In this document: piece after piece, positions 1 through 64,000 of the stretch
How positions within the stretch are numbered: the stretch's first letter is position 1
How the letters are laid out: the number at the start of each line of letters is the position of its first letter
Source: a virus
Direction: 5' to 3' (one strand)
DNA: 64,000 nt
Virus record (IMG/VR): IMGVR_UViG_3300023242_000001
Coordinates: 12,296 to 76,295 of that record
Program-made: the position numbers and the translations under genes
The notes under the pieces: generated by a model
Seen by the model: only the letters and a program-made list of their open reading frames with translations
Databases searched by the model: none
What the model was told of the DNA's origin: nothing

Positions 1-1
1 C

Positions 2-136
2 GTACCCCGTCTCCCTGGCTCCAGGGGGTTTTCGAAGGCCGGCGACTTCTACACCCCGATCGGTGGGGTTTGTCTGGCCAAAGAGGCGGCCTGCCAGTGG
101 GTCGAGATGCAGCGACCCAGCACCCTCGTTGAGTAA
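2..136 (+). CDS. 3' end of a hypothetical early gene (partial)
   Basis: Frame 2 is open from the window start (VPRLPGSRGFSKAGDFYTPIGG...STLVE) to TAA at 134-136. Confidence 0.4.
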   Translation, partial: VPRLPGSRGFSKAGDFYTPIGGVCLAKEAACQWVEMQRPSTLVE

Positions 137-168
137 ATAACCGACCCCGCGCATTCCGCGCAAACCCC

Positions 169-202
169 GCCTCGATTGAGGCAATTTAAGGAGTCCCAAA
201 TG
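169..202 (+). promoter_or_regulatory. Early hairpin-RBS repeat, copy 1
   Basis: GCCTC-GATT-GAGGC, then AAGGAG, then ATG at 200. Confidence 0.75.
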
Positions 203-634
203 GGAACACGTTCCATCACGTCCGTCATCGAGAACGGCACCATCCTGTGCACCATGTACCGTCAGTTCGACGGCTACCCCAGCGTCCACGGGGCGGATCT
301 GCACAAGTTCCTCGCTGCTCTGACGCTGGTCAACGGCATCAGCAGTGCGGACAACCGCCGCATCGCCAACGGCGCCGGCTGCCTCGCTGCGCAGATGGTG
401 CACCACTTCAAGCAGACCTCAACAGATGCCCGCACATCGATGGCGGGCAACGTCTACATCACCGCGCCGCGCCTGAAGCTCGACAGCGAGGACTACGGCT
501 ACACCGTGTCGGTCGACGACAAGCTTCGCACCAGGATCAAGTGCTATGTGGTGGGGCACGGCAACGTCGACGACAGCATCTTCTGCGGAACCGTGGCCGA
601 GTTCGGCGAGTTCTGCGCGAAGGATGTCGCATGA
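200..634 (+). CDS. Hypothetical phage early protein
   Basis: MGTRS...YRQFDGYP motif; strong SD (AAGGAG) supports the start at 200 rather than 176. Confidence 0.75.
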   Translation: MGTRSITSVIENGTILCTMYRQFDGYPSVHGADLHKFLAALTLVNGISSADNRRIANGAGCLAAQMVHHFKQTSTDARTSMAGNVYITAPRLKLDSEDYGYTVSVDDKLRTRIKCYVVGHGNVDDSIFCGTVAEFGEFCAKDVA

Positions 635-846
635 GCGCCATCACCTACAAGCCCGAGGTCCGCGTCAACGGCAGCTTCCACAGCAACTCACTGGTGTTCG
701 CCACCCGCGAGGAGGCCGAGCAGTCGGCACGCGAGTTGATGGGCCGCTGGCTGCTGGTCACCGACTACCGTGCGGTCGAGTCGACCGACCCCGTCAACTA
801 CGCCCTCGTCGACGGCGATCTGCGTGCTGTGGAGGTGGCAGCATGA
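631..846 (+). CDS. Hypothetical protein
   Basis: MSAITYKPEV...; ATGA overlap with the upstream gene. Confidence 0.65.
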   Translation: MSAITYKPEVRVNGSFHSNSLVFATREEAEQSARELMGRWLLVTDYRAVESTDPVNYALVDGDLRAVEVAA

Positions 847-1034
847 GATTCGCCCAGACCTACTGCAGCCAGTGTGGCCAAGAGCAGGGCCCGGGTGACA
901 ACGGCGTAAGCCACTGCCGCGACCACCTCAATGCTCACGTCCACCCGGTGTTCCGAGACATCTTGTCGGGGTTCTTCACACCGCAGCCGACCCGCGCGCC
1001 GGACGAGCGCCCACAGCCAGGAGACATGACATGA
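843..1034 (+). CDS. Small CxxC-containing hypothetical protein
   Basis: MRFAQTYCSQCG; GGAGG SD; ATGA overlap. Confidence 0.55.
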   Translation: MRFAQTYCSQCGQEQGPGDNGVSHCRDHLNAHVHPVFRDILSGFFTPQPTRAPDERPQPGDMT

Positions 1035-1222
1035 GCTTCTCACCCCTGCCCTTTGATTACTCCCGGTGCCAGCCGCAGCCGGGGCCAGTGGCCAACTGCC
1101 GGGCCTGCGCCAGGTGGGCTGACCACCCCAAACAAGTGTGGGGTGAGCGGACCCCGTTCGAGAGCCTGGACCCGACCGGCCCACATTGCGACTTCACCCC
1201 CGCAGACACCAAGCACCGCTAA
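1031..1222 (+). CDS. Small Cys-rich hypothetical protein
   Basis: GGAG SD; C...CRACARW...C pattern. Confidence 0.55.
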   Translation: MSFSPLPFDYSRCQPQPGPVANCRACARWADHPKQVWGERTPFESLDPTGPHCDFTPADTKHR

Positions 1223-1229
1223 CCCACCC

Positions 1230-1263
1230 GCCCCGACTGGGGCATTAACCGGAGACCAAAGTG
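1230..1263 (+). promoter_or_regulatory. Early hairpin-RBS repeat, copy 2
   Basis: GCCCC-GACT-GGGGC, then GGAG, then GTG at 1261. Confidence 0.75.
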
Positions 1264-1584
1264 ATCAACCTCACCGACTTCACCGAGCGCATCGTCACGC
1301 TCAGCACAGCCCACATCCCCAAGCACACCGCTGCCGCGCTCGGCAAGTACCGCGAAGACTGCGTGGTGGCCGAGTTGTGGGGCCACATCCACTACGAACC
1401 CTGGGGCGACTTCGGCTGGATCATCTGGGCCAGTTCAGAGTGTTGCGAGGACGCCCTGGCACCCCACCCCGAACTGGCAGCCCTGATGGCCATGTGCGCC
1501 GAGCGGCGCATCCAGTGGCTGCGACTGGACTGCGACGCCCCGCCCCACCCTGAGTTGCCGACTTTTGAATGGGAGCCGACATGA
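1261..1584 (+). CDS. Hypothetical protein (LSTAH...LDCDAP type)
   Basis: TLSTAHI and WLRLDCDAP motifs recur in small phage/plasmid proteins; SD present. Confidence 0.65.
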   Translation: MINLTDFTERIVTLSTAHIPKHTAAALGKYREDCVVAELWGHIHYEPWGDFGWIIWASSECCEDALAPHPELAALMAMCAERRIQWLRLDCDAPPHPELPTFEWEPT

Positions 1585-1961
1585 ACTACATCAAGACCGC
1601 CGACGGCGAAATCTCCACCTTCGACATCTGCCAAGCCTACATGCAGCTGGAGTCCGACTTCAACGTCGACGGCTTGCTGCGTGAGCGCCCCAGCAACCAG
1701 CGCCGGCGCGAGTCGATCGGCTGCCAGCTGGCCCGCCTGAAGTTCAACCCCGGCATGCGCTGGGTTGACATTGTGAGCTTCGACAACGACGCCGACGACG
1801 AGGACGAAGACCGAGATGTGCGCTGGATCTACCTCAACAAGTTGATGGAGTGGGGGCTGCCCGCCGACGAGGGCCTGCTTGCCGCCATCAATAGGCTGTT
1901 CGTCCGCGACTGGCTCCTGGCCAACTTTCCCGCCTACGCCTGCACCGAGGTGGCGGCATGA
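1581..1961 (+). CDS. Hypothetical protein
   Basis: MNYIKTAD; GGAG SD; ATGA overlap. Confidence 0.6.
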   Translation: MNYIKTADGEISTFDICQAYMQLESDFNVDGLLRERPSNQRRRESIGCQLARLKFNPGMRWVDIVSFDNDADDEDEDRDVRWIYLNKLMEWGLPADEGLLAAINRLFVRDWLLANFPAYACTEVAA

Positions 1962-2194
1962 AGATGAATTTTTCCAGGGTCACGCGGCCGGGCCGAGCGG
2001 GAATATCCATGAGCCTCGGAGAGCTTGACGAGCATTTCAAGCTGAAGCCGGGCACCTGCTTTGGCAGCATCGTCAGGCCGGCCGAGGGGCTCGCCCCACC
2101 CAAGGCATCCAACTTGAACGCTTCGTCCGGCAAGAACCTGTACCGCGTCGGCGAGTTCCGCCAATATCTTCAACTTCGAGGAAAACTGCAATGA
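1958..2194 (+). CDS. Hypothetical protein
   Basis: Coupled overlaps on both sides. Confidence 0.5.
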   Translation: MKMNFSRVTRPGRAGISMSLGELDEHFKLKPGTCFGSIVRPAEGLAPPKASNLNASSGKNLYRVGEFRQYLQLRGKLQ

Positions 2195-2421
2195 CCATGA
2201 ACCCCTTCAAGAAACCCGACATCGCCCGCGTCCTGCAAGACCAGATCTACGAGGCGCAGCGAGCACTGATCGACGCCGCGGCGAGCACCGAGATGGCCCG
2301 CGCCCACCTTGAGCGGGCCCGTGCCAGTCAACTCTACTGCGAGACCCGCCTGACCACCCTGCGAGCCATGACCAAGCCCTGCCACGTGCTGGGCGCACTT
2401 TCATCACTGGAGTCAACATGA
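2191..2421 (+). CDS. Hypothetical coiled-coil protein
   Basis: GAGG SD; ATGA overlap. Confidence 0.55.
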   Translation: MTMNPFKKPDIARVLQDQIYEAQRALIDAAASTEMARAHLERARASQLYCETRLTTLRAMTKPCHVLGALSSLEST

Positions 2422-2699
2422 ACACGATCAAATTTTCCCTGCTCGCCACTGCGCTGGCCTTCGCCTTTTCCGCGCAGGCCGCACGCCCGTCTGCAGAGCT
2501 TCGCAAGACCTGCGCAGATCTGGGCGAGATAGCCACACAGCTTGCCGGCTTCAACCGAAGAGGCGTACCCATCGGCCAGGCTGTACGCCTCGTTCAGGGC
2601 GGCCCATCGATACTGCTCGACCTTGTCCAAGATGCCTACGCTTTGCCGATCAACCCCAACCCAACCCTCGACGCGAGAGCCGTGGGGAAGTTTGGGTAA
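2418..2699 (+). CDS. Hypothetical exported protein
   Basis: N-terminal signal peptide MNTIKFSLLATALAFAFSAQA. Confidence 0.55.
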   Translation: MNTIKFSLLATALAFAFSAQAARPSAELRKTCADLGEIATQLAGFNRRGVPIGQAVRLVQGGPSILLDLVQDAYALPINPNPTLDARAVGKFG

Positions 2700-2778
2700 G
2701 CTGCGGAAATCCTGGGCTTGAGGGGGCGCTGATCAGCTCCAAGAAGTCCACCCGACCACCTACATCTGAAAGCTGAAC

Positions 2779-3024
2779 ATGAAGACCAAATTCACCGTCG
2801 TGCTGATGCGCCCCGACTACCGCGCTGACCCGTACGGCCAGGACTGCTACGTCGCACGTGTCGAAGCTGTGAACGCCTACCGCGCTCGTGAGGAAGCCCA
2901 GAAAGAGGCGTGGAAGTACGACAACAAGGACCTTGGCGAGACGAGTGGCTTCTCCGACGACTACCACTCGCTCCTCGTTTTCGAGGGGCACCAGGAAGTG
3001 AAGCTGTTCGGCTTCCAGGCCTGA
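2779..3024 (+). CDS. Hypothetical protein
   Basis: ORF with phage-typical GC3 codon usage. Confidence 0.6.
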   Translation: MKTKFTVVLMRPDYRADPYGQDCYVARVEAVNAYRAREEAQKEAWKYDNKDLGETSGFSDDYHSLLVFEGHQEVKLFGFQA

Positions 3025-3059
3025 CCCAGACTAACCCCAGGCCGAAAGGCCATCAACCC

Positions 3060-3094
3060 GCCTCGATTGAGGCAACTTTCGGAGTCCAACTATG
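3060..3094 (+). promoter_or_regulatory. Early hairpin-RBS repeat, copy 3
   Basis: GCCTC-GATT-GAGGC, then GGAG, then ATG at 3092; preceded by a GGCC-GAAA-GGCC hairpin at 3040-3051. Confidence 0.75.
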
Positions 3095-3793
3095 GCAAAA
3101 CTCGCCAGGAATTACCACGCCCAACTGACCCTGAAGTCGGCCAACGCCAAGACCGGCCCAATACCCGTCAGCGTCACCGCCAGCGACAGCTGCCCGCCGT
3201 CCTGCTCCTTCATGGGCAACGGCTGCTACGCCGAGTCCGGCCCACTTGCCCTGCACTGGGCCAAGGTCAACACCGGTGAGCGCGGCATGCCGTGGCAGAT
3301 GTTCTGCGACGCCATCGACACGCTGCCGGCCAACCAGCTGTGGCGCCACAACGCCGCTGGCGACCTGCCCGGGCACGACAACGTGATCGACGGCGTGGCG
3401 CTCGGCATGCTGGTCAAGGCCAACGCCGGCAAGCGCGGCTTCACCTACACCCACTACCCACCCACGCCGGGCAACGTCAGCGCCGTGGCCATGGCCAACG
3501 CTGCCGGCTTCACCGTCAACTTCTCCGCCGACTCGGCAAGTGAGGCTGACGCGCTGTGCGACCTGGGCGTGGGCCCGGTCGTCTGTGTGCTCCCCAGCAC
3601 CCAGACAACGAACAGCAAGACGCCCGCCGGACGCAAGGTGGTGGTGTGCCCCGCCACCGTCCGAGACGACACCAGCTGCGCCGACTGCGGCCTGTGCCAA
3701 GTGCAGCGAGACACCGTGATCGGCTTCCCCGCCCACGGCAGCAGCTACCGCCGGGTCGACATCCGCCTGCTTTCCAAAACCCGCGTCGCCTGA
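3092..3793 (+). CDS. Cys-rich phage protein, possibly Fe-S or radical-SAM-like
   Basis: SCPPSCSFMGNGCYAE, RHNAAGDL, FTYTH and C-terminal CPA...CADCGLC motifs. Confidence 0.6.
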   Translation: MAKLARNYHAQLTLKSANAKTGPIPVSVTASDSCPPSCSFMGNGCYAESGPLALHWAKVNTGERGMPWQMFCDAIDTLPANQLWRHNAAGDLPGHDNVIDGVALGMLVKANAGKRGFTYTHYPPTPGNVSAVAMANAAGFTVNFSADSASEADALCDLGVGPVVCVLPSTQTTNSKTPAGRKVVVCPATVRDDTSCADCGLCQVQRDTVIGFPAHGSSYRRVDIRLLSKTRVA

Positions 3794-3803
3794 CGCATCG
3801 CCT

Positions 3804-3837
3804 GCCCCGATTGGGGCATTTTCAGGAGTTCAACATG
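3804..3837 (+). promoter_or_regulatory. Early hairpin-RBS repeat, copy 4
   Basis: GCCCC-GATT-GGGGC, then AGGAG, then ATG at 3835. Confidence 0.75.
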
Positions 3838-4293
3838 GCCAACAAATCAATCAGTCACAAGGCAGACGTCATCGACAGCCGCAACGTCATCGCCCGCATC
3901 GACGATTTGGGGGGTTCCTTTCAGGACGCCTACGACACCTTCGTCGAGGAGTACACCGGCCCAGGCGAGGCACTCCCTGACTTCGATGACTGGCTCACCG
4001 AGATCAGCCAAGCCGACGACCACATCGACCAGGACGACGCCATCGAGCTGATCGAGCTGCGCAAGCTGGCCACCCAGTGCGAGAGCTACGGCAGCTGGAG
4101 CAGCGGCGAGGAGTTGATCCGCCGCCGCCACTTCGTCCGGTACATCAAGGAGTGGTCCAGGAGCGTCAACGCTGTCTCTGACAACGACGACTGGCTCTAC
4201 AACCACATCGACTGGGACGCCGCCGCCGCAGAGCGTGAGGCCGACTACATGGAGGCCACCTTCAAAGGCAAGACGTTCCTGATGCGCGCTTGA
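3835..4293 (+). CDS. Acidic hypothetical protein
   Basis: MANKSISH start after AGGAG; IDWDAAA motif near the C-terminus. Confidence 0.65.
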   Translation: MANKSISHKADVIDSRNVIARIDDLGGSFQDAYDTFVEEYTGPGEALPDFDDWLTEISQADDHIDQDDAIELIELRKLATQCESYGSWSSGEELIRRRHFVRYIKEWSRSVNAVSDNDDWLYNHIDWDAAAAEREADYMEATFKGKTFLMRA

Positions 4294-4325
4294 CACCCAC
4301 CCCCAAACCACATAACACCCAACCC

Positions 4326-4358
4326 GCCCCGACTGGGGCATTCCAGGAGTCCAACATG
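4326..4358 (+). promoter_or_regulatory. Early hairpin-RBS repeat, copy 5
   Basis: GCCCC-GACT-GGGGC, then AGGAG, then ATG at 4356. Confidence 0.75.
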
Positions 4359-5387
4359 ATTTCCATCGAAACCCGCGACTACACCGGCGTCACCAGCGAG
4401 CAAGTCATCGCCGAGATGCTCAAGGAGAACACGGGAAGCGCCCTGTGCGACAGCGGCGGGGCTTACGGCCGCAACTGGTCGCGCAACGCCGGCCGCGACT
4501 TCGCCACCGACCCCAAGTGCACCACGCGCTGGGACGTGATCGAGACCGCCAAGGCGTCCCGCGTCAGCGTCTCCTCCACTGTAAGCCTCTACCACTGGAT
4601 GGTCGCCCACCTGGAGTTCGACGCCGAGCTGCAGCAGGATCTCGACACTTTCATGGCCGAGGAAGGGCTTGGGGACCTGGAGGCCGCCGACAACTTCGCC
4701 CAGCACCTGTTCGATGCCGAGCGGCTGGCCAGCGAGCCCTACTGCGTCAACACCTCCAACCCCGTAGACGACGTCAACCTCTCGCAAGTCTTGCAGTTCC
4801 ACGTCATCACCATCGACGGCGACTACGAGCCCACGCACCTGATCCTGACGGTGCACGGCGGCTGCGACGTGCGCGACGGCTACACCGACCCCAAGTGCTT
4901 CCGGCTGCGCACCGAGTACGACGAGGCGATGAGCAACGCCAGGGCCAGCTACCTGGTCGCCGGGGAAGATGGCTGGCACATCCCGGACGGTTGCTGGCGC
5001 GACATCGAGCGCTCCGAGCAGAACGCCACCGCTCACAGGAACCCGCTCGACCTGCCCGCCTACACCCCGCACAGCCTGATGCAGCGCGCCGAGGAAGAGT
5101 GGGACGTGCCCGAGGCACTGCAGGACCTGAAAGACATGCACGAGGCGATCTACCGGGGCGACCTCCAACTCAACCGCCTGAAGGCGCAGGCCACCCGCAA
5201 CCAACCCGAGGAGACGCTGCTTGAGCATCTGCAGGCTGGGCGCGACGAGATGAGGGAGAAGGTCTTCGAGGCCGTCGCCGAACTCTCCGAGGAACTTGCC
5301 GAGGACTTCATCTACGTCGAGGCCGGGCGCGCCTGGCTGGTGGTCGACGGATCTGCTGACGAGCTCAAGGTTGAAGTGAGCTTCTGA
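4356..5387 (+). CDS. Acidic hypothetical phage protein
   Basis: ENTG...DSGGAYGRNW and HGGCDVRDGYT motifs; AGGAG SD. Confidence 0.7.
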   Translation: MISIETRDYTGVTSEQVIAEMLKENTGSALCDSGGAYGRNWSRNAGRDFATDPKCTTRWDVIETAKASRVSVSSTVSLYHWMVAHLEFDAELQQDLDTFMAEEGLGDLEAADNFAQHLFDAERLASEPYCVNTSNPVDDVNLSQVLQFHVITIDGDYEPTHLILTVHGGCDVRDGYTDPKCFRLRTEYDEAMSNARASYLVAGEDGWHIPDGCWRDIERSEQNATAHRNPLDLPAYTPHSLMQRAEEEWDVPEALQDLKDMHEAIYRGDLQLNRLKAQATRNQPEETLLEHLQAGRDEMREKVFEAVAELSEELAEDFIYVEAGRAWLVVDGSADELKVEVSF

Positions 5388-5442
5388 CCGGCCTGCGGCC
5401 ACAACTGAAACTGCAACTGAAACTGAAACAGGACAACAACAC

Positions 5443-5751
5443 ATGCGTCAGACAAACTTTTTTCGGGTAGAGCGCTCCGGTGGCCAGTGGGCCATCACCG
5501 ACCCAGATGTGGGCGGGCCAGCAGTGCTCGTGGATGCGGCCGTCGTGGCCGCCACCGAAATTGGGCGAGATTACGTCGAGGGTTTTTTGGTGGGGGTTCA
5601 CGGTGTGAACCAAGCCGATGTCGAAGGTGCCCCGCAGTGGGCCCTGCGCGCCATCGGCATCTCTGCCCATCTGGCCGGCTTTGCCGCGCCGCGCGGCACC
5701 CGCCGCGTGCAACTGACGCAGGACGGTCGCATTGACCGAGACATCAGATGA
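5443..5751 (+). CDS. Hypothetical protein
   Basis: ORF preceded by AGGA and hexamer repeats. Confidence 0.55.
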   Translation: MRQTNFFRVERSGGQWAITDPDVGGPAVLVDAAVVAATEIGRDYVEGFLVGVHGVNQADVEGAPQWALRAIGISAHLAGFAAPRGTRRVQLTQDGRIDRDIR

Positions 5752-6077
5752 CCGATTGGCTGAAGGACGGACCTCTGCACGAGGCAGGGGGCTTCAGCGT
5801 TGCCCGAGGCGGTGTGCAGATCCTCCTCGGCTACACGATCTCCAAGAGCGGACCTGTCCAGCTCTATGCGATCGAGAAGATGGGAGACCTGGCTCCCCGC
5901 ATCTGGCTGAGCAGGTGGACCACGCGAGAGAGCGCGGTCCGAGACGCAGAAGACATGGTCTGCGTGATCGAGGAGTACCTCGACCAGATCAACGCACCCG
6001 TCCGCCCAGACGAAAACCTGGGACTGGACGATTTCATCGAACACCTTTCACTGAGAATTTCAAATGGACTTCACTGA
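5748..6077 (+). CDS. Hypothetical protein
   Basis: ATGA overlap with the upstream gene. Confidence 0.55.
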   Translation: MTDWLKDGPLHEAGGFSVARGGVQILLGYTISKSGPVQLYAIEKMGDLAPRIWLSRWTTRESAVRDAEDMVCVIEEYLDQINAPVRPDENLGLDDFIEHLSLRISNGLH

Positions 6078-7434
6078 CCGCTTTCACGACACACTGGCCC
6101 GCCTCGCTGACACGCCCGGCAAGAAGGACAAGGAGGCCATCGTCTCGGGCATGAGCCTGGGCGAGATCTCCTTCGTGGCGTATGCCTTGGACCCCACCAA
6201 GCCCTTCTACATCGCCAAGCTCCCGCTGCCGGAGTGGGTACTGGACGGGCGCGGTCTGGACATGGTGCTGGACATGGGGCTGCTGCGTGCACTGACCGAA
6301 CGGACGATCACAGGCAACGCTGCCCTGCTGCGCATCGCTGAGCACTTCAGCCAACTCAACTGGAAGGCCGCGTCGATCTTGCACCGCTGCATCCTGAAGG
6401 ACCTGCGCTGCGGCGTCGGCGCCGGCACCATCAACCGCGTGCACCCCGGAGCCGTGCCAGACTTCGCCTACATGCGCTGCTCCCTGCCCAAGGACGCCAA
6501 GCTTGACCAGTGGCCCTGGGCCCAAGGCGTGTTCAGCCAGCTCAAAGCAGACGGCATGTTCGCCCGGATCCGGGTCGAGAACGGCGCCGCCCAGATTACC
6601 TCGCGCCAGGGTCTCACCTTTCCACGCGGAGCGCTGGCCGACATCGAGCGCGCCGCGCTGGAGCTGTTCCCCGACGGCGGCGTTGAACTGCACGGCGAAC
6701 TCACCATCAGGCAAGACGGCAAGCTGATGCACCGGAAGGACAGCAACGGTATCCTGAACAGCATGCAAGACGGCGGTGGGCTTCCCGAGGCCTGTACCGT
6801 CATGTACGACGCCTGGGACTTGGTGCCGGCACGCCTTGCAGTGCCCGGCGGCCGAGACGAGACGCCCTATGTCAAGCGCTTCGCCGCGCTGCTCGACGTG
6901 GTGCGCAGCAGGCTCCAGGCCGTCATCGACGTCATCGAATACCGGATGGTGTACTCCCGCGCCGAGGCAGCGCAACACTTCAGCGAGACCTTGGCCAAGG
7001 GCCTGGAGGGCACCGTGGTCAAGCACTCCGGCATGCCCTGGTTTGACGGCGATAGCAAATTTCAAGTGAAGTACAAGGTCGAGTTCGAGGTCGACCTGAA
7101 GATCACAGGCTTCAACCCTGGCGAGCCGGGCAAGCGCACCGAGGCCACGTTCGGCAGCCTCATCTGCGAGAGCGCCTGCGGCACGCTGCAGGTAGGCGTG
7201 AGCGGACTCAAGCGGGAGATGGAGACCTACCTCCACGAGAACCGAGCCCTTGTCACCGGTGGCGTCATCACGGTGCGCGCCAACGACATCGTCATGCCCT
7301 CTGACAGCAGCACACTCTACGCCCTGTCCCACCCGCGGTTCGTCGAGCTGCGGCGCGACAAGGGCGAGGCAGACACCCTGCCCCACATCATCAACCAACT
7401 GGAAGCGGCGAGAGCCGGGAAAGCGACAACGTGA
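6064..7434 (+). CDS. ATP-dependent DNA ligase
   Basis: Motif I KADG, LHGEL, YDAW, EGTVVK, KYK and C-terminal HPRFVELRRDK. Confidence 0.92.
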   Translation: MDFTDRFHDTLARLADTPGKKDKEAIVSGMSLGEISFVAYALDPTKPFYIAKLPLPEWVLDGRGLDMVLDMGLLRALTERTITGNAALLRIAEHFSQLNWKAASILHRCILKDLRCGVGAGTINRVHPGAVPDFAYMRCSLPKDAKLDQWPWAQGVFSQLKADGMFARIRVENGAAQITSRQGLTFPRGALADIERAALELFPDGGVELHGELTIRQDGKLMHRKDSNGILNSMQDGGGLPEACTVMYDAWDLVPARLAVPGGRDETPYVKRFAALLDVVRSRLQAVIDVIEYRMVYSRAEAAQHFSETLAKGLEGTVVKHSGMPWFDGDSKFQVKYKVEFEVDLKITGFNPGEPGKRTEATFGSLICESACGTLQVGVSGLKREMETYLHENRALVTGGVITVRANDIVMPSDSSTLYALSHPRFVELRRDKGEADTLPHIINQLEAARAGKATT

Positions 7435-7871
7435 TCATCAATTACTCACCACACACCCACGACGACTACGGCTGGACGCGCAAGAGCCACCTGCTCATGG
7501 ATCCACCGGTCTGGAACCTTGGCTGGCTGTCCTGGGACTTCACCCAGGGCCCGCACCCAGACCACAATTTCAGCGTCGTCTGCTACCACTCAGCCAACCA
7601 CCAGCTTGACGGCGGCGGGCGCGTCGCCCCCGGCATGGTGCCGGATCACAAGCTGGTGCGCAGCCTGATGGCGCTTGCGCCCCAGGCCATGCTGCAGCGC
7701 CTGGTGCGCAGTCCGGCGTTCCCCAAGCTCGAGCTGTACCAGGCCTACGGGCCAGGCTGGGTGTCGAGCTTCATGGCGCGCTCGATGACGTGGCAAGACC
7801 CAAGAATCGACCACAACAGGGACGATGTGCGGGATACTTCGCAAGCCCTGGCGCTGTTGTCCAGGTTTTGA
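7431..7871 (+). CDS. Hypothetical protein
   Basis: GTGA overlap with the ligase gene. Confidence 0.5.
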   Translation: MIINYSPHTHDDYGWTRKSHLLMDPPVWNLGWLSWDFTQGPHPDHNFSVVCYHSANHQLDGGGRVAPGMVPDHKLVRSLMALAPQAMLQRLVRSPAFPKLELYQAYGPGWVSSFMARSMTWQDPRIDHNRDDVRDTSQALALLSRF

Positions 7872-7888
7872 GTCCAAGGAGATCACCA

Positions 7889-8110
7889 ATGGCAACCCTG
7901 AATCGAGCCCAGGCCAAGCGCCTGGTTGATGCCGGTGCTGCAACGCAGTTCACCGTCAACTACAACGCCGAGAACAACACCACCTACGGCGTGCTGAACA
8001 ACATTGGCTCGGGCAAAGCAGACCTGCATCGGGTCGACCACTACCCGATCGGCACAGGCGACCTGCGGGGCGAAGTGCCTGAGACGACACCAACATTTGA
8101 CCGAACCTGA
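7889..8110 (+). CDS. Hypothetical protein
   Basis: AAGGAG SD; starts MATLNRAQ. Confidence 0.6.
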   Translation: MATLNRAQAKRLVDAGAATQFTVNYNAENNTTYGVLNNIGSGKADLHRVDHYPIGTGDLRGEVPETTPTFDRT

Positions 8111-8119
8111 AAGAACCGC

Positions 8120-8332
8120 ATGAACAAAGAGCTTGCCCTCGCCGTCGCTGCTGAGACCGGGGACGACCCCGACAAGGTCGAGGCCGTGGTCCGTGCCCAC
8201 CAGAACAACTACCCCGGCTCCTGGCGGGACTGGGAGATGGCCGAGAAAGTGCCCAGCATGGTCAAGCTGATGCGCACTGCGCGGGACGCCAAAGAGACAT
8301 CACCCGAGCGCATCGCCCGACTCGACTGGTAA
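8120..8332 (+). CDS. Hypothetical protein
   Basis: ORF in operon context. Confidence 0.55.
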   Translation: MNKELALAVAAETGDDPDKVEAVVRAHQNNYPGSWRDWEMAEKVPSMVKLMRTARDAKETSPERIARLDW

Positions 8333-8387
8333 ACCCAACCCCATCCCGTCAACTGGCGGATCTACCCCTCTCCCGAAGTACAAAACC

Positions 8388-9803
8388 ATGACGCCATACG
8401 AGCAAGCCAGGGAGCGATTTAATTTCCCCTTTCCCCTGCGCCCCTACCAAATCGACTCCGTCAACCAGCTGTGCGAAAACCCCCTCGCCGGCTACTACTG
8501 GGAGCCCGGCGCGGGCAAAACCTCCGGCGCCACCCACCAAGCCCTGTACGAAATCATCCGAGGCAACGCCGGTTGCTGGGTCATCGTGGTGCCCCCGATC
8601 CTGATCCCGCAGTGGGCCACCTGGATCCGTAAGGTCACCGACAAGACCACCGGCAAAGCGCTCACCGCCGTCGAGTACAAAGGCACCCCCAAGCAACGGA
8701 CTGCGCTCGACCTGAACGTCGACGTCGTTGTGCTCTCGTACCAGGTCTTCAAGCTCGACTTCGAGTCGCTGTGGGAGCGCATCAAACCGCGCCGCCCGGG
8801 CTTGATCTGCGACGAGGCCACCGCCATCAAGAACATCACCACCGACACGCACCGTGCGGTGGCCCTGTTCGCCGAGGGTGCACCGCTCCTGCTGCTCACC
8901 GGCACACCACTGAACAAGCCGGGCGACGCCTACGGCTACATGAAGTTGATCGCACCGGGCCTGTACCGCAACCAGCGCATGTTCGACCGCATGCACATCG
9001 AGGAGACCGACGAGTACAACAAGGTCATCAAGTGGGCCAACCTTGACATCCTCGAGCGCAACATGAAGGTGAACTCGCACCGCATCCTGATCCGTGAGCA
9101 TGTCAAAGACATGCCACCGGTGCAGTTCACCCCGATCGTCTACGACCTTGAGAAAGAGCACCTGAAGCTCTACCAGCGCATCGCCGAGGAGCGCCTGCTG
9201 CAGGCCGAGGACGGCAGCGGCTACATCGACGCCATCAGCAGCAGCAAGCTGCGCGCCGCGCTGCAGCAGGTCATCCTCAACTGGGGGCACTTCGCTGACG
9301 ACCCGAGCAAGGAGCCCGCCGCGCTCGAGCTGATTTACCAGACGCTGGACGAGATCGCCGAGCGCAAGCTGGTGGTCGTGGCGAACTTTCGCCGCTCCAA
9401 CGCCTACCTGCTTGAGAAGCTCGGGCCAACCTACGGCGCCGTGGCCATCTACGGTGACGTGAGCCCAAAGGGCAAGCAACTTGCGCTGAAGAAATTCACC
9501 GAGTCCGATGCCTGCCGAGTCATCATTTTGCACCCCGAGAGCGCCGGCTTCGGTGTCGACGGACTGCAGCACGTTTGTCACGACATGCTGGTGGTCGAGG
9601 CGCCAACAACGCCCACACCGTTCAACCAGGTGGTCGCGCGTTTGGATCGGGACGGCCAGAAAAGTTCCGTAAACTGCCGGGTCGCAATCGCTCGCAGTAC
9701 CGTGCAGGCCCGGATGTTCCGGGGTCTTTTGGAGAAGGACGCTCTGGTCAACTCAGTGCAGGGTTCCTTTCAGGATCTGCGCGATGCGATCTTTGGAGAC
9801 TGA
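8388..9803 (+). CDS. SNF2-family (SF2) helicase
   Basis: LRPYQ, PGAGKT, ICDEA, LTGTP, GFGVDGLQ and QVVARLDR motifs. Confidence 0.9.
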   Translation: MTPYEQARERFNFPFPLRPYQIDSVNQLCENPLAGYYWEPGAGKTSGATHQALYEIIRGNAGCWVIVVPPILIPQWATWIRKVTDKTTGKALTAVEYKGTPKQRTALDLNVDVVVLSYQVFKLDFESLWERIKPRRPGLICDEATAIKNITTDTHRAVALFAEGAPLLLLTGTPLNKPGDAYGYMKLIAPGLYRNQRMFDRMHIEETDEYNKVIKWANLDILERNMKVNSHRILIREHVKDMPPVQFTPIVYDLEKEHLKLYQRIAEERLLQAEDGSGYIDAISSSKLRAALQQVILNWGHFADDPSKEPAALELIYQTLDEIAERKLVVVANFRRSNAYLLEKLGPTYGAVAIYGDVSPKGKQLALKKFTESDACRVIILHPESAGFGVDGLQHVCHDMLVVEAPTTPTPFNQVVARLDRDGQKSSVNCRVAIARSTVQARMFRGLLEKDALVNSVQGSFQDLRDAIFGD

Positions 9804-9805
9804 TC

Positions 9806-10306
9806 ATGGCAAAGACCTTTTTAGACGACAAGGAAAGTTTCCAGGCCATCGTCGAGCAGTTGCCCGACGACGAGTTGGAGATCTACCGAAGCATGGGGGC
9901 GCTGACCCTTACCAGCGTTTTCCCCAACCGCGTGTTGGTCATTTACACATTGCGAGGAAGTAAACCCACAAACATCGAACTCATCACGATCGGCGACATC
10001 GGCATCACCAGGAGGGGTGGCCCCACACTGGAGATGTCGGCCCCAGGCAAGCACCTAGAGCTTGGCGTGCTGCCTCAGCGCTGGTTTGGTCGAGACCTGT
10101 TTTTTCAGGTGCCTCAAAACTTCACACTGAGGTGGCTTGGAAAAAGAACTGCACAAGACGGGCCGATGGGAGTACACTTTGCCGCCTCGTCTGCTGTGTT
10201 GGTTCGCTCAAGGAGCCGCCCACACATGAAGATGGAGGGTGAGACCTACTCTGAGACCCTTAACGAGTTCAGAGAAAAGTACCCGGGGGATACACCCCGG
10301 TACTGA
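9806..10306 (+). CDS. Hypothetical protein
   Basis: GGAG SD; starts MAKTFLDD; less GC3-biased than its neighbours. Confidence 0.6.
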   Translation: MAKTFLDDKESFQAIVEQLPDDELEIYRSMGALTLTSVFPNRVLVIYTLRGSKPTNIELITIGDIGITRRGGPTLEMSAPGKHLELGVLPQRWFGRDLFFQVPQNFTLRWLGKRTAQDGPMGVHFAASSAVLVRSRSRPHMKMEGETYSETLNEFREKYPGDTPRY

Positions 10307-10360
10307 GTTTCAGCGATAGAGCCCCACAGAGGGCAGCCAATAAAAATAAGAACAGGCTGT

Positions 10361-10567
10361 ATGACAATTTCCAATTTGGGCGCCCTCGGCGCCTCTTTCT
10401 CGACGCCCCGCACACCTGATGCGAGCACAAACCCAACCACGCACTTGAGCACCGGCTACGCCGGCGATCACCAGCTGCGCCTGAACATCGGGAACCCCCT
10501 CGCGGGAGACTCCCACACGGCCCCCGCGGCCTCCAAGCGACAACTCCACATCGGCTGCACCATTTAA
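10361..10567 (+). CDS. Possible small hypothetical protein
   Basis: ATG directly follows an A-rich-loop hairpin; fills the gap before the primase gene. Confidence 0.35.
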   Translation: MTISNLGALGASFSTPRTPDASTNPTTHLSTGYAGDHQLRLNIGNPLAGDSHTAPAASKRQLHIGCTI

Positions 10568-10576
10568 GGGGCACGC

Positions 10577-13474
10577 ATGACGACACCGACATCAACCTTC
10601 TGGTTCCAGAGGGCTGGCGGCGAGGACGCGTGGCTGGAAGCCCCTGCGTCCCTTCGTTCCCAGGTTCTCAACGACACAAAGCCCGCATTCACCACCATCC
10701 TCGACGCCTTCAGTTCCCCAGACGAAAGCTGGGGCCGCGACGACTTCGCGGCCATGCGCTACATCGGACCGATGTACTTTGACTTCGACGCTGAAGACAT
10801 TGCGGACACCATCACAGCCCTCGGCGAATTTCTCGACAAGCTCGAAGGCTTCGGCGTCAACCTTGACGCGCTGAGGCTCTACGCCACCGGCGGACGTGGG
10901 TTTCACATCGAAATCCCCATGCCAGTGTTCGTGGCCAAGGCCCCGCGCAACGGCGTGCTGGGCATGCCTTACGTCTTCAAGGAAATCGCCTACGAGCTGG
11001 TCGTCGACACGCTGGACTTGCGGGTCTACACGGGTCGCAAGGGCCGCATGTGGCGCACCCCCGGCATTGAGCGCAGCAACGGCTTGTACAAGGTGCCGCT
11101 GACCACGGCGCAGGCCCGGGCGATGACGCCCGAGCTGTACGCCGAGCTGTGCGCCGCGCCGATCGCCGAGCCCAAGCGGGCTGACCCGACGCTCAACCCG
11201 ACCCTGGCCGCGATGTTCCTCAAGGCCGAGAGCAAGGTAGCCGAGGCTGGCAAGCGCCGAGCCAAAGCTGGCGGCGCCGACGAAGCGCTGCTCGCCAAGT
11301 TCAAAGGCCAATGGCCTGACACCGTCAAGATGATCATGGCCGGCGAGGGCCTGCTCGACAACGTGGGCTTTCACAAGATCGCCATGCAGTTGGCGATCAC
11401 CGCCAACGCTCTGGGCAAGACGGCCGACCAGCTTGTCGAAGAAAGCCGGGACCTCTGCAAGAACTACTCCGGCGACTCCGGGCGCTACGGCTCACCCCGC
11501 AAGCGCAAGGAGGAACTGCGGCGGATGTGGGATTACACCCACGACAACTTTGTCTACAGCTACTCCCGTGGCGGGCTGCGCGCGCTGCTCGGGCCCGACA
11601 CACCCTCCAGCGACCTCGACGGCGTCAGCGGCGCCGCGGTCAACCTGGGCAGCGTGCCGAGTTCCGACGACCTCGACGCAGACGTCGACGCTGAGACAGA
11701 AGCCGAGATCAGCTCAGCCCAAAACTCGCTGCTCGAGGGTTTGATGATCACCCGCACCGGCGTTCACAAGCGTACCGCTGAAGGTGTTCGCACCATCAGC
11801 AACATCGCTTTTGCTTCGCCCACACAACTGCTCGACCCCGAGGACAACACAGTGCTCGGCATCACCGCCGACGTCCTGTCCGACGGCGTGCGCCAGGGCC
11901 GCATCACGCTGGCCGGGCGCGCGTTCACCAGCCGCGCCAACCTGAGTGCTTGGTGCGCCAACTACGGCGGAGTCTTCTCAGGCTCCGATACCCAGGCCGG
12001 CGTGGTGCAGCTGTTGCTGTCCCGCGATGCCAAAGAAAAAGGACGTGTCATGTATGCACTTCGCAAAGAGGGCCTGGACGTCGTCCAGAACCCCTTGATC
12101 CCTGACCGCAGCGTGTTCGACGTTGTCTTCGTCCACCGCGACCGCGTCGTGTGCGACAACAGCGCCGCGCAGTATGTGTTCCAACCATTGGTTGCCGATG
12201 GCGCGCTGTTCCTCTCCGACGTGCACAACGCGCCGGAGATCACACGCACCGAGGAGACCGAGGCGTTCATCCACAACCTGCTTGACATGAACGACCCCTC
12301 GGTCGTCGCCCCCATGCTCGGGTGGTTCGTGAGCTGCTTTCACAAGCAGTTCTACCAGCGCGCGTTCAGCCAGTTTCCACTGCTGCACCCCAACGGCCCG
12401 GCCGGCAGCGGCAAGACTCTGACAGCGATGCTGATGGCGCGCTTGTTCTTCTTGAAGAACCCGGTGGCGATGAAGTCCTGTGCTTCGCACACCACCACCG
12501 ACTTCTCGCTCAAGTCGTTCCTGACCGGATCGGCCTCGCCACCGGTGCTGCTCGACGAGTACAAGCCCAGCGAGCTGATCCAAAAGCGGGTCGACCTGTT
12601 GCTGCAGTCGTTCCGGTTGGCCTACAACCAGGGATCAGGTTCGTCGGGCGGCATGTCTCGCGGCGGGGCCACAAGCTCCTTTCGCGAGGTGGCCGACTAC
12701 ACCTACTCGACACCGGTGTGCTTCATGGCCGAGAGCCAGGAGACGCAGACCGCGATCGTGCAGCGCTGCGTGCCGGTGTCGTTCAACCAGGTCATGTCCA
12801 ACGAGCACACGGCGCAGTTCAACGCCGTGAGTGACAAGGCCCACCTCATGGCCAGCCTGGGGCGCCTGATCCTGCGCTACTCCTACAGCGAGACGGTCGA
12901 GTCGCGCCACAGGGCGCTCTCCCCGGTGATCGACGCCCTGACCAAGACGCTGGATGCCAACGTCCACCCGCGCCAGATCTACAACTTGGCCGTGGTCACC
13001 GAGGGCATCAACTACCTCGAGCGCGTCCTGAAGCCGGTGTTTGGCGAGGCGTTCACCGCCCGGTTCGAGACCCTGCGCACCGCTCTGTTCGAGCACCGCA
13101 TGGAGATCAGCTCGGGCGTCATGTCCGAGGCCGCCAAGACGATGAACGACATCGCCTTGATCTCGCGCTCCGAGGACTTCGACAGCGAGTTCGCGATCCG
13201 CGAGGGTCACGAATACATCATCACCGACGGGCACATCGACATGCTGATGCGCGAGACGTTCGTGAAGTATTTCTCCTGGTGCAAGCGCAAGGGCTTTCCA
13301 CCGTTTTACCAATCCGTTGAGTCTTTTAGCGTGGCGATGAACAAGTTCCCGCCCACCAAAGACCGCACCTGTTTGACCTCTCCGCTTCGCAAGAGCGGGA
13401 AGTCAAAGATCTTCCGATTTAGCCTTGCCGGGCTGGGTTTGGAAGGAGTTGATGAGTTCAAGACGAAGGGGTGA
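10577..13474 (+). CDS. AEP-type primase/polymerase fused to a P-loop helicase
   Basis: YFDFD and TGGRGFH primase motifs; Walker A GPAGSGKT; Walker B LLDE. Confidence 0.85.
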   Translation: MTTPTSTFWFQRAGGEDAWLEAPASLRSQVLNDTKPAFTTILDAFSSPDESWGRDDFAAMRYIGPMYFDFDAEDIADTITALGEFLDKLEGFGVNLDALRLYATGGRGFHIEIPMPVFVAKAPRNGVLGMPYVFKEIAYELVVDTLDLRVYTGRKGRMWRTPGIERSNGLYKVPLTTAQARAMTPELYAELCAAPIAEPKRADPTLNPTLAAMFLKAESKVAEAGKRRAKAGGADEALLAKFKGQWPDTVKMIMAGEGLLDNVGFHKIAMQLAITANALGKTADQLVEESRDLCKNYSGDSGRYGSPRKRKEELRRMWDYTHDNFVYSYSRGGLRALLGPDTPSSDLDGVSGAAVNLGSVPSSDDLDADVDAETEAEISSAQNSLLEGLMITRTGVHKRTAEGVRTISNIAFASPTQLLDPEDNTVLGITADVLSDGVRQGRITLAGRAFTSRANLSAWCANYGGVFSGSDTQAGVVQLLLSRDAKEKGRVMYALRKEGLDVVQNPLIPDRSVFDVVFVHRDRVVCDNSAAQYVFQPLVADGALFLSDVHNAPEITRTEETEAFIHNLLDMNDPSVVAPMLGWFVSCFHKQFYQRAFSQFPLLHPNGPAGSGKTLTAMLMARLFFLKNPVAMKSCASHTTTDFSLKSFLTGSASPPVLLDEYKPSELIQKRVDLLLQSFRLAYNQGSGSSGGMSRGGATSSFREVADYTYSTPVCFMAESQETQTAIVQRCVPVSFNQVMSNEHTAQFNAVSDKAHLMASLGRLILRYSYSETVESRHRALSPVIDALTKTLDANVHPRQIYNLAVVTEGINYLERVLKPVFGEAFTARFETLRTALFEHRMEISSGVMSEAAKTMNDIALISRSEDFDSEFAIREGHEYIITDGHIDMLMRETFVKYFSWCKRKGFPPFYQSVESFSVAMNKFPPTKDRTCLTSPLRKSGKSKIFRFSLAGLGLEGVDEFKTKG

Positions 13475-13530
13475 GACCCGTAGCTGAACTCGATTTTTGT
13501 CACTGAAACTGAAAACCTAGGAACTCTATC

Positions 13531-14391
13531 ATGGCTCTCAAGAAGTCCACCACCGCCGCAGCCAACACGTTCGCCGACAAGTTCGAGGACGACAGCGCTG
13601 CGGTCACCGCCACCACCTCCGCACCTTGGGGTGACGAGACCGGCGCCGCAGACAGCGGAGCAGACAGCGGCGCAGACAACACCACAGCAGCCAAGGTCGA
13701 AGCCACCACCGCTGTGGCCAAGGCGTCCGCCACCTCGGTGAGCGTCAGCGACGCCGCCTCCCGAGCCAAGGGCTTCCAGAAAGAGGTCGAGGCGATGAAA
13801 GGCGCCGCCGACTTCTCCTGGGGCACACACCGTGTGTTCAAGGCCAAGGACGGCGCGATCAAGGAGATGAAGAACGCCAAGCTCAAGCTGGGCCGCTGGG
13901 TCAAGGTGATGATGTTGGCGTGGGACACCCGCATCGAGATCTCCCCGGGCGAAGACGGCAAGGGTGCTGAAGACTTTGTCGCCTACTCCAAGGACGGCAA
14001 GACCATCGACTACGTCCAGGGTGCCGAGCAGGCCAAGTTCCTTGGCACCTCGGTCGACGCCTACGTCCAGTACCTCAAGAACGAGGAAGACTTCGAGCGA
14101 GCCAGCAAGCGTGACTTCATCGACGTGCAGTGCGCGGTGCTGGACTGCGAAGACCAGCCCGACTTCCACGAGATCATCCAGATCACCTTGAGCTCGTCGA
14201 GCATCCCGGCGTTCAAGAGCTACCAGAGCGATCTCAACGCCAAGGCCAAGTGCGTGGCGATGGGCCTGCCTGGCTTCAGCGTGCCAGAGAACCCGTTCGA
14301 GTTCTTCTTCATCCGCGAGGACGCGGAGAACAAGAAGAGCCAGACCTGGACCAAGCTGGTCATCAAGTCCAGCCTGCCAGCCAAGATCTGA
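13531..14391 (+). CDS. Putative single-stranded DNA-binding/annealing protein
   Basis: Follows the primase gene, has a disordered N-terminus and is followed by a terminator; function inferred from context only. Confidence 0.45.
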   Translation: MALKKSTTAAANTFADKFEDDSAAVTATTSAPWGDETGAADSGADSGADNTTAAKVEATTAVAKASATSVSVSDAASRAKGFQKEVEAMKGAADFSWGTHRVFKAKDGAIKEMKNAKLKLGRWVKVMMLAWDTRIEISPGEDGKGAEDFVAYSKDGKTIDYVQGAEQAKFLGTSVDAYVQYLKNEEDFERASKRDFIDVQCAVLDCEDQPDFHEIIQITLSSSSIPAFKSYQSDLNAKAKCVAMGLPGFSVPENPFEFFFIREDAENKKSQTWTKLVIKSSLPAKI

Positions 14392-14397
14392 TGCACA

Positions 14398-14423
14398 GGC
14401 CGCCCTTCGGGGCGGTCTTTTTG
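14398..14423 (+). terminator. Intrinsic terminator
   Basis: GGCCGCCC-TTCG-GGGCGGTC followed by TTTTT. Confidence 0.8.
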
Positions 14424-14432
14424 GACCCCACC

Positions 14433-15119
14433 ATGAACTACATGATTGCCGACACCGAAACGACAGGTGTGAGCGATGAGGCGTCGGCCTGCGAGATCGG
14501 CTGGATCACCATCGACGAGGACTTCAACATCCTCACCGAGGTCCAGTCGATCATCGACCCCGAACAGGTCATTGGCGCGGGCGCCTCGGCCGTCCACGGC
14601 CTTGTCTGGGAAGACTGTCTAGCCTACCCCACGATCGAGGAGTTCTTCTCCGTCGACGACCCCAGCTGCTACGGCAAGAAGGTCGAGGAGCCCACCGTCC
14701 TGATCGGCCATCGCATCAGCTTTGATCGCCGGTTCCTTGGGGCCTACATCCCGAACATCGTGCAGGAGCTGTGCACCCTTCGCTGGGTGCGCAACCTCTA
14801 CCCCGACATGGACAACCACCAGTTGGGCACCACGATTTTCGCGCTGAACCTGCCGCGCTCCACCGGCGCGCACCGGGTGATGGGCGACATCATGTCGTCC
14901 TACCACCTGCTCAAGCACGTTGCCGAGCGCACAGGGCTCACGCTCCCAGAGCTTGCCGAGGCGTCTGCCCAGCCCATGTGGATCACCCGCATGCCGTTCG
15001 GCAAGCACAAGGGTGAGCCGATGGCGGACGTGCCCCGCAGCTACCTCGGCTGGATGCAGCGCTCGATGGACCTCGACCAAGACCTCGCCCACACCATCAA
15101 AACCATACTGAATAAATAA
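14433..15119 (+). CDS. DEDDh 3'-5' exonuclease (ExoX-like)
   Basis: DTETTG, GHRISFD and AHRVMGD motifs; C-terminal MPFGKHKG...VPRSYL motif. Confidence 0.85.
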   Translation: MNYMIADTETTGVSDEASACEIGWITIDEDFNILTEVQSIIDPEQVIGAGASAVHGLVWEDCLAYPTIEEFFSVDDPSCYGKKVEEPTVLIGHRISFDRRFLGAYIPNIVQELCTLRWVRNLYPDMDNHQLGTTIFALNLPRSTGAHRVMGDIMSSYHLLKHVAERTGLTLPELAEASAQPMWITRMPFGKHKGEPMADVPRSYLGWMQRSMDLDQDLAHTIKTILNK

Positions 15120-15120
15120 C

Positions 15121-15765
15121 ATGACCACCGACACTCTGCCCCCCTACAAAGAATTCGTTCGCGGCCTGTTCAACCGCTCCGGCTCGCCCGCCCAAGACTT
15201 TGCCCACGCCGTGCTGGGCCTGAGCACCGAGGTCTACGAGCTCGACAACGCCACCAGCTACACCAACAGCATCGAGGAGCTCGGTGACCTGGCCTTCTAC
15301 GACCAGGCCCTGGAGATCGTTGTCGCCGACGCCTTCGGCATTGACGTCAACTCCCTGCCGGTCCGCACCCTGGGCGAGATGCTCGCAGCCAACCCCAACT
15401 GGGACACCGAGCGGGCCCTGGCCGGCGACGGCCTGATCGCCATGGACATCCGCACCTTCTGCATCTGCGAGATGCAGGACACCGCCAAGCGTTGGATCGG
15501 CTACGGCAAGGCGCCCTCCCCCGAGAAAGCTGCTGAGACCCTGGCCATGGCCGTGGCAGCGTTCGATCTGAGCGCCCACTTGGTGAGCGGCGCGGAGATC
15601 GGAAGCCCTGAGTGCAGGCTGGTCGCAGACCTTGCCGTGCGTGCCAACTTCGACAAGTTGCGGGCCCGCTACAAGGGCAGCAAGTTCTCGCAGGAAGCCG
15701 CGCTGAACCGCGACCTCGACGCTGAACTGAAGGTTCTCGATGAAGCTGTGGCTGCCACCAGCTGA
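15121..15765 (+). CDS. MazG-like nucleotide pyrophosphohydrolase
   Basis: GLSTEVYE...EELGDL and NFDKLRARY motifs. Confidence 0.7.
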   Translation: MTTDTLPPYKEFVRGLFNRSGSPAQDFAHAVLGLSTEVYELDNATSYTNSIEELGDLAFYDQALEIVVADAFGIDVNSLPVRTLGEMLAANPNWDTERALAGDGLIAMDIRTFCICEMQDTAKRWIGYGKAPSPEKAAETLAMAVAAFDLSAHLVSGAEIGSPECRLVADLAVRANFDKLRARYKGSKFSQEAALNRDLDAELKVLDEAVAATS

Positions 15766-16693
15766 CATCGCCAGGGTGCTGCGCATCGTTGCGCAACACC
15801 TTGACCGAGCAGGCCTGCCTGCCGACCTGGCCCACACAGGCTGGGTGGGCGGCGCGCCTGTCACCCTGCCCGGCTTCAGCTTGCTTGAGCCGGTGGGCGG
15901 CGTCTGGCCCCTGAGCTGGTTCGTGCCCGAGAGCACCAACCTGGCCCAGGCCAAGTCGCTGTACGAGGCCTACTCAGCGATCCGCCTGACCAAGACCCGC
16001 CCCAAGTCCCAGGTGCTGGCCGAGGGCATCGAGCAGGCCGCGCTGCGCCGGCTGCTTGACCGCAAGCCCAAGCTGTTCACCGACTGGTTCGAGACCGCCG
16101 CGATTCTCATCGCGCTGATCGCGATGTTCTCCGAGCGCGAGGTGACTTTCGGCGCGCAGGGTGTGCTGCGCCTGGTGTGCGACAGCGGCACCTTCCGCGC
16201 CAGCTCGACCAAGATGTGGTCCAACGACAGGTACCTCCGCGCGCAGGTCGGCCACGCCGCCACCGACTTCGATCTGGCGGCCCTGACGATCGACCCTCTG
16301 GTCACCGACCACCCCCTGGCTGTGACCCTGGTGCGCGTTGGCGCGCCGGTGGCGTCGTTGCTTGCTGCCCATGTGGCCATCGCCCAGCAGGGCATGGAGC
16401 GGGGCCACTGGCTGAGACCCAGGGCCGTCGCCCCGCGCGACACCACAGCGCCCAGGCCGCGCGGGCGCCCCCGCGTTGAGCGCCAAGTCACCAAGGACAT
16501 GGCGCAGGAGGCCCACTGGTTTGTGAACCACAACCGCAAGGGCGTGGGCGAAGAACTTGCGCGCATCCTGGTGCCCAAGGGCGTATCCAAGAACACCCTG
16601 GCCCGCCTGCTCGGGCCTTACGCCTACAACCTCCTGCCTCTGACCCCGGTTCTCCAGGCGAAGGTCAAGTTGTGGCTTGCGGACTACCTGTGA
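15740..16693 (+). CDS. Hypothetical protein with an AT-hook
   Basis: RPRGRPR near the C-terminus. Confidence 0.55.
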   Translation: MKLWLPPADIARVLRIVAQHLDRAGLPADLAHTGWVGGAPVTLPGFSLLEPVGGVWPLSWFVPESTNLAQAKSLYEAYSAIRLTKTRPKSQVLAEGIEQAALRRLLDRKPKLFTDWFETAAILIALIAMFSEREVTFGAQGVLRLVCDSGTFRASSTKMWSNDRYLRAQVGHAATDFDLAALTIDPLVTDHPLAVTLVRVGAPVASLLAAHVAIAQQGMERGHWLRPRAVAPRDTTAPRPRGRPRVERQVTKDMAQEAHWFVNHNRKGVGEELARILVPKGVSKNTLARLLGPYAYNLLPLTPVLQAKVKLWLADYL

Positions 16694-16953
16694 TGCAGAC
16701 CCGCCTGCAGTCCTTCATCGAGCAGCTGCTGAACATCGGCAGCGGCTTCCTCGTCTCCCTGCTTGTCTGGGAGTTCGTCGTCAAACCCATCTGGAACATT
16801 CAAACCAGCCACGCAGAGAACCTTCAAATCACCCTTCTGTTCACTGTCGTGAGCATCGCACGCAGCTACGCGTGGCGCAGAGTTTTCAATCACCGGCTCA
16901 ATAAAAACAACAAGAAAGCAAGCCATGAAAAGACTGATCGGAGTTGCGGGTAA
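16693..16953 (+). CDS. Small two-TM membrane protein
   Basis: MQTRLQSFIE...FTVVSIARSYAWRRVFN, a pattern seen beside phage nucleotide genes. Confidence 0.65.
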   Translation: MQTRLQSFIEQLLNIGSGFLVSLLVWEFVVKPIWNIQTSHAENLQITLLFTVVSIARSYAWRRVFNHRLNKNNKKASHEKTDRSCG

Positions 16954-17470
16954 AGCCCGCAGCGGCAAGGACGAGTTCACCCGCGGGCTCGTGGCCCAGG
17001 GCTACACCCGTGGCGCGTTTGCAGATGCGCTGAAGCAGGTCACCGCACTCATCGCCGATGAGCCGCTGGTCAACTTCACCGACGACGTGCTGAAGGAGGG
17101 CTACTGCCCCTCCCTCAAGATGACGAGGCGTGCCGCGCTGCAGAAGGTCGGCGCCGGTGGGCGCGAGATCCTGCACGACGGCATCTGGGCCGACCGCCTG
17201 CTTGCCCAGGCGGCCCAGCACGATCACTTCGCCATCAGCGACGTGCGCTTCCCCAACGAGGCCCGGGCCATCCGCGCTCTGGGCGGCATCGTGGTGTTGA
17301 TCGAGCGCCCCGACAACGTCGGCCTCACCGGCGAGGCCGCGCAGCATGTCTCGGAGCGGCCCCTGCCCCCGGAGCTGATTGACCTTCTGGTCACCAACCA
17401 CGGCACTGTCGGCGACCTCCACGAGGAGGCCAGGCTGATAGCAGGCCGGCTGGAGCTGCGCACCCCATGA
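16925..17470 (+). CDS. Deoxynucleoside monophosphate kinase
   Basis: GKARSGKD, FADALK, RAALQKVG, ISDVRFPNE and HVSE motifs. Confidence 0.88.
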   Translation: MKRLIGVAGKARSGKDEFTRGLVAQGYTRGAFADALKQVTALIADEPLVNFTDDVLKEGYCPSLKMTRRAALQKVGAGGREILHDGIWADRLLAQAAQHDHFAISDVRFPNEARAIRALGGIVVLIERPDNVGLTGEAAQHVSERPLPPELIDLLVTNHGTVGDLHEEARLIAGRLELRTP

Positions 17471-17712
17471 GCGAAGCCGACGACCTTGACCGCGCCGCCG
17501 AGCTCACGCAGCGCACCAACGACGCCCACGTCCACCGCGCCATGCAAAAGGCCAGGCCCGAGCAGGTACAGCGCGCCGATGGCACGTGGCCCCACCCCGA
17601 GTGTGTGGACTGCGACGCCGTGATCCCGCTGGGGCGCTTGAAGCTGGGGCGCATTCGCTGCGTGCACTGCCAGGAGGCCATCGAGCGAGGCCGGCGCGGG
17701 AGGGTGGCATGA
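17467..17712 (+). CDS. TraR/DksA C4 zinc-finger protein
   Basis: ADDLDRA acidic tip; CVDC...RCVHCQE. Confidence 0.8.
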   Translation: MSEADDLDRAAELTQRTNDAHVHRAMQKARPEQVQRADGTWPHPECVDCDAVIPLGRLKLGRIRCVHCQEAIERGRRGRVA

Positions 17713-18329
17713 GTACGATCGCAGCCCTCTACGTTGAGCCTGATGGTGCTTACTTTGGCCTGCCGGGGGTAGACCCCTGGGACGAGGCGAGGGACGCCCG
17801 GACCTACTCAGGCCCACACCCGGTTGTCGCGCACCCGCCCTGCCAGCGGTGGGGCAAATACTGGCACGGCGCGCCACGCAAACCCCACCAGTACCGCAAG
17901 GGCGAAGACGGCGGCTGCTTCGGCGCCGCGCTGACAGCCGTTCGCAACTACGGGGGCGTTCTTGAGCACCCCGCTGACTCCCATGCCTGGGGCTGGTTTG
18001 GTCTGGCAAAGCCGCCGAGGGCCGGGGGTTGGGTCAGGGCCGACGAGCACGGCGGCTGGACCTGTCACGTCGAGCAGGGGCACTACGGACACCTTGCCCG
18101 CAAAGCCACGTGGCTGTATTCGGTCGACACCGAGCGCCCGGATCTGATCTGGGGGCCTGGGAAGCAGCGCATCCACCCGGTGGCCCTGGCCAAGTACGGC
18201 TACGAGAAAGCCCTGCGCATCGGGATGATGGCCATGGTGGGCGGCAAGGACAAGACCCGAATCCGAAACACCACCCCGGCCGGGTTCCGGGACATCCTGG
18301 TCGAACTGGCGAGAGGGCCTACCCAATGA
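17709..18329 (+). CDS. Minimal DNA cytosine-C5 methyltransferase-like protein
   Basis: HPPC catalytic-like motif, VLEHP (ENV-like) and RKATWL; no FxGxG motif I. Confidence 0.5.
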   Translation: MSTIAALYVEPDGAYFGLPGVDPWDEARDARTYSGPHPVVAHPPCQRWGKYWHGAPRKPHQYRKGEDGGCFGAALTAVRNYGGVLEHPADSHAWGWFGLAKPPRAGGWVRADEHGGWTCHVEQGHYGHLARKATWLYSVDTERPDLIWGPGKQRIHPVALAKYGYEKALRIGMMAMVGGKDKTRIRNTTPAGFRDILVELARGPTQ

Positions 18330-18679
18330 CTCCCACCCCCAGAAAGCAGCAGGCCCTCAAGGCCGATCGCATGCTGAGCGCGCTGCTGCGCACCCCCAAG
18401 ACAAGGGCGGGCCTGATCGCCGCCGTCACCGGCAAGAGCGTGAGCCGCCACTTCGTCTTCGGGTGGTTGGCGCAGAGGGTCGCATCGGGAGAGGTCGCGG
18501 TGCACAAAAGCTCGCGCACCCCAACCTACCAACTCAGCACGTTCCTGAGCGTCGAGCCCACAGCAGAGGGCAGCTACCCGGCGTGGCTTGAGCCACGCAC
18601 CCTGCCCTATGCCGGGCAGCGCCGCGTGTTCACCGCCGGCACCCAAGTCAACATGAAAGAGGAACAGAAATGCGATTGA
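18326..18679 (+). CDS. Hypothetical basic protein, possibly winged helix
   Basis: ATGA overlap; basic helical N-terminus. Confidence 0.5.
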   Translation: MTPTPRKQQALKADRMLSALLRTPKTRAGLIAAVTGKSVSRHFVFGWLAQRVASGEVAVHKSSRTPTYQLSTFLSVEPTAEGSYPAWLEPRTLPYAGQRRVFTAGTQVNMKEEQKCD

Positions 18680-21600
18680 TCATAGATGCCAACAGTTTGC
18701 TCAATGAGGCCCTGCTCAGGGGCGAGGACAAAGAGTTCGGCCGCGTCATCACCGGCGCGGACGGCAAGCAGGTCCAGGTCAACAGCGCCGGCTACGGCTT
18801 CGAAGGTTTCTTCGACAAGTACGTCGCGGCGTTGGGGGAGTTCGGCCTGCAGCCCATCAACACCATCGTCGTGTGGGACGGCGCCAACGCCAAGCAGATG
18901 CGCCGCAACTACCTGGCAGGCTACAAGCTGGGGCGCGACAAGGCGCCCGAGGTCAGCGAGCAGCTGAACCTTGCCCGTGACATGGTCACCAAAGCCCTGT
19001 ACCACCTCGGCGCCACCGTGGTGCAGCAGCCACGCATGGAGGCAGACGACGTGATCGGCTACCTTTGCCGGCACCTGCGAGGCGAGCGCAACACCGTCGT
19101 CACTTCCGACGGCGATCTGTGCGTGCTGCACGACGACAACACCGACGTCTGGCGCCTGAAGGAGCTGAACAAGAACCCGTGCGGCCCGTTCCCCCACCGC
19201 TACATCACCCACTACAAGGCCCTGGTCGGTGACACCTCCGACAAGATCCCGGGCGCCAAGGGCTTCGGCGACGCAGCCTTCATCCAGTTCGTCGCCACCT
19301 TCGGCCTGGAGGGCCTGGACGAGATGCAGCGCATGATCGAGGCAGGCACCCTGCACGAGCTTGCCGAGAGCCTGGCGGACATGCCCAAGCTGAGGACGGT
19401 GCTGGAGAACAAAGACACCGTCACCGCATCCTGGGTCGTGGCCCGCCTGCACATCGACGAGGTCAACACGATGCGCGCGCCGCTGCAGATCACGCCCGGC
19501 ATGGTGACGCAGTGGGCCGACGTGCCAGAAGAACTGCGGGTGCACGACCTGCGCATGAAGTACGGCACCAAGACCCTGGTCACCGCGTCCAACTACGAGG
19601 TCGTGGTGGCCCGCCTGCCCAAGGGCATCCACGCCGCGCCCTTTGTCGCGCTGGACATCGAGACCGCCGAGGGCGAGGAGTCCGACGAGTGGATCGACCG
19701 CATGAAGGCCGCCACCGAGTCCGATCGTGAGCGCATCGATGTGCTGGGCCACGAGCTGTGCGGCATGTCGCTCACCTTCGGCGACAACCTGCAGCACACG
19801 GTCTACATGGCCGTGAACCACAAGGACAGCGACAACATCACGGTCGACCAGTGCCGCGCCGTGGTCGAGCTGATCCCCCAGACCAAGCACATCGTCATCC
19901 AGAACCGCAACTTCGAGTTCTCGGTGTTGTACCGCACCTGGGGTGACAAGTGGGCCGACAACGGCTGGAGCGGCTTCATCCCCAACGCGCTGGACACCAA
20001 GATCGGTGCCAGCTACGTCGACGAGAACCACCCCAAAGGCCTGAAGCACCGCTCCAAGCTGCACCTGGGCTACGAGCAGCAGACCTTCGAGAAGGTCACC
20101 ACGGTGAGCGGTCCCCTGGGCACGCTCACCGGTGGGCGCTTCGTTCGGGAATACGACCAGGTCATCGACACCATGCCCAACGGCGTGGACGCTGACGGCG
20201 TGGTGCAGTTCCTGGAGACCACCCAGCGCTGGGAGGACCGCCGCCACAAGATGGACGCACTCACCGCCGAGCACGTCTTCGACTACGGCTGCGACGACAC
20301 CATCTGCACCGCCGCGCTGCACCACTACTACAAGCTGGTGATGGAGATCGAGGGCACCTGGGACACCTACCTCGAAGTCGAGACGCTCCCCGAGTACCTC
20401 ACCACGCTTGCCTTTGTTCAGGGCGTGCCGATCTCGCTGCCCAAGCTGCGCGAGATGGAACTGAAGGACGACGAGCGCTACGCCGACGGCTGGGGGGTGA
20501 TGCGGGCCTACCTCATGGCCAAGGGTTGGGAAGGCACTGTGCGCCCCGAGTTCGAGGCGCCCCTTGAGCCTTCCGACGTCAAGCTGGCAGCCAGCGTGCT
20601 GCTGGACGCAGAGTTCACCACCAAGAAGCGCAAGCTCAACGCAATGGCGTTTGACATGCGCGAGCAGTTTCCCGACAACGCCACGGCCAGCGTGCTTGCC
20701 GCCGCTGTCGAGCAGGGTGATGTGGACGCGATCAACCGGATGATCAAGGACAACTTCACTGGCGAGCCCAAGATCAACTTCGGGTCCCCGAAACAGATCC
20801 AGAACCTGCTGTATCACGTCGTCGGCGCGGTGCCCCGCATCGTCAACAAGATGACGGACAAGCAGCGCGAAACGAACGAAGACATGAAGGAGGCGTTCAA
20901 CAAGATGCGCCGGGCGCGCGACCTCAAAGTCGACCTGTTCTCGATCACGGAACCTGTGAGCGGCAAAGACTCCCGGGGCAAGTCGGTGACTTTGAGGCCA
21001 CTGCTGGACGAGGAGCGCGAGGCGCTCATCAGCAAGGCCTCCACCGACGACTCGGCCGTGGCCTACGCCCTGGCCAAGGACAGCCTCGGTGACGAGGAGC
21101 GCGCTGTGCTCACCGCATTCGGCGCCATCAAGTCGGTGATGACGCGTCGCAGCCTTTTCTACAAGACCTACAAGGTCATCGGGCACTGGCGCGACGGGCG
21201 CATCCACTCGTCGCTGAACCAGTCCGAGGCGGTGACGCGGCGCTACTCGTCCAGCGCCCCGAACGTGCAGCAGCTGCCTTCGCGGGGCGAGGGCGCCGAG
21301 TTTCGCGAGATCATTTTGCCGCACCACAAGAATGCCGTTGTCGTGGCGTGTGACTTCAGTGGACAGGAGCTGCGCAACCTTGCCGAGCAGAGCGGCGACG
21401 CCGCGCTGACCGCTTGCTACGTGGGCGACAACCTGCTTGATGTGCACAGCCTGACCGCGGTGCAAGCTTCGCTCTACCTGTGGGACGCCCCGGTGACCTA
21501 CGACGAGTTCCTGGCCATGCTGGCCTCCGAGAACAAGGACGCCAAGACCAAGGCCAAGGAGCTGCGCGGCTCCAGCAAGACGGTGAACTTCGCGTCCCAG

Positions 21601-22164
21601 TACGGGGCGCAGGCGATGAACATCGCGCAGCAGCTGATGGTCGACGAGGAGACCGCCCAGAACTTCCTGAACGCGAAGGACAAGGCGTTCCCGGGCATCG
21701 AGGTCTGGAAGAAGGTGGTCGAGGATCGGACGGCCGAGGTTGGCTACGCGGTGTCGATGATGGGTGCGCGGCGCCACCTGCAGGCTCCGCTGAACTCCGA
21801 AAACAGTTGGGAGCGCGCAGCGGCCGCCCGCCAAGCCAGCAACCACTACATCCAGGCCAGTTGCGCCGAGCAGAGCAAACTGGCCATGGCCTCGATGTGG
21901 CGCGCCGGGCTGTTCACCGGCAGGTTCGACGCTTGCTTCTACTTCCCGGTCCACGACGAATGCGTGGCCTCGGTCCACAAGGATCAGGCAGTGGAGTTCA
22001 CCAAGTTGTTCCATGCCTGCATGGTCCAGCCCTACGCCGGGATGAAGATCCCGATCGTCTCGTCGATCGAGATCGGGCGCAACTTCGGCAACCTGATCGA
22101 GGTCGGCGAAGTGCCCGACGAGCAGAAAATTCAGGAGGCCATCAACAAGGTTTTCGCGGTATAG
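18670..22164 (+). CDS. polA: Family A DNA polymerase with 5'-3' and 3'-5' exonuclease domains
   Basis: 5' nuclease EADDVIG and GDTSDKIPG; 3' exo LDIET and YGCDD; polymerase SSSAPNVQQ, DFSGQELR, KTVNFASQYG and VHDE. Confidence 0.95.
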   Translation: MRLIIDANSLLNEALLRGEDKEFGRVITGADGKQVQVNSAGYGFEGFFDKYVAALGEFGLQPINTIVVWDGANAKQMRRNYLAGYKLGRDKAPEVSEQLNLARDMVTKALYHLGATVVQQPRMEADDVIGYLCRHLRGERNTVVTSDGDLCVLHDDNTDVWRLKELNKNPCGPFPHRYITHYKALVGDTSDKIPGAKGFGDAAFIQFVATFGLEGLDEMQRMIEAGTLHELAESLADMPKLRTVLENKDTVTASWVVARLHIDEVNTMRAPLQITPGMVTQWADVPEELRVHDLRMKYGTKTLVTASNYEVVVARLPKGIHAAPFVALDIETAEGEESDEWIDRMKAATESDRERIDVLGHELCGMSLTFGDNLQHTVYMAVNHKDSDNITVDQCRAVVELIPQTKHIVIQNRNFEFSVLYRTWGDKWADNGWSGFIPNALDTKIGASYVDENHPKGLKHRSKLHLGYEQQTFEKVTTVSGPLGTLTGGRFVREYDQVIDTMPNGVDADGVVQFLETTQRWEDRRHKMDALTAEHVFDYGCDDTICTAALHHYYKLVMEIEGTWDTYLEVETLPEYLTTLAFVQGVPISLPKLREMELKDDERYADGWGVMRAYLMAKGWEGTVRPEFEAPLEPSDVKLAASVLLDAEFTTKKRKLNAMAFDMREQFPDNATASVLAAAVEQGDVDAINRMIKDNFTGEPKINFGSPKQIQNLLYHVVGAVPRIVNKMTDKQRETNEDMKEAFNKMRRARDLKVDLFSITEPVSGKDSRGKSVTLRPLLDEEREALISKASTDDSAVAYALAKDSLGDEERAVLTAFGAIKSVMTRRSLFYKTYKVIGHWRDGRIHSSLNQSEAVTRRYSSSAPNVQQLPSRGEGAEFREIILPHHKNAVVVACDFSGQELRNLAEQSGDAALTACYVGDNLLDVHSLTAVQASLYLWDAPVTYDEFLAMLASENKDAKTKAKELRGSSKTVNFASQYGAQAMNIAQQLMVDEETAQNFLNAKDKAFPGIEVWKKVVEDRTAEVGYAVSMMGARRHLQAPLNSENSWERAAAARQASNHYIQASCAEQSKLAMASMWRAGLFTGRFDACFYFPVHDECVASVHKDQAVEFTKLFHACMVQPYAGMKIPIVSSIEIGRNFGNLIEVGEVPDEQKIQEAINKVFAV

Positions 22165-22171
22165 TGCCAGC

Positions 22172-22195
22172 CCTCACCGACAAAGATCGGTGAGC
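22172..22195 (+). other. Hairpin immediately after polA
   Basis: CTCACCGA-CAAAGA-TCGGTGAG; no U-tract. Confidence 0.5.
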
Positions 22196-22233
22196 GGTCC
22201 CGATAGAACAACAATAAAAACCGAGGGCATGCG

Positions 22234-22497
22234 ATGGACATCCACGCAAAAAAGCAGGGGCGCCCGCCTCTGGGTACGGGCGAACTCGCCCCCGACAAAG
22301 TCAAGGGCCTTTGGCGGCTCATCAAGCACAACGAAGCCAGCACCAGTCAAGACCGGCGCTGGCTTTGCATTTGCGAGTGCGGCAGCACCCGCTGGGTCAA
22401 AGAGCAAGCGCTCAGACACAACCAGTCCCGCTCATGCGGCTGCACCCGAGTCAAGGTGCTTGCAGCGTCGCTGAGCCAAGCCAGCGGCTGGAGGTGA
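22234..22497 (+). CDS. HNH-endonuclease N-terminal-type Zn module without a nuclease domain (possible remnant)
   Basis: WLCICECG...SRSCGC resembles the N-terminus of 23228..23872. Confidence 0.55.
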   Translation: MDIHAKKQGRPPLGTGELAPDKVKGLWRLIKHNEASTSQDRRWLCICECGSTRWVKEQALRHNQSRSCGCTRVKVLAASLSQASGWR

Positions 22498-22500
22498 CCC

Positions 22501-22989
22501 ATGGTCACTTTCAAGCGCACAGGCAACAAGGCCAACCGGGGCAAGCCCACCGAGGATGCCGTCGCGAAAGCGCTGGCCACTTGGCAGGGCCAGCGCATGG
22601 ACCGCGAGTTCAACCGGCTGGTCGACAGCAAGGCAGCGGGCCGGATCATCAAGGCGGCGGCGGCGGACTTCGAGTTCTTCATCAACGATTTTGACGACCA
22701 GTACTCCCTGCAGGCGCACCACGGCCTGATCGAGGCGAAAGAGACCGAGCACGAGTTTCGGATTGCCCGCCCCAAGATCACGCAGCTCCCTGCGATGCGC
22801 CGCAGGCGCCTCTCTGGCGGCAGGTGCTTCGTGGTGGTCTACCACAGCACGATCAAGAGGTACCGCGCAGTGTCAGTCCGATGGCTTGACGCCAACGGCG
22901 ACAAAGGCTCCTGGAACCTGGAGCCGATCCCCACCTTCGAGACCCCGATCGAGGCCCTGAACTGGGCAAGTTCGGGGCTGTTCGCATGA
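22501..22989 (+). CDS. RecU-like / PD-(D/E)xK Holliday junction resolvase
   Basis: E...ADF...LIEAKET pattern. Confidence 0.65.
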   Translation: MVTFKRTGNKANRGKPTEDAVAKALATWQGQRMDREFNRLVDSKAAGRIIKAAAADFEFFINDFDDQYSLQAHHGLIEAKETEHEFRIARPKITQLPAMRRRRLSGGRCFVVVYHSTIKRYRAVSVRWLDANGDKGSWNLEPIPTFETPIEALNWASSGLFA

Positions 22990-23231
22990 AGGAGCGCCAC
23001 TGCGCCTACTGCCGCAACATCCGCCCCGACGAGGGTTTTCGCAGGGTCTTATCTGCTGTCGACACCTCGGTGCGCTACATGTGCCCCGGGTGCCAAGACC
23101 GCCGCAAGCTGCCCCGCGCAAAGCTTGTCGAGATGGCCCAGGTGGAAACAGAAGAACGCCGCGCTGCCGCCTCGGCGGCGGCCGCGCTGGCGGCTCGAGA
23201 AACATTTGAAAGGAAAAGGAACCTGACATGA
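22986..23231 (+). CDS. Small zinc-ribbon protein
   Basis: CAYC...CPGC. Confidence 0.55.
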   Translation: MKERHCAYCRNIRPDEGFRRVLSAVDTSVRYMCPGCQDRRKLPRAKLVEMAQVETEERRAAASAAAALAARETFERKRNLT

Positions 23232-23872
23232 CGAAACGAACACTGGAGAACCTAGATGGGGCTGTTTTCGGGGCGTGGACAGTGCTGGCGCGCGTGCCAG
23301 GTCTTTCGACGAGGTGCTCGGCCGTGTGTCGGTGCGGGACGCTCAGGCAGGTGCGGGTCCAGGACCTTCGTAAGGGGGCTAGCCGCTCCTGTGGGTGCCG
23401 GGGAGCTGCGGGTAAGTCGCACGACGCGGGTGCTGACCTGCGCAGGACTCACGGCAAAGACCACGGAGACAAGGTCTACCGAACTTGGAGAAACGCCAAG
23501 ACCCGGGTCTCTAACCCCCGCAACCCGAAGCACGAGAGCTACGGAGCGAGGGGAATAGACATGGACCCCACGTGGTTCAACTCCTTCGAGGCATTTCTTG
23601 CCGGGGTTGGGGAGCCACCAGGGCCCGACCTTTCGTTGGACCGCATTGAAAACGATCGGGGCTACTGGCCTGGGAACGTGCGGTGGGCAACGGGGCTGGA
23701 GCAGGCGCGCAACAAGCGCACAACCAGGAGACTTGAGTACCTGGGGGAGCTAAGGCCCCTGGTTGTTTGGTGTGAAGAACTAGGGGTCGGCTACAAGCAG
23801 GCCTGCTACAGGTTCAGCCTGGGCCTCAGCCCTCACGAAATTTTATTTGGAAGGGGCTCAAAGTGCTCGTAA
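23228..23872 (+). CDS. HNH-type homing endonuclease
   Basis: CRCG...SCGC, YGARGI and SLDRIENDRGYWPGNVRWAT...QARN; codon usage differs from neighbours. Confidence 0.85.
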   Translation: MTKRTLENLDGAVFGAWTVLARVPGLSTRCSAVCRCGTLRQVRVQDLRKGASRSCGCRGAAGKSHDAGADLRRTHGKDHGDKVYRTWRNAKTRVSNPRNPKHESYGARGIDMDPTWFNSFEAFLAGVGEPPGPDLSLDRIENDRGYWPGNVRWATGLEQARNKRTTRRLEYLGELRPLVVWCEELGVGYKQACYRFSLGLSPHEILFGRGSKCS

Positions 23873-24930
23873 TCTCAGACACACACATCGGCGTCATCCG
23901 CAGCGGGGGCACCACCCACACGAGCGCCGAGCAGGTCAGGGAGTACCTGCTGCAGAAGTTCGCCGAGCACCTGCTGCTGGCCGACGAGGTGCTCATAAAC
24001 GGCGACCTCTTTGATACCTACAGCATCCCGCTGATTGACCTATTCAGGACCCATCAGATCATCTCTGACTGGCTGGCTGCGGGGGACCGGCGCGTCCACC
24101 TTGTTCCAGGCAACCACTGTCTGAGCAAGAACAGCGAGAACCTGTCCAGCTTCGAGCTCATGGCCCGGCTGCTACAGGCGCGCTTTGGGGAACGGGTGCG
24201 CTACCTGCAGGGCGGCTGTCAAGTCAAGGAGGGCATCTACGTGATCAGCCACGTCAGGAACCAAGACATCTTTGACCATGAGCTCACGCAGGTGCCCGAA
24301 GGCATGAAGTACCTGCTGCTGCACTGCAATTTCGACTCACCCTTCGCCTGCGACGCCGACAACTCCCTGAATTTATCCCGTGAGCAGGCCAAGGCACTCA
24401 AGGCCCGGGGCATCACGATGGTGCTGGGCCACGAGCACCAGGGTCGTGAGCTACTGGGCGGCAGCGTGATCATCGTAGGCAATCAGGTGCCCTCAAGTGT
24501 TTCGGATTGCATGTCTCACGGCGACGGCCAGCGAGCGGGCACCAAGCGCGCGCTGATCCTTGAGGACGGTGGGCACCGGTTCACCCAAACCTGGTCCGTC
24601 GACGACGAGGACGGCTGGTTCGCCCGGGTCGACTGGAAGGAACTGGCCGAGGTCATCGAGGAGGGCCGCGGCTTCATCCGTGTCGAAGGTGAGGCCACCC
24701 GCGACGAGGCCCCCGCTGTCGTGCGCGCCATTGCCGCGTTTCGTCAGCGCAGCCAGTCCTTCGTCGTCACCAACGCCGTGCACATCGAGCAGGCCGAGGG
24801 CTTGGGGGATCTGGAAGACAGCATCGAAGACGTCCGCACCGTGGACATCATGGCGCTTTTGCTGGAACAACTTGATGAGCGCGAGAGCGCCATCGTACGG
24901 GCCTTGTTGGCCGAGAAGGAAATGACTTGA
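23863..24930 (+). CDS. SbcD/Mre11-like metallophosphoesterase nuclease
   Basis: SDTH, NGDLFD, GNH, LLH and GHEH motifs. Confidence 0.85.
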
Positions 24931-25727
24931 ACTACGACTACCAATACGAAATCGCCCTCAACAACATCATGGACCACGGCGACGACCGTGGTGACCGCAC
25001 AGGCACAGGCACGCGAGGCCTGTTCGGCATGCAGCTGAGATGGGACCTTGCCGAGGGCTTCCCCCTCATCACGACGAAGAAGGTATTCATGCGGGGGCTC
25101 GTCGAGGAGCTGCTGTGGATGCTGCGGGGTTGCACCAACAACCACGAGCTCGTGGCCAAGGGCGTGCACATCTGGGACGCCTGGTCCGACATGTTTGGCA
25201 ATCTCGGCCCTATCTACGGCGCGCAGTGGCGCTCGTGGAAGGGCAGCGACGGCGAGGTGATCGACCAGATCTCCTGGGTGATCAACGAAATCAAAGCCAA
25301 CCCGAACAGCCGCCGCCTCGTTGTGAGCGCGTGGAATGTTGCGGACCTGCCCAAGATGGCGCTGGCGCCTTGCCACTGCCTGTTCCAGTTCTTCGTGTCC
25401 AAGGGCAAGCTCAGCTGCCAGCTCTACCAGCGAAGCGCTGACATGTTCCTGGGGGTGCCCTTCAACATCGCCAGTTACGCGTTGCTCACCCACATGGTGG
25501 CGCAGCAGTGTGGCCTGCAAGTCGGGCAATTCGTCTGGACCGGCGGCGACTGCCACATCTACAGCAACCACCACGAGCAGGTGAGGGAGCAGCTGAGCAG
25601 GCAGGGCAGCCCGTACCCAACCCTCGCCCTTCGCCCTGCGGCGTCAATCTTCGACTACTCGTTCGAGGACGTGCTGCTCGGAGGGTACAACCCACAACCC
25701 GCCATCGCCGCGCCGGTGGCCATCTGA
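24927..25727 (+). CDS. thyA: Thymidylate synthase
   Basis: [35 protein letters not shown] and HIY motifs. Confidence 0.97.
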
Positions 25728-25736
25728 TTGAACGAC

Positions 25737-27869
25737 ATGATCAAGACCCTGAAACTCACCAACTTCCGCCAGCACGAAAGCCGCACCGTCAACTTCGGCG
25801 CCGGCCTGTCAGTGTTGCGCGGACGCAACGAAATCGGCAAGACCAGCGTGGCCGAGTCCATCGGCTACGCCCTGTTCGGCGCCAAGGCGCTGCGCGACAC
25901 GCTCGACGGCGTGGTCACCTGGGGCGAGCCCACCGGCTCCCTCAAGGTCGAGCTCACGCTGGACATCGAGGGCGTCGAGTACCTCGTCAAGCGCGGCAAG
26001 TCCGGCGCCGAGATCGTCTACGCCGGCGGCAGCGTCACCGGCCAGACCGAGGTCACCAACTTCGCTGCCAAGCTGCTGCGCGTGGACGCCGCCGCCGCCG
26101 CCAAACTCACCATGGCGTCCCAGGGCGAAATCCGCGGCGCGCTGGAAGCAGGCACCAAGGCCACCACCGAACTGATCGAGCGACTTGCCGAGTTCAGCCA
26201 GCTCGACGACCTGATCGAGTTGATCCAGGAGAAGCTCCCACTGGGCAGTGCGGTCGGCGCCGAGAGCGCGATCGCCCAGCTGGAGAGCGACCTTGTCGAC
26301 GCGCAGGCCGAGGCGGTGGAGCCTGACCTGGCTGGCATGCCCGAGCGGATCCTGAAGTTGGCCGCTGGCGTTGTCGGCGCCGAGAAGGCTGCGGCCCGCT
26401 TGGAGACAGCCTACCAGGCGGCGCAGGTGGCGCTGGAAGCAGGCCAGGCTACCGTGGCAGCCCGCGAGCGCCTGGAGGGCAACCTGGCCAGCGCCAAGCG
26501 CGTCGCCGAGCGCTTCCAGGTTGACCGGGAAGACGCTCGATCCGCAGCCAACCAGCGCGCCGCGTTTGCCGAGAGCCAGGAGGCCCTGGAGAAGGAGGCT
26601 CAGCAGTTGAGCCGCGCGCCTGAAGCGCTCGCCGAATTGAAGCGCGCGCAGCCGTTGCTGGTGCGCTACGCGGGTGAACGTGTGGCCGGGTCGCTCACCG
26701 CGCTGCGCGCCGCCGCCGCCGCCGCCGCCTGTGCAGTGGTCAACCACACCCAGCATATCTCAGACATTCGAGTGGCCCTGGCCAGCCTCGCAAGCCAGCT
26801 CTCCAGTGGCACCTGCGGCTTCTGTGGCCAGGACTTCAGCGATTTGCCCGAGGTGGCCAAGAAGAACGCCCAGGTGCAGGTGGAGATTGCGGCGCAGGAG
26901 TCAGACTTCGACCTGCACACGTCCGCGCAGACCGAGCAGAAGGCAGAGGCCGCGAGGCTCCAGGACCTCGTGAAACTCAGCGCAGCGCTGGACTTCCCGC
27001 TGCCCCAGTGCGTGGAGCGCGAGGATGACTTGTTGCCCCCACACTTTCGCTGGACGGGCTTGAGCGAGGAGTCGCTGACAAAGGCGAAGGACAGGCTCGC
27101 CGAAATCGCCACCACGCTCGCAGCCATGGCGAAGACCAGGCGCCAGGAGCAGCTTGCCCAGGATCGGTATGCCGAGATCAACGCGCGCGCCGACGGCGTG
27201 ATGGCAGCGGTCCGAACTGCTGAAGACGAGCTGCACGACGCCCCAACCGCTGACGTCGAGGGCCTGCGCACCGCGCGCGACAGCCTGCGCACCGAGAGCC
27301 GCGACGCCGAGCGCGCGGTGAGCGAGGCCAAGTCCGAGGCGGCCCGCGTGCAGGCCGAGATGGTCAGCCTGCAGCAGCGCTACACAGCCGCGCTGGCGCG
27401 CGTCGATCGCGTCAAGGCTCACATCGCCCAGCGCAAGCTGGAGGTCGCCGCTTTGGCGCTCAACAACGGGCTGCTGAAGAAGGTGCGCGCCGCGCGCCCG
27501 GTGATCGCAGACAAGCTCTGGAACATCGTGCTGAGCGCCGTCGGCGGGTACTTCAGCGAGATCCGGGGCGAGAAGTCCAGGGTGGGCAAAGACAGCGACG
27601 GCTTCAAGGTGGATGGCCACCCGATCACGTCGTTGTCGGGCTCCACCAAAGACGCCCTCGGCCTTGCCATCCGCGTGGCGCTGGTCAAAACCTTCCTGCC
27701 CAACACACCGTTCTTGCTGCTCGACGAGCCGTGCGCAGCGATGGACGAGAACCGCACCGGCAACCTGCTGGGCTTCGTGGCGTCCTGCGGCTTCACGCAG
27801 GTGATCGCCGCCACTCACGACCAGCTGAGCGCCAGCTTCGCTGATCACGTCATTCAACTGGGAGATTGA
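25737..27869 (+). CDS. SbcC/Rad50-like SMC ATPase
   Basis: GRNEIGKT, coiled coil with CGFC zinc hook, LSGS signature and LLLDEP. Confidence 0.9.
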   Translation: MIKTLKLTNFRQHESRTVNFGAGLSVLRGRNEIGKTSVAESIGYALFGAKALRDTLDGVVTWGEPTGSLKVELTLDIEGVEYLVKRGKSGAEIVYAGGSVTGQTEVTNFAAKLLRVDAAAAAKLTMASQGEIRGALEAGTKATTELIERLAEFSQLDDLIELIQEKLPLGSAVGAESAIAQLESDLVDAQAEAVEPDLAGMPERILKLAAGVVGAEKAAARLETAYQAAQVALEAGQATVAARERLEGNLASAKRVAERFQVDREDARSAANQRAAFAESQEALEKEAQQLSRAPEALAELKRAQPLLVRYAGERVAGSLTALRAAAAAAACAVVNHTQHISDIRVALASLASQLSSGTCGFCGQDFSDLPEVAKKNAQVQVEIAAQESDFDLHTSAQTEQKAEAARLQDLVKLSAALDFPLPQCVEREDDLLPPHFRWTGLSEESLTKAKDRLAEIATTLAAMAKTRRQEQLAQDRYAEINARADGVMAAVRTAEDELHDAPTADVEGLRTARDSLRTESRDAERAVSEAKSEAARVQAEMVSLQQRYTAALARVDRVKAHIAQRKLEVAALALNNGLLKKVRAARPVIADKLWNIVLSAVGGYFSEIRGEKSRVGKDSDGFKVDGHPITSLSGSTKDALGLAIRVALVKTFLPNTPFLLLDEPCAAMDENRTGNLLGFVASCGFTQVIAATHDQLSASFADHVIQLGD

Positions 27870-28108
27870 AGATGAGCAACGAAGAGAAAACCGGAGATTT
27901 CGTACCGAAGTCGCCAGCGTGGACCACTGGCGAGTTGGGTGCTGCCCGGCTTCAACTGGAGGCCGACATCCGCACTCTGCTGAAGGATTTCAGGCGCGAG
28001 TTTGGCCTCACCCCGACATCGGTCGATGTCGACACCTTTGTGGAAGCCCGCGCCTCGGGTGTGCGCTTCACCCACCTGGGGAACGTGAAGGTGGAGGTGT
28101 CGCTGTGA
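27866..28108 (+). CDS. Hypothetical protein
   Basis: GGAG SD; coupled overlap. Confidence 0.55.
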   Translation: MKMSNEEKTGDFVPKSPAWTTGELGAARLQLEADIRTLLKDFRREFGLTPTSVDVDTFVEARASGVRFTHLGNVKVEVSL

Positions 28109-28302
28109 GCAACAACACACTGGCACTTTTTGTGGCATCGGCCACCATCATTTGCGTCTGCAGCGCCGCGCTCGCTTACTGGAGCACGGGGCTGGTAAGG
28201 GATTTCGTGAAAACGGTAATTGAGAACAACGAGCGGGAGATCCTGGCGAGGGACAACTACATCAACGAGTTGAAAGATACTTTGCGGAGACTGGGCAAGT
28301 GA
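28105..28302 (+). CDS. Small membrane protein
   Basis: GTG start after GGAGG; one TM segment. Confidence 0.5.
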   Translation: MSNNTLALFVASATIICVCSAALAYWSTGLVRDFVKTVIENNEREILARDNYINELKDTLRRLGK

Positions 28303-28532
28303 CGGCGCCCGTCATTGACATCTACCTTGACGGCAAGCGGTTTGCCATGCGTACCACCTGGCACCACGTCCCCCGCGTGGGCGACACCCTTCTGCTGCGA
28401 GACGGTGAAGTTTGGGGTGAGGTCGTTACGGTGATCTGGGGCGACGACACGGCCCGCGACTCGGCGCACCTGGAGCGCCAGTGGGTCCAGATCCTGTGCA
28501 TGTCGGTTGAACCTGTCGGAGGTAAGTCGTGA
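28299..28532 (+). CDS. Hypothetical protein
   Basis: GTGA overlap. Confidence 0.55.
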   Translation: MTAPVIDIYLDGKRFAMRTTWHHVPRVGDTLLLRDGEVWGEVVTVIWGDDTARDSAHLERQWVQILCMSVEPVGGKS

Positions 28533-28732
28533 GCAACCTCCTCGCCCTTCTCGACAAGGCCCCTGACCACACCTGGCTGATCCTCACCCTTGCCTGGATC
28601 GCCTTTGTCCTGGTGGTGGCGCTGGCCCACGACCTGCTCCACCAGCTTGTCTCGGCGGCTGCCAGCCGCCTGCGTTACGGGCCCATTTCACGCCCAGAAA
28701 AGAACCCGGTACCTCCCCGCCCACCAGTGTAA
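28529..28732 (+). CDS. Small membrane protein
   Basis: GGAGG SD; one TM segment. Confidence 0.5.
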   Translation: MSNLLALLDKAPDHTWLILTLAWIAFVLVVALAHDLLHQLVSAAASRLRYGPISRPEKNPVPPRPPV

Positions 28733-28742
28733 GTGGCGGGAA

Positions 28743-28763
28743 AACAACAACAACAACAACAAC
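28743..28763 (+). repeat. (AAC)7 tract upstream of the xis-like gene
   Basis: Seen directly; enclosed by the stem GGCGGG/CCCGTC. Confidence 0.9.
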
Positions 28764-28781
28764 AAGAACGGAACACCCGTC

Positions 28782-29111
28782 ATGAACCAAGACATTTACA
28801 CCACGCAAGAGCTTGCCGAGTTGCTCGGCTGCGCCACCACCACGATCGAGGAGCGCGCCCGCACAGGCGAACTGCCCGGCCTGAAGTTCGGGGACGGTGG
28901 CTGGGTCTTCCCCAGACTTGCCACCGTCGATGCGCTGAACGAGCGAGCCCGCATTGAGGCGGCGTTTCGCGCAGACGCGGCATCGAGCAGCCCTCGCCCG
29001 GTGCGGCTCGGTGGCCGCCCGGTGCTTGACCGCCCCGCCACAGCGCTCACCGAAGAAGTGGTCGCGCGTTTCTCTCGCTCACGGCCTCCGGTCCTCTGGA
29101 GCCAATCATGA
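28782..29111 (+). CDS. Excisionase-like (MerR-type HTH) protein
   Basis: YTTQELAELLG...ARTGELPGLKFG..WVF; close to the integrase. Confidence 0.75.
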   Translation: MNQDIYTTQELAELLGCATTTIEERARTGELPGLKFGDGGWVFPRLATVDALNERARIEAAFRADAASSSPRPVRLGGRPVLDRPATALTEEVVARFSRSRPPVLWSQS

Positions 29112-29437
29112 GCGCGCCATTGGTTGAGGTCCGCGTGGGCGATCTGGTCGCCGCCATGCAGGCAAAGGCGGATCAGCTCGACAAGGAGTTTCGCGACGCC
29201 TGCGCGGCCGACGGGGTCGCGTGCCGCCGGCTGCGCAGGCTCGGCGCCATGTGGGCCAAGCTCACAGGCACCTGGCCCAACACCCACCGGGCGGTGGACG
29301 ATCGCATCGGCCTGCTGCTGGACGACCTGACCGAGTGGCAGCTGGTGTCCTTGTTGATGGGCCCCTGCGCCCGGGCCCAGGTTTCTCGCGCGCTGGTGGT
29401 TGAGCTGACAGAGCACTGGCCGGTGTCGCTGCCATGA
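29108..29437 (+). CDS. Hypothetical protein
   Basis: ATGA overlap. Confidence 0.5.
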   Translation: MSAPLVEVRVGDLVAAMQAKADQLDKEFRDACAADGVACRRLRRLGAMWAKLTGTWPNTHRAVDDRIGLLLDDLTEWQLVSLLMGPCARAQVSRALVVELTEHWPVSLP

Positions 29438-29676
29438 AGTGGAGCTGCAGACCCCCGACAGGGCCCCAGCCATGGGTCAAGTGGTTCGCCTGGCACCCTG
29501 TAGACCAAGTGGCGCCCGGCGACAGAAATGATTGGGTCTGGCTGGAGTGGGTGGAGCGCCGAATGTACTACCCGTTCGAGAGCACGACCTCCTGGGCCTC
29601 ATTTGTTTACCGCCGGCTGCCTGCAGTCACCGAGGCATCGCCGAGGCCAGCCGAGCGACAAGGTCCTCGCCCCTGA
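29434..29676 (+). CDS. Trp-rich hypothetical protein
   Basis: WFAWHPV...WLEWVERR, a common small phage protein pattern. Confidence 0.55.
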   Translation: MKWSCRPPTGPQPWVKWFAWHPVDQVAPGDRNDWVWLEWVERRMYYPFESTTSWASFVYRRLPAVTEASPRPAERQGPRP

Positions 29677-30763
29677 TCGAGGCGTAGCGCATAGCCATCC
29701 CCAGGTTGGCCCACCCCATGATCCTGCAGGTCTCGACGTCGCTGAACACCCAGCGCCCGTCGGGGCCTCGCAGCTCAAACCAGCGGCACGCTGCCTCGTG
29801 CCTCAGATCGTGCTCGGTGAAATCCTTCACCCCGGCATAGTCGAACAGCGTCGAGAACCTCGATGACAGATTCGACGTGGCCTTGCGCCGGCCCTCGGCG
29901 CTCCCGTCCCAGTACGGGAACAGCAGGCCCACCCTCCCATCACACCAGACAACGAGCCGCGCGCGCAGTGCCGGCTTTAGCGGCACCACTCGCGGCTTCG
30001 CGGCACCCCGCCAACCCTTGGAACCAGAGACCCGCAGCACGCCAGCGACAAGGTCCACATCCCGCACATCCATCCGGTAGGCCTCGAACAGGCGCAGGCC
30101 GGTGTCGACGATCAGGTCGAACAGCAGCTCGAAGGCCGGGTCCACGGCCAGCGCGCGCTCGCGCCCCTGCGCCTTGCTCCCCGACAACGCCAACTTCACC
30201 GCCGACTCCTCGGCCGCCAGCAGGCGCCGGTCCCGCGCCACATCGACCCTGGCCACCGGCGCGTCGCGCGCGCCGTAGGCGCTGTAGCCACGGGGCAGCA
30301 ACCGAAACGGGTTCACCTGGTCGCGCCCGGTCGTGCGCCGGTGGTGCCAGTCCACCACGCGCGCCAGCGCGCCGACTCGTTTCCTGATGCTGCCGGGGGC
30401 AAGGTTGGCGTCGGCCTTCATGCCCTTCACCCACGCCTCGACCCATGCGTAAGTCGCATCGGCCAGGCTCATCTGGCCAAGCTCCTTGCGCACCGTGGGC
30501 AGCAGGTCGATATCGGACTGGCTGGGCGTGGCGTGGGTGATGTAGCCGTCGATGACCTTGACCAGCTTCGCGCTCATTGCCGGGCGCGCGGTGTCCTGCG
30601 CCATCTCCAGCGGCACGACGCCGCGCGCGAGCATGCCCTCCAGCTGCACACCGTAGGCATGCGCTTCGTCGTGCGTGTCGAACGTCCAGAAAAAAGGCTT
30701 GGGCAGCAGGGCGTGCTTGACGCGCAGCTGGAACCTGCCGGCTCGCGGCTGAATGCTGGCCAT
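29627..30763 (-). CDS. int: Tyrosine integrase
   Basis: Catalytic residues in TGLR, GSKG, HDLRH, MGW and MRY. Confidence 0.92.
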   Translation of the reverse strand: MASIQPRAGRFQLRVKHALLPKPFFWTFDTHDEAHAYGVQLEGMLARGVVPLEMAQDTARPAMSAKLVKVIDGYITHATPSQSDIDLLPTVRKELGQMSLADATYAWVEAWVKGMKADANLAPGSIRKRVGALARVVDWHHRRTTGRDQVNPFRLLPRGYSAYGARDAPVARVDVARDRRLLAAEESAVKLALSGSKAQGRERALAVDPAFELLFDLIVDTGLRLFEAYRMDVRDVDLVAGVLRVSGSKGWRGAAKPRVVPLKPALRARLVVWCDGRVGLLFPYWDGSAEGRRKATSNLSSRFSTLFDYAGVKDFTEHDLRHEAACRWFELRGPDGRWVFSDVETCRIMGWANLGMAMRYASIRGEDLVARLASAMPR

Positions 30764-30987
30764 GTCGGGCTCCTTGAGTGGGGTCCGATCGTACCCGAGC
30801 CGACGGACTCACAAAAAGTTACACAGAGCGGTGCCGACTCGCACCGACTTCTGGCATCTCCGCAGCGACTCCTGGCGAGCTTTGGCTCCCTGGGCTAGGT
30901 TCGCTCTGGCTCAGGGTCTTTACCAGTGGCAATTTGTCTGCAAGTCTGGTTCTCCACAAACGCCCCTCAAGAGGCATAGGAACCACA

Positions 30988-31602
30988 ATGAAAACAGAGC
31001 AGGCCACGCCCGGCGAGCTAGCTGCGGCATTCCACTACAACCCCAGGACGGGCGTGATCACGAGGACTACAGGGGAGCGCAGGGGGCGCCCGGTGGGGTT
31101 TAAGAGCCCAAGAGGCTACCTAATTATCAAGTTCCAGGGCAAAGCCTACAGGCACCACCGCGTCGCCTGGGCGCTGGCACATGGCGATTGGCCAGTGCAT
31201 GAGATCGACCACATCAATGGTGTCAAGTCCGATAACCGCCTGATCAACCTGCGCGATGCCACACCGGCGGCCAACAGCCAGAACAAGCGTGAAGCCTACC
31301 GCAACAGCCGCACCGGATCCCAGGGCGTGACCTTGATGGGTTACGGCGCCTTTCTCTCCCGCATCTTCCGAAACGGGAAGCGCATCTACATCGGCGTCTT
31401 CGACACGCAGGAAGAAGCCGCAGCAGCCTACAGGGCCAAAAAGCTGGAACTGGATGGGCCAGACCCAACTGACCTTGACGGATCGGTGGGTCCGTCGAGC
31501 GGTAGCATGCTACCGTCTGGTACCGATTTGTGGCCTATTCCTAGCGAACTTTGGGGAATCAGCGAATCACCGCCAACTCCCCAACTCTCACTACATCCTT
31601 GA
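30988..31602 (+). CDS. HNH endonuclease with AP2 domain
   Basis: HRVAW, IDHINGVKSDNRLINLR and YIGVFDTQEEAAAAY; the C-terminal tail reads into the attP arm. Confidence 0.85.
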   Translation: MKTEQATPGELAAAFHYNPRTGVITRTTGERRGRPVGFKSPRGYLIIKFQGKAYRHHRVAWALAHGDWPVHEIDHINGVKSDNRLINLRDATPAANSQNKREAYRNSRTGSQGVTLMGYGAFLSRIFRNGKRIYIGVFDTQEEAAAAYRAKKLELDGPDPTDLDGSVGPSSGSMLPSGTDLWPIPSELWGISESPPTPQLSLHP

Positions 31603-31617
31603 TTTACAAGGGAATTT

Positions 31618-31667
31618 TGGAGGCGCGACCCGGAGTCGAACCGGGCTAAAACGGATTTGCAATCCGT
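31618..31667 (-). other. attP core: 3' half of tRNA-Cys(GCA)
   Basis: Minus strand ACGGATTGCAAATCCGT...CCCGGTTCGACTCCGGG-TCGCGCCTCCA gives the anticodon arm, T arm and CCA end; no 5' half is present. Confidence 0.85.
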
Positions 31668-31746
31668 CGAGTCCAGTTGCAGCCCAGTAACGGCGCGGGT
31701 TCCAGCGGGTCGAGCCCCCTGCTACCGATGCGCTACTTTGGAGACG

Positions 31747-32184
31747 TCAAATCAGCGCCGGAATCAGCCCGGTGTCTTGCTTGACTTTGGGCAGCAGCGC
31801 CGCCAAGGCGGCAAGCTGAGCAGCCTGTTCCGGGGTGAGTCCACCGCCACCTCCCCCTCCCGAACCTGCAACCGTCGCAAACGCAGCAGATGTGGTCCGG
31901 TCCACAAACACCCCGGCGGCTGGCACGATGGCTGCGCCGATGTTTCCCGTCACCGTGTAGTTGCCAGCGTTGGGGAAACTGAGCCGGTAGCCGTTGATGT
32001 AATCGACCGCAGGGAAGAACGCACCGCCCCCCAGAGTCATGACCTTGTACGTGATGATCGGCGGGTACAAGATGCCCTCCGCGCTTTCCTCAAAATCGCG
32101 CAGGGTGGTAGCGTGGGCAACAATGTCGCCGATGCTGACCGTGGACAGCACCAGCCGGTTTTGCCAGTCGATGGAGATTGTCAT
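31747..32184 (-). CDS. Hypothetical virion-associated protein
   Basis: Last gene of the late arm; beta-rich, with a Gly linker. Confidence 0.6.
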   Translation of the reverse strand: MTISIDWQNRLVLSTVSIGDIVAHATTLRDFEESAEGILYPPIITYKVMTLGGGAFFPAVDYINGYRLSFPNAGNYTVTGNIGAAIVPAAGVFVDRTTSAAFATVAGSGGGGGGGLTPEQAAQLAALAALLPKVKQDTGLIPALI

Positions 32185-33617
32185 TACTCGTCGGCGGTGG
32201 CAATGGCGTTGGTGCCATTGGTTGCGCTGGACCCAGCGGTGAAGGTTGTCTCGAAAGGCTGGAGAGAGCCCCCGGTGCCGCCCTTGCGGACCTTGAGTCG
32301 CGCCGTGAAATCACTCAAGTAGGTGTAGCTCGCCGAACTCTCGGTAGCGTTGGTCACCACTTTGTCGAGGAACGGCACCCAGGCCGGAGAAGCGGCGGCA
32401 TGGACTTGCCCCCAGGTGCCGCTGATCGTGAAGGTGCGGGTCGCCACGTTCACGGCGGTGTACTCGTAGGGGATGCTGTTGACGCGGATGTAGCCGGTCG
32501 GCGGGGTGTCGGCCTTGACCGCTTGGGTGATCACGCATGTGTTGCCGCCAGCGGTTGTCGCGGCGCTCAGCGTGTATTCGTTTGTCAGAAAGCCAGTCCC
32601 CAAGTTGCGCCCGACCAGCACCCGAGCGCCGATCGTGAGGCCTCCGATGCTGATGCCAGCCACCACGGGGTTGGTGACGGTGGTGCCATCATGCGAGACC
32701 ATCTGATACCGCTGGAGGTCTGCCGCGCTGGCCCCCGCGACGTACCAGCCTTGCGCGACAAACCACTTCCCACCGGCAACGACGCCAAACGGCGCGGCCC
32801 CGTTGGGCGTGTACGCAGCTTCCAGCGCACGGTAGCGCCAGCCGGGGGTGCCGTTGATGGTGATGACGCTGGCCTCGTCGCAGATGGCTTGGCAATACTG
32901 CGCAACCTCGGCAATCGTGCGCCCGCCGGAGAGCGTGATGGTGCCTTTGTAGAGCTTCGAGCCGCTGCCATCTCCCGTGTCCTGGTTCGTGTCGCCCGTG
33001 GCGATCGTGACCCCCGTCAAAGCCAGGGCGTCCGCAAGACTCAGCGTGGTCCAGTCGGCGGTGGTCTGGGTCGAGATGGCCGCTGGCTGCTCGCCGCCAG
33101 CCACAAGGTTGGCGGCAAAGTCGCCATAGGTCTGGCCAAATTTGCGCGAGAACACCCGCACGTCCCCACTGTCGATCACGGCGGCCGCCTCTCTGCCCTT
33201 CACCATGATCTGAATGTGCCCGTCTGGCCAGTAGGTCGTGAGCTTGGCGTTGTTCTGCACCACGTACATCGGAGACGCGGCCACCAGCGGAGAGCCGATG
33301 GTCTTCAGCCCGGTGTAGAGCGTGTCGGTGCCGGCCTGCTGGATCGAGCCGAAGTTGATGAACCGCGCCGCTGTGTCGTCGATGTTGTAGCCGTTCAGCA
33401 GGTTGAGCAGCATGGGCTTGATGGCCGAGCGCGGGCCGTCCAGCTTGGACGGGTTGGCCGTCAAGATGCTGAGGTTGTCGCCAGACGTGGAGACGCTGGC
33501 GTCGTCGGCCAGGTCTTGCAGCCACTCGTGGATTGCCAGGACGGAGTACACCGTCGTGCCAGAGGTGTGGCGAATGTCGCCGTTGAGCGCTACCGAGAAG
33601 TCGTCGCCGATGGCCAT
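32184..33617 (-). CDS. Putative virion structural protein (477 aa, beta-rich)
   Basis: T/G/A-rich; AAGGA SD; late arm. Confidence 0.65.
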   Translation of the reverse strand: MAIGDDFSVALNGDIRHTSGTTVYSVLAIHEWLQDLADDASVSTSGDNLSILTANPSKLDGPRSAIKPMLLNLLNGYNIDDTAARFINFGSIQQAGTDTLYTGLKTIGSPLVAASPMYVVQNNAKLTTYWPDGHIQIMVKGREAAAVIDSGDVRVFSRKFGQTYGDFAANLVAGGEQPAAISTQTTADWTTLSLADALALTGVTIATGDTNQDTGDGSGSKLYKGTITLSGGRTIAEVAQYCQAICDEASVITINGTPGWRYRALEAAYTPNGAAPFGVVAGGKWFVAQGWYVAGASAADLQRYQMVSHDGTTVTNPVVAGISIGGLTIGARVLVGRNLGTGFLTNEYTLSAATTAGGNTCVITQAVKADTPPTGYIRVNSIPYEYTAVNVATRTFTISGTWGQVHAAASPAWVPFLDKVVTNATESSASYTYLSDFTARLKVRKGGTGGSLQPFETTFTAGSSATNGTNAIATADE

Positions 33618-33628
33618 GGTGTTCGTCC

Positions 33629-36385
33629 TTATTGATCGAGTTGTTGCAGCGCCACGGCACTGACGGTGGCGTCGGCCACGGGTGTGATCTGAGTTTGCCA
33701 GGGGATGTAGAACGGCGCCGCGCTGGCCTTTCTGGCTTCGATGGACAGCGGGACAATTTGATCTGTGGAGAACAGCACGGTGCCTCCCACCTCGGCCTGA
33801 TTGGCCACCACCAAGCCGTCAGAGATGCGCTTGGCCACGACGCGCGAGCCTGCAACCAGCCCGCTGATCGACACCGTGCCGGTGTCGAGCGGGTACAGGT
33901 TGCCCACCTGGGCGGCCAGCGTCGATGTCGTGTCGCAGCGCACGTATGTGATCAGGTTCGCGTTGTTCGCGGTCACGCAGGTGATGCGGAATTTGAGCTT
34001 GTAGCCCACGCTTGGCAGGATGGTCTCAGCAGAGAGGTTCGCGGCGTTGAGCGTCTGCCAAGCGCCGTAACCTGAGCCGGTGTCAAGCTGGTACTCGAAC
34101 AGGTGGTTGCCTGTGTTGGTGCCGGTGATGGTGGGCGCGATGTTGGCAAAACCGGTGGTCTGGAGCCTGCTCTCCTGCATCTCGCAAATGAAGAAGTCGT
34201 CAACCGTGGCGAGCGACAAGCCACCAGCAGAGGTGAAGCCCGAACCTGCGGAGAACAGGCGACTGGTGAATTGCAGGGTCTCGGCGGTGGGCTCGTTCAG
34301 CGCCAGCCACATGCGCCCCGTGGTGTCGGAATCAAAGGCCCCGCCGAAGTGGGTGCCGTAGACCGAGGCTTGCCCGGCGACGCCGTTACGCCCGCCGCCG
34401 CCACGCACAAGACAGTTCAGCGCGGCCACGTTCATCAGGTCGGTGAAGTCGCCGTAAACGTCCTCCAGCAGAATGTTCTTGGACGAGTTGGTCAACAGGT
34501 GCGCGCCAGTGCGGGTCGGCTGCATGTAGCACCGCTGCACCTTCACATCGACGTTGTTGCCGCCGTCGGAGTAGATGCAGTTCGAGAAGTTGGCAGAGCC
34601 GCCGTCGAGGATCGCGTCACGCGCTCCCAGGTTGCGGATTTTGATGTTCGATGAGGCCGCGCAAGAGACCAAGCCGTTGTAGGGGTGCGCGTTGGCGATC
34701 GCGCCCTTGAACCCAAAGCTGGTGCCGTCAATCACAACCCCCACGCAACTGTTGCTGATGGTGAAGGTGAACAGGCCAGTGGTCGCGTTGGTCGCGCCGA
34801 CATAACGGTCGCAGTGGTCGTAGCGCAGGAAGTTGATGTTGAACGACGTGTTGATGTTGTTCGTTGCGTTCAGAGCGCCGCAATCAGCCACCGTGATGTC
34901 CGAGCTTTGGCTGATGGCAATGGCATATCTGGTTGCTGAGCGGGCATAGGTCCACACGCCGAAACGGCAAGCAGAAAAGGTTTGCCCGATGCAGAAATTG
35001 ACGTTGACCTGACTGAGGGCGTTTGCAAACCCGGCCCCGATCCATGAGTAGATTTCACCACCCGAGAAACAGGAGGTCAGGGTGAGGTTGGCAGAGCTGA
35101 GGCCCGCGCTGGTGCCCGTGCCACCGTCGCTCAATTCCAATGGCGACGCGCACTCGGAAATCGCAATGCTGTCGTGGGTTGCAACGTGGCGCAGATACAC
35201 CCCAAACGGCTGGCTGAACGACAGGAACCAGTCGCCAAAGGTGAACTCCATGTCGATCACGCCTGCGTTCGTGGTCGTGAAGTCGGGTCGCGTGGCCAAT
35301 GTTGGGTGCGGGATGGCGTTGGTCGCCCGCGCGCCGGTGGTGCATTGGCGCAGCAGCACGTTCGGGATTCTGATCTTGCGTGCCGCAGCAGGCACAAAGC
35401 CCACCGCTGTGGTGCCGTTGTGCCCGATGGTGATGGACGCATCGGTGTTCATCAGCACGACTTTGCTTCGGACATCTGTGCCGAAGTTGGTGGTGGTCAT
35501 CCCAGCGGCGTAGAGGGCCGAGTAGAAGTCGTAAGACTCGATGTTGCAGTCGCCGCCCGCGCCCGAGCCGGGCAGGAACACCGTGAAGGCGTCAGCCGTC
35601 ACCGACCGAATGCGGTAGGTGTGGTGCTCCGTGTCCTGCGCGCCGCCAGTGGTGAAGTTCAGGTCTACCTCATTGCCGACCACAAACACATGTGCCGGGA
35701 AGGCCACGGTCACGACCCCGGCGGCCCAGGTGTAGGTGGCTGCGCCGCCTGTGCCGTCTTGAATCCAGACACCAGGGCTGTACCCCGTCGTGCTGCCCAT
35801 GTTCGGGATCAGCACGTTCTGGTTTGCCGAGCCCGTGGTGTTCGCCAGATAGAACCAGTCGCCGCGTGTCTTGAATCTGCCAAGCCTGGGGATGTTGAAG
35901 TTCGCCAACTGCTGCGCCACTACTTCGACCCAGCCGGTCACATCAGGGCTTGCAGCGGTGGCCCCGATGCCGGTGAGTGCGCCAGCGGTGAACGGGCCGC
36001 CTGTGACTTCGCGGAACTTGAGGTAGCCGGTCGCAGGCATGGCAGCGCCCACCGCAGAGGGTGCGCCGTTGACGGTCGCCCAGACGCCAAGCAGGTAAGC
36101 GCTGACAGCCCCTCTTGTGACTGTGGTGCCGATGGCGGGCACGTTGCCGCTACCACTTGTGTAAGGCATCCAGCGAACCGCTGTTGCGTCAACAAAAAAC
36201 TCACCACCCAGAGTGGACGATATTACTGAGTTGCCGCCCAAACACCCTGTCAGGGCGGCTGGTGCGTTTGCGTGCCAGCGTGTGTCTGTGCGGATCGTGA
36301 GCGAGCCGCCGTTTAGAGTCATGGTCTCGCCCGCTGTGCGGGCTATGCCGCCGTCGAGGAATTCCGGTGTGGTGATTACTGCCAT
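33629..36385 (-). CDS. Putative tail spike / receptor-binding protein with a beta-helix-like region
   Basis: 918 aa; central Asn/Cys-rich repeating beta pattern (SSDITVADC, SSNIKIRN, SKNILLED). Confidence 0.6.
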   Translation of the reverse strand: MAVITTPEFLDGGIARTAGETMTLNGGSLTIRTDTRWHANAPAALTGCLGGNSVISSTLGGEFFVDATAVRWMPYTSGSGNVPAIGTTVTRGAVSAYLLGVWATVNGAPSAVGAAMPATGYLKFREVTGGPFTAGALTGIGATAASPDVTGWVEVVAQQLANFNIPRLGRFKTRGDWFYLANTTGSANQNVLIPNMGSTTGYSPGVWIQDGTGGAATYTWAAGVVTVAFPAHVFVVGNEVDLNFTTGGAQDTEHHTYRIRSVTADAFTVFLPGSGAGGDCNIESYDFYSALYAAGMTTTNFGTDVRSKVVLMNTDASITIGHNGTTAVGFVPAAARKIRIPNVLLRQCTTGARATNAIPHPTLATRPDFTTTNAGVIDMEFTFGDWFLSFSQPFGVYLRHVATHDSIAISECASPLELSDGGTGTSAGLSSANLTLTSCFSGGEIYSWIGAGFANALSQVNVNFCIGQTFSACRFGVWTYARSATRYAIAISQSSDITVADCGALNATNNINTSFNINFLRYDHCDRYVGATNATTGLFTFTISNSCVGVVIDGTSFGFKGAIANAHPYNGLVSCAASSNIKIRNLGARDAILDGGSANFSNCIYSDGGNNVDVKVQRCYMQPTRTGAHLLTNSSKNILLEDVYGDFTDLMNVAALNCLVRGGGGRNGVAGQASVYGTHFGGAFDSDTTGRMWLALNEPTAETLQFTSRLFSAGSGFTSAGGLSLATVDDFFICEMQESRLQTTGFANIAPTITGTNTGNHLFEYQLDTGSGYGAWQTLNAANLSAETILPSVGYKLKFRITCVTANNANLITYVRCDTTSTLAAQVGNLYPLDTGTVSISGLVAGSRVVAKRISDGLVVANQAEVGGTVLFSTDQIVPLSIEARKASAAPFYIPWQTQITPVADATVSAVALQQLDQ

Positions 36386-36386
36386 G

Positions 36387-36818
36387 TCAGATCACCGACT
36401 CGGTTATCCCGGCAAGGGTGCCGTCGGGGTTGTACGCAAGGTCTGCGCGCTGTGTGAGCTGGCCCGGTGTGAGGCGGTCCACGCGGGTGAGCTGCTCGCC
36501 GGTGTAGGTCATGGTCTTGCTGCTGCCATCGGCGTAGGTGACGGCGGCGAGCTTGCCTGCGGCCCAGGTGAGCGTGCGGGTGGTGGGCGGTGTGGCGGTG
36601 CCTGAGCCGGTACCGGGTGGGCCAATGAGCACAGGCAGCAGTGCGGCGTCCAAAGCTTGGGGCTGGCGCAACACAAGGTTGATCGCCGGGCGCTCGGCGA
36701 GCAGGGTCACGTCGAGCGTGCCCTGCCCCGAAAAGGCCAGGGCCAGGGGTGGTGTCGCGGCGGCCAGCGACACAGCCAGCGCGGGCACCTGCACAAGGGT
36801 CAGGCGGAGCTCTGTCAC
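36387..36818 (-). CDS. Hypothetical protein with YD-like beta hairpins
   Basis: VTYADG, MTYTGEQLT and LAYNPDGTL. Confidence 0.55.
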   Translation of the reverse strand: MTELRLTLVQVPALAVSLAAATPPLALAFSGQGTLDVTLLAERPAINLVLRQPQALDAALLPVLIGPPGTGSGTATPPTTRTLTWAAGKLAAVTYADGSSKTMTYTGEQLTRVDRLTPGQLTQRADLAYNPDGTLAGITESVI

Positions 36819-37135
36819 TGCGTCACGTCCTGAACAACGGGCACGCGCGCGGTTGTGGTGCTCATCACTTCGCCGTCTGACGTGCGGGTGAACCGCACAT
36901 CGATCTCAAGCTCCCCGGGCGCCCACCCCGAGGTGTTGGCCACCCGCACCTTCAGGTTGCGGGTCGTGAGCGGGTTGAGCCACTCGCAGGTGGCCTCGGA
37001 AACGAGGGCGCCAGCCAAATTGCGCAGCTGCGACCTGACCACCCAGCCAACAAAGAAGCCATCCCCGTACTCAGGGGGGATGGCGAGGAGTCGGGAAAAC
37101 GTGTCACCGACTTTGTGGCCCGGTTTGAGGCTCAT
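36815..37135 (-). CDS. Small Ig/BppU-like structural adaptor
   Basis: KVGDTF...VRSQLR...IDVRFT...STTT pattern; GAGGA SD. Confidence 0.55.
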   Translation of the reverse strand: MSLKPGHKVGDTFSRLLAIPPEYGDGFFVGWVVRSQLRNLAGALVSEATCEWLNPLTTRNLKVRVANTSGWAPGELEIDVRFTRTSDGEVMSTTTARVPVVQDVTQ

Positions 37136-37733
37136 GTCGTTCCTCTTCAGGGTTCAGTTGAGACGCCCCATACTGCCCAGGGCCCGCCTTGTTTGGGAAT
37201 CCCCCGTTGATCAGCGCGCGGGCGTTGTCGAAGTCGCGCTCGCAGGAGAGCCCATGGGTACGGGCGTAGTCAGCAACTGCTGCCAGTTTTTCTGCTCGGT
37301 CAGAAGCGAGTCCAAGCACGTCGGCCAACAGACCGATGGCGTCAGGCCCTGGCGTGACTGCATACTGAGTGCCGGCATCTGGACAGGCTTCACGGGCGCG
37401 GGTGGCAGCGGCGCGCGCGGCGTCGCGCAGCCGGCCAGACTCCACACCAGCACGAGCAGCAGCAGCTGCATTCGCGTCAAGAAGGGCCTGGGTGGTGGTG
37501 GCATTTTCTGATTTGGCATTTTCAAGGTCCTTCTCGGTTTGGCGGTTGGATTGTTCTTGTGCAAGGGTTGCGGCGGCGGCGGCGGTGAGGCTCTGTTCGT
37601 AGGCCGCGGCGGCCCGGGCGTACGCGGCGCGCTCGTTGGCCAGGCTGATCTGGGTCCAGGCGGAGAAGACGGACAGCGCCACGATCGCAGCGGCGTAAAC
37701 CCAGCTGGGCACGAGGTCGAAGATCCTGGTCAT
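37104..37733 (-). CDS. i-spanin (Rz-like)
   Basis: N-terminal TM followed by an Ala-rich coiled coil; downstream of the endolysin. Confidence 0.75.
   Translation of the reverse strand: MTRIFDLVPSWVYAAAIVALSVFSAWTQISLANERAAYARAAAAYEQSLTAAAAATLAQEQSNRQTEKDLENAKSENATTTQALLDANAAAAARAGVESGRLRDAARAAATRAREACPDAGTQYAVTPGPDAIGLLADVLGLASDRAEKLAAVADYARTHGLSCERDFDNARALINGGFPNKAGPGQYGASQLNPEEERHEPQTGPQSR
37169..37204 (-). promoter_or_regulatory. Late-promoter motif upstream of the second structural module
   Basis: GGGGATTC-N22-AGTATG. Confidence 0.7.
37211..37519 (-). CDS. o-spanin (Rz1-like lipoprotein) embedded in the i-spanin gene
   Basis: LLLLVLVWSLAGC lipobox; Pro-rich; alternative frame. The start may lie further downstream. 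Confidence 0.75.
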   Translation of the reverse strand: MPNQKMPPPPRPFLTRMQLLLLVLVWSLAGCATPRAPLPPAPVKPVQMPALSMQSRQGLTPSVCWPTCLDSLLTEQKNWQQLLTTPVPMGSPASATSTTPAR

Positions 37734-38374
37734 GCAAACACCTGCAGGTTCTGGTTCCACAGCGCGACGCGCTCAGGCAGGCCGTTCGTGCCGCCGTTGA
37801 CCACAAGGCTCATGCGCTCGATGTCGCCGGCGTCGGCGATGGCGTTCAGGTCTTTGTCCGCCCAGAACCAGCCGGCGCTGAGCATGGCGTTCACGGGCAG
37901 CAGCAAGCGCTCGGGGTGGTTCACGAAGTCCTCGCCAATGGCTGCGCCGCACCGGCGGTGATTCGCCAGGCCCGTCAGCTGCTTGGCGCCCATGCCGCGG
38001 TGCCGCCACCCGTCGCCGGGCTTCACGTTGCCCAGGTTCTTCAGGCCCCATGGCCCACCGTAGATGGTATTGGCGATCGCCTGCTGGTCCGCGCGCTGGC
38101 CGGGCCGGCGACCGAACCGCTGCGCGTCTTCGACAGAGATGCGGTGGCGACCGAACCGCTTGATCAAAGCCTCGGTGCTGTAGCTGAGGTTCTCCTCAAG
38201 CTTGGAGAGGCCCTGCGACTCCACGCCGATCTGGGCGAGGAACCCGGCGATGCGGCGCGGCGACGTGATCGAGTAGGCCTTGCAGGTCCCCTGGATGAGG
38301 GGCAGAAAAAGCTCGGTATTCGCGCGGGTGGCGCCGGTTGCGCGCTGCACCTGGTCGGCGCTAAGTGGGATCAT
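37730..38374 (-). CDS. GH19 (chitinase-like) endolysin
   Basis: FLAQIGVES, EENLSYS, DGWRHRGMGAKQLTG, SAGWFW and VNGGTNGL motifs. Confidence 0.92.
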   Translation of the reverse strand: MIPLSADQVQRATGATRANTELFLPLIQGTCKAYSITSPRRIAGFLAQIGVESQGLSKLEENLSYSTEALIKRFGRHRISVEDAQRFGRRPGQRADQQAIANTIYGGPWGLKNLGNVKPGDGWRHRGMGAKQLTGLANHRRCGAAIGEDFVNHPERLLLPVNAMLSAGWFWADKDLNAIADAGDIERMSLVVNGGTNGLPERVALWNQNLQVFA

Positions 38375-38595
38375 TGTGGCTCCTTTGCTTGGACATCTTT
38401 GAAATTTTTGTCATCCCAAGAAGCAAACCCGATGTACGCAGCCACGACAGCACCCGAAAAAGCGTAAAACGCGCCTGCCACCGCGCCCAACTGCTCGGAC
38501 TCGGTGTAGAGCAGCAACACCGGGAAGGCCAGCCCTGCCAGCAGCGCCAGCCACGCCATGCGGCGGCGGTTTTTCCAGCGGTCCTTTTCGTTCAT
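38371..38595 (-). CDS. Putative holin (two TM)
   Basis: MNEKDRWKNRRRMAW; two hydrophobic segments; directly upstream of the endolysin. Confidence 0.65.
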   Translation of the reverse strand: MNEKDRWKNRRRMAWLALLAGLAFPVLLLYTESEQLGAVAGAFYAFSGAVVAAYIGFASWDDKNFKDVQAKEPQ

Positions 38596-39062
38596 GGCAG
38601 CACCTCGAAAATGTTGGAATCTGCCGACACCCGCTTGGCGGGCAGGATCGCCAGCGTCGGCTGAATCGTCCATGTGGTCGTGATGACGTACCGGCCCGCG
38701 TCGAGCGATGGGCATTTGCCGTCTGTCCACCACTTGAGCGTCAGGCCACGCGGTAACTTTGAATCTGGTGTGTACTTTGCGGACCCGGTGGCCGTGCAGT
38801 AGACAACCCAGCCCGAACCCACGGCCCCTGTTTCTTCCCAGGTTTTCACAGTCGCCACCCACGATCCATCGAAACTGCGATGGGTCGCCCGATCAACAAG
38901 CATCGGCACAGACTCACCCACGCGGGCCGGGCCAGCGTTGACCGAATGCACCTCGAACCAGAATGAGGCGGGCCACAGTTGCGCGGTGCCGTAAGCCAGC
39001 AGCCACAGGGCCATCAGCACAAACAGTTTGGTGTTTTGCAGGGTTTTGGCTAGGGCTTTCAC
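38592..39062 (-). CDS. Membrane-anchored periplasmic protein
   Basis: GTGA-coupled start; N-terminal TM; beta domain with two Cys. Confidence 0.55.
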   Translation of the reverse strand: MKALAKTLQNTKLFVLMALWLLAYGTAQLWPASFWFEVHSVNAGPARVGESVPMLVDRATHRSFDGSWVATVKTWEETGAVGSGWVVYCTATGSAKYTPDSKLPRGLTLKWWTDGKCPSLDAGRYVITTTWTIQPTLAILPAKRVSADSNIFEVLP

Positions 39063-39301
39063 AGGCGCAACCAATTTCTGAGAGCGCCGGTCAACACACC
39101 CCAACTCGCCACCGATGCAGCGATCAGGCCCAGCCCGGTGATGATCCATTTCGAGGCCCGGCCCAATGCGACCCAGCCGCGCCACGCTTGCGCCATCGCG
39201 TGCAATGCGGCCTTGTCCTCGGCTGAAAAGTCAGGAGCTGCTTGCAAGTGTTGCTCCAGCCGGTTGAGCAACTGGTCGGCTTGAGGTTTGGTGTAGCTCA
39301 T
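39059..39301 (-). CDS. Small membrane protein (holin/antiholin-like)
   Basis: One C-terminal TM; lysis-cassette context. Confidence 0.55.
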   Translation of the reverse strand: MSYTKPQADQLLNRLEQHLQAAPDFSAEDKAALHAMAQAWRGWVALGRASKWIITGLGLIAASVASWGVLTGALRNWLRL

Positions 39302-39781
39302 TCACTTCGCTCCTTTCGTCAGCAGGTCATCCAAGTCCTGCGGGCTCAGGCTTGCGGGATCTTTCATCTCCAGCGCGGCGGCGATTGACTCGCTGCAAAA
39401 CCAGCGGTCTAGGCGCCCGCGCACGAACGCGGAAAGCGTCTTGATGAATGCGGCCACCCCGAGGTAGTCATAGGGCTCGCCTTCATGCTCAATGAACCAC
39501 CAGCGCGCTCGCAGCTCGGCGGCGTAGTCGTACTGGGGCAGGGGCTTCACGTCCCAGCGGCCGCTGAAAATGTCGATCGACTTGAACCGCACACCGCCGT
39601 CTCGGGCGCTGCTGCTGGCGCATTCGGCCATGCCGTCTTTGATCTCAAACACCAGCTCGTTGTGGCTGTAGAGCGCGGGCAGATACGGCCACCAGCGGCG
39701 CGGTTTCAGGTGGCAGATCAGCCAGTGCGTAGTGCGGTGCAGCAGGCCGGTGGCGGGGCCTTTGTAGCTGGCGAGGTGCAT
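39302..39781 (-). CDS. Permuted papain-like (YiiX/NlpC-P60) enzyme
   Basis: YSHNELV (His) precedes PYDY and WFCSE (Cys). Confidence 0.7.
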   Translation of the reverse strand: MHLASYKGPATGLLHRTTHWLICHLKPRRWWPYLPALYSHNELVFEIKDGMAECASSSARDGGVRFKSIDIFSGRWDVKPLPQYDYAAELRARWWFIEHEGEPYDYLGVAAFIKTLSAFVRGRLDRWFCSESIAAALEMKDPASLSPQDLDDLLTKGAK

Positions 39782-40374
39782 CATGGAGCGGCCACCTCCG
39801 TCAGCACAACCTCGGGCCGCACGATGACGGGCGGCGGCTGGGTCAGCACGATAGGCGCTGGCTGCGTGACGATGACAGGATCAGGCGCAGTCACAACAGT
39901 CGGCGCGGCAGTGGCGTCCCCGCTGTTCGCGCCGGAGTTGCCGCTGATGGTGGTGATAGCCCCCGGCGCCTGAATCTGCCCCGCAAGGCTCACAAAACCG
40001 GCAGTCGTTGCAATGCCGGTGCGCGCTGCGTTGTCGCTGCTGCGCATGGACACATCGGCATTTGCCCGGATGCCGTAAATCTGCGTCAGGCCGGGAACAA
40101 GCACGCTGGCCCATTGCAGCGCGGCGTTCGGTGCGGGTGCTGCGATCTGCTGCGTCGGGCTTGCGGCGCCCTGCCCCAATGCCAGCGCCATGACGGCCGC
40201 GACCCGTGCCGCGCTGTCACCGGCGGCTGCAATGTCGGCCATCGCTTTGTAGCGGGCGGCGTCGGCCTGCCCCTTTGCCACGGCAACAGCTTGCTGTGTC
40301 TGCGCGTATTGCGCGTAGTCGGCAGATGCGCATCCGGTCAGTGCGAGCGCGATTATGGCGAGCAAGGTTTTCAT
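39781..40374 (-). CDS. Lipoprotein
   Basis: MKTLLAIIALALTGC lipobox; Pro/Val-rich C-terminus. Confidence 0.75.
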   Translation of the reverse strand: MKTLLAIIALALTGCASADYAQYAQTQQAVAVAKGQADAARYKAMADIAAAGDSAARVAAVMALALGQGAASPTQQIAAPAPNAALQWASVLVPGLTQIYGIRANADVSMRSSDNAARTGIATTAGFVSLAGQIQAPGAITTISGNSGANSGDATAAPTVVTAPDPVIVTQPAPIVLTQPPPVIVRPEVVLTEVAAP

Positions 40375-40811
40375 GCGAGGGGCCTTTCTTCGGTTGTGAC
40401 AGGTGAGTCCAGAATCACAAGCGCCCGCCCAACAGCCAGCAAGCCAGCGGCTTCAAGCATCTGCACGCCTGCGCGGGTGTCAGGCCGGTCCAAGTCCACA
40501 AACGCCGCTGCGGCCAAGTCGGCCTGATTCGCCCGCAGTGCAGCCGCTTGGGCGCGCTCTGCCATCGGCGCTGCCGGGTTGTCCAGGCCCGCGATTTCAA
40601 GCGCCACTTTTTCGGCGGTGGTGAATCGGTTTCGGAAAGCCAACCGGGTGATGCGTCGGCTGGGCAGCAGTGTCAGCGCACCATCGGCAAAGCTGTACTC
40701 ACCCAAGCGCAGCACATCAAAGTCAGCAGGCGCGTCAATGAAAGTGTCCGGCCCGGTGTAGGCGTCGGTGGCGGTGCCTGCGATTCGGTTGTTTTGGATT
40801 AGGAGTTTCAT
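40371..40811 (-). CDS. Tail-fibre-associated (assembly-like) protein
   Basis: ITRLAFRNRFT..E...FVDL...GLL..GRA..IL pattern, common after fibre genes. Confidence 0.6.
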   Translation of the reverse strand: MKLLIQNNRIAGTATDAYTGPDTFIDAPADFDVLRLGEYSFADGALTLLPSRRITRLAFRNRFTTAEKVALEIAGLDNPAAPMAERAQAAALRANQADLAAAAFVDLDRPDTRAGVQMLEAAGLLAVGRALVILDSPVTTEERPLA

Positions 40812-40820
40812 GGTTTGCCT

Positions 40821-41717
40821 TTAGATGTCGCAGCGCAGGGTGCCGACAAACCACGTCCAGCCGGGGCCGGTATTCGCAACCGAGAACGGCGTAACCATGG
40901 GCATTGCCACCGGGTAGGTAAGGCCGTTGGATGCCAACACGCCTGATGCAGCCGACTGAAACATCGACACAGCCGACCCCGCCCGACGGGTCGCAATGTT
41001 GACGCCAGCAGAGGTGCCGTTTACAGTGCTCAGGCCGACCACGATGTATGAGCCAGCTGCGTTTAGTCCGGCGATTGCGCCCAAGGTGCCAGCAGATAGC
41101 GCGTACTGAGGCGCGGCGCGCATGGTGGTCAACGCGGTGGAAGATGCGGCAATAGCGGCGAGTGCTGTGTCGCTGTTAAATATCGACATCTTCGCTGTAC
41201 TGGATGCAGCCACCGCTGTCATGGCTGTGCTGGATGCAGCCACCGCAGTCATCGCCACGCTCGATGCAGCCACCGCTGCCATGGCTGTACTGGATGCAGC
41301 CACCGCTGTCATGGCTGTGCTGGATGCAGCCACCGCAGTCATCGCCACGCTCGATGCAGCCACCGCTGCCATGGCTGTGCTGGATGCAATCACCGCTGTC
41401 ATCGCTGTGCTGGATGCAATCACTGCATTCATCGCCACGCTCGATGCAGCCACCGCTGTCATGGCTGTGCTGGATGCAATCACCGCTGTCATCGCTGTGC
41501 TGGATGCAATCACTGCATTCATGGCCGTGCTGCTGGCGGCCACCGCTGTCATCGTCACATTGTTCGCCGTGATTCTTCGGACCTGCCCCGGAATCTCCAG
41601 CAGAACCTGCAATTCTCCCCGGCGCGAATTGTTCACCAGCAGCGTTTGCAGTTGCGCACCTGTGATGGTGCCGTTTTCGAGCGCATTCAACATGCGCATT
41701 GCTGAAATCATTGCCAT
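40821..41717 (-). CDS. Tail-associated protein with 10-aa repeats
   Basis: 12 copies of AM[TNA]AV[AI]ASS[TV]. Confidence 0.75.
   Translation of the reverse strand: MAMISAMRMLNALENGTITGAQLQTLLVNNSRRGELQVLLEIPGQVRRITANNVTMTAVAASSTAMNAVIASSTAMTAVIASSTAMTAVAASSVAMNAVIASSTAMTAVIASSTAMAAVAASSVAMTAVAASSTAMTAVAASSTAMAAVAASSVAMTAVAASSTAMTAVAASSTAKMSIFNSDTALAAIAASSTALTTMRAAPQYALSAGTLGAIAGLNAAGSYIVVGLSTVNGTSAGVNIATRRAGSAVSMFQSAASGVLASNGLTYPVAMPMVTPFSVANTGPGWTWFVGTLRCDI
41196..41555 (-). repeat. 30-bp tandem repeat x12 with a 90-bp higher-order period
   Basis: Units such as ATGGCTGTGCTGGATGCAGCCACCGCTGTC on the plus strand. Confidence 0.95.
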
Positions 41718-41726
41718 TGGGTGTCC

Positions 41727-42635
41727 TTATATTTTGATGACGGTGACGGGCCAAGCGGCCCGAACGGCGGCGTTGGTAGTGGCTGCTGCCGCGCTGGCAT
41801 TGGTGAGCATGATGGTCACCGTGTCGGCTGCGCTGACCCAAGCGTGATATGACAGACGCGCCGTGTCTGTTGCGGTGCTGCCCAATTGATCGGGCGGTGT
41901 AGCGATCACCCGATCGCCAATGAACGCACCTGCGACGGCGCCGGTGAATGAGGCGCTGGAGAGTGCGCCAAGTGTGGCGATGGCGCATGTTGCGCTGCCG
42001 GTCAATACTTTGGCGGCAAAGCTGCTGGCAAACCGCGCATCAAACTCCAGCTCATCGAACCGGGTCACCGTGTCATATGAATCAACAAGCTCCCAATTTG
42101 CGGCTTCCAGCAGCCAGCAGCCCGAAGCAGTTGCGAAACAGGTTTCGTCGTCGTCAATCTCGGTACTGCCTGCGGTCCAGACGAACAGGCCCAAGCCTTC
42201 GACAGTGATTTGATCGCCAGTGGCTGGGGTGAGGCTGCGTAGGCTGGCTCGGTTGTCGTAGGTGACGTATGCGGCGCCCGTTTTGATGACAGTCCAGCTT
42301 GCACTCACGCCGGGCGTGGCCGTGGTCACGTTTGCCAGCGTGGCGTTGAGCGCCCAAAACTGGCCCGCGTGCGCCACGCTGGCCGGCATGGCAAGGGCGC
42401 CTGTCAGAGCACTCCAGTTACCTTTGAAGTTTGCAGCTGGCAGAGCAACCGCAGCGGCGGCATTGGCAGAGGCAGCAGCAGCAACAGCGCTCACTTCCCG
42501 CGCATCGACGTTTACCTCCAGCGCGTTGGCTTGCGTGGCAAAGAGGGGCAGCGCGCCCAGCAACGCATCGCCCTGCTCGGCAAATGTGGCCGGGTTGTTG
42601 CGCTGCGGCGGTTGGGGTAATGCGGTAATTGGCAT
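41727..42635 (-). CDS. Tail fibre / tail-tip protein
   Basis: MPITALPQPP...TF anchor-like N-terminus; position after the tape measure. Confidence 0.6.
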   Translation of the reverse strand: MPITALPQPPQRNNPATFAEQGDALLGALPLFATQANALEVNVDAREVSAVAAAASANAAAAVALPAANFKGNWSALTGALAMPASVAHAGQFWALNATLANVTTATPGVSASWTVIKTGAAYVTYDNRASLRSLTPATGDQITVEGLGLFVWTAGSTEIDDDETCFATASGCWLLEAANWELVDSYDTVTRFDELEFDARFASSFAAKVLTGSATCAIATLGALSSASFTGAVAGAFIGDRVIATPPDQLGSTATDTARLSYHAWVSAADTVTIMLTNASAAAATTNAAVRAAWPVTVIKI

Positions 42636-42636
42636 G

Positions 42637-43548
42637 TCAGGTCATTCCTTCAATTTCTGCGCGGAAATTGCTTGAGCTAAAGTTGTCGATGGTCAGACTC
42701 CAGTCGGCCAAAAACCCGTAAACGATCAGCGAGCCGAACGCGGTGGAGCCAATCCACACGACGTTGGTGGCTCGGAACCGGCTGACGTTTTTGACCACCG
42801 CATCGACGTTCTCGCGCAGCACCATGACGTTCAGGCTCATCTTTTGGCTGTAAGCGCGCTCGATCAATTGGATGTTCCCGAACGCATCGGGCTCTTTGCG
42901 CGAAAAGTCCCGAATCGAAACGCTGGCGCCGTATTGCGTGTCGCCCACTTCGGTCACAAGCCCGACAACCAGCATCCCGAGGGACACAGTGCCACCCGTG
43001 CGGGTGATGACGATGGTCAGCACGCCGTCGCCGTAAGCGGGCAAATTGAGCAGCGCGGCGTCGATCAGGTTGGTGATGACAAGCTCGGACTGCTCGTACA
43101 CCGGCTCATAAAAATACTGATACCAATCGCCCACGTTGACGCCTGACGTGAGGTTGGTGCTGGCGCTGTAGACGGTTTCGCCACCGGCCACAAGCGTCAC
43201 GCTGACGGTTGCAGCACTCAGGCCCAACAGCGCCAAGCTGTTGATGCGGCCCGGCGCGAGCACGATGGTCATGCTGTCGGCCACGGTGGTGACAGTGCCG
43301 ATTTTTTGGTCGAACATCGCCCAGCGGTTTGTCGGGGCAACAGCGAGCCATCGGGTCGGGGCCAGTTCGGGCAGCGTGGCGTTCACGCCGGCGATCACGT
43401 TCTCGTAAATCTGGTGCGTGGTGGTGCGGATCACGCGCTGGCCGACCGTGTAGCTGGTGGCAGCCACCCACGCCGGGTGGTCGGCCTCGGGCACGCTGCT
43501 GCTTACCAGCCGGGCGTCGTTGATCGCGGTGGGTCGGATGAATTTCAT
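42637..43548 (-). CDS. Distal tail / tail-tip protein with a CBM-like N-terminal segment
   Basis: WVAATSYTVGQRV segment; directly after the tape measure. Confidence 0.6.
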   Translation of the reverse strand: MKFIRPTAINDARLVSSSVPEADHPAWVAATSYTVGQRVIRTTTHQIYENVIAGVNATLPELAPTRWLAVAPTNRWAMFDQKIGTVTTVADSMTIVLAPGRINSLALLGLSAATVSVTLVAGGETVYSASTNLTSGVNVGDWYQYFYEPVYEQSELVITNLIDAALLNLPAYGDGVLTIVITRTGGTVSLGMLVVGLVTEVGDTQYGASVSIRDFSRKEPDAFGNIQLIERAYSQKMSLNVMVLRENVDAVVKNVSRFRATNVVWIGSTAFGSLIVYGFLADWSLTIDNFSSSNFRAEIEGMT

Positions 43549-46500
43549 GTAGCGGTAATCAGGGGTTGTTTGCCGCGTGCGGAGTCGTCAAGCACGGTGG
43601 CGGTGCGCTCGGCGTGGCGGTTGCCGGTGGCGCCGATGATTTGCAGGCGCTGCACTTCGGCGGTCAGCACTTCGACAAGCCTCTCAAGGCGTTCGGTGTT
43701 GCCGCCACCGACGCCCGATGTCGCCGGGTTGTAGGCCGCTGGCACAATCATTTCGCCTTTGTGGACTCGGGCGTCCATGTCGTAAGGCACGAAGTTGGTC
43801 CCAACGGCAAACTGCCGCTTCTCTTTTTTGCCGTAGAGCGCGAAGTGAACGGACGCGAACTCTGCGGCGTCCATGCCGTAGGTGTTGCCGCTGGCGAAGC
43901 TGGCCGCCACATCGGGGTAGCGCAGCAGGTAGGCGGCAGCTCGGGCCGCGTCGGTTTGACCCACAAAGTCAGATACGCCCACCACAGCGCCCGATGCTGT
44001 TTTTACGGTGCCGTCGGTGTTGAAAGCGCCCGACTGAAGCCGCGTGCTATCCACTGCGGCCTGCTGGATTTTCACTGCGGTCTGCGAGGTTTGCGCAGTT
44101 GTGAGTGCGGACTGTGCGCCCGTGAACGCAGCCAGGGCAGCGGACACACTCAGCACGCTGGCGTTGATCGCGCCCAGCGCGTCGAGCTGCTTGCTGTTGA
44201 CGCCCATCAGGTCGTCCAGCGCCTCAAGCTGCCGCTCGGCCTCGGTGAGCTGGTAGCCCGAGACTTCGCTCAGCTTGCTCAGTTTGCCCGCCAAGACCAG
44301 TTGATCGCGCTCTTGCTCAAACCGCGTGGCGTAGGCGGCCTTGCCGATGTCGCCGGTCACGGCGCCGATGGCGTCGCGCAGTTGCGAGGCGTCGGGCAGG
44401 TAGCCGGTGGATAGCGCCGTGGAAAGTGCCGCATCAATGAACGCCCGACCCTGCGCGCCTGCCTGCGACGATGTGCTGGCGACCTCGCTGTACAAGCTGC
44501 GCACCGCGTCGCGCACGGTCTCGAACACGGCGCGGGTGGCGCTCACGGTTTCGCGCAGCACGTCGCTTTGCAGCTTGAGCGCGTTTTGCACCGCTTCGAT
44601 GGCGCCGCGTGCGGACCCTTGTTGTGCCTGCTGCTCGGCTGCACGGGCGGCGTCGAGGTCGGACTGTGCGGCGTCGAGCGCCTTTTGCGCGTTGTCCACC
44701 GTGAGCTGGGCGGCGTTTTGCGCGAACTGGTTGAGTTCCTGCACAGCGCTGAGTTGGCGGGCGGCGAGCTGGTTGGCGCTGGCTTGGGCCAGCTGGTTGG
44801 CTGCGTCCGCCAAATTGCGCACCGACTGGTCTGCGGCGGCTGCTGCTGCTGCCAGTGACTGCGTGCTGCCGACAAGCTGCGCGAACCCTCCGCCCAAGGT
44901 CACCAGCGCTGCGTAGGTGGCTCGCCCGGCTTCGGTGTTGATGTCTTGCGCGTCGACCAGTGCGCGGTACTGCGCGAGAGCGTCGGTGGCGCCGGTGTTG
45001 GGCAGCGCAATGCCCAGCCTGCCCAACGTCTCGGTGAGCTGGCGAACGCCGGTGGCGGTGCGCTCTTGCTCGCTGTAGAACGCTTCGTAATAGGTGCTGG
45101 TGGCGGTGGCGAAGTTTTCTAGCCCGCCGAATGCGTCGGCCAGCTTGCTTGCCAAGTCGCCGCCGGCCAAGCTCGTTTCCAGCAGCTTGTAGCCCAGCGT
45201 GTCAAACGTGCCGTTCACCACCAGCAGGCTGCTGCTGAGCCGCTTGATGGCCAGCAGCGAGGTTTCACCCGCCCGCACAAACTCCGTACCGCCCAAGATA
45301 GCTGCTGCGACCATTTCTTCCAGTTGGGCCTTGAACTCGGCCCCGCCCTTGGTCGGATCGCCGTCAAGTCGGTTGTTGTTGAACGAGCCAATCAGGTTTC
45401 CGCTGTCAAATATCTGCGCTTGTCCGAAGCTGTTTTTCTGCGCGCCTTGGCCGTTGAGGTTGGCCGTGAAGCCTGCGTCCATGCTGAGCGCCATGCTCAT
45501 ACCCAGGGTTTTTGCAAGCCCCTTGGCAGCGGTCAGCGTGCCGTCCACCGTGGTCTTCACGAAGTCCATCAGCCCCGCGTTCTGGCGATCAAGCATGTCG
45601 TGGTATCCAGCGTCACCTGTGAGGCTCGTTGCAACGCTGCGCGCATCGGTTCCGCTGCTGCTGTAGATGCCGCCTTCATGCTGCCGCCCTGGGGTCTTCT
45701 TCATGAGGGCAGCTACAACAAGCGCCGCGACCGCAATGTAAGGTGCAGCCGCCATCAGGCCCGAAGCAGCGCCACCTATCGCTCCCATTGCTCCACCGCC
45801 CGCTTGCGCTGTGAGCGCCAAGCCGGATGCACCAAACCCGCCCGTCTGCGCGGCGAGCATGGCCGCCTGACTTCCGACGCCGATGCTGGTGGTCCCGATG
45901 GCTGCGCCGTAGGCGGCTGAGCTGCCCAGGATGCCAGCGCCGCCGAACAGGTTTTTCAGTCCTGACGCGCCGCTGAGAAGCCCGCTGATCCCACCACCGC
46001 CGCCGCCTTGCCCCGCCTGCGCCGCGCCGCCCGTCAGCGCACCGGTGAGGGTCTGAGCCAGAGGCTTCACAAATGCCTCGATCGTCGGGCGCAACACCAT
46101 CTTCTTGAAGGCGTTGACCAGGTAGTTCTTCAACGTGTCGACGAAGCCCTTGCCACTGGAGAGTCCGGCCTCGATCGCATCCGAAAGGGTCTTGGTGATC
46201 TCGTCCTGCGTGCCTTTGTCGAACAGCTTGGCAGCCTCGCCACGCGCGTTGTCGACAGCCTGCACCATGGCGCCTTGCAGGCCTTTCAGCTCAGCCTCGG
46301 CCGCTGCCAGCAGGCCCGCGTCGCCGCCGCTTGCCTTGTAGTCGTCGATGGCCTTGCGGATCTTCAACTCTTGCGCCAAGAACTCCAGGCGCTTCTTGGC
46401 GCCGGCCATCTCGATGGAGGCGTTGCGCTCGGACATGCCAGCGGTGGACTCCTCGAGCGCAAGCTTCTCGCGCGCCAGCGTCTGCGAGTCAAGCTCTGCG

Positions 46501-49500
46501 GTGCGGAACTTCTCGAGGTCGTCGAGGGCTTTGTTGATGCCTTCGGCGCGCTTGATCAGGCGTTGGCGGGCTTGGTTGTCCGCCTCGGTATTCAGGGTCT
46601 TGAGCGCCTGCTCCTTCTGGTCGATACGGACCTCTAGGGCATCCACGTCCGCTGCGAGCTTCTCGGCCGAGCCCCTGACGGGCTTGTCTTTTGCAGCTTC
46701 GTCGATCAGCTTTTGCTTGAAGACCTTGGCCTGCGCAATGTCGGCCTCGAGGTTGGCCTTGCGGGACGCCATCGTGCTGTCTTGCAGGCGGTCGATCGCG
46801 ACGCCGTACTCCGACTCCGTGGTCAAGCGCAGAGCAAGTGACACCTTCTGCATCGACTCCTCTGCGCTCAGGCGCTCAGCGAAGCCCCTCTCCAGGGTGT
46901 CGCTGGCTTTGAAGAAGTTGGCGATTTCCTTTTGCAGGAACTCTTTTTTGGCGTTGGCTGCGTTCTCGAGCCCGGCGCGCAGCTCGGAGACGTCACCGTC
47001 AGGTCCCGTAGGCATCCTGCGGGTTTTGGCGGCCATCGCATCTGCGATGAGCTTGTTGTCGTTGGCGCTCTGCTTGAGAAGATCCGACAGATTGATAAAG
47101 TTGCGCTTGCGCGCGTCGGCCCCCTGCTGCACGAAGCGAACCGTCTCGTCGATGTCCCGGTCGCTCTGTAGGGCGGCCACTGCCTTGGCCCCTTGCGCCG
47201 TTTGCGCGTAAGGGGTGTCCCTCATCTGCTGGTTGATGCGCTTCTTCTCAACGGCCATGACCCGGGCGGTTGCAACCTCCTGCGCGGCAAGGTCGTCCAG
47301 CCGCCTAACTGCGATACGCGCTTCGACGTTGTAGCTGGCCACTTTGCCGGTCAGCACATCGATCATGGCCTGCTTCTCAACGGCCAGCCGCTCAATCTCG
47401 GCCTCCATTGCCTCCTTGGTGGCCGCGTAATGCCCGTCCACCGCGAAGGTGGCCTTCTCCATGGCCGTTTCGGTGTCCTTGGAGAACGCCAGGTAGGCGA
47501 GGCCTCCGGCAACCAAGATGAGGCCTATGGCGCCCGCCGCCGCGTTGAGAACAGTAAAGGTCCCCGCAACTCCCGTAGCGGTCACGCCGAGCGCAAGCAG
47601 TCCTGCGGTGAGCGCTGGCGTCGATACCAAGAGCAGCGCCTGCGCGCCTAACGTGAGCAGCATGGCGGCCTTGGCTGCAAGGTAGCCGGTGGCCATGGCA
47701 GCCAACACCTTGGCGCTGTCTGCGATCAGGCGGATGAAGTCGGCGATGCCCACCACCAAGCTCTGCAGACCAGAGCGGAACTCCTCAGAGTTGAAGAGCG
47801 CTCGCATGTCTTGGGCGAGAACCTGGATGGTTGGGCTGACGACGCCGAAGGTCTCGACCAGGGCGGCCTCAAGCGATGCAAAAACACCCTTGATCTGATT
47901 CGATGTCGTCTGGGCCAGGCCAATACCAGCCAGTGCGGCGAACCCCGGAGCCTCCTGCAGGGTCTTGACGATCTCATCGAGCCTGTTCTCGAACCCCTTG
48001 CCCAGCTCCTTTGCCTCTTGGTTGAAGGCCATGAGAACGGCCGACAAAGATTTCAGGCCCCGCTCGTTGCCCAGAGCCTGCAGCGCTTTCTGCTGCTTCT
48101 CAAAGCTCATCCCTGAGAGCTCCTTGGCAAGGTCTCGCACGATCTCTGTGAGCGGGCGGACGGCCTTCGTCGCCTCGTCAAAGATGCTGGTCTTGAAAAC
48201 CTTGCTCAGCACCATCTCAGCGCGCTTGGACGAGCCCATCAGCTCGTTGTACATGTTGCGCATGGCCGTGCCAGCCGCGGTGCCGCGAATGCCGGATTGG
48301 CTTAGCAGGGCCAGCGAGGTGGCTGCGTCCTGCACAGTCACACCGTACTGCTGAGCCACGGTCGAGGCCTGCTTGAACGACTCGGTCATCGACTCGACCG
48401 AGCTCATCGAGATCGCGGCTGCCTTGGAGATTACGTCAGCTACCGTGCCAAAGCCTGTGGCCGAGTAGCCAAACGCGGTGGAAATCGCCACCAGGCTCTC
48501 GGCGGCTTTGCCCGCTTCAAGCTCGCCAGCAACCGAGAAGTTGAGCACAGGTTTGAGCGCTGCCAGCTGCTCTTTGGCATTCAGGCCCGCCAGCGACAAC
48601 GCCTTCAGCGCGGTCGCGATCTCCAGCGGACCCTTGACGCCCACGCGGGCAAGGTCCAGTGTTGACTGGGCAAGCTGGTCGACAGCCTGCGCCGACTCGC
48701 CGCCGAGGTAGCGGATGGCTGCCAGGCGCTGCTCAAACTCAGCGCCCTTTTTGATGGTCTGCACGAATGCGTTGGAGACGGCGGCGCCGACGAGCAGCGG
48801 CGCGATCGAGCCCCAGGTCAGCCACATGGCGTTGAACCCGGAGGCAAGTCCCCGCGTGAGTGAGTGGCCCTCGCGCAGCAGCCCGTTCAGGTTGCCCATG
48901 GTGCCAGCAGCGCCGGCCCCCGCGCGCTGGAATTCACCGAGGTTTTTGGCTGCGGCCAGCGCCGCAGCCCCGTACCTTGCTGCGGCATCCGCCTCCGACA
49001 TACCCCCCGCCAGCGCCCCGGACACGCGCGTGGCGCGGCTCAGCTGCCCTGCGCGACTCATGGCCCCGAATCCCGCGTTCCTGTCGATGCCTGCGTTGGC
49101 GTTGCGGGCTGCCCGAAGCTGTGCCGCCGCCTCCTCTGCGGCCAGCTTGGCCCTCAGGGCCGCCAGACCCGCGCCAGCTCTGGCCACCAGCGCCTGGCGC
49201 TCTTGGGCCAGCCTCTGCTCGTCGAGCATGTCCTGGCGGCGCAGGGCCAGGACTTTCCCCGAGTTTCTCGCCTCCGCCTCGAACGCGGCCAGCCGAAGCT
49301 TGTCACCCGCAAACAGGCTGGCCCCTCCCTGGCGGGCCTGCTGAAGTTCGGGGATTGTTCGTGCCCGGAGGGCGGCAAGCGCCTCATACTCCGCCTGCAC
49401 CTGTGCCCGTCGTGCGCGCACCGTAGCGATGGTGCTGTCCGCCAGCGCATCCCCAACCTCTTTGCCGACCTTCTTGGCTGCTGCCTTGCCCTTGCCCGAC

Positions 49501-49733
49501 GCGTCCTTGACCGCCTTGTCAAGCTCTGCCGGCAGCTCCTTGAAGGCCTTCTGCATCGAGATGGCCGTGCCCTCCAGCGTACTGCGCAGGTTGAGCATCT
49601 GCGCGCGCAGGTTGCGGGGCGACATGTTGTCGATCTGCGCCAGGGCCGCGCGAAGATCCGCCAACGCCTCCAGTATCGGCCGCATGGCCTGGACAAACGG
49701 GGCGCCGTCAACTCCGATGTTTGGCCCGCTCAT
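43545..49733 (-). CDS. Tail tape measure protein
   Basis: 2062 aa, Ala-rich and helical; TP901-type core (GIRGTAAGTAMRN); follows the chaperone genes. Confidence 0.92.
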   Translation of the reverse strand: MSGPNIGVDGAPFVQAMRPILEALADLRAALAQIDNMSPRNLRAQMLNLRSTLEGTAISMQKAFKELPAELDKAVKDASGKGKAAAKKVGKEVGDALADSTIATVRARRAQVQAEYEALAALRARTIPELQQARQGGASLFAGDKLRLAAFEAEARNSGKVLALRRQDMLDEQRLAQERQALVARAGAGLAALRAKLAAEEAAAQLRAARNANAGIDRNAGFGAMSRAGQLSRATRVSGALAGGMSEADAAARYGAAALAAAKNLGEFQRAGAGAAGTMGNLNGLLREGHSLTRGLASGFNAMWLTWGSIAPLLVGAAVSNAFVQTIKKGAEFEQRLAAIRYLGGESAQAVDQLAQSTLDLARVGVKGPLEIATALKALSLAGLNAKEQLAALKPVLNFSVAGELEAGKAAESLVAISTAFGYSATGFGTVADVISKAAAISMSSVESMTESFKQASTVAQQYGVTVQDAATSLALLSQSGIRGTAAGTAMRNMYNELMGSSKRAEMVLSKVFKTSIFDEATKAVRPLTEIVRDLAKELSGMSFEKQQKALQALGNERGLKSLSAVLMAFNQEAKELGKGFENRLDEIVKTLQEAPGFAALAGIGLAQTTSNQIKGVFASLEAALVETFGVVSPTIQVLAQDMRALFNSEEFRSGLQSLVVGIADFIRLIADSAKVLAAMATGYLAAKAAMLLTLGAQALLLVSTPALTAGLLALGVTATGVAGTFTVLNAAAGAIGLILVAGGLAYLAFSKDTETAMEKATFAVDGHYAATKEAMEAEIERLAVEKQAMIDVLTGKVASYNVEARIAVRRLDDLAAQEVATARVMAVEKKRINQQMRDTPYAQTAQGAKAVAALQSDRDIDETVRFVQQGADARKRNFINLSDLLKQSANDNKLIADAMAAKTRRMPTGPDGDVSELRAGLENAANAKKEFLQKEIANFFKASDTLERGFAERLSAEESMQKVSLALRLTTESEYGVAIDRLQDSTMASRKANLEADIAQAKVFKQKLIDEAAKDKPVRGSAEKLAADVDALEVRIDQKEQALKTLNTEADNQARQRLIKRAEGINKALDDLEKFRTAELDSQTLAREKLALEESTAGMSERNASIEMAGAKKRLEFLAQELKIRKAIDDYKASGGDAGLLAAAEAELKGLQGAMVQAVDNARGEAAKLFDKGTQDEITKTLSDAIEAGLSSGKGFVDTLKNYLVNAFKKMVLRPTIEAFVKPLAQTLTGALTGGAAQAGQGGGGGGISGLLSGASGLKNLFGGAGILGSSAAYGAAIGTTSIGVGSQAAMLAAQTGGFGASGLALTAQAGGGAMGAIGGAASGLMAAAPYIAVAALVVAALMKKTPGRQHEGGIYSSSGTDARSVATSLTGDAGYHDMLDRQNAGLMDFVKTTVDGTLTAAKGLAKTLGMSMALSMDAGFTANLNGQGAQKNSFGQAQIFDSGNLIGSFNNNRLDGDPTKGGAEFKAQLEEMVAAAILGGTEFVRAGETSLLAIKRLSSSLLVVNGTFDTLGYKLLETSLAGGDLASKLADAFGGLENFATATSTYYEAFYSEQERTATGVRQLTETLGRLGIALPNTGATDALAQYRALVDAQDINTEAGRATYAALVTLGGGFAQLVGSTQSLAAAAAAADQSVRNLADAANQLAQASANQLAARQLSAVQELNQFAQNAAQLTVDNAQKALDAAQSDLDAARAAEQQAQQGSARGAIEAVQNALKLQSDVLRETVSATRAVFETVRDAVRSLYSEVASTSSQAGAQGRAFIDAALSTALSTGYLPDASQLRDAIGAVTGDIGKAAYATRFEQERDQLVLAGKLSKLSEVSGYQLTEAERQLEALDDLMGVNSKQLDALGAINASVLSVSAALAAFTGAQSALTTAQTSQTAVKIQQAAVDSTRLQSGAFNTDGTVKTASGAVVGVSDFVGQTDAARAAAYLLRYPDVAASFASGNTYGMDAAEFASVHFALYGKKEKRQFAVGTNFVPYDMDARVHKGEMIVPAAYNPATSGVGGGNTERLERLVEVLTAEVQRLQIIGATGNRHAERTATVLDDSARGKQPLITAT

Positions 49734-49849
49734 TTGCCGACCCCCGAACGCGCAACCAAAGCAGCCCGCAGATCCGTGAGGCTCTGCAGGATGGGTTGCA
49801 TGGCCTTCTGGAAGGAAGAGCCATCAAGGTTGACGTTGGGTCCGCTCAA
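49730..49849 (-). CDS. 39-aa mini-ORF paralogous to the tape-measure N-terminus
   Basis: TTG start; MSGPNVNLDGSSFQKAMQPILQSLTDLRAAL versus TMP MSGPNIGVDGAPFVQAMRPILEALADLRAAL; its stop overlaps the TMP ATG. Confidence 0.6.
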   Translation of the reverse strand: MSGPNVNLDGSSFQKAMQPILQSLTDLRAALVARSGVGK

Positions 49850-49851
49850 AA

Positions 49852-50196
49852 TCAGGTCTTCGGTTGGTTGTCGGACCAGTGCTTCATGAACACCCGGTCA
49901 AGCATTTGCAGAATGCGCAGATACTTGCTGCGCAGGTCCGCTTGCGCAATCCCCACCAGCTGCAAATAAGCCAGAACCTCAGAGATTTGCAGCGGTGTGG
50001 GCGAGCTGTGCCCCATGGGGCGCGCCTGATCCAGCGCCCGAAAAGCCTTCAGCAGCTCTTGGTCGCGCGAGTGAAGTTTGGGGATGGCGCGCAGCGGCGC
50101 CGGGGTCACCCCCGTCTGCTTGGCGCGCTCCTGAAACGCCTTGATGTGAGGCCCCCACCGGAGCTCCCACACCAAGTACGCGTTCAGCCGTTTCCC
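49852..50196 (-). CDS. Tail assembly chaperone, -1 frameshift extension (gpT-like)
   Basis: The -1 frame after GGGAAAC reads KRLNAYLVWELRWG... Confidence 0.8.
   Translation of the reverse strand, partial: GKRLNAYLVWELRWGPHIKAFQERAKQTGVTPAPLRAIPKLHSRDQELLKAFRALDQARPMGHSSPTPLQISEVLAYLQLVGIAQADLRSKYLRILQMLDRVFMKHWSDNQPKT
49920..49954 (-). promoter_or_regulatory. Late-promoter motif upstream of the mini-ORF and tape measure
   Basis: GGGGATTG-N21-AGTATC. Confidence 0.65.
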
Positions 50197-50579
50197 TGGG
50201 CCTCTTCGGCCTTCGCCTTGAAGGACTCAAAGTTGTCGCTGAAGCCCGAGACCTTCTTGCGGAAGTCCTTGATGCGCAGCATGGTGCGCGCCATCTCGCG
50301 CGAGTAAGCGACGTCCTTGCCCTTGAACTGCAGGCCCTTCCAGTCAAGCAGAATGGTGTCGGCCATCAGGTCGACCATCAGGCCTTCAGCCACCTGGTCG
50401 GCCTCGGGCGTGTTGCCCTCGAGCTCGACCGAGTGCTTCTCCATGGCCTTGCGCAAGCCGGCGGCGAAGTTGCTGTTGCCCGAGCGCGCCACGCGCACCG
50501 AGGCCGTCTTGGAGAGGTTGAACCAGGTGCCCTCGACTTCAGAGGTTTCGTCGGTGGCGTAGGAGGAGAAAATGTCCAT
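50184..50579 (-). CDS. Tail assembly chaperone (gpG-like)
   Basis: Lies between the tail tube and TMP genes; LLDWKG motif; ends in a slippery site. Confidence 0.85.
   Translation of the reverse strand: MDIFSSYATDETSEVEGTWFNLSKTASVRVARSGNSNFAAGLRKAMEKHSVELEGNTPEADQVAEGLMVDLMADTILLDWKGLQFKGKDVAYSREMARTMLRIKDFRKKVSGFSDNFESFKAKAEEAQGNG
50190..50196 (-). other. Programmed -1 frameshift slippery heptamer G GGA AAC
   Basis: In-frame X XXY YYZ just before the stop codon. Confidence 0.85.
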
Positions 50580-50607
50580 GAGGTGCTTCTTTTTATTTTC
50601 AGGGCGT

Positions 50608-50630
50608 AAAAACCGGCCCGGATGGGCCGA
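50608..50630 (-). terminator. Intrinsic terminator after the tail tube gene
   Basis: Minus strand CGGCCC-ATCC-GGGCCG followed by GTTTTT. Confidence 0.7.
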
Positions 50631-50657
50631 TCTATTCGGGGTGTCTCCCCAAATTCT

Positions 50658-51884
50658 TTAAGCTACAACCGCGCGGGTGATGCGGATGCCGCGGTTCGTG
50701 GCTGCGTTGAAGAAGGCAGAGAACGGCAGCGACAGCATGGTGTCGTCGGCCCGCCCGCCTGGGTTCATGCCACCGTCGGTGTAGTTGATCTTGTCAAACT
50801 CGATCAGGTAGCCGTTGCCGGCGCTGTCGGCCACACCCAGCACAAGGCTTGAGGTCGTTCCCTGGAGCCACTTGTTGTAGTAGGTCGCGTTCTCGACGTA
50901 CATCTCGATGTTGCCGCTCAGTTCCAACTCGCCCAGGCCCACATCAGCGTTGCCGAACACACCGATGGCCTTCTGGCCCCGCGCGTTGTTGTTGATGCTC
51001 AGGCTCACCGACTTGATGAAGCTGGAGCTGCCCGTCAAGATGCTCTGGCCACCTTCGTAGATGGCACCCACGTCGGTCACCGAGTTCATCACCTCGAACG
51101 GCTGCGACGCAGCGGGCGTGCCCGGCAGGCGGGTGGTGGGCTGAATCGTGTGGCCCATGCCCGTGAAGCCGAACGAGCCGGTGATGATGGAGCCCACTTC
51201 CATGGACATCTCCATCGTGTTGGGGCGCATGCCGGTGTAGGTGAGCACCTGGCTGATGTCGGTCATCAGGTATTCCATGGCAAACGAGCGCGCAACCGAG
51301 CCGTTGGACATGGTCGACTGGCTGATCGCGTAGCCCGCAGCGGCGGTGATGCCCAGGCCGGGTGCGACGATGGGCGTGCTGGGGTCCAGCGTGATGGTGG
51401 TTGCCGTGGTCGAGAGCACCTTGAACCAGCGGTTCGCGAAGTAGGCCCGCACGGCCGCAGTGGCCGCCACTGGGGGCACCACCTTGAACCAGGAGCCCAC
51501 AGCCAGGGTGGTGAATGCGGACGCGCCCGTCAGCGCCACAGCCGCTGTGATGGTGCTGGCTGCGGTGGTGGCGCCAAAAACGGCACCCAGGCCGCCAACG
51601 CCGTGGTGAGCGTACGCCGAAGAGAGCACGCCCTCGAGGAACGGGTCGTATTCGCGGGCAGACAGCTCGAAATTGAAGCCGCCGTCGACATCCAGGTCGG
51701 TGCGGGTCTGGCCGGTGGAGAGGCGGTCAGCGCGGATCTCTTGGGACTTGACCGTGGCCAGCGACGCCTTGAGGCTTGGCGTTAGCATGCGCAGGTTGAG
51801 CGCGTTGCCCGCGCCGGGAATCACACCCTGAGTGGCTTCTTGGATGTAGCGAAGTTGCCCGAAGGCGGATGAAGCAAATGGCAT
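50658..51884 (-). CDS. Major tail tube protein
   Basis: LRYIQE, SQEIRADR and GGFNFELS motifs; synteny. Confidence 0.8.
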   Translation of the reverse strand: MPFASSAFGQLRYIQEATQGVIPGAGNALNLRMLTPSLKASLATVKSQEIRADRLSTGQTRTDLDVDGGFNFELSAREYDPFLEGVLSSAYAHHGVGGLGAVFGATTAASTITAAVALTGASAFTTLAVGSWFKVVPPVAATAAVRAYFANRWFKVLSTTATTITLDPSTPIVAPGLGITAAAGYAISQSTMSNGSVARSFAMEYLMTDISQVLTYTGMRPNTMEMSMEVGSIITGSFGFTGMGHTIQPTTRLPGTPAASQPFEVMNSVTDVGAIYEGGQSILTGSSSFIKSVSLSINNNARGQKAIGVFGNADVGLGELELSGNIEMYVENATYYNKWLQGTTSSLVLGVADSAGNGYLIEFDKINYTDGGMNPGGRADDTMLSLPFSAFFNAATNRGIRITRAVVA

Positions 51885-51916
51885 GGGGTTCCCCGTGTTG
51901 ACCGGTCAGATGCCAC

Positions 51917-51951
51917 CAAACTTGCACACCCCGTCCGAGAACACAATCCCC
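51917..51951 (-). promoter_or_regulatory. Late-promoter motif upstream of the tail tube gene
   Basis: GGGGATTG-N21-AGTTTG; intergenic. Confidence 0.75.
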
Positions 51952-52359
51952 CTACGCTCGGTCCAGTGAGAACGGCGCCAGAATGCCCACCTTGTGCCAG
52001 CCCAAATGCTGGGTCGGCGTGAGCCTCTCTGGAAAGTCGAAGCGCGCGCCACCCAGGCGCCGGGGTCGAAACAGCTCCTCAAGCTGGTCCATCAAGTCGT
52101 CGGCGCGCCCGGTGCCTTCGCCCTCGCGCACGAACACTCGCACCACCAACGCACCGGTGGCGCGGCCCATCGGGCGCTCCCCCAGCGCCGCTGTGCTGGC
52201 GCCGTAGAAGCGCACCTCGGTGTCAACCCACACATCGCCCACGTTGGCAAGGTCTGGCTGGGGCCCGTTCTCGAAGAAGATCGGCACGGCCCCTGGCGCG
52301 ATCGCCCAGTCCTGTAGCGCGGTGTTCACCGCCGCACGGAACGCTTTGCCTGTGCTCAC
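51952..52359 (-). CDS. Tail terminator-like protein
   Basis: Size and synteny; FENGP...GEGTG. Confidence 0.65.
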   Translation of the reverse strand: MSTGKAFRAAVNTALQDWAIAPGAVPIFFENGPQPDLANVGDVWVDTEVRFYGASTAALGERPMGRATGALVVRVFVREGEGTGRADDLMDQLEELFRPRRLGGARFDFPERLTPTQHLGWHKVGILAPFSLDRA

Positions 52360-52961
52360 AGCTTGAACCCTCGGTCAAACACCTGCGGCAGGCTGATGCC
52401 GACCCGCCCGGTTTTGGTGGACACCACGATCACGCTCTCCTGGGCGTTCTCGTAGGGCAGGTTCACGGCGCGCAGGCGCTTTGCGGCGTAGCCTGGGTTT
52501 TGCAGGTCGGACAGGTAGGACTCGATGTTCGAGCCGTCGTCAGACGTGCCCTCAACCCCGTTGGAGATGAAGGCCCGGTCGTTGTAGGTGATGCCCCCGC
52601 GCTTGAACCCCAGGCGCGGGCCGCCGCCCACACCGTAGAGCTTCACCTTGTTGCGCCGCTTGGCCACCTCAATGAACTCAGGGAAGCCCTGGCTTCGGTG
52701 GGATTCAAGTCTCTTGAATCGACCGCTGTCGCCCACGTACTCGATCTTTCCACCCTGGGAATACACCGTGAAGTCCGGCGTGTTGGCGCTGATGTTCCAG
52801 TTCGCCACCGCGCGCCCGGACGACTGCGGCGTGTTCTGCAGGATGCGCAGGAAGACCTGCCAGACATAGTTCCTGAACGCATCAGCGGTGAGAAAGCGCG
52901 TCTTGTCCATCGCAAACTCGATATCGCCCAGGTTCTGGCGCAGGCTGGAGATCATGCCCAT
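52356..52961 (-). CDS. HK97 gp10-like neck/tail completion protein
   Basis: TPQSSGRAVANW motif. Confidence 0.6.
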   Translation of the reverse strand: MGMISSLRQNLGDIEFAMDKTRFLTADAFRNYVWQVFLRILQNTPQSSGRAVANWNISANTPDFTVYSQGGKIEYVGDSGRFKRLESHRSQGFPEFIEVAKRRNKVKLYGVGGGPRLGFKRGGITYNDRAFISNGVEGTSDDGSNIESYLSDLQNPGYAAKRLRAVNLPYENAQESVIVVSTKTGRVGISLPQVFDRGFKL

Positions 52962-53788
52962 CAGGCCCTCCTCACATGGGCAAGGGTGACGCCGGGCAGG
53001 TTTTGTGTGCCCTGCACCGTCCAGGCTTGGCCGGCGGCGGTGATCCGCGCGCGGCTGTCGATCATGGCCTGGGCGCGAAACACCATCACGTCGTCGCCCT
53101 CTCGGAACTTGCCGTCTGCCTGGTCGGTGTACTCAAACAGATCCTGCCAGCGCGTGCGCAGCGCGGGCGTGTCGACTGTGGCGGTGGGCGTGTAGCTGCC
53201 GCTCACCGGGTCGTAGGCGCGGTAGCTCACGCTCACCGTCTGCGCCGGCGCTTCGAGCTTGACCAGGATGGCCACCGCAAAGCCAGACGCCATCTCGCGC
53301 ACCGCGCGCACCAGGAAGGTGAGGCCGTTTTGCTGCACGATCGAGTTCACCGCCGGGGGATTCAGCGCCGGGAAGTAGCCGTTGTACTGGGCGGTGACCT
53401 GAGAGGAGATGTTCCCTTCCTTCACGTCGCGCGTCCACTCGATGCCCGCCCAGGCAAGGGTGGGGAACGTGCCCGCGAGGTGGCCGTCCAGTGTGCTCAG
53501 GCTCACCCGCTCGGCGGGCTGCAGCACGTACTTTTGCCGGTGCAACTGGTCCAGTCCGTCGGGCTCCATGTTGCCCGCCAGCCACACCAGGTCGAGCACG
53601 CGCAGGCCCCGGTCACGCGGCACCACTGTGCCGGGCTTCACCGAGAGCACGCGCCGGTAGGCTGCGCCGGCGTCCCGTCGGCTATCGTCATATGGGTCGA
53701 CCTGGGCCAGAAACAACAGATCGCCGGTGTCGGCGTCGTCCACCTCCAGCCGGTCGAAGTAGGCCGATGCCTGGGCAAGGTTCATCAT
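52961..53788 (-). CDS. Head-closure-like protein
   Basis: Synteny; beta-rich. Confidence 0.5.
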   Translation of the reverse strand: MMNLAQASAYFDRLEVDDADTGDLLFLAQVDPYDDSRRDAGAAYRRVLSVKPGTVVPRDRGLRVLDLVWLAGNMEPDGLDQLHRQKYVLQPAERVSLSTLDGHLAGTFPTLAWAGIEWTRDVKEGNISSQVTAQYNGYFPALNPPAVNSIVQQNGLTFLVRAVREMASGFAVAILVKLEAPAQTVSVSYRAYDPVSGSYTPTATVDTPALRTRWQDLFEYTDQADGKFREGDDVMVFRAQAMIDSRARITAAGQAWTVQGTQNLPGVTLAHVRRA

Positions 53789-54285
53789 GCGCCAGTCACC
53801 GGGTCTATGCCCCGGCGCGCGGCCGCAAACAGCCGTGGCGCCACCATCGGCGCGCCGGCCACGCCGGAGATCAGCTGCACCAGCGCGCTCACCACGTCGC
53901 CGCGGTAGCGCGCGCGCAGCGTCTCGACGCGCTTCATCACCAGCTCGTAGGGCTCACCCGAGAAGCGGGTAATGGAGGCCTTGCCGTCGCTGACCGCGCG
54001 CGGCGCGAAGTTGGCCAGCGACACGCCCACCTGGGCCGCCACGGTGTAGACCGCAAACAGCGACACCGAGTCAAAGAAGTTGCGCTCGTCGTCCGTGCGA
54101 GCGGCGAACGTCTTGTTGGCGATCAGAGAAAAAGACGCACCCAGGGACGTGGAGAGCTTATTGAGCTCACGAACCAGGCCCATCTCGTAGACGGGAAGGG
54201 CAAGCACCTGGTCCGACAGCTCGGTCGCGTTGACGCCAAGGGCTGCGCGTACCTCGTCTGGCTGGCAATAGGTGGTCAATGGCAT
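53785..54285 (-). CDS. Head-tail adaptor-like protein
   Basis: TYCQPDEVRAALG N-terminus; synteny. Confidence 0.6.
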   Translation of the reverse strand: MPLTTYCQPDEVRAALGVNATELSDQVLALPVYEMGLVRELNKLSTSLGASFSLIANKTFAARTDDERNFFDSVSLFAVYTVAAQVGVSLANFAPRAVSDGKASITRFSGEPYELVMKRVETLRARYRGDVVSALVQLISGVAGAPMVAPRLFAAARRGIDPVTGA

Positions 54286-54305
54286 GCGGTAAGGCCCTGC
54301 GAAAC

Positions 54306-54530
54306 TTACTCGGTGAACTCGACCAACTTGCCCGTTTCAAGCTGGGCTCGCACGAAATCGTCGATCACATGTTGCTTGGGCTCGGAGGTGAACAGGACGT
54401 TGGTGTAGAGGTGCAGCATGTTTCCGTGCACCGACTGTAGCCAGACCTTCTTGGGGGCCGCAACCTCCGGGGCCGCAGCTTGAGGCGCTTCGACTTCGGG
54501 GGCGGGGGCGGGCTTGGCAGTTTTGCTCAT
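54306..54530 (-). CDS. Small hypothetical virion protein
   Basis: Follows the capsid gene. Confidence 0.55.
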   Translation of the reverse strand: MSKTAKPAPAPEVEAPQAAAPEVAAPKKVWLQSVHGNMLHLYTNVLFTSEPKQHVIDDFVRAQLETGKLVEFTE

Positions 54531-54552
54531 GGTGTTCTCGTGGTGTGCTCGT

Positions 54553-54588
54553 GAAAAAGAGGCGGAGCGCTTCCGCGGCCCGCCTCTC
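54553..54588 (-). terminator. Intrinsic terminator after the major capsid gene
   Basis: Minus strand AGAGGCGG...CCGCCTCT followed by TTTT. Confidence 0.75.
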
Positions 54589-54601
54589 TGGGTGAGACCT
54601 A

Positions 54602-55783
54602 TCAGGCGTAGGTCAGAACTTCGAAGGCTTCGTCGAACAGGCGGTAGACCACTTCACCGCTGTCCACGCGCATGGCGGTGGAGCGCTTGAGCACGAACTG
54701 CTCGATGGCGCTGTACTGGGCGGTGAGCGAGGCCACGCGGTGGATACCGAACTGGCTGTCCAGGCCCATGATGGTCTTGGCTGGCCAGTTCGGGTCGTTG
54801 GTCAGGAACACACGAACCCGGGCCGAGTAGGTGGGGTTGATTACCTCAATCAGCGTGTCGATGCGGGCGCTGTTGGGGTTGTCGCCGGTGATGACCGGCT
54901 TGCCCGTACGGTTCTCGATCGCCATGGCGCCAGCCAGGTCGGTCACGATGTGGGTGATCGTGCGCTTCTCAGCGCGCTGCGTCAGCCAGGTCAGCCAGGC
55001 CAACTGGGTCAGGCCAGTGGTGGCGGCGGCGTCCAAAGAAACAGCAGTCCGCACCTTGCCAGCGAAGGTAGACAAAGCCGCCATGCCCATATCCACGTCA
55101 CCGTTGAGCAACGACATGATGTAGCCGTTGGCGCGCTCGTTGCCCTCGACAGATGCCTGACGAGCCACAGCCAAACCGACCAGGTCAAGCGTGGTGCTGC
55201 GCAGCGCCTGCTCGGAGATCTCCATGCCGATGCCGTAAGACGGGATCCGCATGGATTTGTCCGACGCGGTGATGGTCAGCATCGAGTTGGGCATCGACAG
55301 CTGGCTCACCGGCGCCGAGCGCGCGGCTTCGGGCTTGCTGAAGTTCAACACTGGGCGCTCCCAGCGGTCCCCTGCAATGCTGTCGTCTTGCGCCAGCATC
55401 GAGGTCAGCGCGTTGGGGTTGGTGGAGCGGTTCACCTGCAGCTTGTCTTCGATCACGTCGAGGATCACAGCGGGGAACAGCAAGCGCGAAGCAGGCACAC
55501 CGTCGCGGGTGATGGCTGTGCCGTTGTTGGCTTCCTTGGGGTTCAGCACATCTTCCATCGTGGAGGCGCGGATGCCGAACTCCTTGTTGGACTTGGTGAA
55601 GATGCCGCACTGCTCGAGCAGCTGCTGCATCACGGTGCCGTCTTTGCTGGCGTTCACCGGCACCTGACGTGCGAGGTGTTGGCCAAGGCTCAGGCCGGCT
55701 TCGGCGGCGTCGCGGTAAGACGCCATGCTCAGATCAACGGGGGTGTTTTCACCCCGGGCGTTGACAACAATCAAATCTGCCAT
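54602..55783 (-). CDS. Major capsid protein
   Basis: 393 aa from MADLIVVN; AAGGAG SD; synteny; followed by a terminator. Confidence 0.8.
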   Translation of the reverse strand: MADLIVVNARGENTPVDLSMASYRDAAEAGLSLGQHLARQVPVNASKDGTVMQQLLEQCGIFTKSNKEFGIRASTMEDVLNPKEANNGTAITRDGVPASRLLFPAVILDVIEDKLQVNRSTNPNALTSMLAQDDSIAGDRWERPVLNFSKPEAARSAPVSQLSMPNSMLTITASDKSMRIPSYGIGMEISEQALRSTTLDLVGLAVARQASVEGNERANGYIMSLLNGDVDMGMAALSTFAGKVRTAVSLDAAATTGLTQLAWLTWLTQRAEKRTITHIVTDLAGAMAIENRTGKPVITGDNPNSARIDTLIEVINPTYSARVRVFLTNDPNWPAKTIMGLDSQFGIHRVASLTAQYSAIEQFVLKRSTAMRVDSGEVVYRLFDEAFEVLTYA

Positions 55784-55815
55784 TTTGGTGCTCCTTGTCA
55801 GCTGTTGGGGGTGGG

Positions 55816-56301
55816 TTAGGCGGTGCGCTCGATGATGCCGGTCTGGCCCACCGCGCCTGTGCCAGTGAACGCGACGACGCGCCACTTGTAGACGATGCCG
55901 GTTGCAGCCGCAGTGGCCAGGCAGACCCGGGGGTTGCCTGGGAGCGCGGTGCCGCGAGCGGACACCGTGCCTGTCACCACATAACCACCGATGGTGATCA
56001 CGCCGGTGCCTGGGGTGGCCTGCAAGCCGTCAAAGGTCACCTCGACGCGGGTGCCAATGGCGTCCCGCACGGAGCCCAGGTTGAAGCCATCTTGGGGGGC
56101 AAGGTCATCAGCCACCGAGAGCACGCCCTCGATCTCGTTGCCCACCGCGCACAGGCCAAACTGGCTGTCCGCGACGAACTTGACGAACTTGCCGTTGTCG
56201 AGGCGACCCAGCTGGTTGCCCACACCGGCGCCATCGGCGACGCGCGCGGTCTTGTTGGGAAGGAAGGGGTTGATGGTCACGCCCATCTGAAATTTCGCCA
56301 T
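55816..56301 (-). CDS. Head decoration / cement protein
   Basis: Gly/Thr-rich; between the protease and capsid genes. Confidence 0.6.
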   Translation of the reverse strand: MAKFQMGVTINPFLPNKTARVADGAGVGNQLGRLDNGKFVKFVADSQFGLCAVGNEIEGVLSVADDLAPQDGFNLGSVRDAIGTRVEVTFDGLQATPGTGVITIGGYVVTGTVSARGTALPGNPRVCLATAAATGIVYKWRVVAFTGTGAVGQTGIIERTA

Positions 56302-56316
56302 GTGGATCTCCTTGGA

Positions 56317-56904
56317 TTACTTGGGGCGGGTTGCGTCAATACGGGCGCGTCGGAAGCCGTCAACCGACTCCTTCGCACCCCCGTTGTCGGCTGCGGCAGA
56401 CGACGAAGCCGCCACACCACCCGCCTTGAACTTCTTGGCGAAGTTGGCCTGCACCGAGGTGAACTCGGCAAGCAGGGCTTCGTCTGTCGTCGCGGCCACG
56501 AAGGCGGAGCCCCCCAGCGCAACGTGCATGTTTTTCACAACGCCCTGAACGATGGGGCGCATCTGCTCCAGCGTGGTGTTGAGCGCAGCCATGGCTGCGG
56601 TGGCGCCTTCGCCCGCCTGCTTGAGCGCAGCGAGCTGCACCGAGACGTTGATCGTGGAGGCGGTGGCCTCGGCCAGCTGCTCCTTGAGCATCTGGATGCG
56701 CGCGTCGACCGTCTCGGCGACAGGCGCCACCGGTGCGGCGTCAGCCACAGGTGCGACAGGCGCAGCATCTGCGACGGGCACAACGGCCAGAGCTGCGGCA
56801 GCCAAAGCGGCAGCAGCGGCAATTTCGGTGGGGTCGCCGGCCTCGGGGAGGACGCCGCCAGCGGCGAGCGCCGCGATGGCTTGCTCGGTGAGCGCGTGTT
56901 TCAT
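56317..56904 (-). CDS. Nested in-frame scaffolding protein (Nu3-like)
   Basis: Internal ATG (MKHALTEQ) with AAAGGA SD and its own late-promoter motif. Confidence 0.65.
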   Translation of the reverse strand: MKHALTEQAIAALAAGGVLPEAGDPTEIAAAAALAAAALAVVPVADAAPVAPVADAAPVAPVAETVDARIQMLKEQLAEATASTINVSVQLAALKQAGEGATAAMAALNTTLEQMRPIVQGVVKNMHVALGGSAFVAATTDEALLAEFTSVQANFAKKFKAGGVAASSSAAADNGGAKESVDGFRRARIDATRPK

Positions 56905-57789
56905 TGAAGAGGGTCCTTTCGGGGAATTCGCACCATACTTGGGCGACTTCTTTTCAGCGTCAATCCCCCCCTGCACTTTGCTCAGGAGCTCGTCGAAACT
57001 GGATATCCGGTCGGCCAGCCCAATGTCCACCGCCAACTGGCCAAGAAACACCCGGCCCTGTCCCATCTTCTGGTCTGCCTGGATGTAGGGCACGCCGCGC
57101 GAGTCGGCCACGTGCTGGGCGAACATGCCGTACAGCTGATCAAGTTGGCCCTGCACCTCGGCCTTGGCTTCTTCGCTCAGCGGCTCGTACGGGTTGGCCA
57201 GCGCCTTGTACTTGCCCGCGCGCATGACAGTGGTCTTGATGCCCTCTTGCTCCATACGCTTGCTCTGCTCACGGTGCACCATCAGCACGCCGATGCTGCC
57301 CGCCTCGGCCATCTTGCCCAGCGTCACGCTGCGCGCGGCCGAACCCAGCCAGTAGGCGGCCGAGTTCATGGCGCTGCCGGAGAAGGCGTGCACCGGCTTG
57401 ACCTTGGAGTCCACCAGCGCGATCAGCTCGGCGGTGTCCGACACGCCCATGGTGGAGCCGCCGCCGGAGTTGACGTCGAGCACGATCGACTTGATGTCGG
57501 GGTCGTTGGCGGCGGCGATCAGCGCCTCGCGAATCTCCGGGTAGCCGGTAGCGCCCAGGTACTCGTTGATCCACGACGCGTTGTTCACCAGCGAGCCGTC
57601 GATGGCGATCACACCCACCTGGCCCTGCTTGCTGAGCAGGCGCGGCAGGGTCCGCTCACTCGACATTCCAGAGTAAGCGCGCTTCTCGCCCTCGGCCAGC
57701 ATGTCCGGCGTGAGCCGCTCCAGCTGCGCCAGGAAGGATTTGAGCGACTCCTCGGTGCCCGCCCAGAATTTGAAGTCAGAGATGTGCAT
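56317..57789 (-). CDS. S49 prohead protease with C-terminal scaffold
   Basis: LDVNSGGG, SAAYWLGS, GSIGV and AGKYK motifs. Confidence 0.9.
   Translation of the reverse strand: MHISDFKFWAGTEESLKSFLAQLERLTPDMLAEGEKRAYSGMSSERTLPRLLSKQGQVGVIAIDGSLVNNASWINEYLGATGYPEIREALIAAANDPDIKSIVLDVNSGGGSTMGVSDTAELIALVDSKVKPVHAFSGSAMNSAAYWLGSAARSVTLGKMAEAGSIGVLMVHREQSKRMEQEGIKTTVMRAGKYKALANPYEPLSEEAKAEVQGQLDQLYGMFAQHVADSRGVPYIQADQKMGQGRVFLGQLAVDIGLADRISSFDELLSKVQGGIDAEKKSPKYGANSPKGPSSMKHALTEQAIAALAAGGVLPEAGDPTEIAAAAALAAAALAVVPVADAAPVAPVADAAPVAPVAETVDARIQMLKEQLAEATASTINVSVQLAALKQAGEGATAAMAALNTTLEQMRPIVQGVVKNMHVALGGSAFVAATTDEALLAEFTSVQANFAKKFKAGGVAASSSAAADNGGAKESVDGFRRARIDATRPK
56934..56968 (-). promoter_or_regulatory. 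Late-promoter motif inside the protease gene
   Basis: GGGGATTG-N21-AGTATG (TTGACG-17-AAGTAT). Confidence 0.75.
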
Positions 57790-57790
57790 G

Positions 57791-59320
57791 TCAGGTTCCT
57801 TGATTGGCGGGGCCCTTGGGCTGCTCGGGGGTTTGTTTTTTGCCGTCGCGAGGACCCCCCGGCGTTGCCGAGGTGTTGGAAAACGGGTTCACCGCGTTGG
57901 CGTCAACGGCTGACGGGTCACTCCCCGCGCCGTTGCGGAAGAAGGTGCCCGAGAGCTTTGGCGCGCCTGGCGGAGGCAGGCGGCCAGTGAGCTGCAGCGA
58001 CGCCTCCTCGTCAGAAATCATGCCAATGGAGAGCTGGTCCAGGACGCGGCTCTGCTTCATGGACCTGAACGCCTCCAGCTCGGCGTCCGGTCTGAGGTCA
58101 ATCCGGTCGAACTCGAACTTCACGTAGCAGTCGACGCCCATCAAGCGCACGCCCAGGGTGAGCGCGCGTGAGATGAGCGAGTTCACCTTCTGCTGCAGGC
58201 CCTCGCAGTAGCGCAGGAACAAGAGCGTCTCGGTGGAGGCGATGTTCTGGCTCCCCGCGCCGTGGCCCAGCACGGCCGGTGGCGCCTTGGTGCCTGTGGC
58301 CACCTTGGAATTGACCATGGCGCTGAGCGTTTCGTATTCGCGCGACAGCGTGACGTTGCCGCCGTTCTTGTACTCGAAGGCGACCGTGTCCATGTGCACG
58401 AGCGCGTCATCGGGCTCCAAGCCGTTGATGGTCGACTCCAGGGCCGAGATGGTTTGCTGGAGGTACTCCTGGAGCTTGTCGGGGTCGCCTAGCACGTCCG
58501 GCGGAAGGCCCTTCCTGAACTTCTCGCTGTCGATCGTGGCGTCAAGCCGGGGGTGCAGCGCGCGCTTGATCACCCGGCGAACGTCGTTGGTGAATTCGGT
58601 GTCAGCAAGCACCGCCTGCAGGGCCGACTCCATGGGTGAGTCGCTGTAGGCAGTGAGCAGATCCTGGTCCAGGCTCTCGTAGAAGAACGCCGGGATGTCC
58701 AGGTCGATCTCCTGTCCGTTGACCTTCTGCACCGGTGCGGCGTAGCCGGTGCCGTCGTCGATGAACTCGATCTGGCTGGTGGAGATCGGCACGATCCGGT
58801 TGGGCAGGCGCGCGCGGTCCAGCACAAGCTCTGCCGCACACGAGCCCTCGATGCGCAGCTCCTTGGTCAGCATCTCGGCCAGCGCGTGCAGCGAGGACAC
58901 GCCGGAGAACCCGTCGTTGTAGTCGGTGAGGTAGTTGAGCCGGCTGATCACCTCCTGCGCCGCGCGGGTGGCCTCCGGGTTGATGGTGCCATCCAGGTTG
59001 TAGCCCACCGCGTGGAAATTGCGTGTCACCACCAGGCGCACGTAGGCGTAGACGCTGGCCGAGATGTCCGGGCTCACCTGCGCCAGGTCGCGGATGATCT
59101 TCTTGGTGCTGATGCCGTTGCGCAGCGTCAGGAGGTCAAGGTTTGCCGTGCGCCGATCGGTCTGGCTCAGCTTCTGGTCGCCGGAGCTGGTCGCCGTGCG
59201 CTTGCTCATCGACGGCAAAGCCTGCGCCTTGTTGGTGACCTTGGGGTCGACCAACGGCGTCAGTTTGGTCGCAGCGAGGGGGCCGCTGAGGCCGAGGAGA
59301 GCTTTGATTTTGCCGAGCAT
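57791..59320 (-). CDS. Portal protein
   Basis: 509 aa; between TerL and the protease. Confidence 0.8.
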   Translation of the reverse strand: MLGKIKALLGLSGPLAATKLTPLVDPKVTNKAQALPSMSKRTATSSGDQKLSQTDRRTANLDLLTLRNGISTKKIIRDLAQVSPDISASVYAYVRLVVTRNFHAVGYNLDGTINPEATRAAQEVISRLNYLTDYNDGFSGVSSLHALAEMLTKELRIEGSCAAELVLDRARLPNRIVPISTSQIEFIDDGTGYAAPVQKVNGQEIDLDIPAFFYESLDQDLLTAYSDSPMESALQAVLADTEFTNDVRRVIKRALHPRLDATIDSEKFRKGLPPDVLGDPDKLQEYLQQTISALESTINGLEPDDALVHMDTVAFEYKNGGNVTLSREYETLSAMVNSKVATGTKAPPAVLGHGAGSQNIASTETLLFLRYCEGLQQKVNSLISRALTLGVRLMGVDCYVKFEFDRIDLRPDAELEAFRSMKQSRVLDQLSIGMISDEEASLQLTGRLPPPGAPKLSGTFFRNGAGSDPSAVDANAVNPFSNTSATPGGPRDGKKQTPEQPKGPANQGT

Positions 59321-59325
59321 CTGGG

Positions 59326-59361
59326 CAAACTAGCCCACAAACCTACCCCCTGTGAATCCCC
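59326..59361 (-). promoter_or_regulatory. Late-promoter motif upstream of the portal (near-leaderless)
   Basis: GGGGATTC-N22-AGTTTG; ATG 5 nt downstream; no SD. Confidence 0.7.
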
Positions 59362-61085
59362 GTCCCCTGGCGCACCGGTTTCGGGCCTGTCAGCTTGAAG
59401 GTGCTCACCAGGTTGGTGCCCAGCACCATGGCCCCGGCCGCCACGCCCCGCATTTGGGCTGCCACCCACAGGTAGCCCAACGAATGGTGCATGTGGTCCT
59501 GGCCCTTGGAGCTTTTTTGCCAGATGCTGGTGAACTCGCCGTTGCGCAGGGTGGCGCTGGCGCGCTTCATGTCGGTCAGGTGCTGCTTGACCATCTGCCA
59601 GTCTTCCGTCCTGCGGATGCGAACCCGCTTGTCTCGGATCTCCACAAGCAGGCGGTCGAACAGCTGGTTCCTGCTGACGCTCACTTGGCGCACGCCCTCG
59701 ATGGCACTGTCGAAGTCCGCCACCTTGTCCCGCACCGAGTACACCTCCATGCCCTGCCTGCTCACGTAGGTGGCGCCATACAGGCTGGGGTCCTCGGCGC
59801 TGAGCGACATGATCAGGTCGGTGTAGGGCTGCAGGTCGCTCACCACGACGCTCACCCGAAAGCTCGCCTTCAGGCCCCAGTACCTCGCGCGAAAGTTCTT
59901 CAACGGCACGCGCTCGACGTGCACCACCACCAGTTCGCCGTCCGGCCCCACGCGCCCCACTGTGAAATGGCATATCTGGCCCAAATCGATGCCCATCACA
60001 TGGGCGCCAGAGCTTGGCGTCTCCGAGTCGAACCCGATCGCCTCGATGTCCGCCTCGGTCAGGCCATCTTCGGCGTTGGCCGCCGGCTGCCCCAGTGAGA
60101 ACTGCTGAAACTTGCTCTTGCTGGCGTACTGCGTGGAGGCAAGGATCAGGTCGGCCAGCGTCACCACGTTGGGCGCGTCAAACGGGCTGACCTGGTACCC
60201 CGCTGCCGTGTGCCCCTCGGTGGGGTTCTCGCACACCCACTCTCGGTGCTCGGGCTGCAGGCTGGTTTCAACCCCGCAGTGGGGGCAGAGCAGCTTCGCC
60301 TCTTTGTAGCGCACTTGGTGCAAGTTTTGCTTGGTGATCTCGTCCAGGCCTTTGCGCCACCCCGGCACACTCACATGCTCGTAGTAATCGGGCAAAAACG
60401 TGTGGTCGCAGTGCTCGCACCGGCACATGTTGAAGTGCCTGCGGCTGGCGTTGAACGCGGTATCGATAGGGTCGCCCGGAAACGTGGGCGTGGACAGCGA
60501 GATGCGGTGCTTGTAGGGCGAGTGGATCAAGCGGCTCGTGAAGTCGCTCAACACCTCTTGGTCACAAAAGCTCATCTCGTCGGCGATGATCAGGTCCAGC
60601 GAGGTCGAGATGGCGGCGTTGCCCACCGCGGCCCCCTTGAAGTAGACCAACTTGCCCGGGCCAAACGACTTGATGTCGGCGCGGTCGATGTCGTCGCGCG
60701 AGATGGCGTAACGCAGCGCCGCGCTGCCCTGGACGATTGGGTTGAAGCGGGTCTGGGCGTAACTGGTAGCAAAGCTGGCCGAGGGCAGAACGTACCCCAC
60801 CGCGTAAGCGCCGGGCATCACCATCATCAGGCCCGCTGTCATGCGCAAAGACATCTCCGAGATGCCTGTTTGGGCCGACTTCCTGATGACAAGGTGCTGC
60901 GAGTCGTCGCCGATGATCTTGCTTTGGTACTCGTGCCCGCTGAAGGAGAAGGGCTTGCCGTTGATGAAGGTGTTGCGCTCGATCCAGGCGGCCAGGTCCT
61001 TTCGCCCCAGCTTGTTGATGGAGCCTTGCCGAATGCGCGACAGGTGGTCGGACAGGAACCGGGGCGTTGTCGGGGCGCGGCTCAC
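59343..61085 (-). CDS. terL: Terminase large subunit (lambda GpA-like ATPase)
   Basis: KSAQTGISE, IIADE, LSTPT, CEHC/CPHC and nuclease GIDLG motifs. Confidence 0.9.
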   Translation of the reverse strand: MSRAPTTPRFLSDHLSRIRQGSINKLGRKDLAAWIERNTFINGKPFSFSGHEYQSKIIGDDSQHLVIRKSAQTGISEMSLRMTAGLMMVMPGAYAVGYVLPSASFATSYAQTRFNPIVQGSAALRYAISRDDIDRADIKSFGPGKLVYFKGAAVGNAAISTSLDLIIADEMSFCDQEVLSDFTSRLIHSPYKHRISLSTPTFPGDPIDTAFNASRRHFNMCRCEHCDHTFLPDYYEHVSVPGWRKGLDEITKQNLHQVRYKEAKLLCPHCGVETSLQPEHREWVCENPTEGHTAAGYQVSPFDAPNVVTLADLILASTQYASKSKFQQFSLGQPAANAEDGLTEADIEAIGFDSETPSSGAHVMGIDLGQICHFTVGRVGPDGELVVVHVERVPLKNFRARYWGLKASFRVSVVVSDLQPYTDLIMSLSAEDPSLYGATYVSRQGMEVYSVRDKVADFDSAIEGVRQVSVSRNQLFDRLLVEIRDKRVRIRRTEDWQMVKQHLTDMKRASATLRNGEFTSIWQKSSKGQDHMHHSLGYLWVAAQMRGVAAGAMVLGTNLVSTFKLTGPKPVRQGTGIHRG

Positions 61086-61540
61086 ACCTCGCCCTCCACG
61101 ATCTTTTCCCAGGTTTCGTAGGCAAGTTGTCTGGTGTTGCTGTCAGGCTGCGCGTCGAGGTACTCGATCAGCAGCCCCTCGATCTTTTTGAACCGCTCGG
61201 ACGTGTAAAGGTCCCCCTGCACCTTCACCAGATTAGCCAACGCGCTGGACAGGCTGTTGGCGACTTGGGCCATTTGGTTGGCGGGGGTATCTGTGGATGC
61301 CAGCACTTGGTTCTGCAGGCTCTGCAGAGAAACCATCTGCAGCACGAGCTCGCGCACAAGGTCTGTGTCCTGCAGCGACTTCACCGGCAGGCGCGCCTCG
61401 ATCTCGGCACGCAGGCTGATCAGCTCGTGCGGCTCAAGGCCTTCCAGGCTGACCTTGGGCTTGGTGGGTGCTAGCGCTGGCGCTGGGTCGCGGATCGAGA
61501 ACGGATCCGGGGGAATCTTGTCGGTCATGGGCTGTGGCAC
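61082..61540 (-). CDS. Putative terminase small subunit
   Basis: Helical; coupled upstream of TerL. Confidence 0.55.
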   Translation of the reverse strand: MPQPMTDKIPPDPFSIRDPAPALAPTKPKVSLEGLEPHELISLRAEIEARLPVKSLQDTDLVRELVLQMVSLQSLQNQVLASTDTPANQMAQVANSLSSALANLVKVQGDLYTSERFKKIEGLLIEYLDAQPDSNTRQLAYETWEKIVEGEV

Positions 61541-61574
61541 GCTTGGTTGCGCGCTCTTGTTTTGCGTGTGGAGA

Positions 61575-62117
61575 CTACGCCACCTGAGTCAGAAGATCAA
61601 TCGTGCTCCAGTTCAAGTCCGGCATGTCCGGCCACAGCCAGTTCCCCTTCAGCTTGTTCTCCTGCGCCGTGATCACTTGCAGGTTGGTGTGGGTGTGCAG
61701 CCCGCGAACCAGGTCCCCGATCCCCGAGATAGGGACTGCGTGGTCGACCACATAGACGCCCCAGCCCAGCGTGTTCATCAGGGCCGCGCCCAGGTAGATC
61801 CGCACCACCTCGTCAAGGTCGCTCCAGACGCAGTAGGCCTGGGCAATGTCGTGCATGCGCTGGTCTTGGTCCCTGATGCTTCCCTTGCGGGGCTTTGCCG
61901 GTCGCGCGCGGTTTCTGAAGGCCCGCATCGCCTTGTCGTAGGGGTCAAGCGCGTGGTAGCTCGCGCTCGCCCTGGCGCGGTTGGTCGCGGCATCCTCGGG
62001 CTTGCGTTTTCTTGGGGTTTTTGGCTGTTTTGGGCTCTGGTCGGGGGCGATTTTGGTCGGAAACTGCTCGACCTCGGGCGGCTTTGGACGTGCCGGTGCC
62101 TTGGATTTGAGGGCCAT
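61575..62117 (-). CDS. HNH endonuclease next to the terminase
   Basis: VDHAVP...GLHTHTNLQVITAQENKLKGN. Confidence 0.85.
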   Translation of the reverse strand: MALKSKAPARPKPPEVEQFPTKIAPDQSPKQPKTPRKRKPEDAATNRARASASYHALDPYDKAMRAFRNRARPAKPRKGSIRDQDQRMHDIAQAYCVWSDLDEVVRIYLGAALMNTLGWGVYVVDHAVPISGIGDLVRGLHTHTNLQVITAQENKLKGNWLWPDMPDLNWSTIDLLTQVA

Positions 62118-62124
62118 CTGCGCC

Positions 62125-62160
62125 CAGACTGGCGCCTACGGCAGTGTTTTCGCAATCCCC
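62125..62160 (-). promoter_or_regulatory. Late-promoter motif upstream of HNH/terminase (near-leaderless)
   Basis: GGGGATTG-N22-AGTCTG; ATG 7 nt downstream; intergenic. Confidence 0.75.
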
Positions 62161-62163
62161 TGC

Positions 62164-62667
62164 TCAGGTTGTGCGCCCAAACTCACCGTGCAGGCGCTTG
62201 CTGGCTTCGCAGTAAGCTGCGTGAGCGAGTTCGGCGGTGTCGTGCCGCCCTAGGTACTGACTCTTGCCGCCTGCTCCGATGGTTGCCGACCACCCTCCGT
62301 CGCGCTTGCACCAGCTCACTCCCTTCAGGCCGCTCGTGTTGAGCCGGCTGAGCCCCTGGTTTTGGCTGTTCTGGGCTCTGGTAGCTAGGCGCAGGTTCGC
62401 TTGGCGGTTGTCTAGCCCGTCGCCGCTGATGTGGTCGACGTGCATCTCGGCAGGGGCCGCCAGTAGGGCTCGGTGCATCAGCACCATACGCTGCTTTCCC
62501 CCGGCCTGTTCGGTGCGAACAGCATACACGCCGTGACGTTGGGCCAGCGCGTACCAGTTAAACCCCTCCGCCAGAGGCAAGTCAGCCGCGTCGATCGCTG
62601 CCACGAAGCCCTGGGTCAGCGTGACGAACGCGACAGCACCTTCGACACGGATTGGTCGCACCTTCAT
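62164..62667 (-). CDS. HNH endonuclease with AP2 domain
   Basis: MHR...VDHISGDGLDNRQANLR, SGLKGV and YLGRHDTAELAHAAY. Confidence 0.88.
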   Translation of the reverse strand: MKVRPIRVEGAVAFVTLTQGFVAAIDAADLPLAEGFNWYALAQRHGVYAVRTEQAGGKQRMVLMHRALLAAPAEMHVDHISGDGLDNRQANLRLATRAQNSQNQGLSRLNTSGLKGVSWCKRDGGWSATIGAGGKSQYLGRHDTAELAHAAYCEASKRLHGEFGRTT

Positions 62668-63071
62668 TTCGGCACCTTCGCCCGGGCTTCCTTGATCCGC
62701 CTTGCAAGCGTTCGGTACTCCGTGCCCGGGTGGGCCTTGCAGATTGCGGTGACCGAGAAGGCGGGGCGCGCCAGGGCGTCAGCCACAGCCCTGGCATAGG
62801 CTGGGTTGAGGTCCGGCTTGAACCAAGCGCTCTCTGGGGGCCTGCTTTCGTTGATTTTTGCCTCTCGCAACTTCTCGACCAGGTCGCACCGGCGCAGGCG
62901 CACTGAGAGTTGTGACTTCGTGATGCCGAGGTCGCCACAAATCTTGTCTCGCGTGGTCTCGTTGGCGAACAGCCGCCTGACGTGCTCTTGAAACTCGGGG
63001 TCGGTCAGCCACTTTGATGGCGGGCCGGACTTGAGCTTGTCCTTGACGGGGGTTTGGTTTGGGTTGTTCAT
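62664..63071 (-). CDS. HTH DNA-binding protein, leaderless (repressor/regulator candidate)
   Basis: RDKICGDLGITKSQLSVRLRR HTH; ATG 6 nt downstream of a -10 box. Confidence 0.6.
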   Translation of the reverse strand: MNNPNQTPVKDKLKSGPPSKWLTDPEFQEHVRRLFANETTRDKICGDLGITKSQLSVRLRRCDLVEKLREAKINESRPPESAWFKPDLNPAYARAVADALARPAFSVTAICKAHPGTEYRTLARRIKEARAKVPK

Positions 63072-63077
63072 GCCCGC

Positions 63078-63106
63078 ATTGTACACACGCAATTGCTACG
63101 TGTCAA
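63078..63106 (-). promoter_or_regulatory. Sigma70 promoter (leftward)
   Basis: TTGACA-17-TACAAT, with TG immediately upstream of the -10 box. Confidence 0.85.
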
Positions 63107-63216
63107 AAAGCTGGGAAAATTCTGCGCGATGGGAGAGGAAGGTGGTACACAGTCCGCGCGCTGCCTGGCAGAAAAGCGCACCCGTCTACCGTTTGTTGGA
63201 TAGCCTCAGATAATGC

Positions 63217-63246
63217 GTGACACAGGCAATTGTTCTGATCTATAAT
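63217..63246 (+). promoter_or_regulatory. Sigma70 promoter (rightward, early)
   Basis: GTGACA-18-TATAAT. Confidence 0.75.
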
Positions 63247-63312
63247 CAACCATGCCAACAAAAGGCATACCGTAAGCCACATGGCAGACGGTCAACCCTT
63301 AGGAGAATTCTC

Positions 63313-64000
63313 ATGAGCAAAGCAAATAAGTTAGCCGGTATCATCGCCCTCATCCAAGGCAACCGCGCCACCACAATCGAAAGCTTGGTTGAGGCTTTCG
63401 AGACCGATTACGGACAGTTCGCCCGTGCAAATAACCGGGACCCATTGGCAGCAGCAGCGAAAAGCCTAGCAAAAAGCCCTAAAGACAAGGCGATAGCAGC
63501 AGCTATGGCTGCTGCTATTACCGCCGGCGATCTTAAGAACGGCTATATTGGTGCGAGAACCGGCCCCTATGCCGACCAACCTATCGTCATACAGAAAAGT
63601 TTTGACGCTGCTATCATTATGGCAGTGGACGCATTCAGTGAGTCTATCGAAGCTAGCGTAGCTTTCGCAAGCAAGGTCGAAAAAACCGATGAGGAGAAAG
63701 CAGTGCTCAAAGCGGACAAAGCGGAAAAAGCCGCGGCCGCGGGCGAAGCATTGATTACCGCTAAAATTCAATCGGGTGAGCTGGTGCGCAGATCGGATGT
63801 GCATACATTGGCCGATGCAGGCGCTTTGCAGCTTGCTGAAGCATTGGAAAATATCGGCGCCAAGGGCGCATTGTCAGATACTGTCATGGCGGTGTTATCC
63901 GACATTATCCGTATTCAAGCTGAGAAACGCGCTATCGAAACCGACAAGGTGGCTGCTGCTGCTGCCCCTGCCCCTGCCCCTGCCCCTGCCCCTGCCCCTG
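63313..64000 (+). CDS. First early gene, Ala-rich (partial; absent from the ORF track)
   Basis: AGGAG SD; MSKANKLAGII... stays open to the window end and ends in (AP)n; AT-richer codons. Confidence 0.75.
   Translation, partial: MSKANKLAGIIALIQGNRATTIESLVEAFETDYGQFARANNRDPLAAAAKSLAKSPKDKAIAAAMAAAITAGDLKNGYIGARTGPYADQPIVIQKSFDAAIIMAVDAFSESIEASVAFASKVEKTDEEKAVLKADKAEKAAAAGEALITAKIQSGELVRRSDVHTLADAGALQLAEALENIGAKGALSDTVMAVLSDIIRIQAEKRAIETDKVAAAAAPAPAPAPAPAP
63964..64000 (+). repeat. (GCCCCT)6+ tandem repeat encoding Ala-Pro
   Basis: Seen directly at the window end. Confidence 0.9.

Follow-up and report, generated by a model that had tools for sequence, protein, structure and literature searches.

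A short leader hairpin is repeated in front of the early genes of this phage; the repeat is real, uncatalogued and more extensive than first noted. The window (the whole analysed stretch of 64,000 nucleotides) begins at base 12296 of a 76,295-bp virus record, a 76-kb temperate siphovirus of freshwater bacteria with a long early arm. Seventeen co-oriented hairpins of the + strand, each with five Watson-Crick pairs and a RAYT loop, all lie at genome 961-16634. They occupy the first 22% of the genome (the first 16.7 kb) and only the coding strand. The same hairpin pattern occurred once elsewhere on the + strand and once on the − strand, and shuffles gave 0.84 per strand. Our leading but tentative explanation is an RNA leader, through which every block of early genes would start translation in a standard, insulated way and which would probably also offer a handle to one factor.

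Early 'accessory' genes are the site of host-takeover and anti-defence functions of phages, and the joint expression and shut-off of dozens of unrelated small early genes is poorly understood. Start-associated repeats have been known in mycobacteriophages since 2011, but a mechanism is lacking. The present system is cleaner, as it combines a tiny hairpin, abundant natural compensatory changes and a fixed gap to a uniform ribosome-binding site (RBS). Clade-specific loops in four related lineages and a probable cultivable host genus, Hydrogenophaga, are further assets. These properties make the question directly testable.

Module architecture and the five window copies

The leader module is about 45 nt long. 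It begins with AACCC, followed by a 5-bp GC-rich stem with a RAYT loop closed by C-G; the 3' half consists of A, about six G-poor bases, GGAG, TYCAAC and the start codon. Inside the window, GCCYCGAYTGRGGC was found at 169, 1230, 3060, 3804 and 4326, all on the + strand, with 0.01 expected from shuffles. The sequence-only reading had described these sites as hairpin-plus-RBS elements, and the description holds. In each copy the stem is followed by A, 6-7 nt, GGAG, 6-7 nt and ATG/GTG, placing the start codon 16-18 nt past the stem, and a CCC run precedes four of the five. The swap between T-A and C-G at stem position 4 had also been read correctly, and the extra hairpins reported 5' of copies 1 and 3 are present (149-161 and 3040-3051), with a third one at 3783-3796. 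The features are listed below in window coordinates, with bit scores from a covariance model of the element.

149-161, + strand: variable hairpin upstream of module 1, GCGC-ATTCC-GCGC
162-202, + strand: leader module 1; flank AAACCCC, hairpin 169-182 GCCTC-GATT-GAGGC, A and a 6-nt spacer; 28.9 bits
190-202, + strand: RBS end of module 1; GGAG 190-193, TCCCAA, ATG 200-202; heads a 144-aa early gene
1223-1263, + strand: leader module 2; flank CCCACCC, hairpin 1230-1243 GCCCC-GACT-GGGGC, GGAG 1251-1254, GTG 1261-1263; 31.3 bits
3040-3051, + strand: variable hairpin upstream of module 3, GGCC-GAAA-GGCC
3053-3094, + strand: leader module 3; flank TCAACCC, hairpin 3060-3073 GCCTC-GATT-GAGGC; 30.0 bits
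3081-3094, + strand: RBS end of module 3; GGAG 3081-3084, TCCAACT, ATG 3092-3094; heads a DUF7227 gene
3797-3837, + strand: leader module 4; flank CGCCT, hairpin 3804-3817 GCCCC-GATT-GGGGC; 25.1 bits
3825-3837, + strand: RBS end of module 4; GGAG 3825-3828, TTCAAC, ATG 3835-3837
4319-4358, + strand: leader module 5; flank CCAACCC, hairpin 4326-4339 GCCCC-GACT-GGGGC; 33.2 bits
4346-4358, + strand: RBS end of module 5; GGAG 4346-4349, TCCAAC, ATG 4356-4358

The hairpin at 149-161 is not kept in relatives; it may have arisen as a tandem copy of the element that decayed. Module 2 heads a DUF5983 gene as well as a block of genes that overlap. Upstream of module 4, the stop codon of the gene before it falls within the additional hairpin (3783-3796). 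Module 5 is the final copy in the genome and heads a 343-aa gene conserved in relatives, with an orthologous copy in L009; the replication module downstream of it is without any element. The 'degenerate copy' proposed near 30962 was not upheld. Its stem contains a C·A mismatch, its loop is TCAA, its box is AGGA instead of GGAG, and it gave no covariance-model match even at E ≤ 10.

Covariation of the stem

A set of 47 distinct copies, drawn from this phage, a Hydrogenophaga prophage and metagenome contigs (about 12 contigs overall), contained 17 different fully Watson-Crick stems. C-G closed the loop in 46 of 46 copies, and the loop was 4 nt long and RAYT in all 46 copies of the clade (GATT, GACT, AACT or AATT). 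Two imperfect stems carry U·G, which the opposite strand would read as C·A. In a pairing-blind sample of GGAG starts with an ORF of at least 50 codons after them, 33 of 49 starts with the TYC box had a perfect stem (5 bp or longer) whose end lay 3-12 nt upstream, compared with 11 of 99 box-less starts. RNAalifold, applied to 19 leaders picked by the box alone, returned the same five pairs, four of them with compensatory double changes. The selection on pairing proposed earlier is strongly confirmed, and both conservation and covariation reach the relatives. In a MAFFT alignment of all four clades the loop lengths were out of register and RNAalifold gave no pairs, while the within-clade fold worked.

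The element hairpin was the centroid fold in all five window copies, leaving GGAG and AUG unpaired. Single-sequence folding z-scores were unremarkable (−0.25 to −2.9). A double-stranded DNA operator, another of the earlier suggestions, is improbable, given that the sequence of the arms is not conserved but covaries and that two stems contain G·U.

Several other readings of the conserved parts were rejected. Seven different stems occur among the 17 copies of this single genome, so CRISPR-repeat mimicry was discarded. The conserved blocks were also compared by eye with the consensus spacings of sigma-54, ECF-type and sigma-70 sites, and GTYCAAC with an integron attC; these readings were dropped, as either spacing or repeat symmetry did not fit. 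For pairing of the loop with AGUC of GGAGUC, as a pseudoknot or alternative fold, loop base 1 and the box Y covaried unconvincingly: A-loops were paired with a TTC box in 5 of 7 cases, and G-loops were split about evenly. Pairing of all four loop bases with the box is sterically implausible. A search for phage RNA complementary to the box found none, the sole complements being the antisense of the elements themselves.

Position relative to gene starts

Across the four lineages the gap from hairpin to GGAG was 5-10 nt with a mode of 7, a tight spacing of 7±1 nt. The GGAGTYCAAC box stood 0-3 nt before ATG/GTG. The distance from the upstream stop codon to the hairpin was variable, from 8 to 200 nt; in two copies the hairpin overlaps the end of the upstream ORF and is translated as part of it. 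The hairpin lies at about −31 to −18 relative to the start codon, which is the outer edge of the stretch covered by the 30S subunit. It belongs to the translation-initiation region of the downstream gene. In both large genomes the element-headed blocks consist of genes joined by −4/+1 overlaps. Improved RBS accessibility in element-headed genes was considered, and no difference was seen (predicted values of 0.54 for these genes and 0.60 for others).

Distribution in related phages

The element was found in four phage lineages, this temperate phage and at least three related ones, with 12-19 copies per genome. The nearest prophage relative is in Hydrogenophaga, and the host family is probably Comamonadaceae. 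Distant relatives with 47-54% primase identity retain the AACCC flank, the hairpin, the spacing and the GGAGTYCAAC box, but their loops differ (RCNTT and RNTTT, 5-6 nt). Some leaders of relatives keep the box and have no hairpin; the hairpin is therefore not strictly required. Among GenBank phages there were no close relatives, and terminase and primase were about 25-28% identical to those of Vibrio SHOU24-like phages and of Pseudomonas PMBT3, Lana and UAntarctica. The scan of species-representative genomes with the strict hairpin-plus-box pattern gave 12 single matches, only one of them, on a 2.5-kb MAG contig of Opitutaceae, with a paired stem. The matches in this set included none from Hydrogenophaga or Comamonadaceae, so host genes apparently do not use the module.

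Possible function and alternative explanations

As an RNA leader, the element would stand before every block that has its own translation start. The blocks consist of small early genes, most of which overlap and would be translationally coupled, and they would sit on the rightward early transcript or transcripts of the phage. The module could then be a context-independent ribosome entry site of standard form, in which the stable hairpin would wall off upstream sequence and the G-poor spacer would keep GGAG and AUG unpaired. The invariant parts (CCC flank, closing C-G, loop and 3' A) may form a sequence-specific, clade-dependent handle, through which a single factor from phage or host could turn all early blocks on or off jointly. 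Judged from sequence comparison, the element would act as RNA, on translation or mRNA fate, with a trans factor. Among the roles listed in the sequence-only reading, translational control is our first choice and RNA processing or stabilisation our second; both are viable.

A more specific possibility, which we consider rather unlikely, is that loop, closing pair and flanks are an address label for one dedicated RNA-binding regulator or nuclease. Its reader would most likely be phage-encoded and co-evolve with the loop (RAYU in this clade, RCNUU and RNUUU in the sister clades), although the clade-specific loops could come from within-genome copying rather than from co-evolution with a factor. 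If an address label is correct, about 15 early blocks would form one post-transcriptional regulon under joint on/off control. Such a system would be comparable to T4 RegA/RegB or the Aca proteins, but addressed through a hairpin, and would travel with any gene gaining the leader. A dedicated reader would represent a new regulator class and supply a ready-made part for insulated multi-gene expression. Pfam searches of 30 early proteins gave three DUF families only and no candidate RNA-binding regulator; an 85-aa early protein common to three lineages was considered as reader and had no informative relatives.

The early transcript might instead be cut at the element, for example by RNase E in an A/U/C-rich spacer or the AACCC flank, with the hairpin then shielding one of the fresh ends, either the 3' end of the piece before the cut or the 5' end of the piece after it. 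We hold this to be unlikely. The element is intercistronic and strand-specific, its stems covary, and the spacer is U-rich in lower-GC relatives (AATTTTA, ATTTTT, ATCTTTT), all of which agree with cutting. So does the lack of any sigma-70-like promoter at genome 1-18500 in a consensus scan alone (shuffles expect 2.9), which suggests a long polycistronic RNA across these 18.5 kb. However, cutting or stabilising needs neither tight RBS spacing nor a conserved loop, a 5-bp stem is much too short for RNase III, and many spacers of this phage are not A/U-rich (ACCAACC, ATGAACT). Furthermore, 65.7 kb of early regions from 8 sources gave no Rfam match at E ≤ 0.1, hence no ribozyme or known RNA family in these slots. 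The fixed GGAG distance is also left unexplained by a signal at the level of transcription, such as a pause site, a weak terminator or a nut/boxB-like loading site for antitermination, and we regard such a signal as improbable. The GC-rich 5-bp hairpin followed by A superficially resembles lambda/P22 boxB, the phage is temperate with a long early arm, T-runs occur at some copies, and one of the 17 copies was flagged as terminator-like. Against this, the U-tract is inconsistent (the 7-8 nt after the stem always start with A and hold 1-6 T), and the early region has 17 terminator-like sites compared with 15.7 in shuffles. The boxB-like role suggested earlier does not stand: the loop is a 4-nt RAYU rather than a GNRNA pentaloop, there is no boxA-like flank, and 17 copies per operon contrast with the usual 1-2. 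No Pfam family of N-like arginine-rich antiterminators was found in the 30 early proteins, where a small divergent N could escape detection. Highly improbable, in our judgement, is a promoter of the N4 type, in which an extruded DNA hairpin is read by a dedicated polymerase and each block is its own transcription unit. Its logic fits insofar as variable stem bases are free if paired (PMC4496689), the element stands just 5' of each block, and the 18.5 kb are without sigma-70-like promoters. The N4 promoter, however, has a 3-nt loop with a central purine at −11 and occurs as three promoters at the genome end (PMC4496689), while the loop of the element measures 4 nt in this phage and 5-6 nt in relatives, and the copies number 12-19 per genome. 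If transcription began about 11 nt from the loop centre, only 1-3 nt would remain ahead of GGAG. The N4 virion RNA polymerase has a T7-like catalytic domain and about 3500 aa; the largest ORF here is a 2062-aa tape measure protein, and the single-subunit RNA polymerase domain PF00940 had no match in the 76-kb genome, nor in the control genomes.

The repeats had also been proposed as homology units for gene shuffling, and this claim stood in part. Nucleotide homology to close relatives starts at the element in three comparisons, at genome 8645 (L050/L067), 12461 (L072/L079) and 7013 (L092), and gene neighbours are reshuffled around it among relatives. One exact 36-bp element pair flanks a two-gene block, the genome stretch 4571-4660 carries tandem 'empty' leaders with a 6-codon stub, and the phage encodes SbcCD-like nucleases. 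That the repeats are mainly short homologies for early-gene exchange between related phages, a role proposed for the PeSLs of T4-type phages, nevertheless has a low probability. Copy pairs within a genome share a median longest identical run of 7 nt, with at least 20 nt in only 7 of 134 pairs. A recombination substrate would need the reverse of the observed stem diversification, which cuts homology yet keeps pairing. Of 9 early genes common to the phage and the prophage relative, just 3 are element-headed in both, genes also move without the element, and strand bias and RBS spacing are left unexplained. The shuffling of genes at elements is likely a side effect.

Comparison with known systems

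The MS2 coat protein operator hairpin includes the start codon, and T4 RegA sites are unstructured. The hairpin here would share with RegA one putative factor acting over many early messages. In T7, RNase III sites between the early genes are imperfect duplexes of about 20 bp or more. Like them, the element is a structured signal punctuating a long early transcript, but its stem is 5 bp, extension is blocked by the C/A flanks, and the distance to the RBS is fixed. The lambda/P22 nut boxB is a GC-rich hairpin in which the loop and some stem bases are read and others need only pair. The element resembles boxB and the N4 promoters as a 5-7-bp GC-rich hairpin with partly free stem bases, and differs from a lambda-type nut in its 5' flank, which is AACCC rather than a CGCTCTTA-like boxA, and in its 17 copies in one arm.

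The Aca1/Aca2 5'-UTR RNA motifs of acr-aca operons are protein-bound translational operator hairpins (PMC13551039). The present element may likewise be a small hairpin beside the RBS of early or anti-defence genes that a phage protein reads so as to set translation. Unlike it, the Aca motifs number one or a few per element and also serve as DNA operators.

The closest analogues are the SAS/ESAS repeats of mycobacteriophages and the PeSLs of T4-type phages, SAS/ESAS being an analogue and not a homologue. SAS of Cluster K mycobacteriophages has the consensus GGGATAGGAGCCC with at most two mismatches, and ESAS are 17-bp imperfect inverted repeats (PMC3203893; PMC12699233). As in SAS, a short asymmetric conserved sequence containing the RBS stands a few bp upstream of the start codon of a subset of genes in the non-structural half; here this is the GGAGTYCAAC box, which is confined to the + strand and to the early 16.7 kb. 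The two systems also share 11-19 copies per genome in one orientation, a motif that differs between subclusters, and, as with ESAS, an inverted repeat directly upstream of many copies. The box differs from GGGATAGGAGCCC, with no sequence similarity. In ESAS each arm is a half-site of 17 bp that follows a sequence consensus, and the spacer varies, whereas the arms here are 5 bp, sequence-free except for the end pairs and strictly covarying, around a conserved loop. The hosts are Actinobacteria for SAS/ESAS and probably Comamonadaceae here.

PeSLs consist of a strong sigma-70-like promoter and an effective terminator stem-loop and coincide with insertion, deletion or replacement joints between related phages (PMC2839356; PMC4122927). 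Both PeSLs and the present element are small repeated regulatory modules between ORFan early genes in plastic regions. In the element, neither a promoter-like site nor a consistent U-tract was found; what is conserved next to its hairpin is the RBS. As to joints, three homology blocks of close relatives start at an element, but genes also move without it and the copies share little identity. The element may mark the plastic joints of the early region, which would be useful in annotating uncultured phage genomes.

Copies and anatomy of the leader module

The 14-mer GCCYCGAYTGRGGC is present five times in the window against an expectation of 0.01, at the coordinates where the sequence-only reading had placed five hairpin-plus-ribosome-binding-site copies (window 162-4358). 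On recheck its spacing to GGAG and the start codon, its CCC flank, and its two upstream hairpins were all correct; the degenerate copy proposed at window 30962 was not supported. The five window copies are the visible part of a larger element family. With a genome-wide definition of only five Watson-Crick pairs around a RAYT loop, the whole virus record (genome, or L008, coordinates) held 17 elements on the + strand, all within genome 961-16634 and 12 of them upstream of the window. Outside this region each strand had a single match, and shuffles gave 0.84 per strand.

Seven stems occur among the 17 copies (GCCCC, GCCTC, GGTGC, GGCGC, GCGCC, GCACC, and GTGCC). Their consensus is (stop codon)...AACCC, G-NNN-C, RAYT, G-NNN-C, A, about six G-poor bases, GGAG, TYCAAC, and ATG or GTG. 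The stem's closing C-G pair never varies, the outer G-C pair and the A on the 3' side of the hairpin hardly do, and the three middle pairs are free in sequence. The hairpin lies 5-10 nt from GGAG (mode 7) in all four lineages, and 8 to 200 nt from the upstream stop codon; in two copies it falls within the end of the upstream ORF. As the GGAG distance is fixed and the stop-codon distance is variable, the hairpin is part of the downstream translation-initiation region, not of the upstream gene's 3' end.

The phage record and its relatives

The window covers bases 12296-76295 of the record, whose full length is 76,295 bp. The record is that of a temperate siphovirus, and it encodes a tyrosine integrase. 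Its other main genes are arranged as follows:

− strand: terminase, portal, and 2062-aa tape measure protein
+ strand: ligase, helicase, primase, DNA polymerase, SbcCD-like nuclease, thymidylate synthase, and dNMP kinase

IMG/VR classes the record as having direct terminal repeats; because its shared ends amount only to a 21-bp microsatellite overlap, we read it as a circular assembly. Phages in GenBank are distant relatives only (terminase and primase about 25-28% identity). The record starts with a CTGCCC/CTG microsatellite, and between this start and the first leader module a stretch of about 850 nt without ORFs and with lower GC (L008:100-950, upstream of the window) may be the site of one or more early promoters, of an origin, or of a structured RNA. 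Farther on, L008:1530-1910 and 4840-4910, which lie within the first early genes, carry a GACCTG microsatellite together with CCCCGACAACGTC / GACGTTGTCGGGG motifs that recur in both orientations. In the late region, a 30-nt unit repeated head-to-tail in 12 copies inside a − strand ORF (window 41104-41612) probably codes for a repeat segment of a fibre-like structural protein. An HNH-AP2-type endonuclease gene and a gene for a 142-aa helix-turn-helix protein, both on the − strand, lie upstream of the large terminase (window 62164-63092); the helix-turn-helix protein may be a small terminase and not a repressor. Rightward ORFs begin at window 63217 with one that is rich in alanine, reaches the window end, and extends into the terminal microsatellite.

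Relatives were sought by a pattern scan for the module. The provirus G001 (46 kb, extended by a 51-kb metagenome contig) carries 9-10 co-oriented copies in its early 18 kb, with the loop GATT and the stems ACAGC, GAGCC, CGAGC, GGCCC, GCCCC, GCCTC, and GGGCC. About 12 short metagenome contigs contributed the stems GGGTC, GCTGC, GCAGC, and GGACC and the loop AATT. Replication genes common to G001 and the window phage are 55-65% identical in amino acids; few early genes are shared, and their order differs. G001 ends with an integrase adjoining tRNA-Cys, tRNA-Gly, and a lon gene (L049:2410-6452), and a tRNA gene is likely its attachment site. The host of G001 is Hydrogenophaga, because the adjacent lon protein is 100% identical to that of Hydrogenophaga sp.; the window phage probably infects a related member of the Comamonadaceae.

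More distant relatives were located through their primase (47-54% identity). Two contigs, one of 71 kb and a complete one of 81 kb, have 12-19 leaders each. In these the AACCC flank recurs, followed by a GC hairpin, the spacer ACAACYTT, and GGAGTYCAAC-ATG; the loop is RCNTT in one contig and RNTTT(T) in the other. The box and architecture are thus family-wide and the loop clade-specific.

Pairing of the hairpin

This genome, G001, and the metagenome contigs together yielded 47 distinct copies, among which 17 different stems are fully paired. Two further stems contain G·U (GGTGC/GCGCC and GTGTG/CACGC), and internal A·C did not occur. Copies were initially chosen for perfect pairing, and pairing-blind tests were therefore added against circularity. 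In four early regions, sites were anchored solely on GGAG, the TYC box, and a start codon that opens an ORF of 50 codons or more. A perfectly paired stem, 5 bp or longer and with its end 3-12 nt upstream, was found at 33 of 49 box sites, compared with 11 of 99 GGAG starts without the box, a noisy control set that includes internal sites. For 19 box-selected leaders of the two closest genomes, RNAalifold predicted exactly the five pairs, with compensatory double changes in four of them. Selection on pairing, proposed from the five window copies, is strongly borne out, and extends to relatives, by the 17 fully paired stems of this phage and its relatives and by the compensatory changes. The hairpin has about −10.7 kcal/mol and single-sequence z-scores of −0.25 to −2.9; as these thermodynamics are unremarkable, the evidence for structure is comparative.

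Role of the leader module

In this genome and in G001, the element heads blocks of 1-11 small genes linked by −4/+1 overlaps. It sits exactly where translational coupling breaks off, and its copies end ahead of the replication module. It is followed by ORFans: Pfam searches on 30 early proteins found only DUF6876, DUF5983, and DUF7227, and the sole PHROGs match outside families of unknown function was an HNH endonuclease. This HNH gene (PHROG 374) lies without a leader of its own in an AT-richer island (48% GC; L008:3240-4436) between leader-headed blocks, and is probably a mobile homing gene.

The element would most likely act as an RNA leader, a standard and insulated ribosome entry site for each gene block. 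This is suggested by its strict co-orientation with genes, the G·U pairs, its presence where coupling is interrupted, and the G-poor spacer, which in the predicted fold leaves GGAG and AUG unpaired. We hold this RNA and translation-start reading, with its inferred mechanism, tentatively, as close to an even call. Invariance of the CCC, the closing pair, the loop, and the 3' A goes beyond the needs of a mere structural wall and, together with the clade-specific loops, suggests a sequence-specific reader of the hairpin; no candidate was identified among the early proteins examined. Alternatively, the loop pattern may reflect copying within genomes instead of co-evolution with a reader.

Other kinds of signal fitted less well. 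A consensus scan of 18.5 kb found no sigma-70 promoter, and a polymerase-specific promoter was rejected as no T7-like RNA polymerase domain was found, although control genomes also gave no match. The bases after the stem start with A and hold 1-6 T, a number that follows GC content and is not conserved, so a canonical terminator was rejected; terminator-like sites were at shuffle level. The stem of only 5 bp spoke against an RNase III site. The boxB-like role once considered for the element fails on loop size, the lack of boxA, and the 17 copies. No trans-encoded complement in the genome pairs with the element, and a species-representative scan of host genomes showed no use of it. Rfam gave no match (E ≤ 0.1) in 65.7 kb of early regions from 8 sources. 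The element is a real, conserved, structured leader module of a known kind, itself so far uncatalogued.

By analogy, the nearest described system is SAS/ESAS of Cluster K mycobacteriophages, which shares a conserved sequence including the ribosome-binding site, often an upstream inverted repeat, one orientation, location in the non-structural half, and subcluster-specific variants. However, the sequences are unrelated, and the ESAS arms are conserved half-sites whereas the stems here covary. SAS/ESAS function was still unverified in 2025 (PMC3203893; PMC12699233). PeSLs of T4-type phages lie at cassette joints (PMC2839356; PMC4122927), as the element here may do, but consist of a promoter and a terminator. 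In N4 hairpin promoters, too, some stem bases are read and others only paired (PMC4496689), but these need a polymerase of a type not found in this phage. Aca proteins, which bind 5'-UTR hairpins, show that repression of early or anti-defence genes by a phage protein can work through such RNA structures (PMC13551039).

Possible gene exchange at the module

The first reading had also offered the copies as homology units for gene shuffling, and this stood in part. In three comparisons with close relatives the element marks the start of nucleotide homology, several contigs have different gene neighbours on its two sides, and one exact 36-bp pair flanks a two-gene block. Two tandem pairs and a 6-codon stub resemble emptied slots:

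L008:4564-4660: tandem leader-hairpin pair, followed only by the 6-codon stub and about 280 nt of non-coding sequence
L008:4921-4988: tandem leader-hairpin pair

However, the copies have a median of only 7 identical bases in a row, and of 9 early genes common to this phage and G001, only 3 have the element at their head in both genomes. We therefore read gene exchange as a by-product or secondary benefit of the shared leader, rather than its primary function.

In a metagenome relative (L092:427-1030), two copies of segments match genome 8190-8410, just upstream of the gene at genome 8406, with 76-91% identity. The L092 stretch matches a G001 early protein twice in tblastn, side by side, and so probably holds a duplicated gene.

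Follow-up and report, generated by a model that had tools for sequence, protein, structure and literature searches.

Late-strand copies of a bipartite motif

The window, a stretch of 64,000 nucleotides, corresponds to bases 12296 to 76295 of a complete virus record of 76,295 bp, a temperate siphophage probably infecting a Comamonadaceae-like betaproteobacterium. Its minus (late) strand carries six copies of the motif GGGGATTS-N21/22-AGTHTS. Copy 1 (62125 to 62160) is intergenic, between an HNH gene and the gene of a 180-aa protein preceding the small terminase. Copy 2 (59326 to 59361) overlaps the last codons and the stop of the large terminase gene, ahead of the portal gene. Copy 3 (56934 to 56968) lies inside the gene of a 490-aa protease-scaffold protein and would serve the capsid gene and an in-frame nested scaffold start at 56904. 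Copy 4 (51917 to 51951) is intergenic, begins directly 3′ of a TAG stop codon and precedes the gene of a 408-aa protein (50658 to 51884; ATG at 51884). This gene was read as tail tube, and its match in PHROGs is a minor tail protein. Copy 5 (49920 to 49954) is found inside the tail-chaperone reading frame, with the tape-measure ATG (49733) about 180 nt downstream. Copy 6 (37169 to 37204), inside the 3′ end of ORF 37104-37760, would serve a distal module of five structural genes (ATG at 37135). The original prediction had listed these six copies, each just upstream of a late block and four of them wholly or partly coding. All were recovered exactly as listed, at the heads of late gene blocks and on the late strand only, with copies 3, 5, and 6 within ORFs and copy 2 overlapping the terminase end.

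The scan against shuffled sequence proposed with the prediction gave six matches, all on the late strand, with the plus strand and 100 dinucleotide-preserving shuffles yielding none. The fixed spacing was also reproduced, with N21 at three sites and N22 at the other three. No extra copy was found in the remaining 12.3 kb of the record, and a search tolerating one mismatch in either box brought up no near-copies anywhere in the complete genome of 76.3 kb. GGGGATT by itself was counted 9 times, against about 4.9 expected, and 6 of its 7 minus-strand copies have AGTHTS at the set spacing. Unpaired half-sites are at 10912 (minus), 49350 (plus), and 53356 (plus); the first two had been reported in the original prediction, which missed the third. 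A weight matrix built from relatives only, leaving this genome out of training, scored the six sites at 17.6 to 29.0, while the next best match on either strand reached 11.8. A score of 16 was attained at least once in only 6 of 30 shuffled genomes.

The copies within genes use rare codons, namely, ATT (11% of Ile), TAT (9% of Tyr), and GGG (17.5% of Gly). Hence, the DNA word itself, and not just the protein, is under selection.

The signal is conserved at the same positions in distant relatives

Phages sharing just 58 to 71% identity in their portal proteins carry the signal at the same positions: at the small terminase, at the portal, within the protease-scaffold gene, at the tail tube, at the chaperone/tape measure, and in the distal tail modules. 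Five complete genomes have 28 sites on the late strand versus 0 on the other, and fragments of relatives have 30 versus 1. Equivalents of copy 1 were found upstream of terminase genes (G001, G011, G012, and L021), those of copy 3 internal to the gene (G001, G011, G012, L019, L021, and L022), and those of copy 4 in G001, G011, G012, L009, L021, L022, and L025. Copy 5 has equivalents in G001, G010, G011, L009, L019, L021, L022, and L025, where the rare ATT and TAT codons are retained, and the distal tail regions of relatives hold one or two copies each, comparable to copy 6. Spacers and flanks have diverged, and spacers also vary freely between copies. Conservation in related phages, suggested earlier as a check, extends to the same positions in distant lineages. 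In G001, the first copy lies within the 119-bp divergent gap that heads the late operon, where a promoter must exist.

Promoter geometry

The motif fits an exact σ70 register, with a TTGACT-like −35 hexamer, a spacer of 17/18 bp, and nAGTAT at −10. The pattern TTSNNN-17/18-NAGTHT is present at all six sites, and 34 unique sites of the clade show the same register. Their logo displays T-35 T-34 G/T-33 ... T-30 and A-11 G-10 T-9 A-8 T-7, to which are added GGGGA at −40 to −36 (G-40 to G-37 and A-36) and C-14/C-13. Each position of the GGGGA box is kept in 27 to 34 of the 34 sites, in lineages of 56 to 65% G+C. Nothing is conserved upstream of −41, and the discriminator is G+C-rich. In the relatives of lower GC content, the −35 hexamer is nearly consensus (TTGACT/TTTACT).

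In this genome, the hexamers are poor: TTGCGA-18-CAGTCT in copy 1, TTCACA-18-TAGTTT in copy 2, TTGACG-17-AAGTAT in copy 3, TTGTGT-17-AAGTTT in copy 4, TTGCGC-17-AAGTAT in copy 5, and TTCCCA-18-CAGTAT in copy 6. They match 5 to 8 of the 12 consensus positions when counted by hand, and none of the six passes a scan requiring at least 9/12 matches to TTGACA/TATAAT. In contrast, the divergent switch carries two near-consensus promoters matching at 11/12 positions, an early or maintenance promoter at 63078 to 63106 (minus strand, TTGACA-17-TACAAT) and a rightward early promoter at 63217 to 63246 (plus strand, GTGACA-18-TATAAT). Scans of 31 kb in this genome and of 16 kb in the late region of G001 found no consensus σ70 promoter on the late strand. 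The earlier reading of the copies as weak σ70 promoters keeping A-11 and T-7 agrees with this exact spacing and these hexamers. Its proposal that the AGT core is read by a phage activator or a modified RNA polymerase fares less well: at equivalent sites in the wider clade, the −10 box is also CAATGT, TAGTGT, or TAATTT, with A-11 and T-7 kept, a variation that favors an ordinary σ70 reading of this box. The consensus promoter at 63078 to 63106 reads into the late strand, with no terminator noted ahead of copy 1, so read-through may provide some late expression without the motif.

All lineages in which the signal was found have the portal ATG 6 to 7 nt past the −10 box, namely, G000, G001, G011, and G012 and nine portal-bearing fragments (L008-L012, L019/L027, L020, and L022-L026). 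This leaves no room for a ribosome-binding site and fixes the start point where the −10 box predicts it, which implies a leaderless portal mRNA across the clade. Here, the portal ATG (59320) coincides with the predicted start point, and the ATG following copy 1 (62117) is about 2 nt past it, in line with the two near-leaderless mRNAs anticipated in the original prediction. At five sites, ORFs of 106 to 509 aa start 0 to 28 nt past the predicted start point. The six copies, placed ahead of the head, tail, and fiber blocks, are almost certainly late-gene promoters.

Host sequences and known regulators

Five Variovorax genomes (35.6 Mb) contained no exact copy of the motif, and allowing one mismatch gave 17 matches versus 10 in the control. 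By this indirect comparison, since Variovorax is the host genus of one relative and maybe not that of this phage, the signal is not a host signal. Six-frame searches of G000 and G001 found no Sigma70_r2, r4, or r4_2 domain; Mor (PF08765) was not found in these two genomes, nor Ogr_Delta (PF04606) and antiterminator Q (PF06530 family) in the five genomes. The sigma, Q, and Ogr genes that had not been recognized by eye are thus also missing from these searches.

Several described promoter classes were considered and set aside. ECF promoters have a GGAAC/AAC-type −35 and a CGT/GTC-type −10 about 16 to 17 bp apart; the distance of 22 to 23 bp between GGGGATT and AGT is about 6 bp too long for an ECF (group 4) sigma, of which the Sigma70_r2 and r4_2 domains are absent from G000 and G001. 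The aligned sites lack the conserved GG-N10-GC (TGGCAC-N5-TTGC) that σ54 promoters present at −24/−12. The P2 Ogr/P4 delta type was rejected because nothing is conserved above −41 and PF04606 is absent from the five genomes, and the Mu Mor/C type because the −35 hexamer is retained and PF08765 is absent from G000 and G001. Lambdoid Q systems pair one late promoter, equipped with a Q-binding element, with a Q gene, while here there are six dispersed promoters and no PF06530 in the five genomes.

Candidate activator proteins

Among the five candidate genes put forward in the original prediction, only those at 17467 and 18326 are universal: 62664 was seen nowhere outside this genome, and searches of relatives G012 and G011 failed to detect 15740 and 9806, respectively. 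The gene at 18326 to 18679 (plus strand), just upstream of that of DNA polymerase A, encodes a protein of 117 aa with a conserved C-terminal FPAWLEPRxLP motif and is shared by all five of the complete genomes that bear the signal. Its AlphaFold2 model has helices at residues 5 to 20, 27 to 37, and 41 to 54 and strands at 57 to 60 and 67 to 70, with a block-mean pLDDT of 85 to 94 over residues 1 to 70. Foldseek matched it to SmtB, LmrR/PadR, Zur/Fur, and BlaI (probability about 1.0, E about 1e-2), and its Atlas neighbors are MarR- and Fur-like. The model points, at the level of fold only, to a winged-helix DNA-binding protein. It matched no PHROG family, and the longer ORF containing it (18029 to 18679) had no match in Pfam. 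We infer that this protein is the most likely reader of the GGGGA box. Its only link to the box is co-occurrence, which the whole replication core shares, and it may just as well be a repressor or act in replication. One box of 5 to 7 bp suggests binding as a monomer, uncommon among winged-helix regulators. Moreover, an activator bound at −38 leaves the conserved CC at −14/−13 and the frequent G-10 T-9 unexplained.

The gene at 17467 to 17712 (plus strand) encodes an 81-aa TraR/DksA-like protein with a probable C4 zinc finger and an acidic tip at its N terminus. It matches phrog_54 (E=1.4e-9) and, below the cutoff of 24.9 bits, the Pfam family zf-dskA_traR (19.4 bits). Its sequence shows a CxxC-N16-CxxC pattern and an N-terminal EADDLD. 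It probably binds RNA polymerase, as a possible helper and not as a DNA reader. A G+C-rich discriminator is typical of promoters inhibited by DksA/TraR-type factors, which makes a positive role doubtful. In a study of phage TraR homologs, tests on lambda lytic promoters showed no activation by lambda Orf73 (PMC9239242), so that a role for the protein here is speculative. Universal early proteins without known family include those at 5443 to 5751 and 7431 to 7871. An uncharacterized 286-aa protein is beta-rich, with weak gp32-like matches, and is not helical.

A model for late activation and its alternatives

We favor, with a probability of roughly 0.6, a model in which the copies are weak σ70 promoters assisted by a phage activator next to the −35 hexamer. 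The host σ70 RNA polymerase would read the hexamer at −35 to −30 and, 17/18 bp further, nAGTAT at −12 to −7, in which the essential A-11 and T-7 are preserved; these hexamers (5 to 8/12) are presumably too poor for good unaided firing. An early or middle phage protein would bind GGGGA (−40 to −36) immediately beside the −35 hexamer and recruit or stabilize the polymerase in the manner of class II activators. All late blocks would then be switched on together, with extra transcription for the high-copy scaffold/capsid and tail tube genes. Transcription starting 6 to 8 nt past the −10 box would make the portal mRNA leaderless and that of the first late gene nearly so. The reader would most likely be the 117-aa winged-helix protein, with the neighboring TraR-like protein possibly tuning polymerase kinetics. 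Strand, geometry, conservation, absence from the Variovorax genomes, and lack of the known regulators searched for all agree with the phage activator of the original prediction. The motif, its strand bias, its conserved positions, selection on the DNA, and its geometry are direct observations, from which we infer that the copies act as promoters, that they depend on an activator, and which protein this is.

A less probable explanation is that a divergent phage sigma-like factor, as are T4 gp55 and SPO1 gp34, replaces σ70 and reads both boxes directly. The high conservation of both boxes and their absence from host genomes are as expected for a private sigma specificity, and several universal early proteins belong to no family. 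Against it stand the negative searches for sigma domains in G000 and G001, the good σ70 −35 (TTGACT), and a −10 that varies in relatives with only A-11 and T-7 kept; the 286-aa protein is beta-rich and not helical. Slightly less likely still, host σ70 polymerase alone would use the copies as weak constitutive internal boosters, timed by copy number or repressor release, with the additional conserved bases tuning promoter kinetics and binding no factor. The exact geometry and the nearly consensus −35 of lower-GC relatives fit this idea. Nevertheless, GGGGA lies outside the σ70 contact region, yet it is near-invariant and kept with rare codons; the six copies fall short of 9/12 matches where the early promoters have 11/12, and unregulated lysis and structural promoters would harm the lysogen.

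Recognition of the signal by an alternative sigma factor of the host, or by one of its DNA-binding proteins, is improbable. Pseudomonas phage YuA reportedly has late-region promoters that depend on σ54, the C-rich bases just upstream of A-11 faintly recall the −10 regions of σ32 (CCCCATnT), and the phage factor is itself a candidate only. Nonetheless, the Variovorax genomes, without exact copies and with one-mismatch matches at control frequency, show no host regulon, the spacing is unlike that of ECF promoters, and the sequence is unlike σ54. Very improbably, the elements would not be promoters but conserved peptide motifs, an RNA-level signal, or recombination, packaging, or replication sites: although three or four copies are coding, with copies 2, 3, and 5 read in one frame (each giving Gly-Ile, followed by Lys-Tyr in 3 and 5), intergenic positions are found for two copies here and for many in relatives, the genes containing copies are mutually unrelated and keep rare synonymous codons, the boxes are not complementary and the spacers show no covariation, and all copies are oriented with transcription, 0 to 50 nt before gene starts (about 180 nt for 49920).

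Comparison with known systems

Phages P2/P4 (Ogr, delta), Mu (C), and P1 (Lpa) have dispersed late promoters with a shared phage-specific box and weak core hexamers, at which host σ70 polymerase needs a small phage activator. The late promoters described here likewise share a box and weak hexamers, with a putative activator. The boxes of those phages are dyads further upstream or replacements of the −35 (the TGT-N12-ACA dyad of P2 is near −55 and the C site of Mu at about −30 to −55), whereas a single asymmetric GGGGA adjoins an intact −35 hexamer here and, unlike in P2 and Mu, there is no Ogr_Delta (five genomes) or Mor (G000 and G001) homolog. Class II activation by winged-helix or HTH proteins located beside or over the −35 is known for PhoB at pho boxes, for lambda cI at PRM, and for lambda cII. 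The present box, at about −38, similarly touches the site of sigma region 4, and the candidate reader has a predicted winged-helix fold. Those activators are dimers on repeated or dyad sites, in contrast to the one short conserved box found here, and the candidate at 18326 to 18679 falls in no described family (PHROG; Pfam for the longer ORF). The T4 middle promoters, subject to sigma appropriation by MotA/AsiA, also combine a phage-specific box in the −35 region with a σ70 −10 box, but the MotA box is centered at −30 and replaces the −35, while TTGAC is retained here and the box lies upstream of it.

The mRNA of lambda cI from PRM is leaderless, and the start of transcription is likewise predicted on the A of the start codon here, although the gene concerned is the portal gene and the arrangement is conserved across the clade. 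As in the nested scaffold of lambda C/Nu3, translation of the scaffold would begin in frame at an internal start of the protease gene, but the scaffold here has its own predicted promoter. Finally, as in phages with TraR homologs (PMC9239242), the replication genes here include one for a small putative binder of the secondary channel of the polymerase.

A conserved bipartite motif marks the late genes

The bipartite motif GGGGATTS-N21/22-AGTHTS is real and conserved, and is very probably a promoter, a reading to which we give a probability of roughly 0.85. A pattern scan reproduced all six copies of the original prediction, at 62125, 59326, 56934, 51917, 49920 and 37169, every one on the minus (late) strand, against 0 matches in 100 shuffled sequences. 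There was no further copy in the whole 76.3-kb genome, even with one mismatch allowed in either box. The claim that four copies overlap coding sequence also held: three lie inside ORFs and one crosses the terminase stop codon, the remaining two being intergenic. With a weight matrix trained on relatives only, the genome under study being left out, the six sites scored 17.6 to 29.0 and anything else at most 11.8; a score of 16 was reached in just 6 of 30 shuffled genomes. The boxes were aligned by a script that anchors them; MAFFT run on the six sites without anchors set them out of register.

Fragments and prophages of relatives were found by searching viral and metagenome collections with the portal protein (portal identity of 58 to 68%), and three more near-complete genomes by searching with a conserved early protein. 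In the fragments, a relaxed motif occurred 30 times on the late strand versus once on the other. Across the five complete or near-complete genomes (that under study, G000, and the relatives G001, G010, G011 and G012; about 406 kb), all 28 sites fell on the late strand; there was one further match, in the early region, that is obviously due to chance. The motif stands at equivalent positions across genomes. Among the head genes, these are before the small terminase, 6 to 7 nt before the portal ATG, and inside the protease-scaffold gene, upstream of the nested scaffold start; among the tail genes, one copy precedes the tail tube, another lies in the chaperone gene upstream of the tape measure, and others occur in the distal tail modules. 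The boxes persist across relatives while spacers and flanks have wholly diverged, and the copies embedded in genes keep rare codons (ATT, 11% of Ile; TAT, 9% of Tyr; GGG, 17.5% of Gly).

Neither a megablast comparison of the head region with 50,697 phage records nor a portal search of species-representative genomes gave a match. A protein search among phage isolates returned distant ones only, with 31 to 37% portal identity (Achromobacter phage JWF, Vibrio phage SHOU24 and Pseudomonas phage PMBT3). JWF (31%) had no copy of the motif in its first 45 kb, which hold the structural genes; the signal is therefore clade-specific. A full-text literature search for the motif yielded unrelated papers only. 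The stop codon of the upstream gene is often a TAG fused to the G run of the motif (TAGGGGATT), such that gene termination and promoter box share bases; examples are found at 51951-51954 in the window, at 17271 in G012, and in the relatives' fragments L009 (5284 and 6070) and L024 (9906).

Probable promoter architecture and predicted transcripts

We built a logo from 34 unique sites, with the final T of AGTAT taken as position -7. The upstream part reads G-40 G-39 G-38 G-37 A-36, followed by T-35 T-34 (G/T)-33 (A/C)-32 n T-30. The downstream part comprises 17 (sometimes 18) variable bp ending in C-14 C-13, then n-12 A-11 G-10 T-9 A-8 T-7 and a G+C-rich stretch. Judged by its sequence, the motif has the layout of a sigma70 promoter (TTGACT-17-nAGTAT), exactly in register, and adds two elements to it, the GGGGA box set against the -35 hexamer and the CC at -14/-13. 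The six copies match just 5 to 8 of the 12 consensus positions and fail a consensus scan; such a scan across 31 kb of the late strand found no other promoter, and the late region of G001 likewise had no consensus promoter. In G001, the first copy sits in a 119-bp divergent gap heading the late operon. The -10 box varies in the wider clade (CAATGT, TAGTGT and TAATTT), with A-11 and T-7 kept.

For the portal gene, the predicted transcription start coincides with the A of the ATG; for the first late gene, it lies 2 nt upstream of the ATG, and for three further gene starts, all of which have ribosome-binding sites, 24 to 28 nt upstream. The portal ATG follows the -10 box by 6 to 7 nt wherever the signal was found, a conserved distance too short for a ribosome-binding site, which independently supports the role of AGTAT as the -10 element. 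A conserved leaderless portal message would be unusual for a phage of Proteobacteria. The protease-scaffold gene (56317-57789) contains a nested in-frame start at 56904 (minus strand; 195 aa), which has a ribosome-binding site and a motif copy of its own, and both the nested start (ATG, TTG or GTG) and its promoter copy are conserved in relatives. The arrangement resembles C/Nu3 of lambda, the dedicated promoter being an addition here.

In relatives, many late leaders contain A-rich repeats of the ARN type, for example ACAAGAACAAGAA, located after the predicted start point and ahead of the ribosome-binding site. These tracts follow the motif at 28791 and 39179 in G001, 38663 and 48439 in G011, 12191, 17271 and 19408 in G012, 13331 in L009 and 2493 in fragment L019. 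They may be translational enhancers or binding sites for Hfq or S1. In the window, the tract was not enriched (5 matches versus 2.3 expected).

Candidate readers of the signal

A host regulator, such as an alternative sigma factor, could in principle read the motif. The provirus G001 adjoins a tRNA-Val gene and a relA gene 100% identical to that of Variovorax boronicumulans. Five Variovorax genomes (the host genus of G001, which may not be that of G000) held 0 copies of the exact motif, and three of them gave 17 one-mismatch matches versus 10 in the control. As far as these genome sequences tell, no host regulon uses the signal, and a host alternative sigma factor was rejected as the reader for want of motif enrichment. 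Six-frame profile searches of G000 and G001 found no Sigma70_r2, r4, r4_2 or Mor domain, and those of the five genomes found no Ogr_Delta or Q; scanning the early proteins against Pfam and PHROG agreed with the original prediction that no sigma factor or RNA polymerase gene is recognizable. Because neither a host regulon nor a known phage regulator or sigma factor was found, the simplest mechanism would be host sigma70 polymerase assisted by a phage protein bound at GGGGA. A protein bound there would not account for the CC at -14/-13 or for the frequent G-10 T-9. We consider it reasonably likely, less so than promoter function itself, that the late promoters depend on a phage activator.

The proteins common to all five complete genomes are SNF2, primase, exonuclease, MazG, dNMP kinase, DNA polymerase A, SbcCD, a PDDEXK-like protein and five small or unknown proteins (5443-5751, 7431-7871, 13531-14391, 17467-17712 and 18326-18679). 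Five activator candidates had been proposed originally; 17467 and 18326 are present in all five genomes, whereas 62664 is unique to G000, 15740 was undetected in G012, and 9806 was undetected in G011. The 117-aa product of 18326-18679 (plus strand) is the only universal protein with a recognizable sequence-specific DNA-binding fold, a winged helix that is modelled with confidence. Conservation is strong in its putative recognition helix (VSRNFVYGWL), a C-terminal FPAWLEPRxLP motif is conserved too, and the family has no Pfam or PHROG model. We treat this protein as a tentative lead for the reader of the GGGGA box. Co-occurrence does not separate its gene from the remaining conserved replication core, and record G009, which has the gene and no motif, is only the early half of a prophage and gives no test of the pairing. 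The winged-helix protein could conceivably, though we hold this doubtful, be a new kind of late-gene activator that reads a single GGGGA(TT) box directly adjoining the -35 hexamer, probably as a monomer held by sigma region 4, and controls 4 to 7 weak sigma70 promoters, including that of the leaderless portal, in a clade of Comamonadaceae prophages.

The other universal candidate, the 81-aa product of 17467-17712 (plus strand), is TraR/DksA-like (Pfam zf-dskA_traR, below cut-off), and such proteins bind polymerase, not DNA (PMC9239242). The conserved 286-aa acidic protein of 13531-14391 (plus strand) has 70 disordered N-terminal residues, a beta-rich core and no Pfam or PHROG match; in structure, it weakly matches the single-strand-binding core of T4 gp32/RB69 and the recombination directionality factor of phiC31. 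It was set aside as a reader for its beta-rich fold and its single-strand-binding matches, and is probably the phage SSB. Less weight was given to the 317-aa protein of 15740-16693, which has a C-terminal HTH: it was undetected in G012, evolves fast and is poorly modelled, and its Atlas neighbours were uninformative. The 142-aa HTH gene heading the late strand (62664-63092) was rejected, as it is missing from all relatives.

In its proposed mode of action, the motif system resembles the late promoter sets of P2, Mu and P1, which depend on activators, as well as class II activation adjacent to the -35 element, but it does not qualify as a member of any of these sets or of that family; it also falls outside the ECF, sigma54 and Q systems. 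To our knowledge, late-gene switches are understood for just a handful of model phages, and most environmental temperate phages carry no recognizable Q, Ogr, Mor/C or sigma gene. Here, the cis-element is sharply defined, with a clear logo and 4 to 7 copies per genome, and the candidate readers have been narrowed to a few universally conserved proteins. G001 is listed as a provirus from an isolate genome, carried on a Variovorax boronicumulans-type chromosome, so the system may be open to experiment. A further use of the motif is in annotating late operons and in recognizing this phage clade in metagenomes.

Genome organization

The source record, from IMG/VR, is a complete 76,295-bp virus genome with a 21-bp terminal repeat and a G+C content of about 64%; the window covers its bases 12296-76295. 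Early and replication genes, on the plus strand, span 1-28,100 of the window and the 12.3 kb of the record outside it; they include SNF2 helicase, primase, DnaQ-like exonuclease, MazG, dNMP kinase, DNA polymerase A, SbcCD, ligase and ThyA. The HK97-like late operon runs on the minus strand from 62,117 down to 31,747, with recognizable genes for the large terminase, portal, protease-scaffold, capsid, a 408-aa tail protein (50658-51884; minor tail protein by its PHROGs match, read here as tail tube), a 2062-aa tape measure and distal tail proteins. A tRNA-Cys gene (31618-31694, minus strand) adjoins the integrase (29627-30763, minus strand) where the two arms meet, and attP is therefore probably located at this junction.

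Two divergent near-consensus sigma70 promoters, each matching 11 of 12 positions, lie upstream of the late operon, leftward at 63078-63106 (minus strand) and rightward at 63217-63246 (plus strand). Just a few bases beyond the leftward one, the 142-aa HTH gene begins, which would be leaderless, like lambda cI; this gene overlaps an HNH gene that is also missing from all relatives examined. Read-through from the leftward promoter into the late operon may occur, and there is no obvious terminator between it and the first motif copy (62125-62160). A hairpin with a T run at 54562-54576 (minus strand), directly 3' of the major capsid gene, resembles a terminator in a typical attenuator position; terminator-like matches overall were not above chance in the window. 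The early arm also encodes a DUF7220 protein (16672-16953; E = 1e-23) and a DUF7227 protein (3092-3793; E = 1e-87), the latter kept in G001, G011 and G012.
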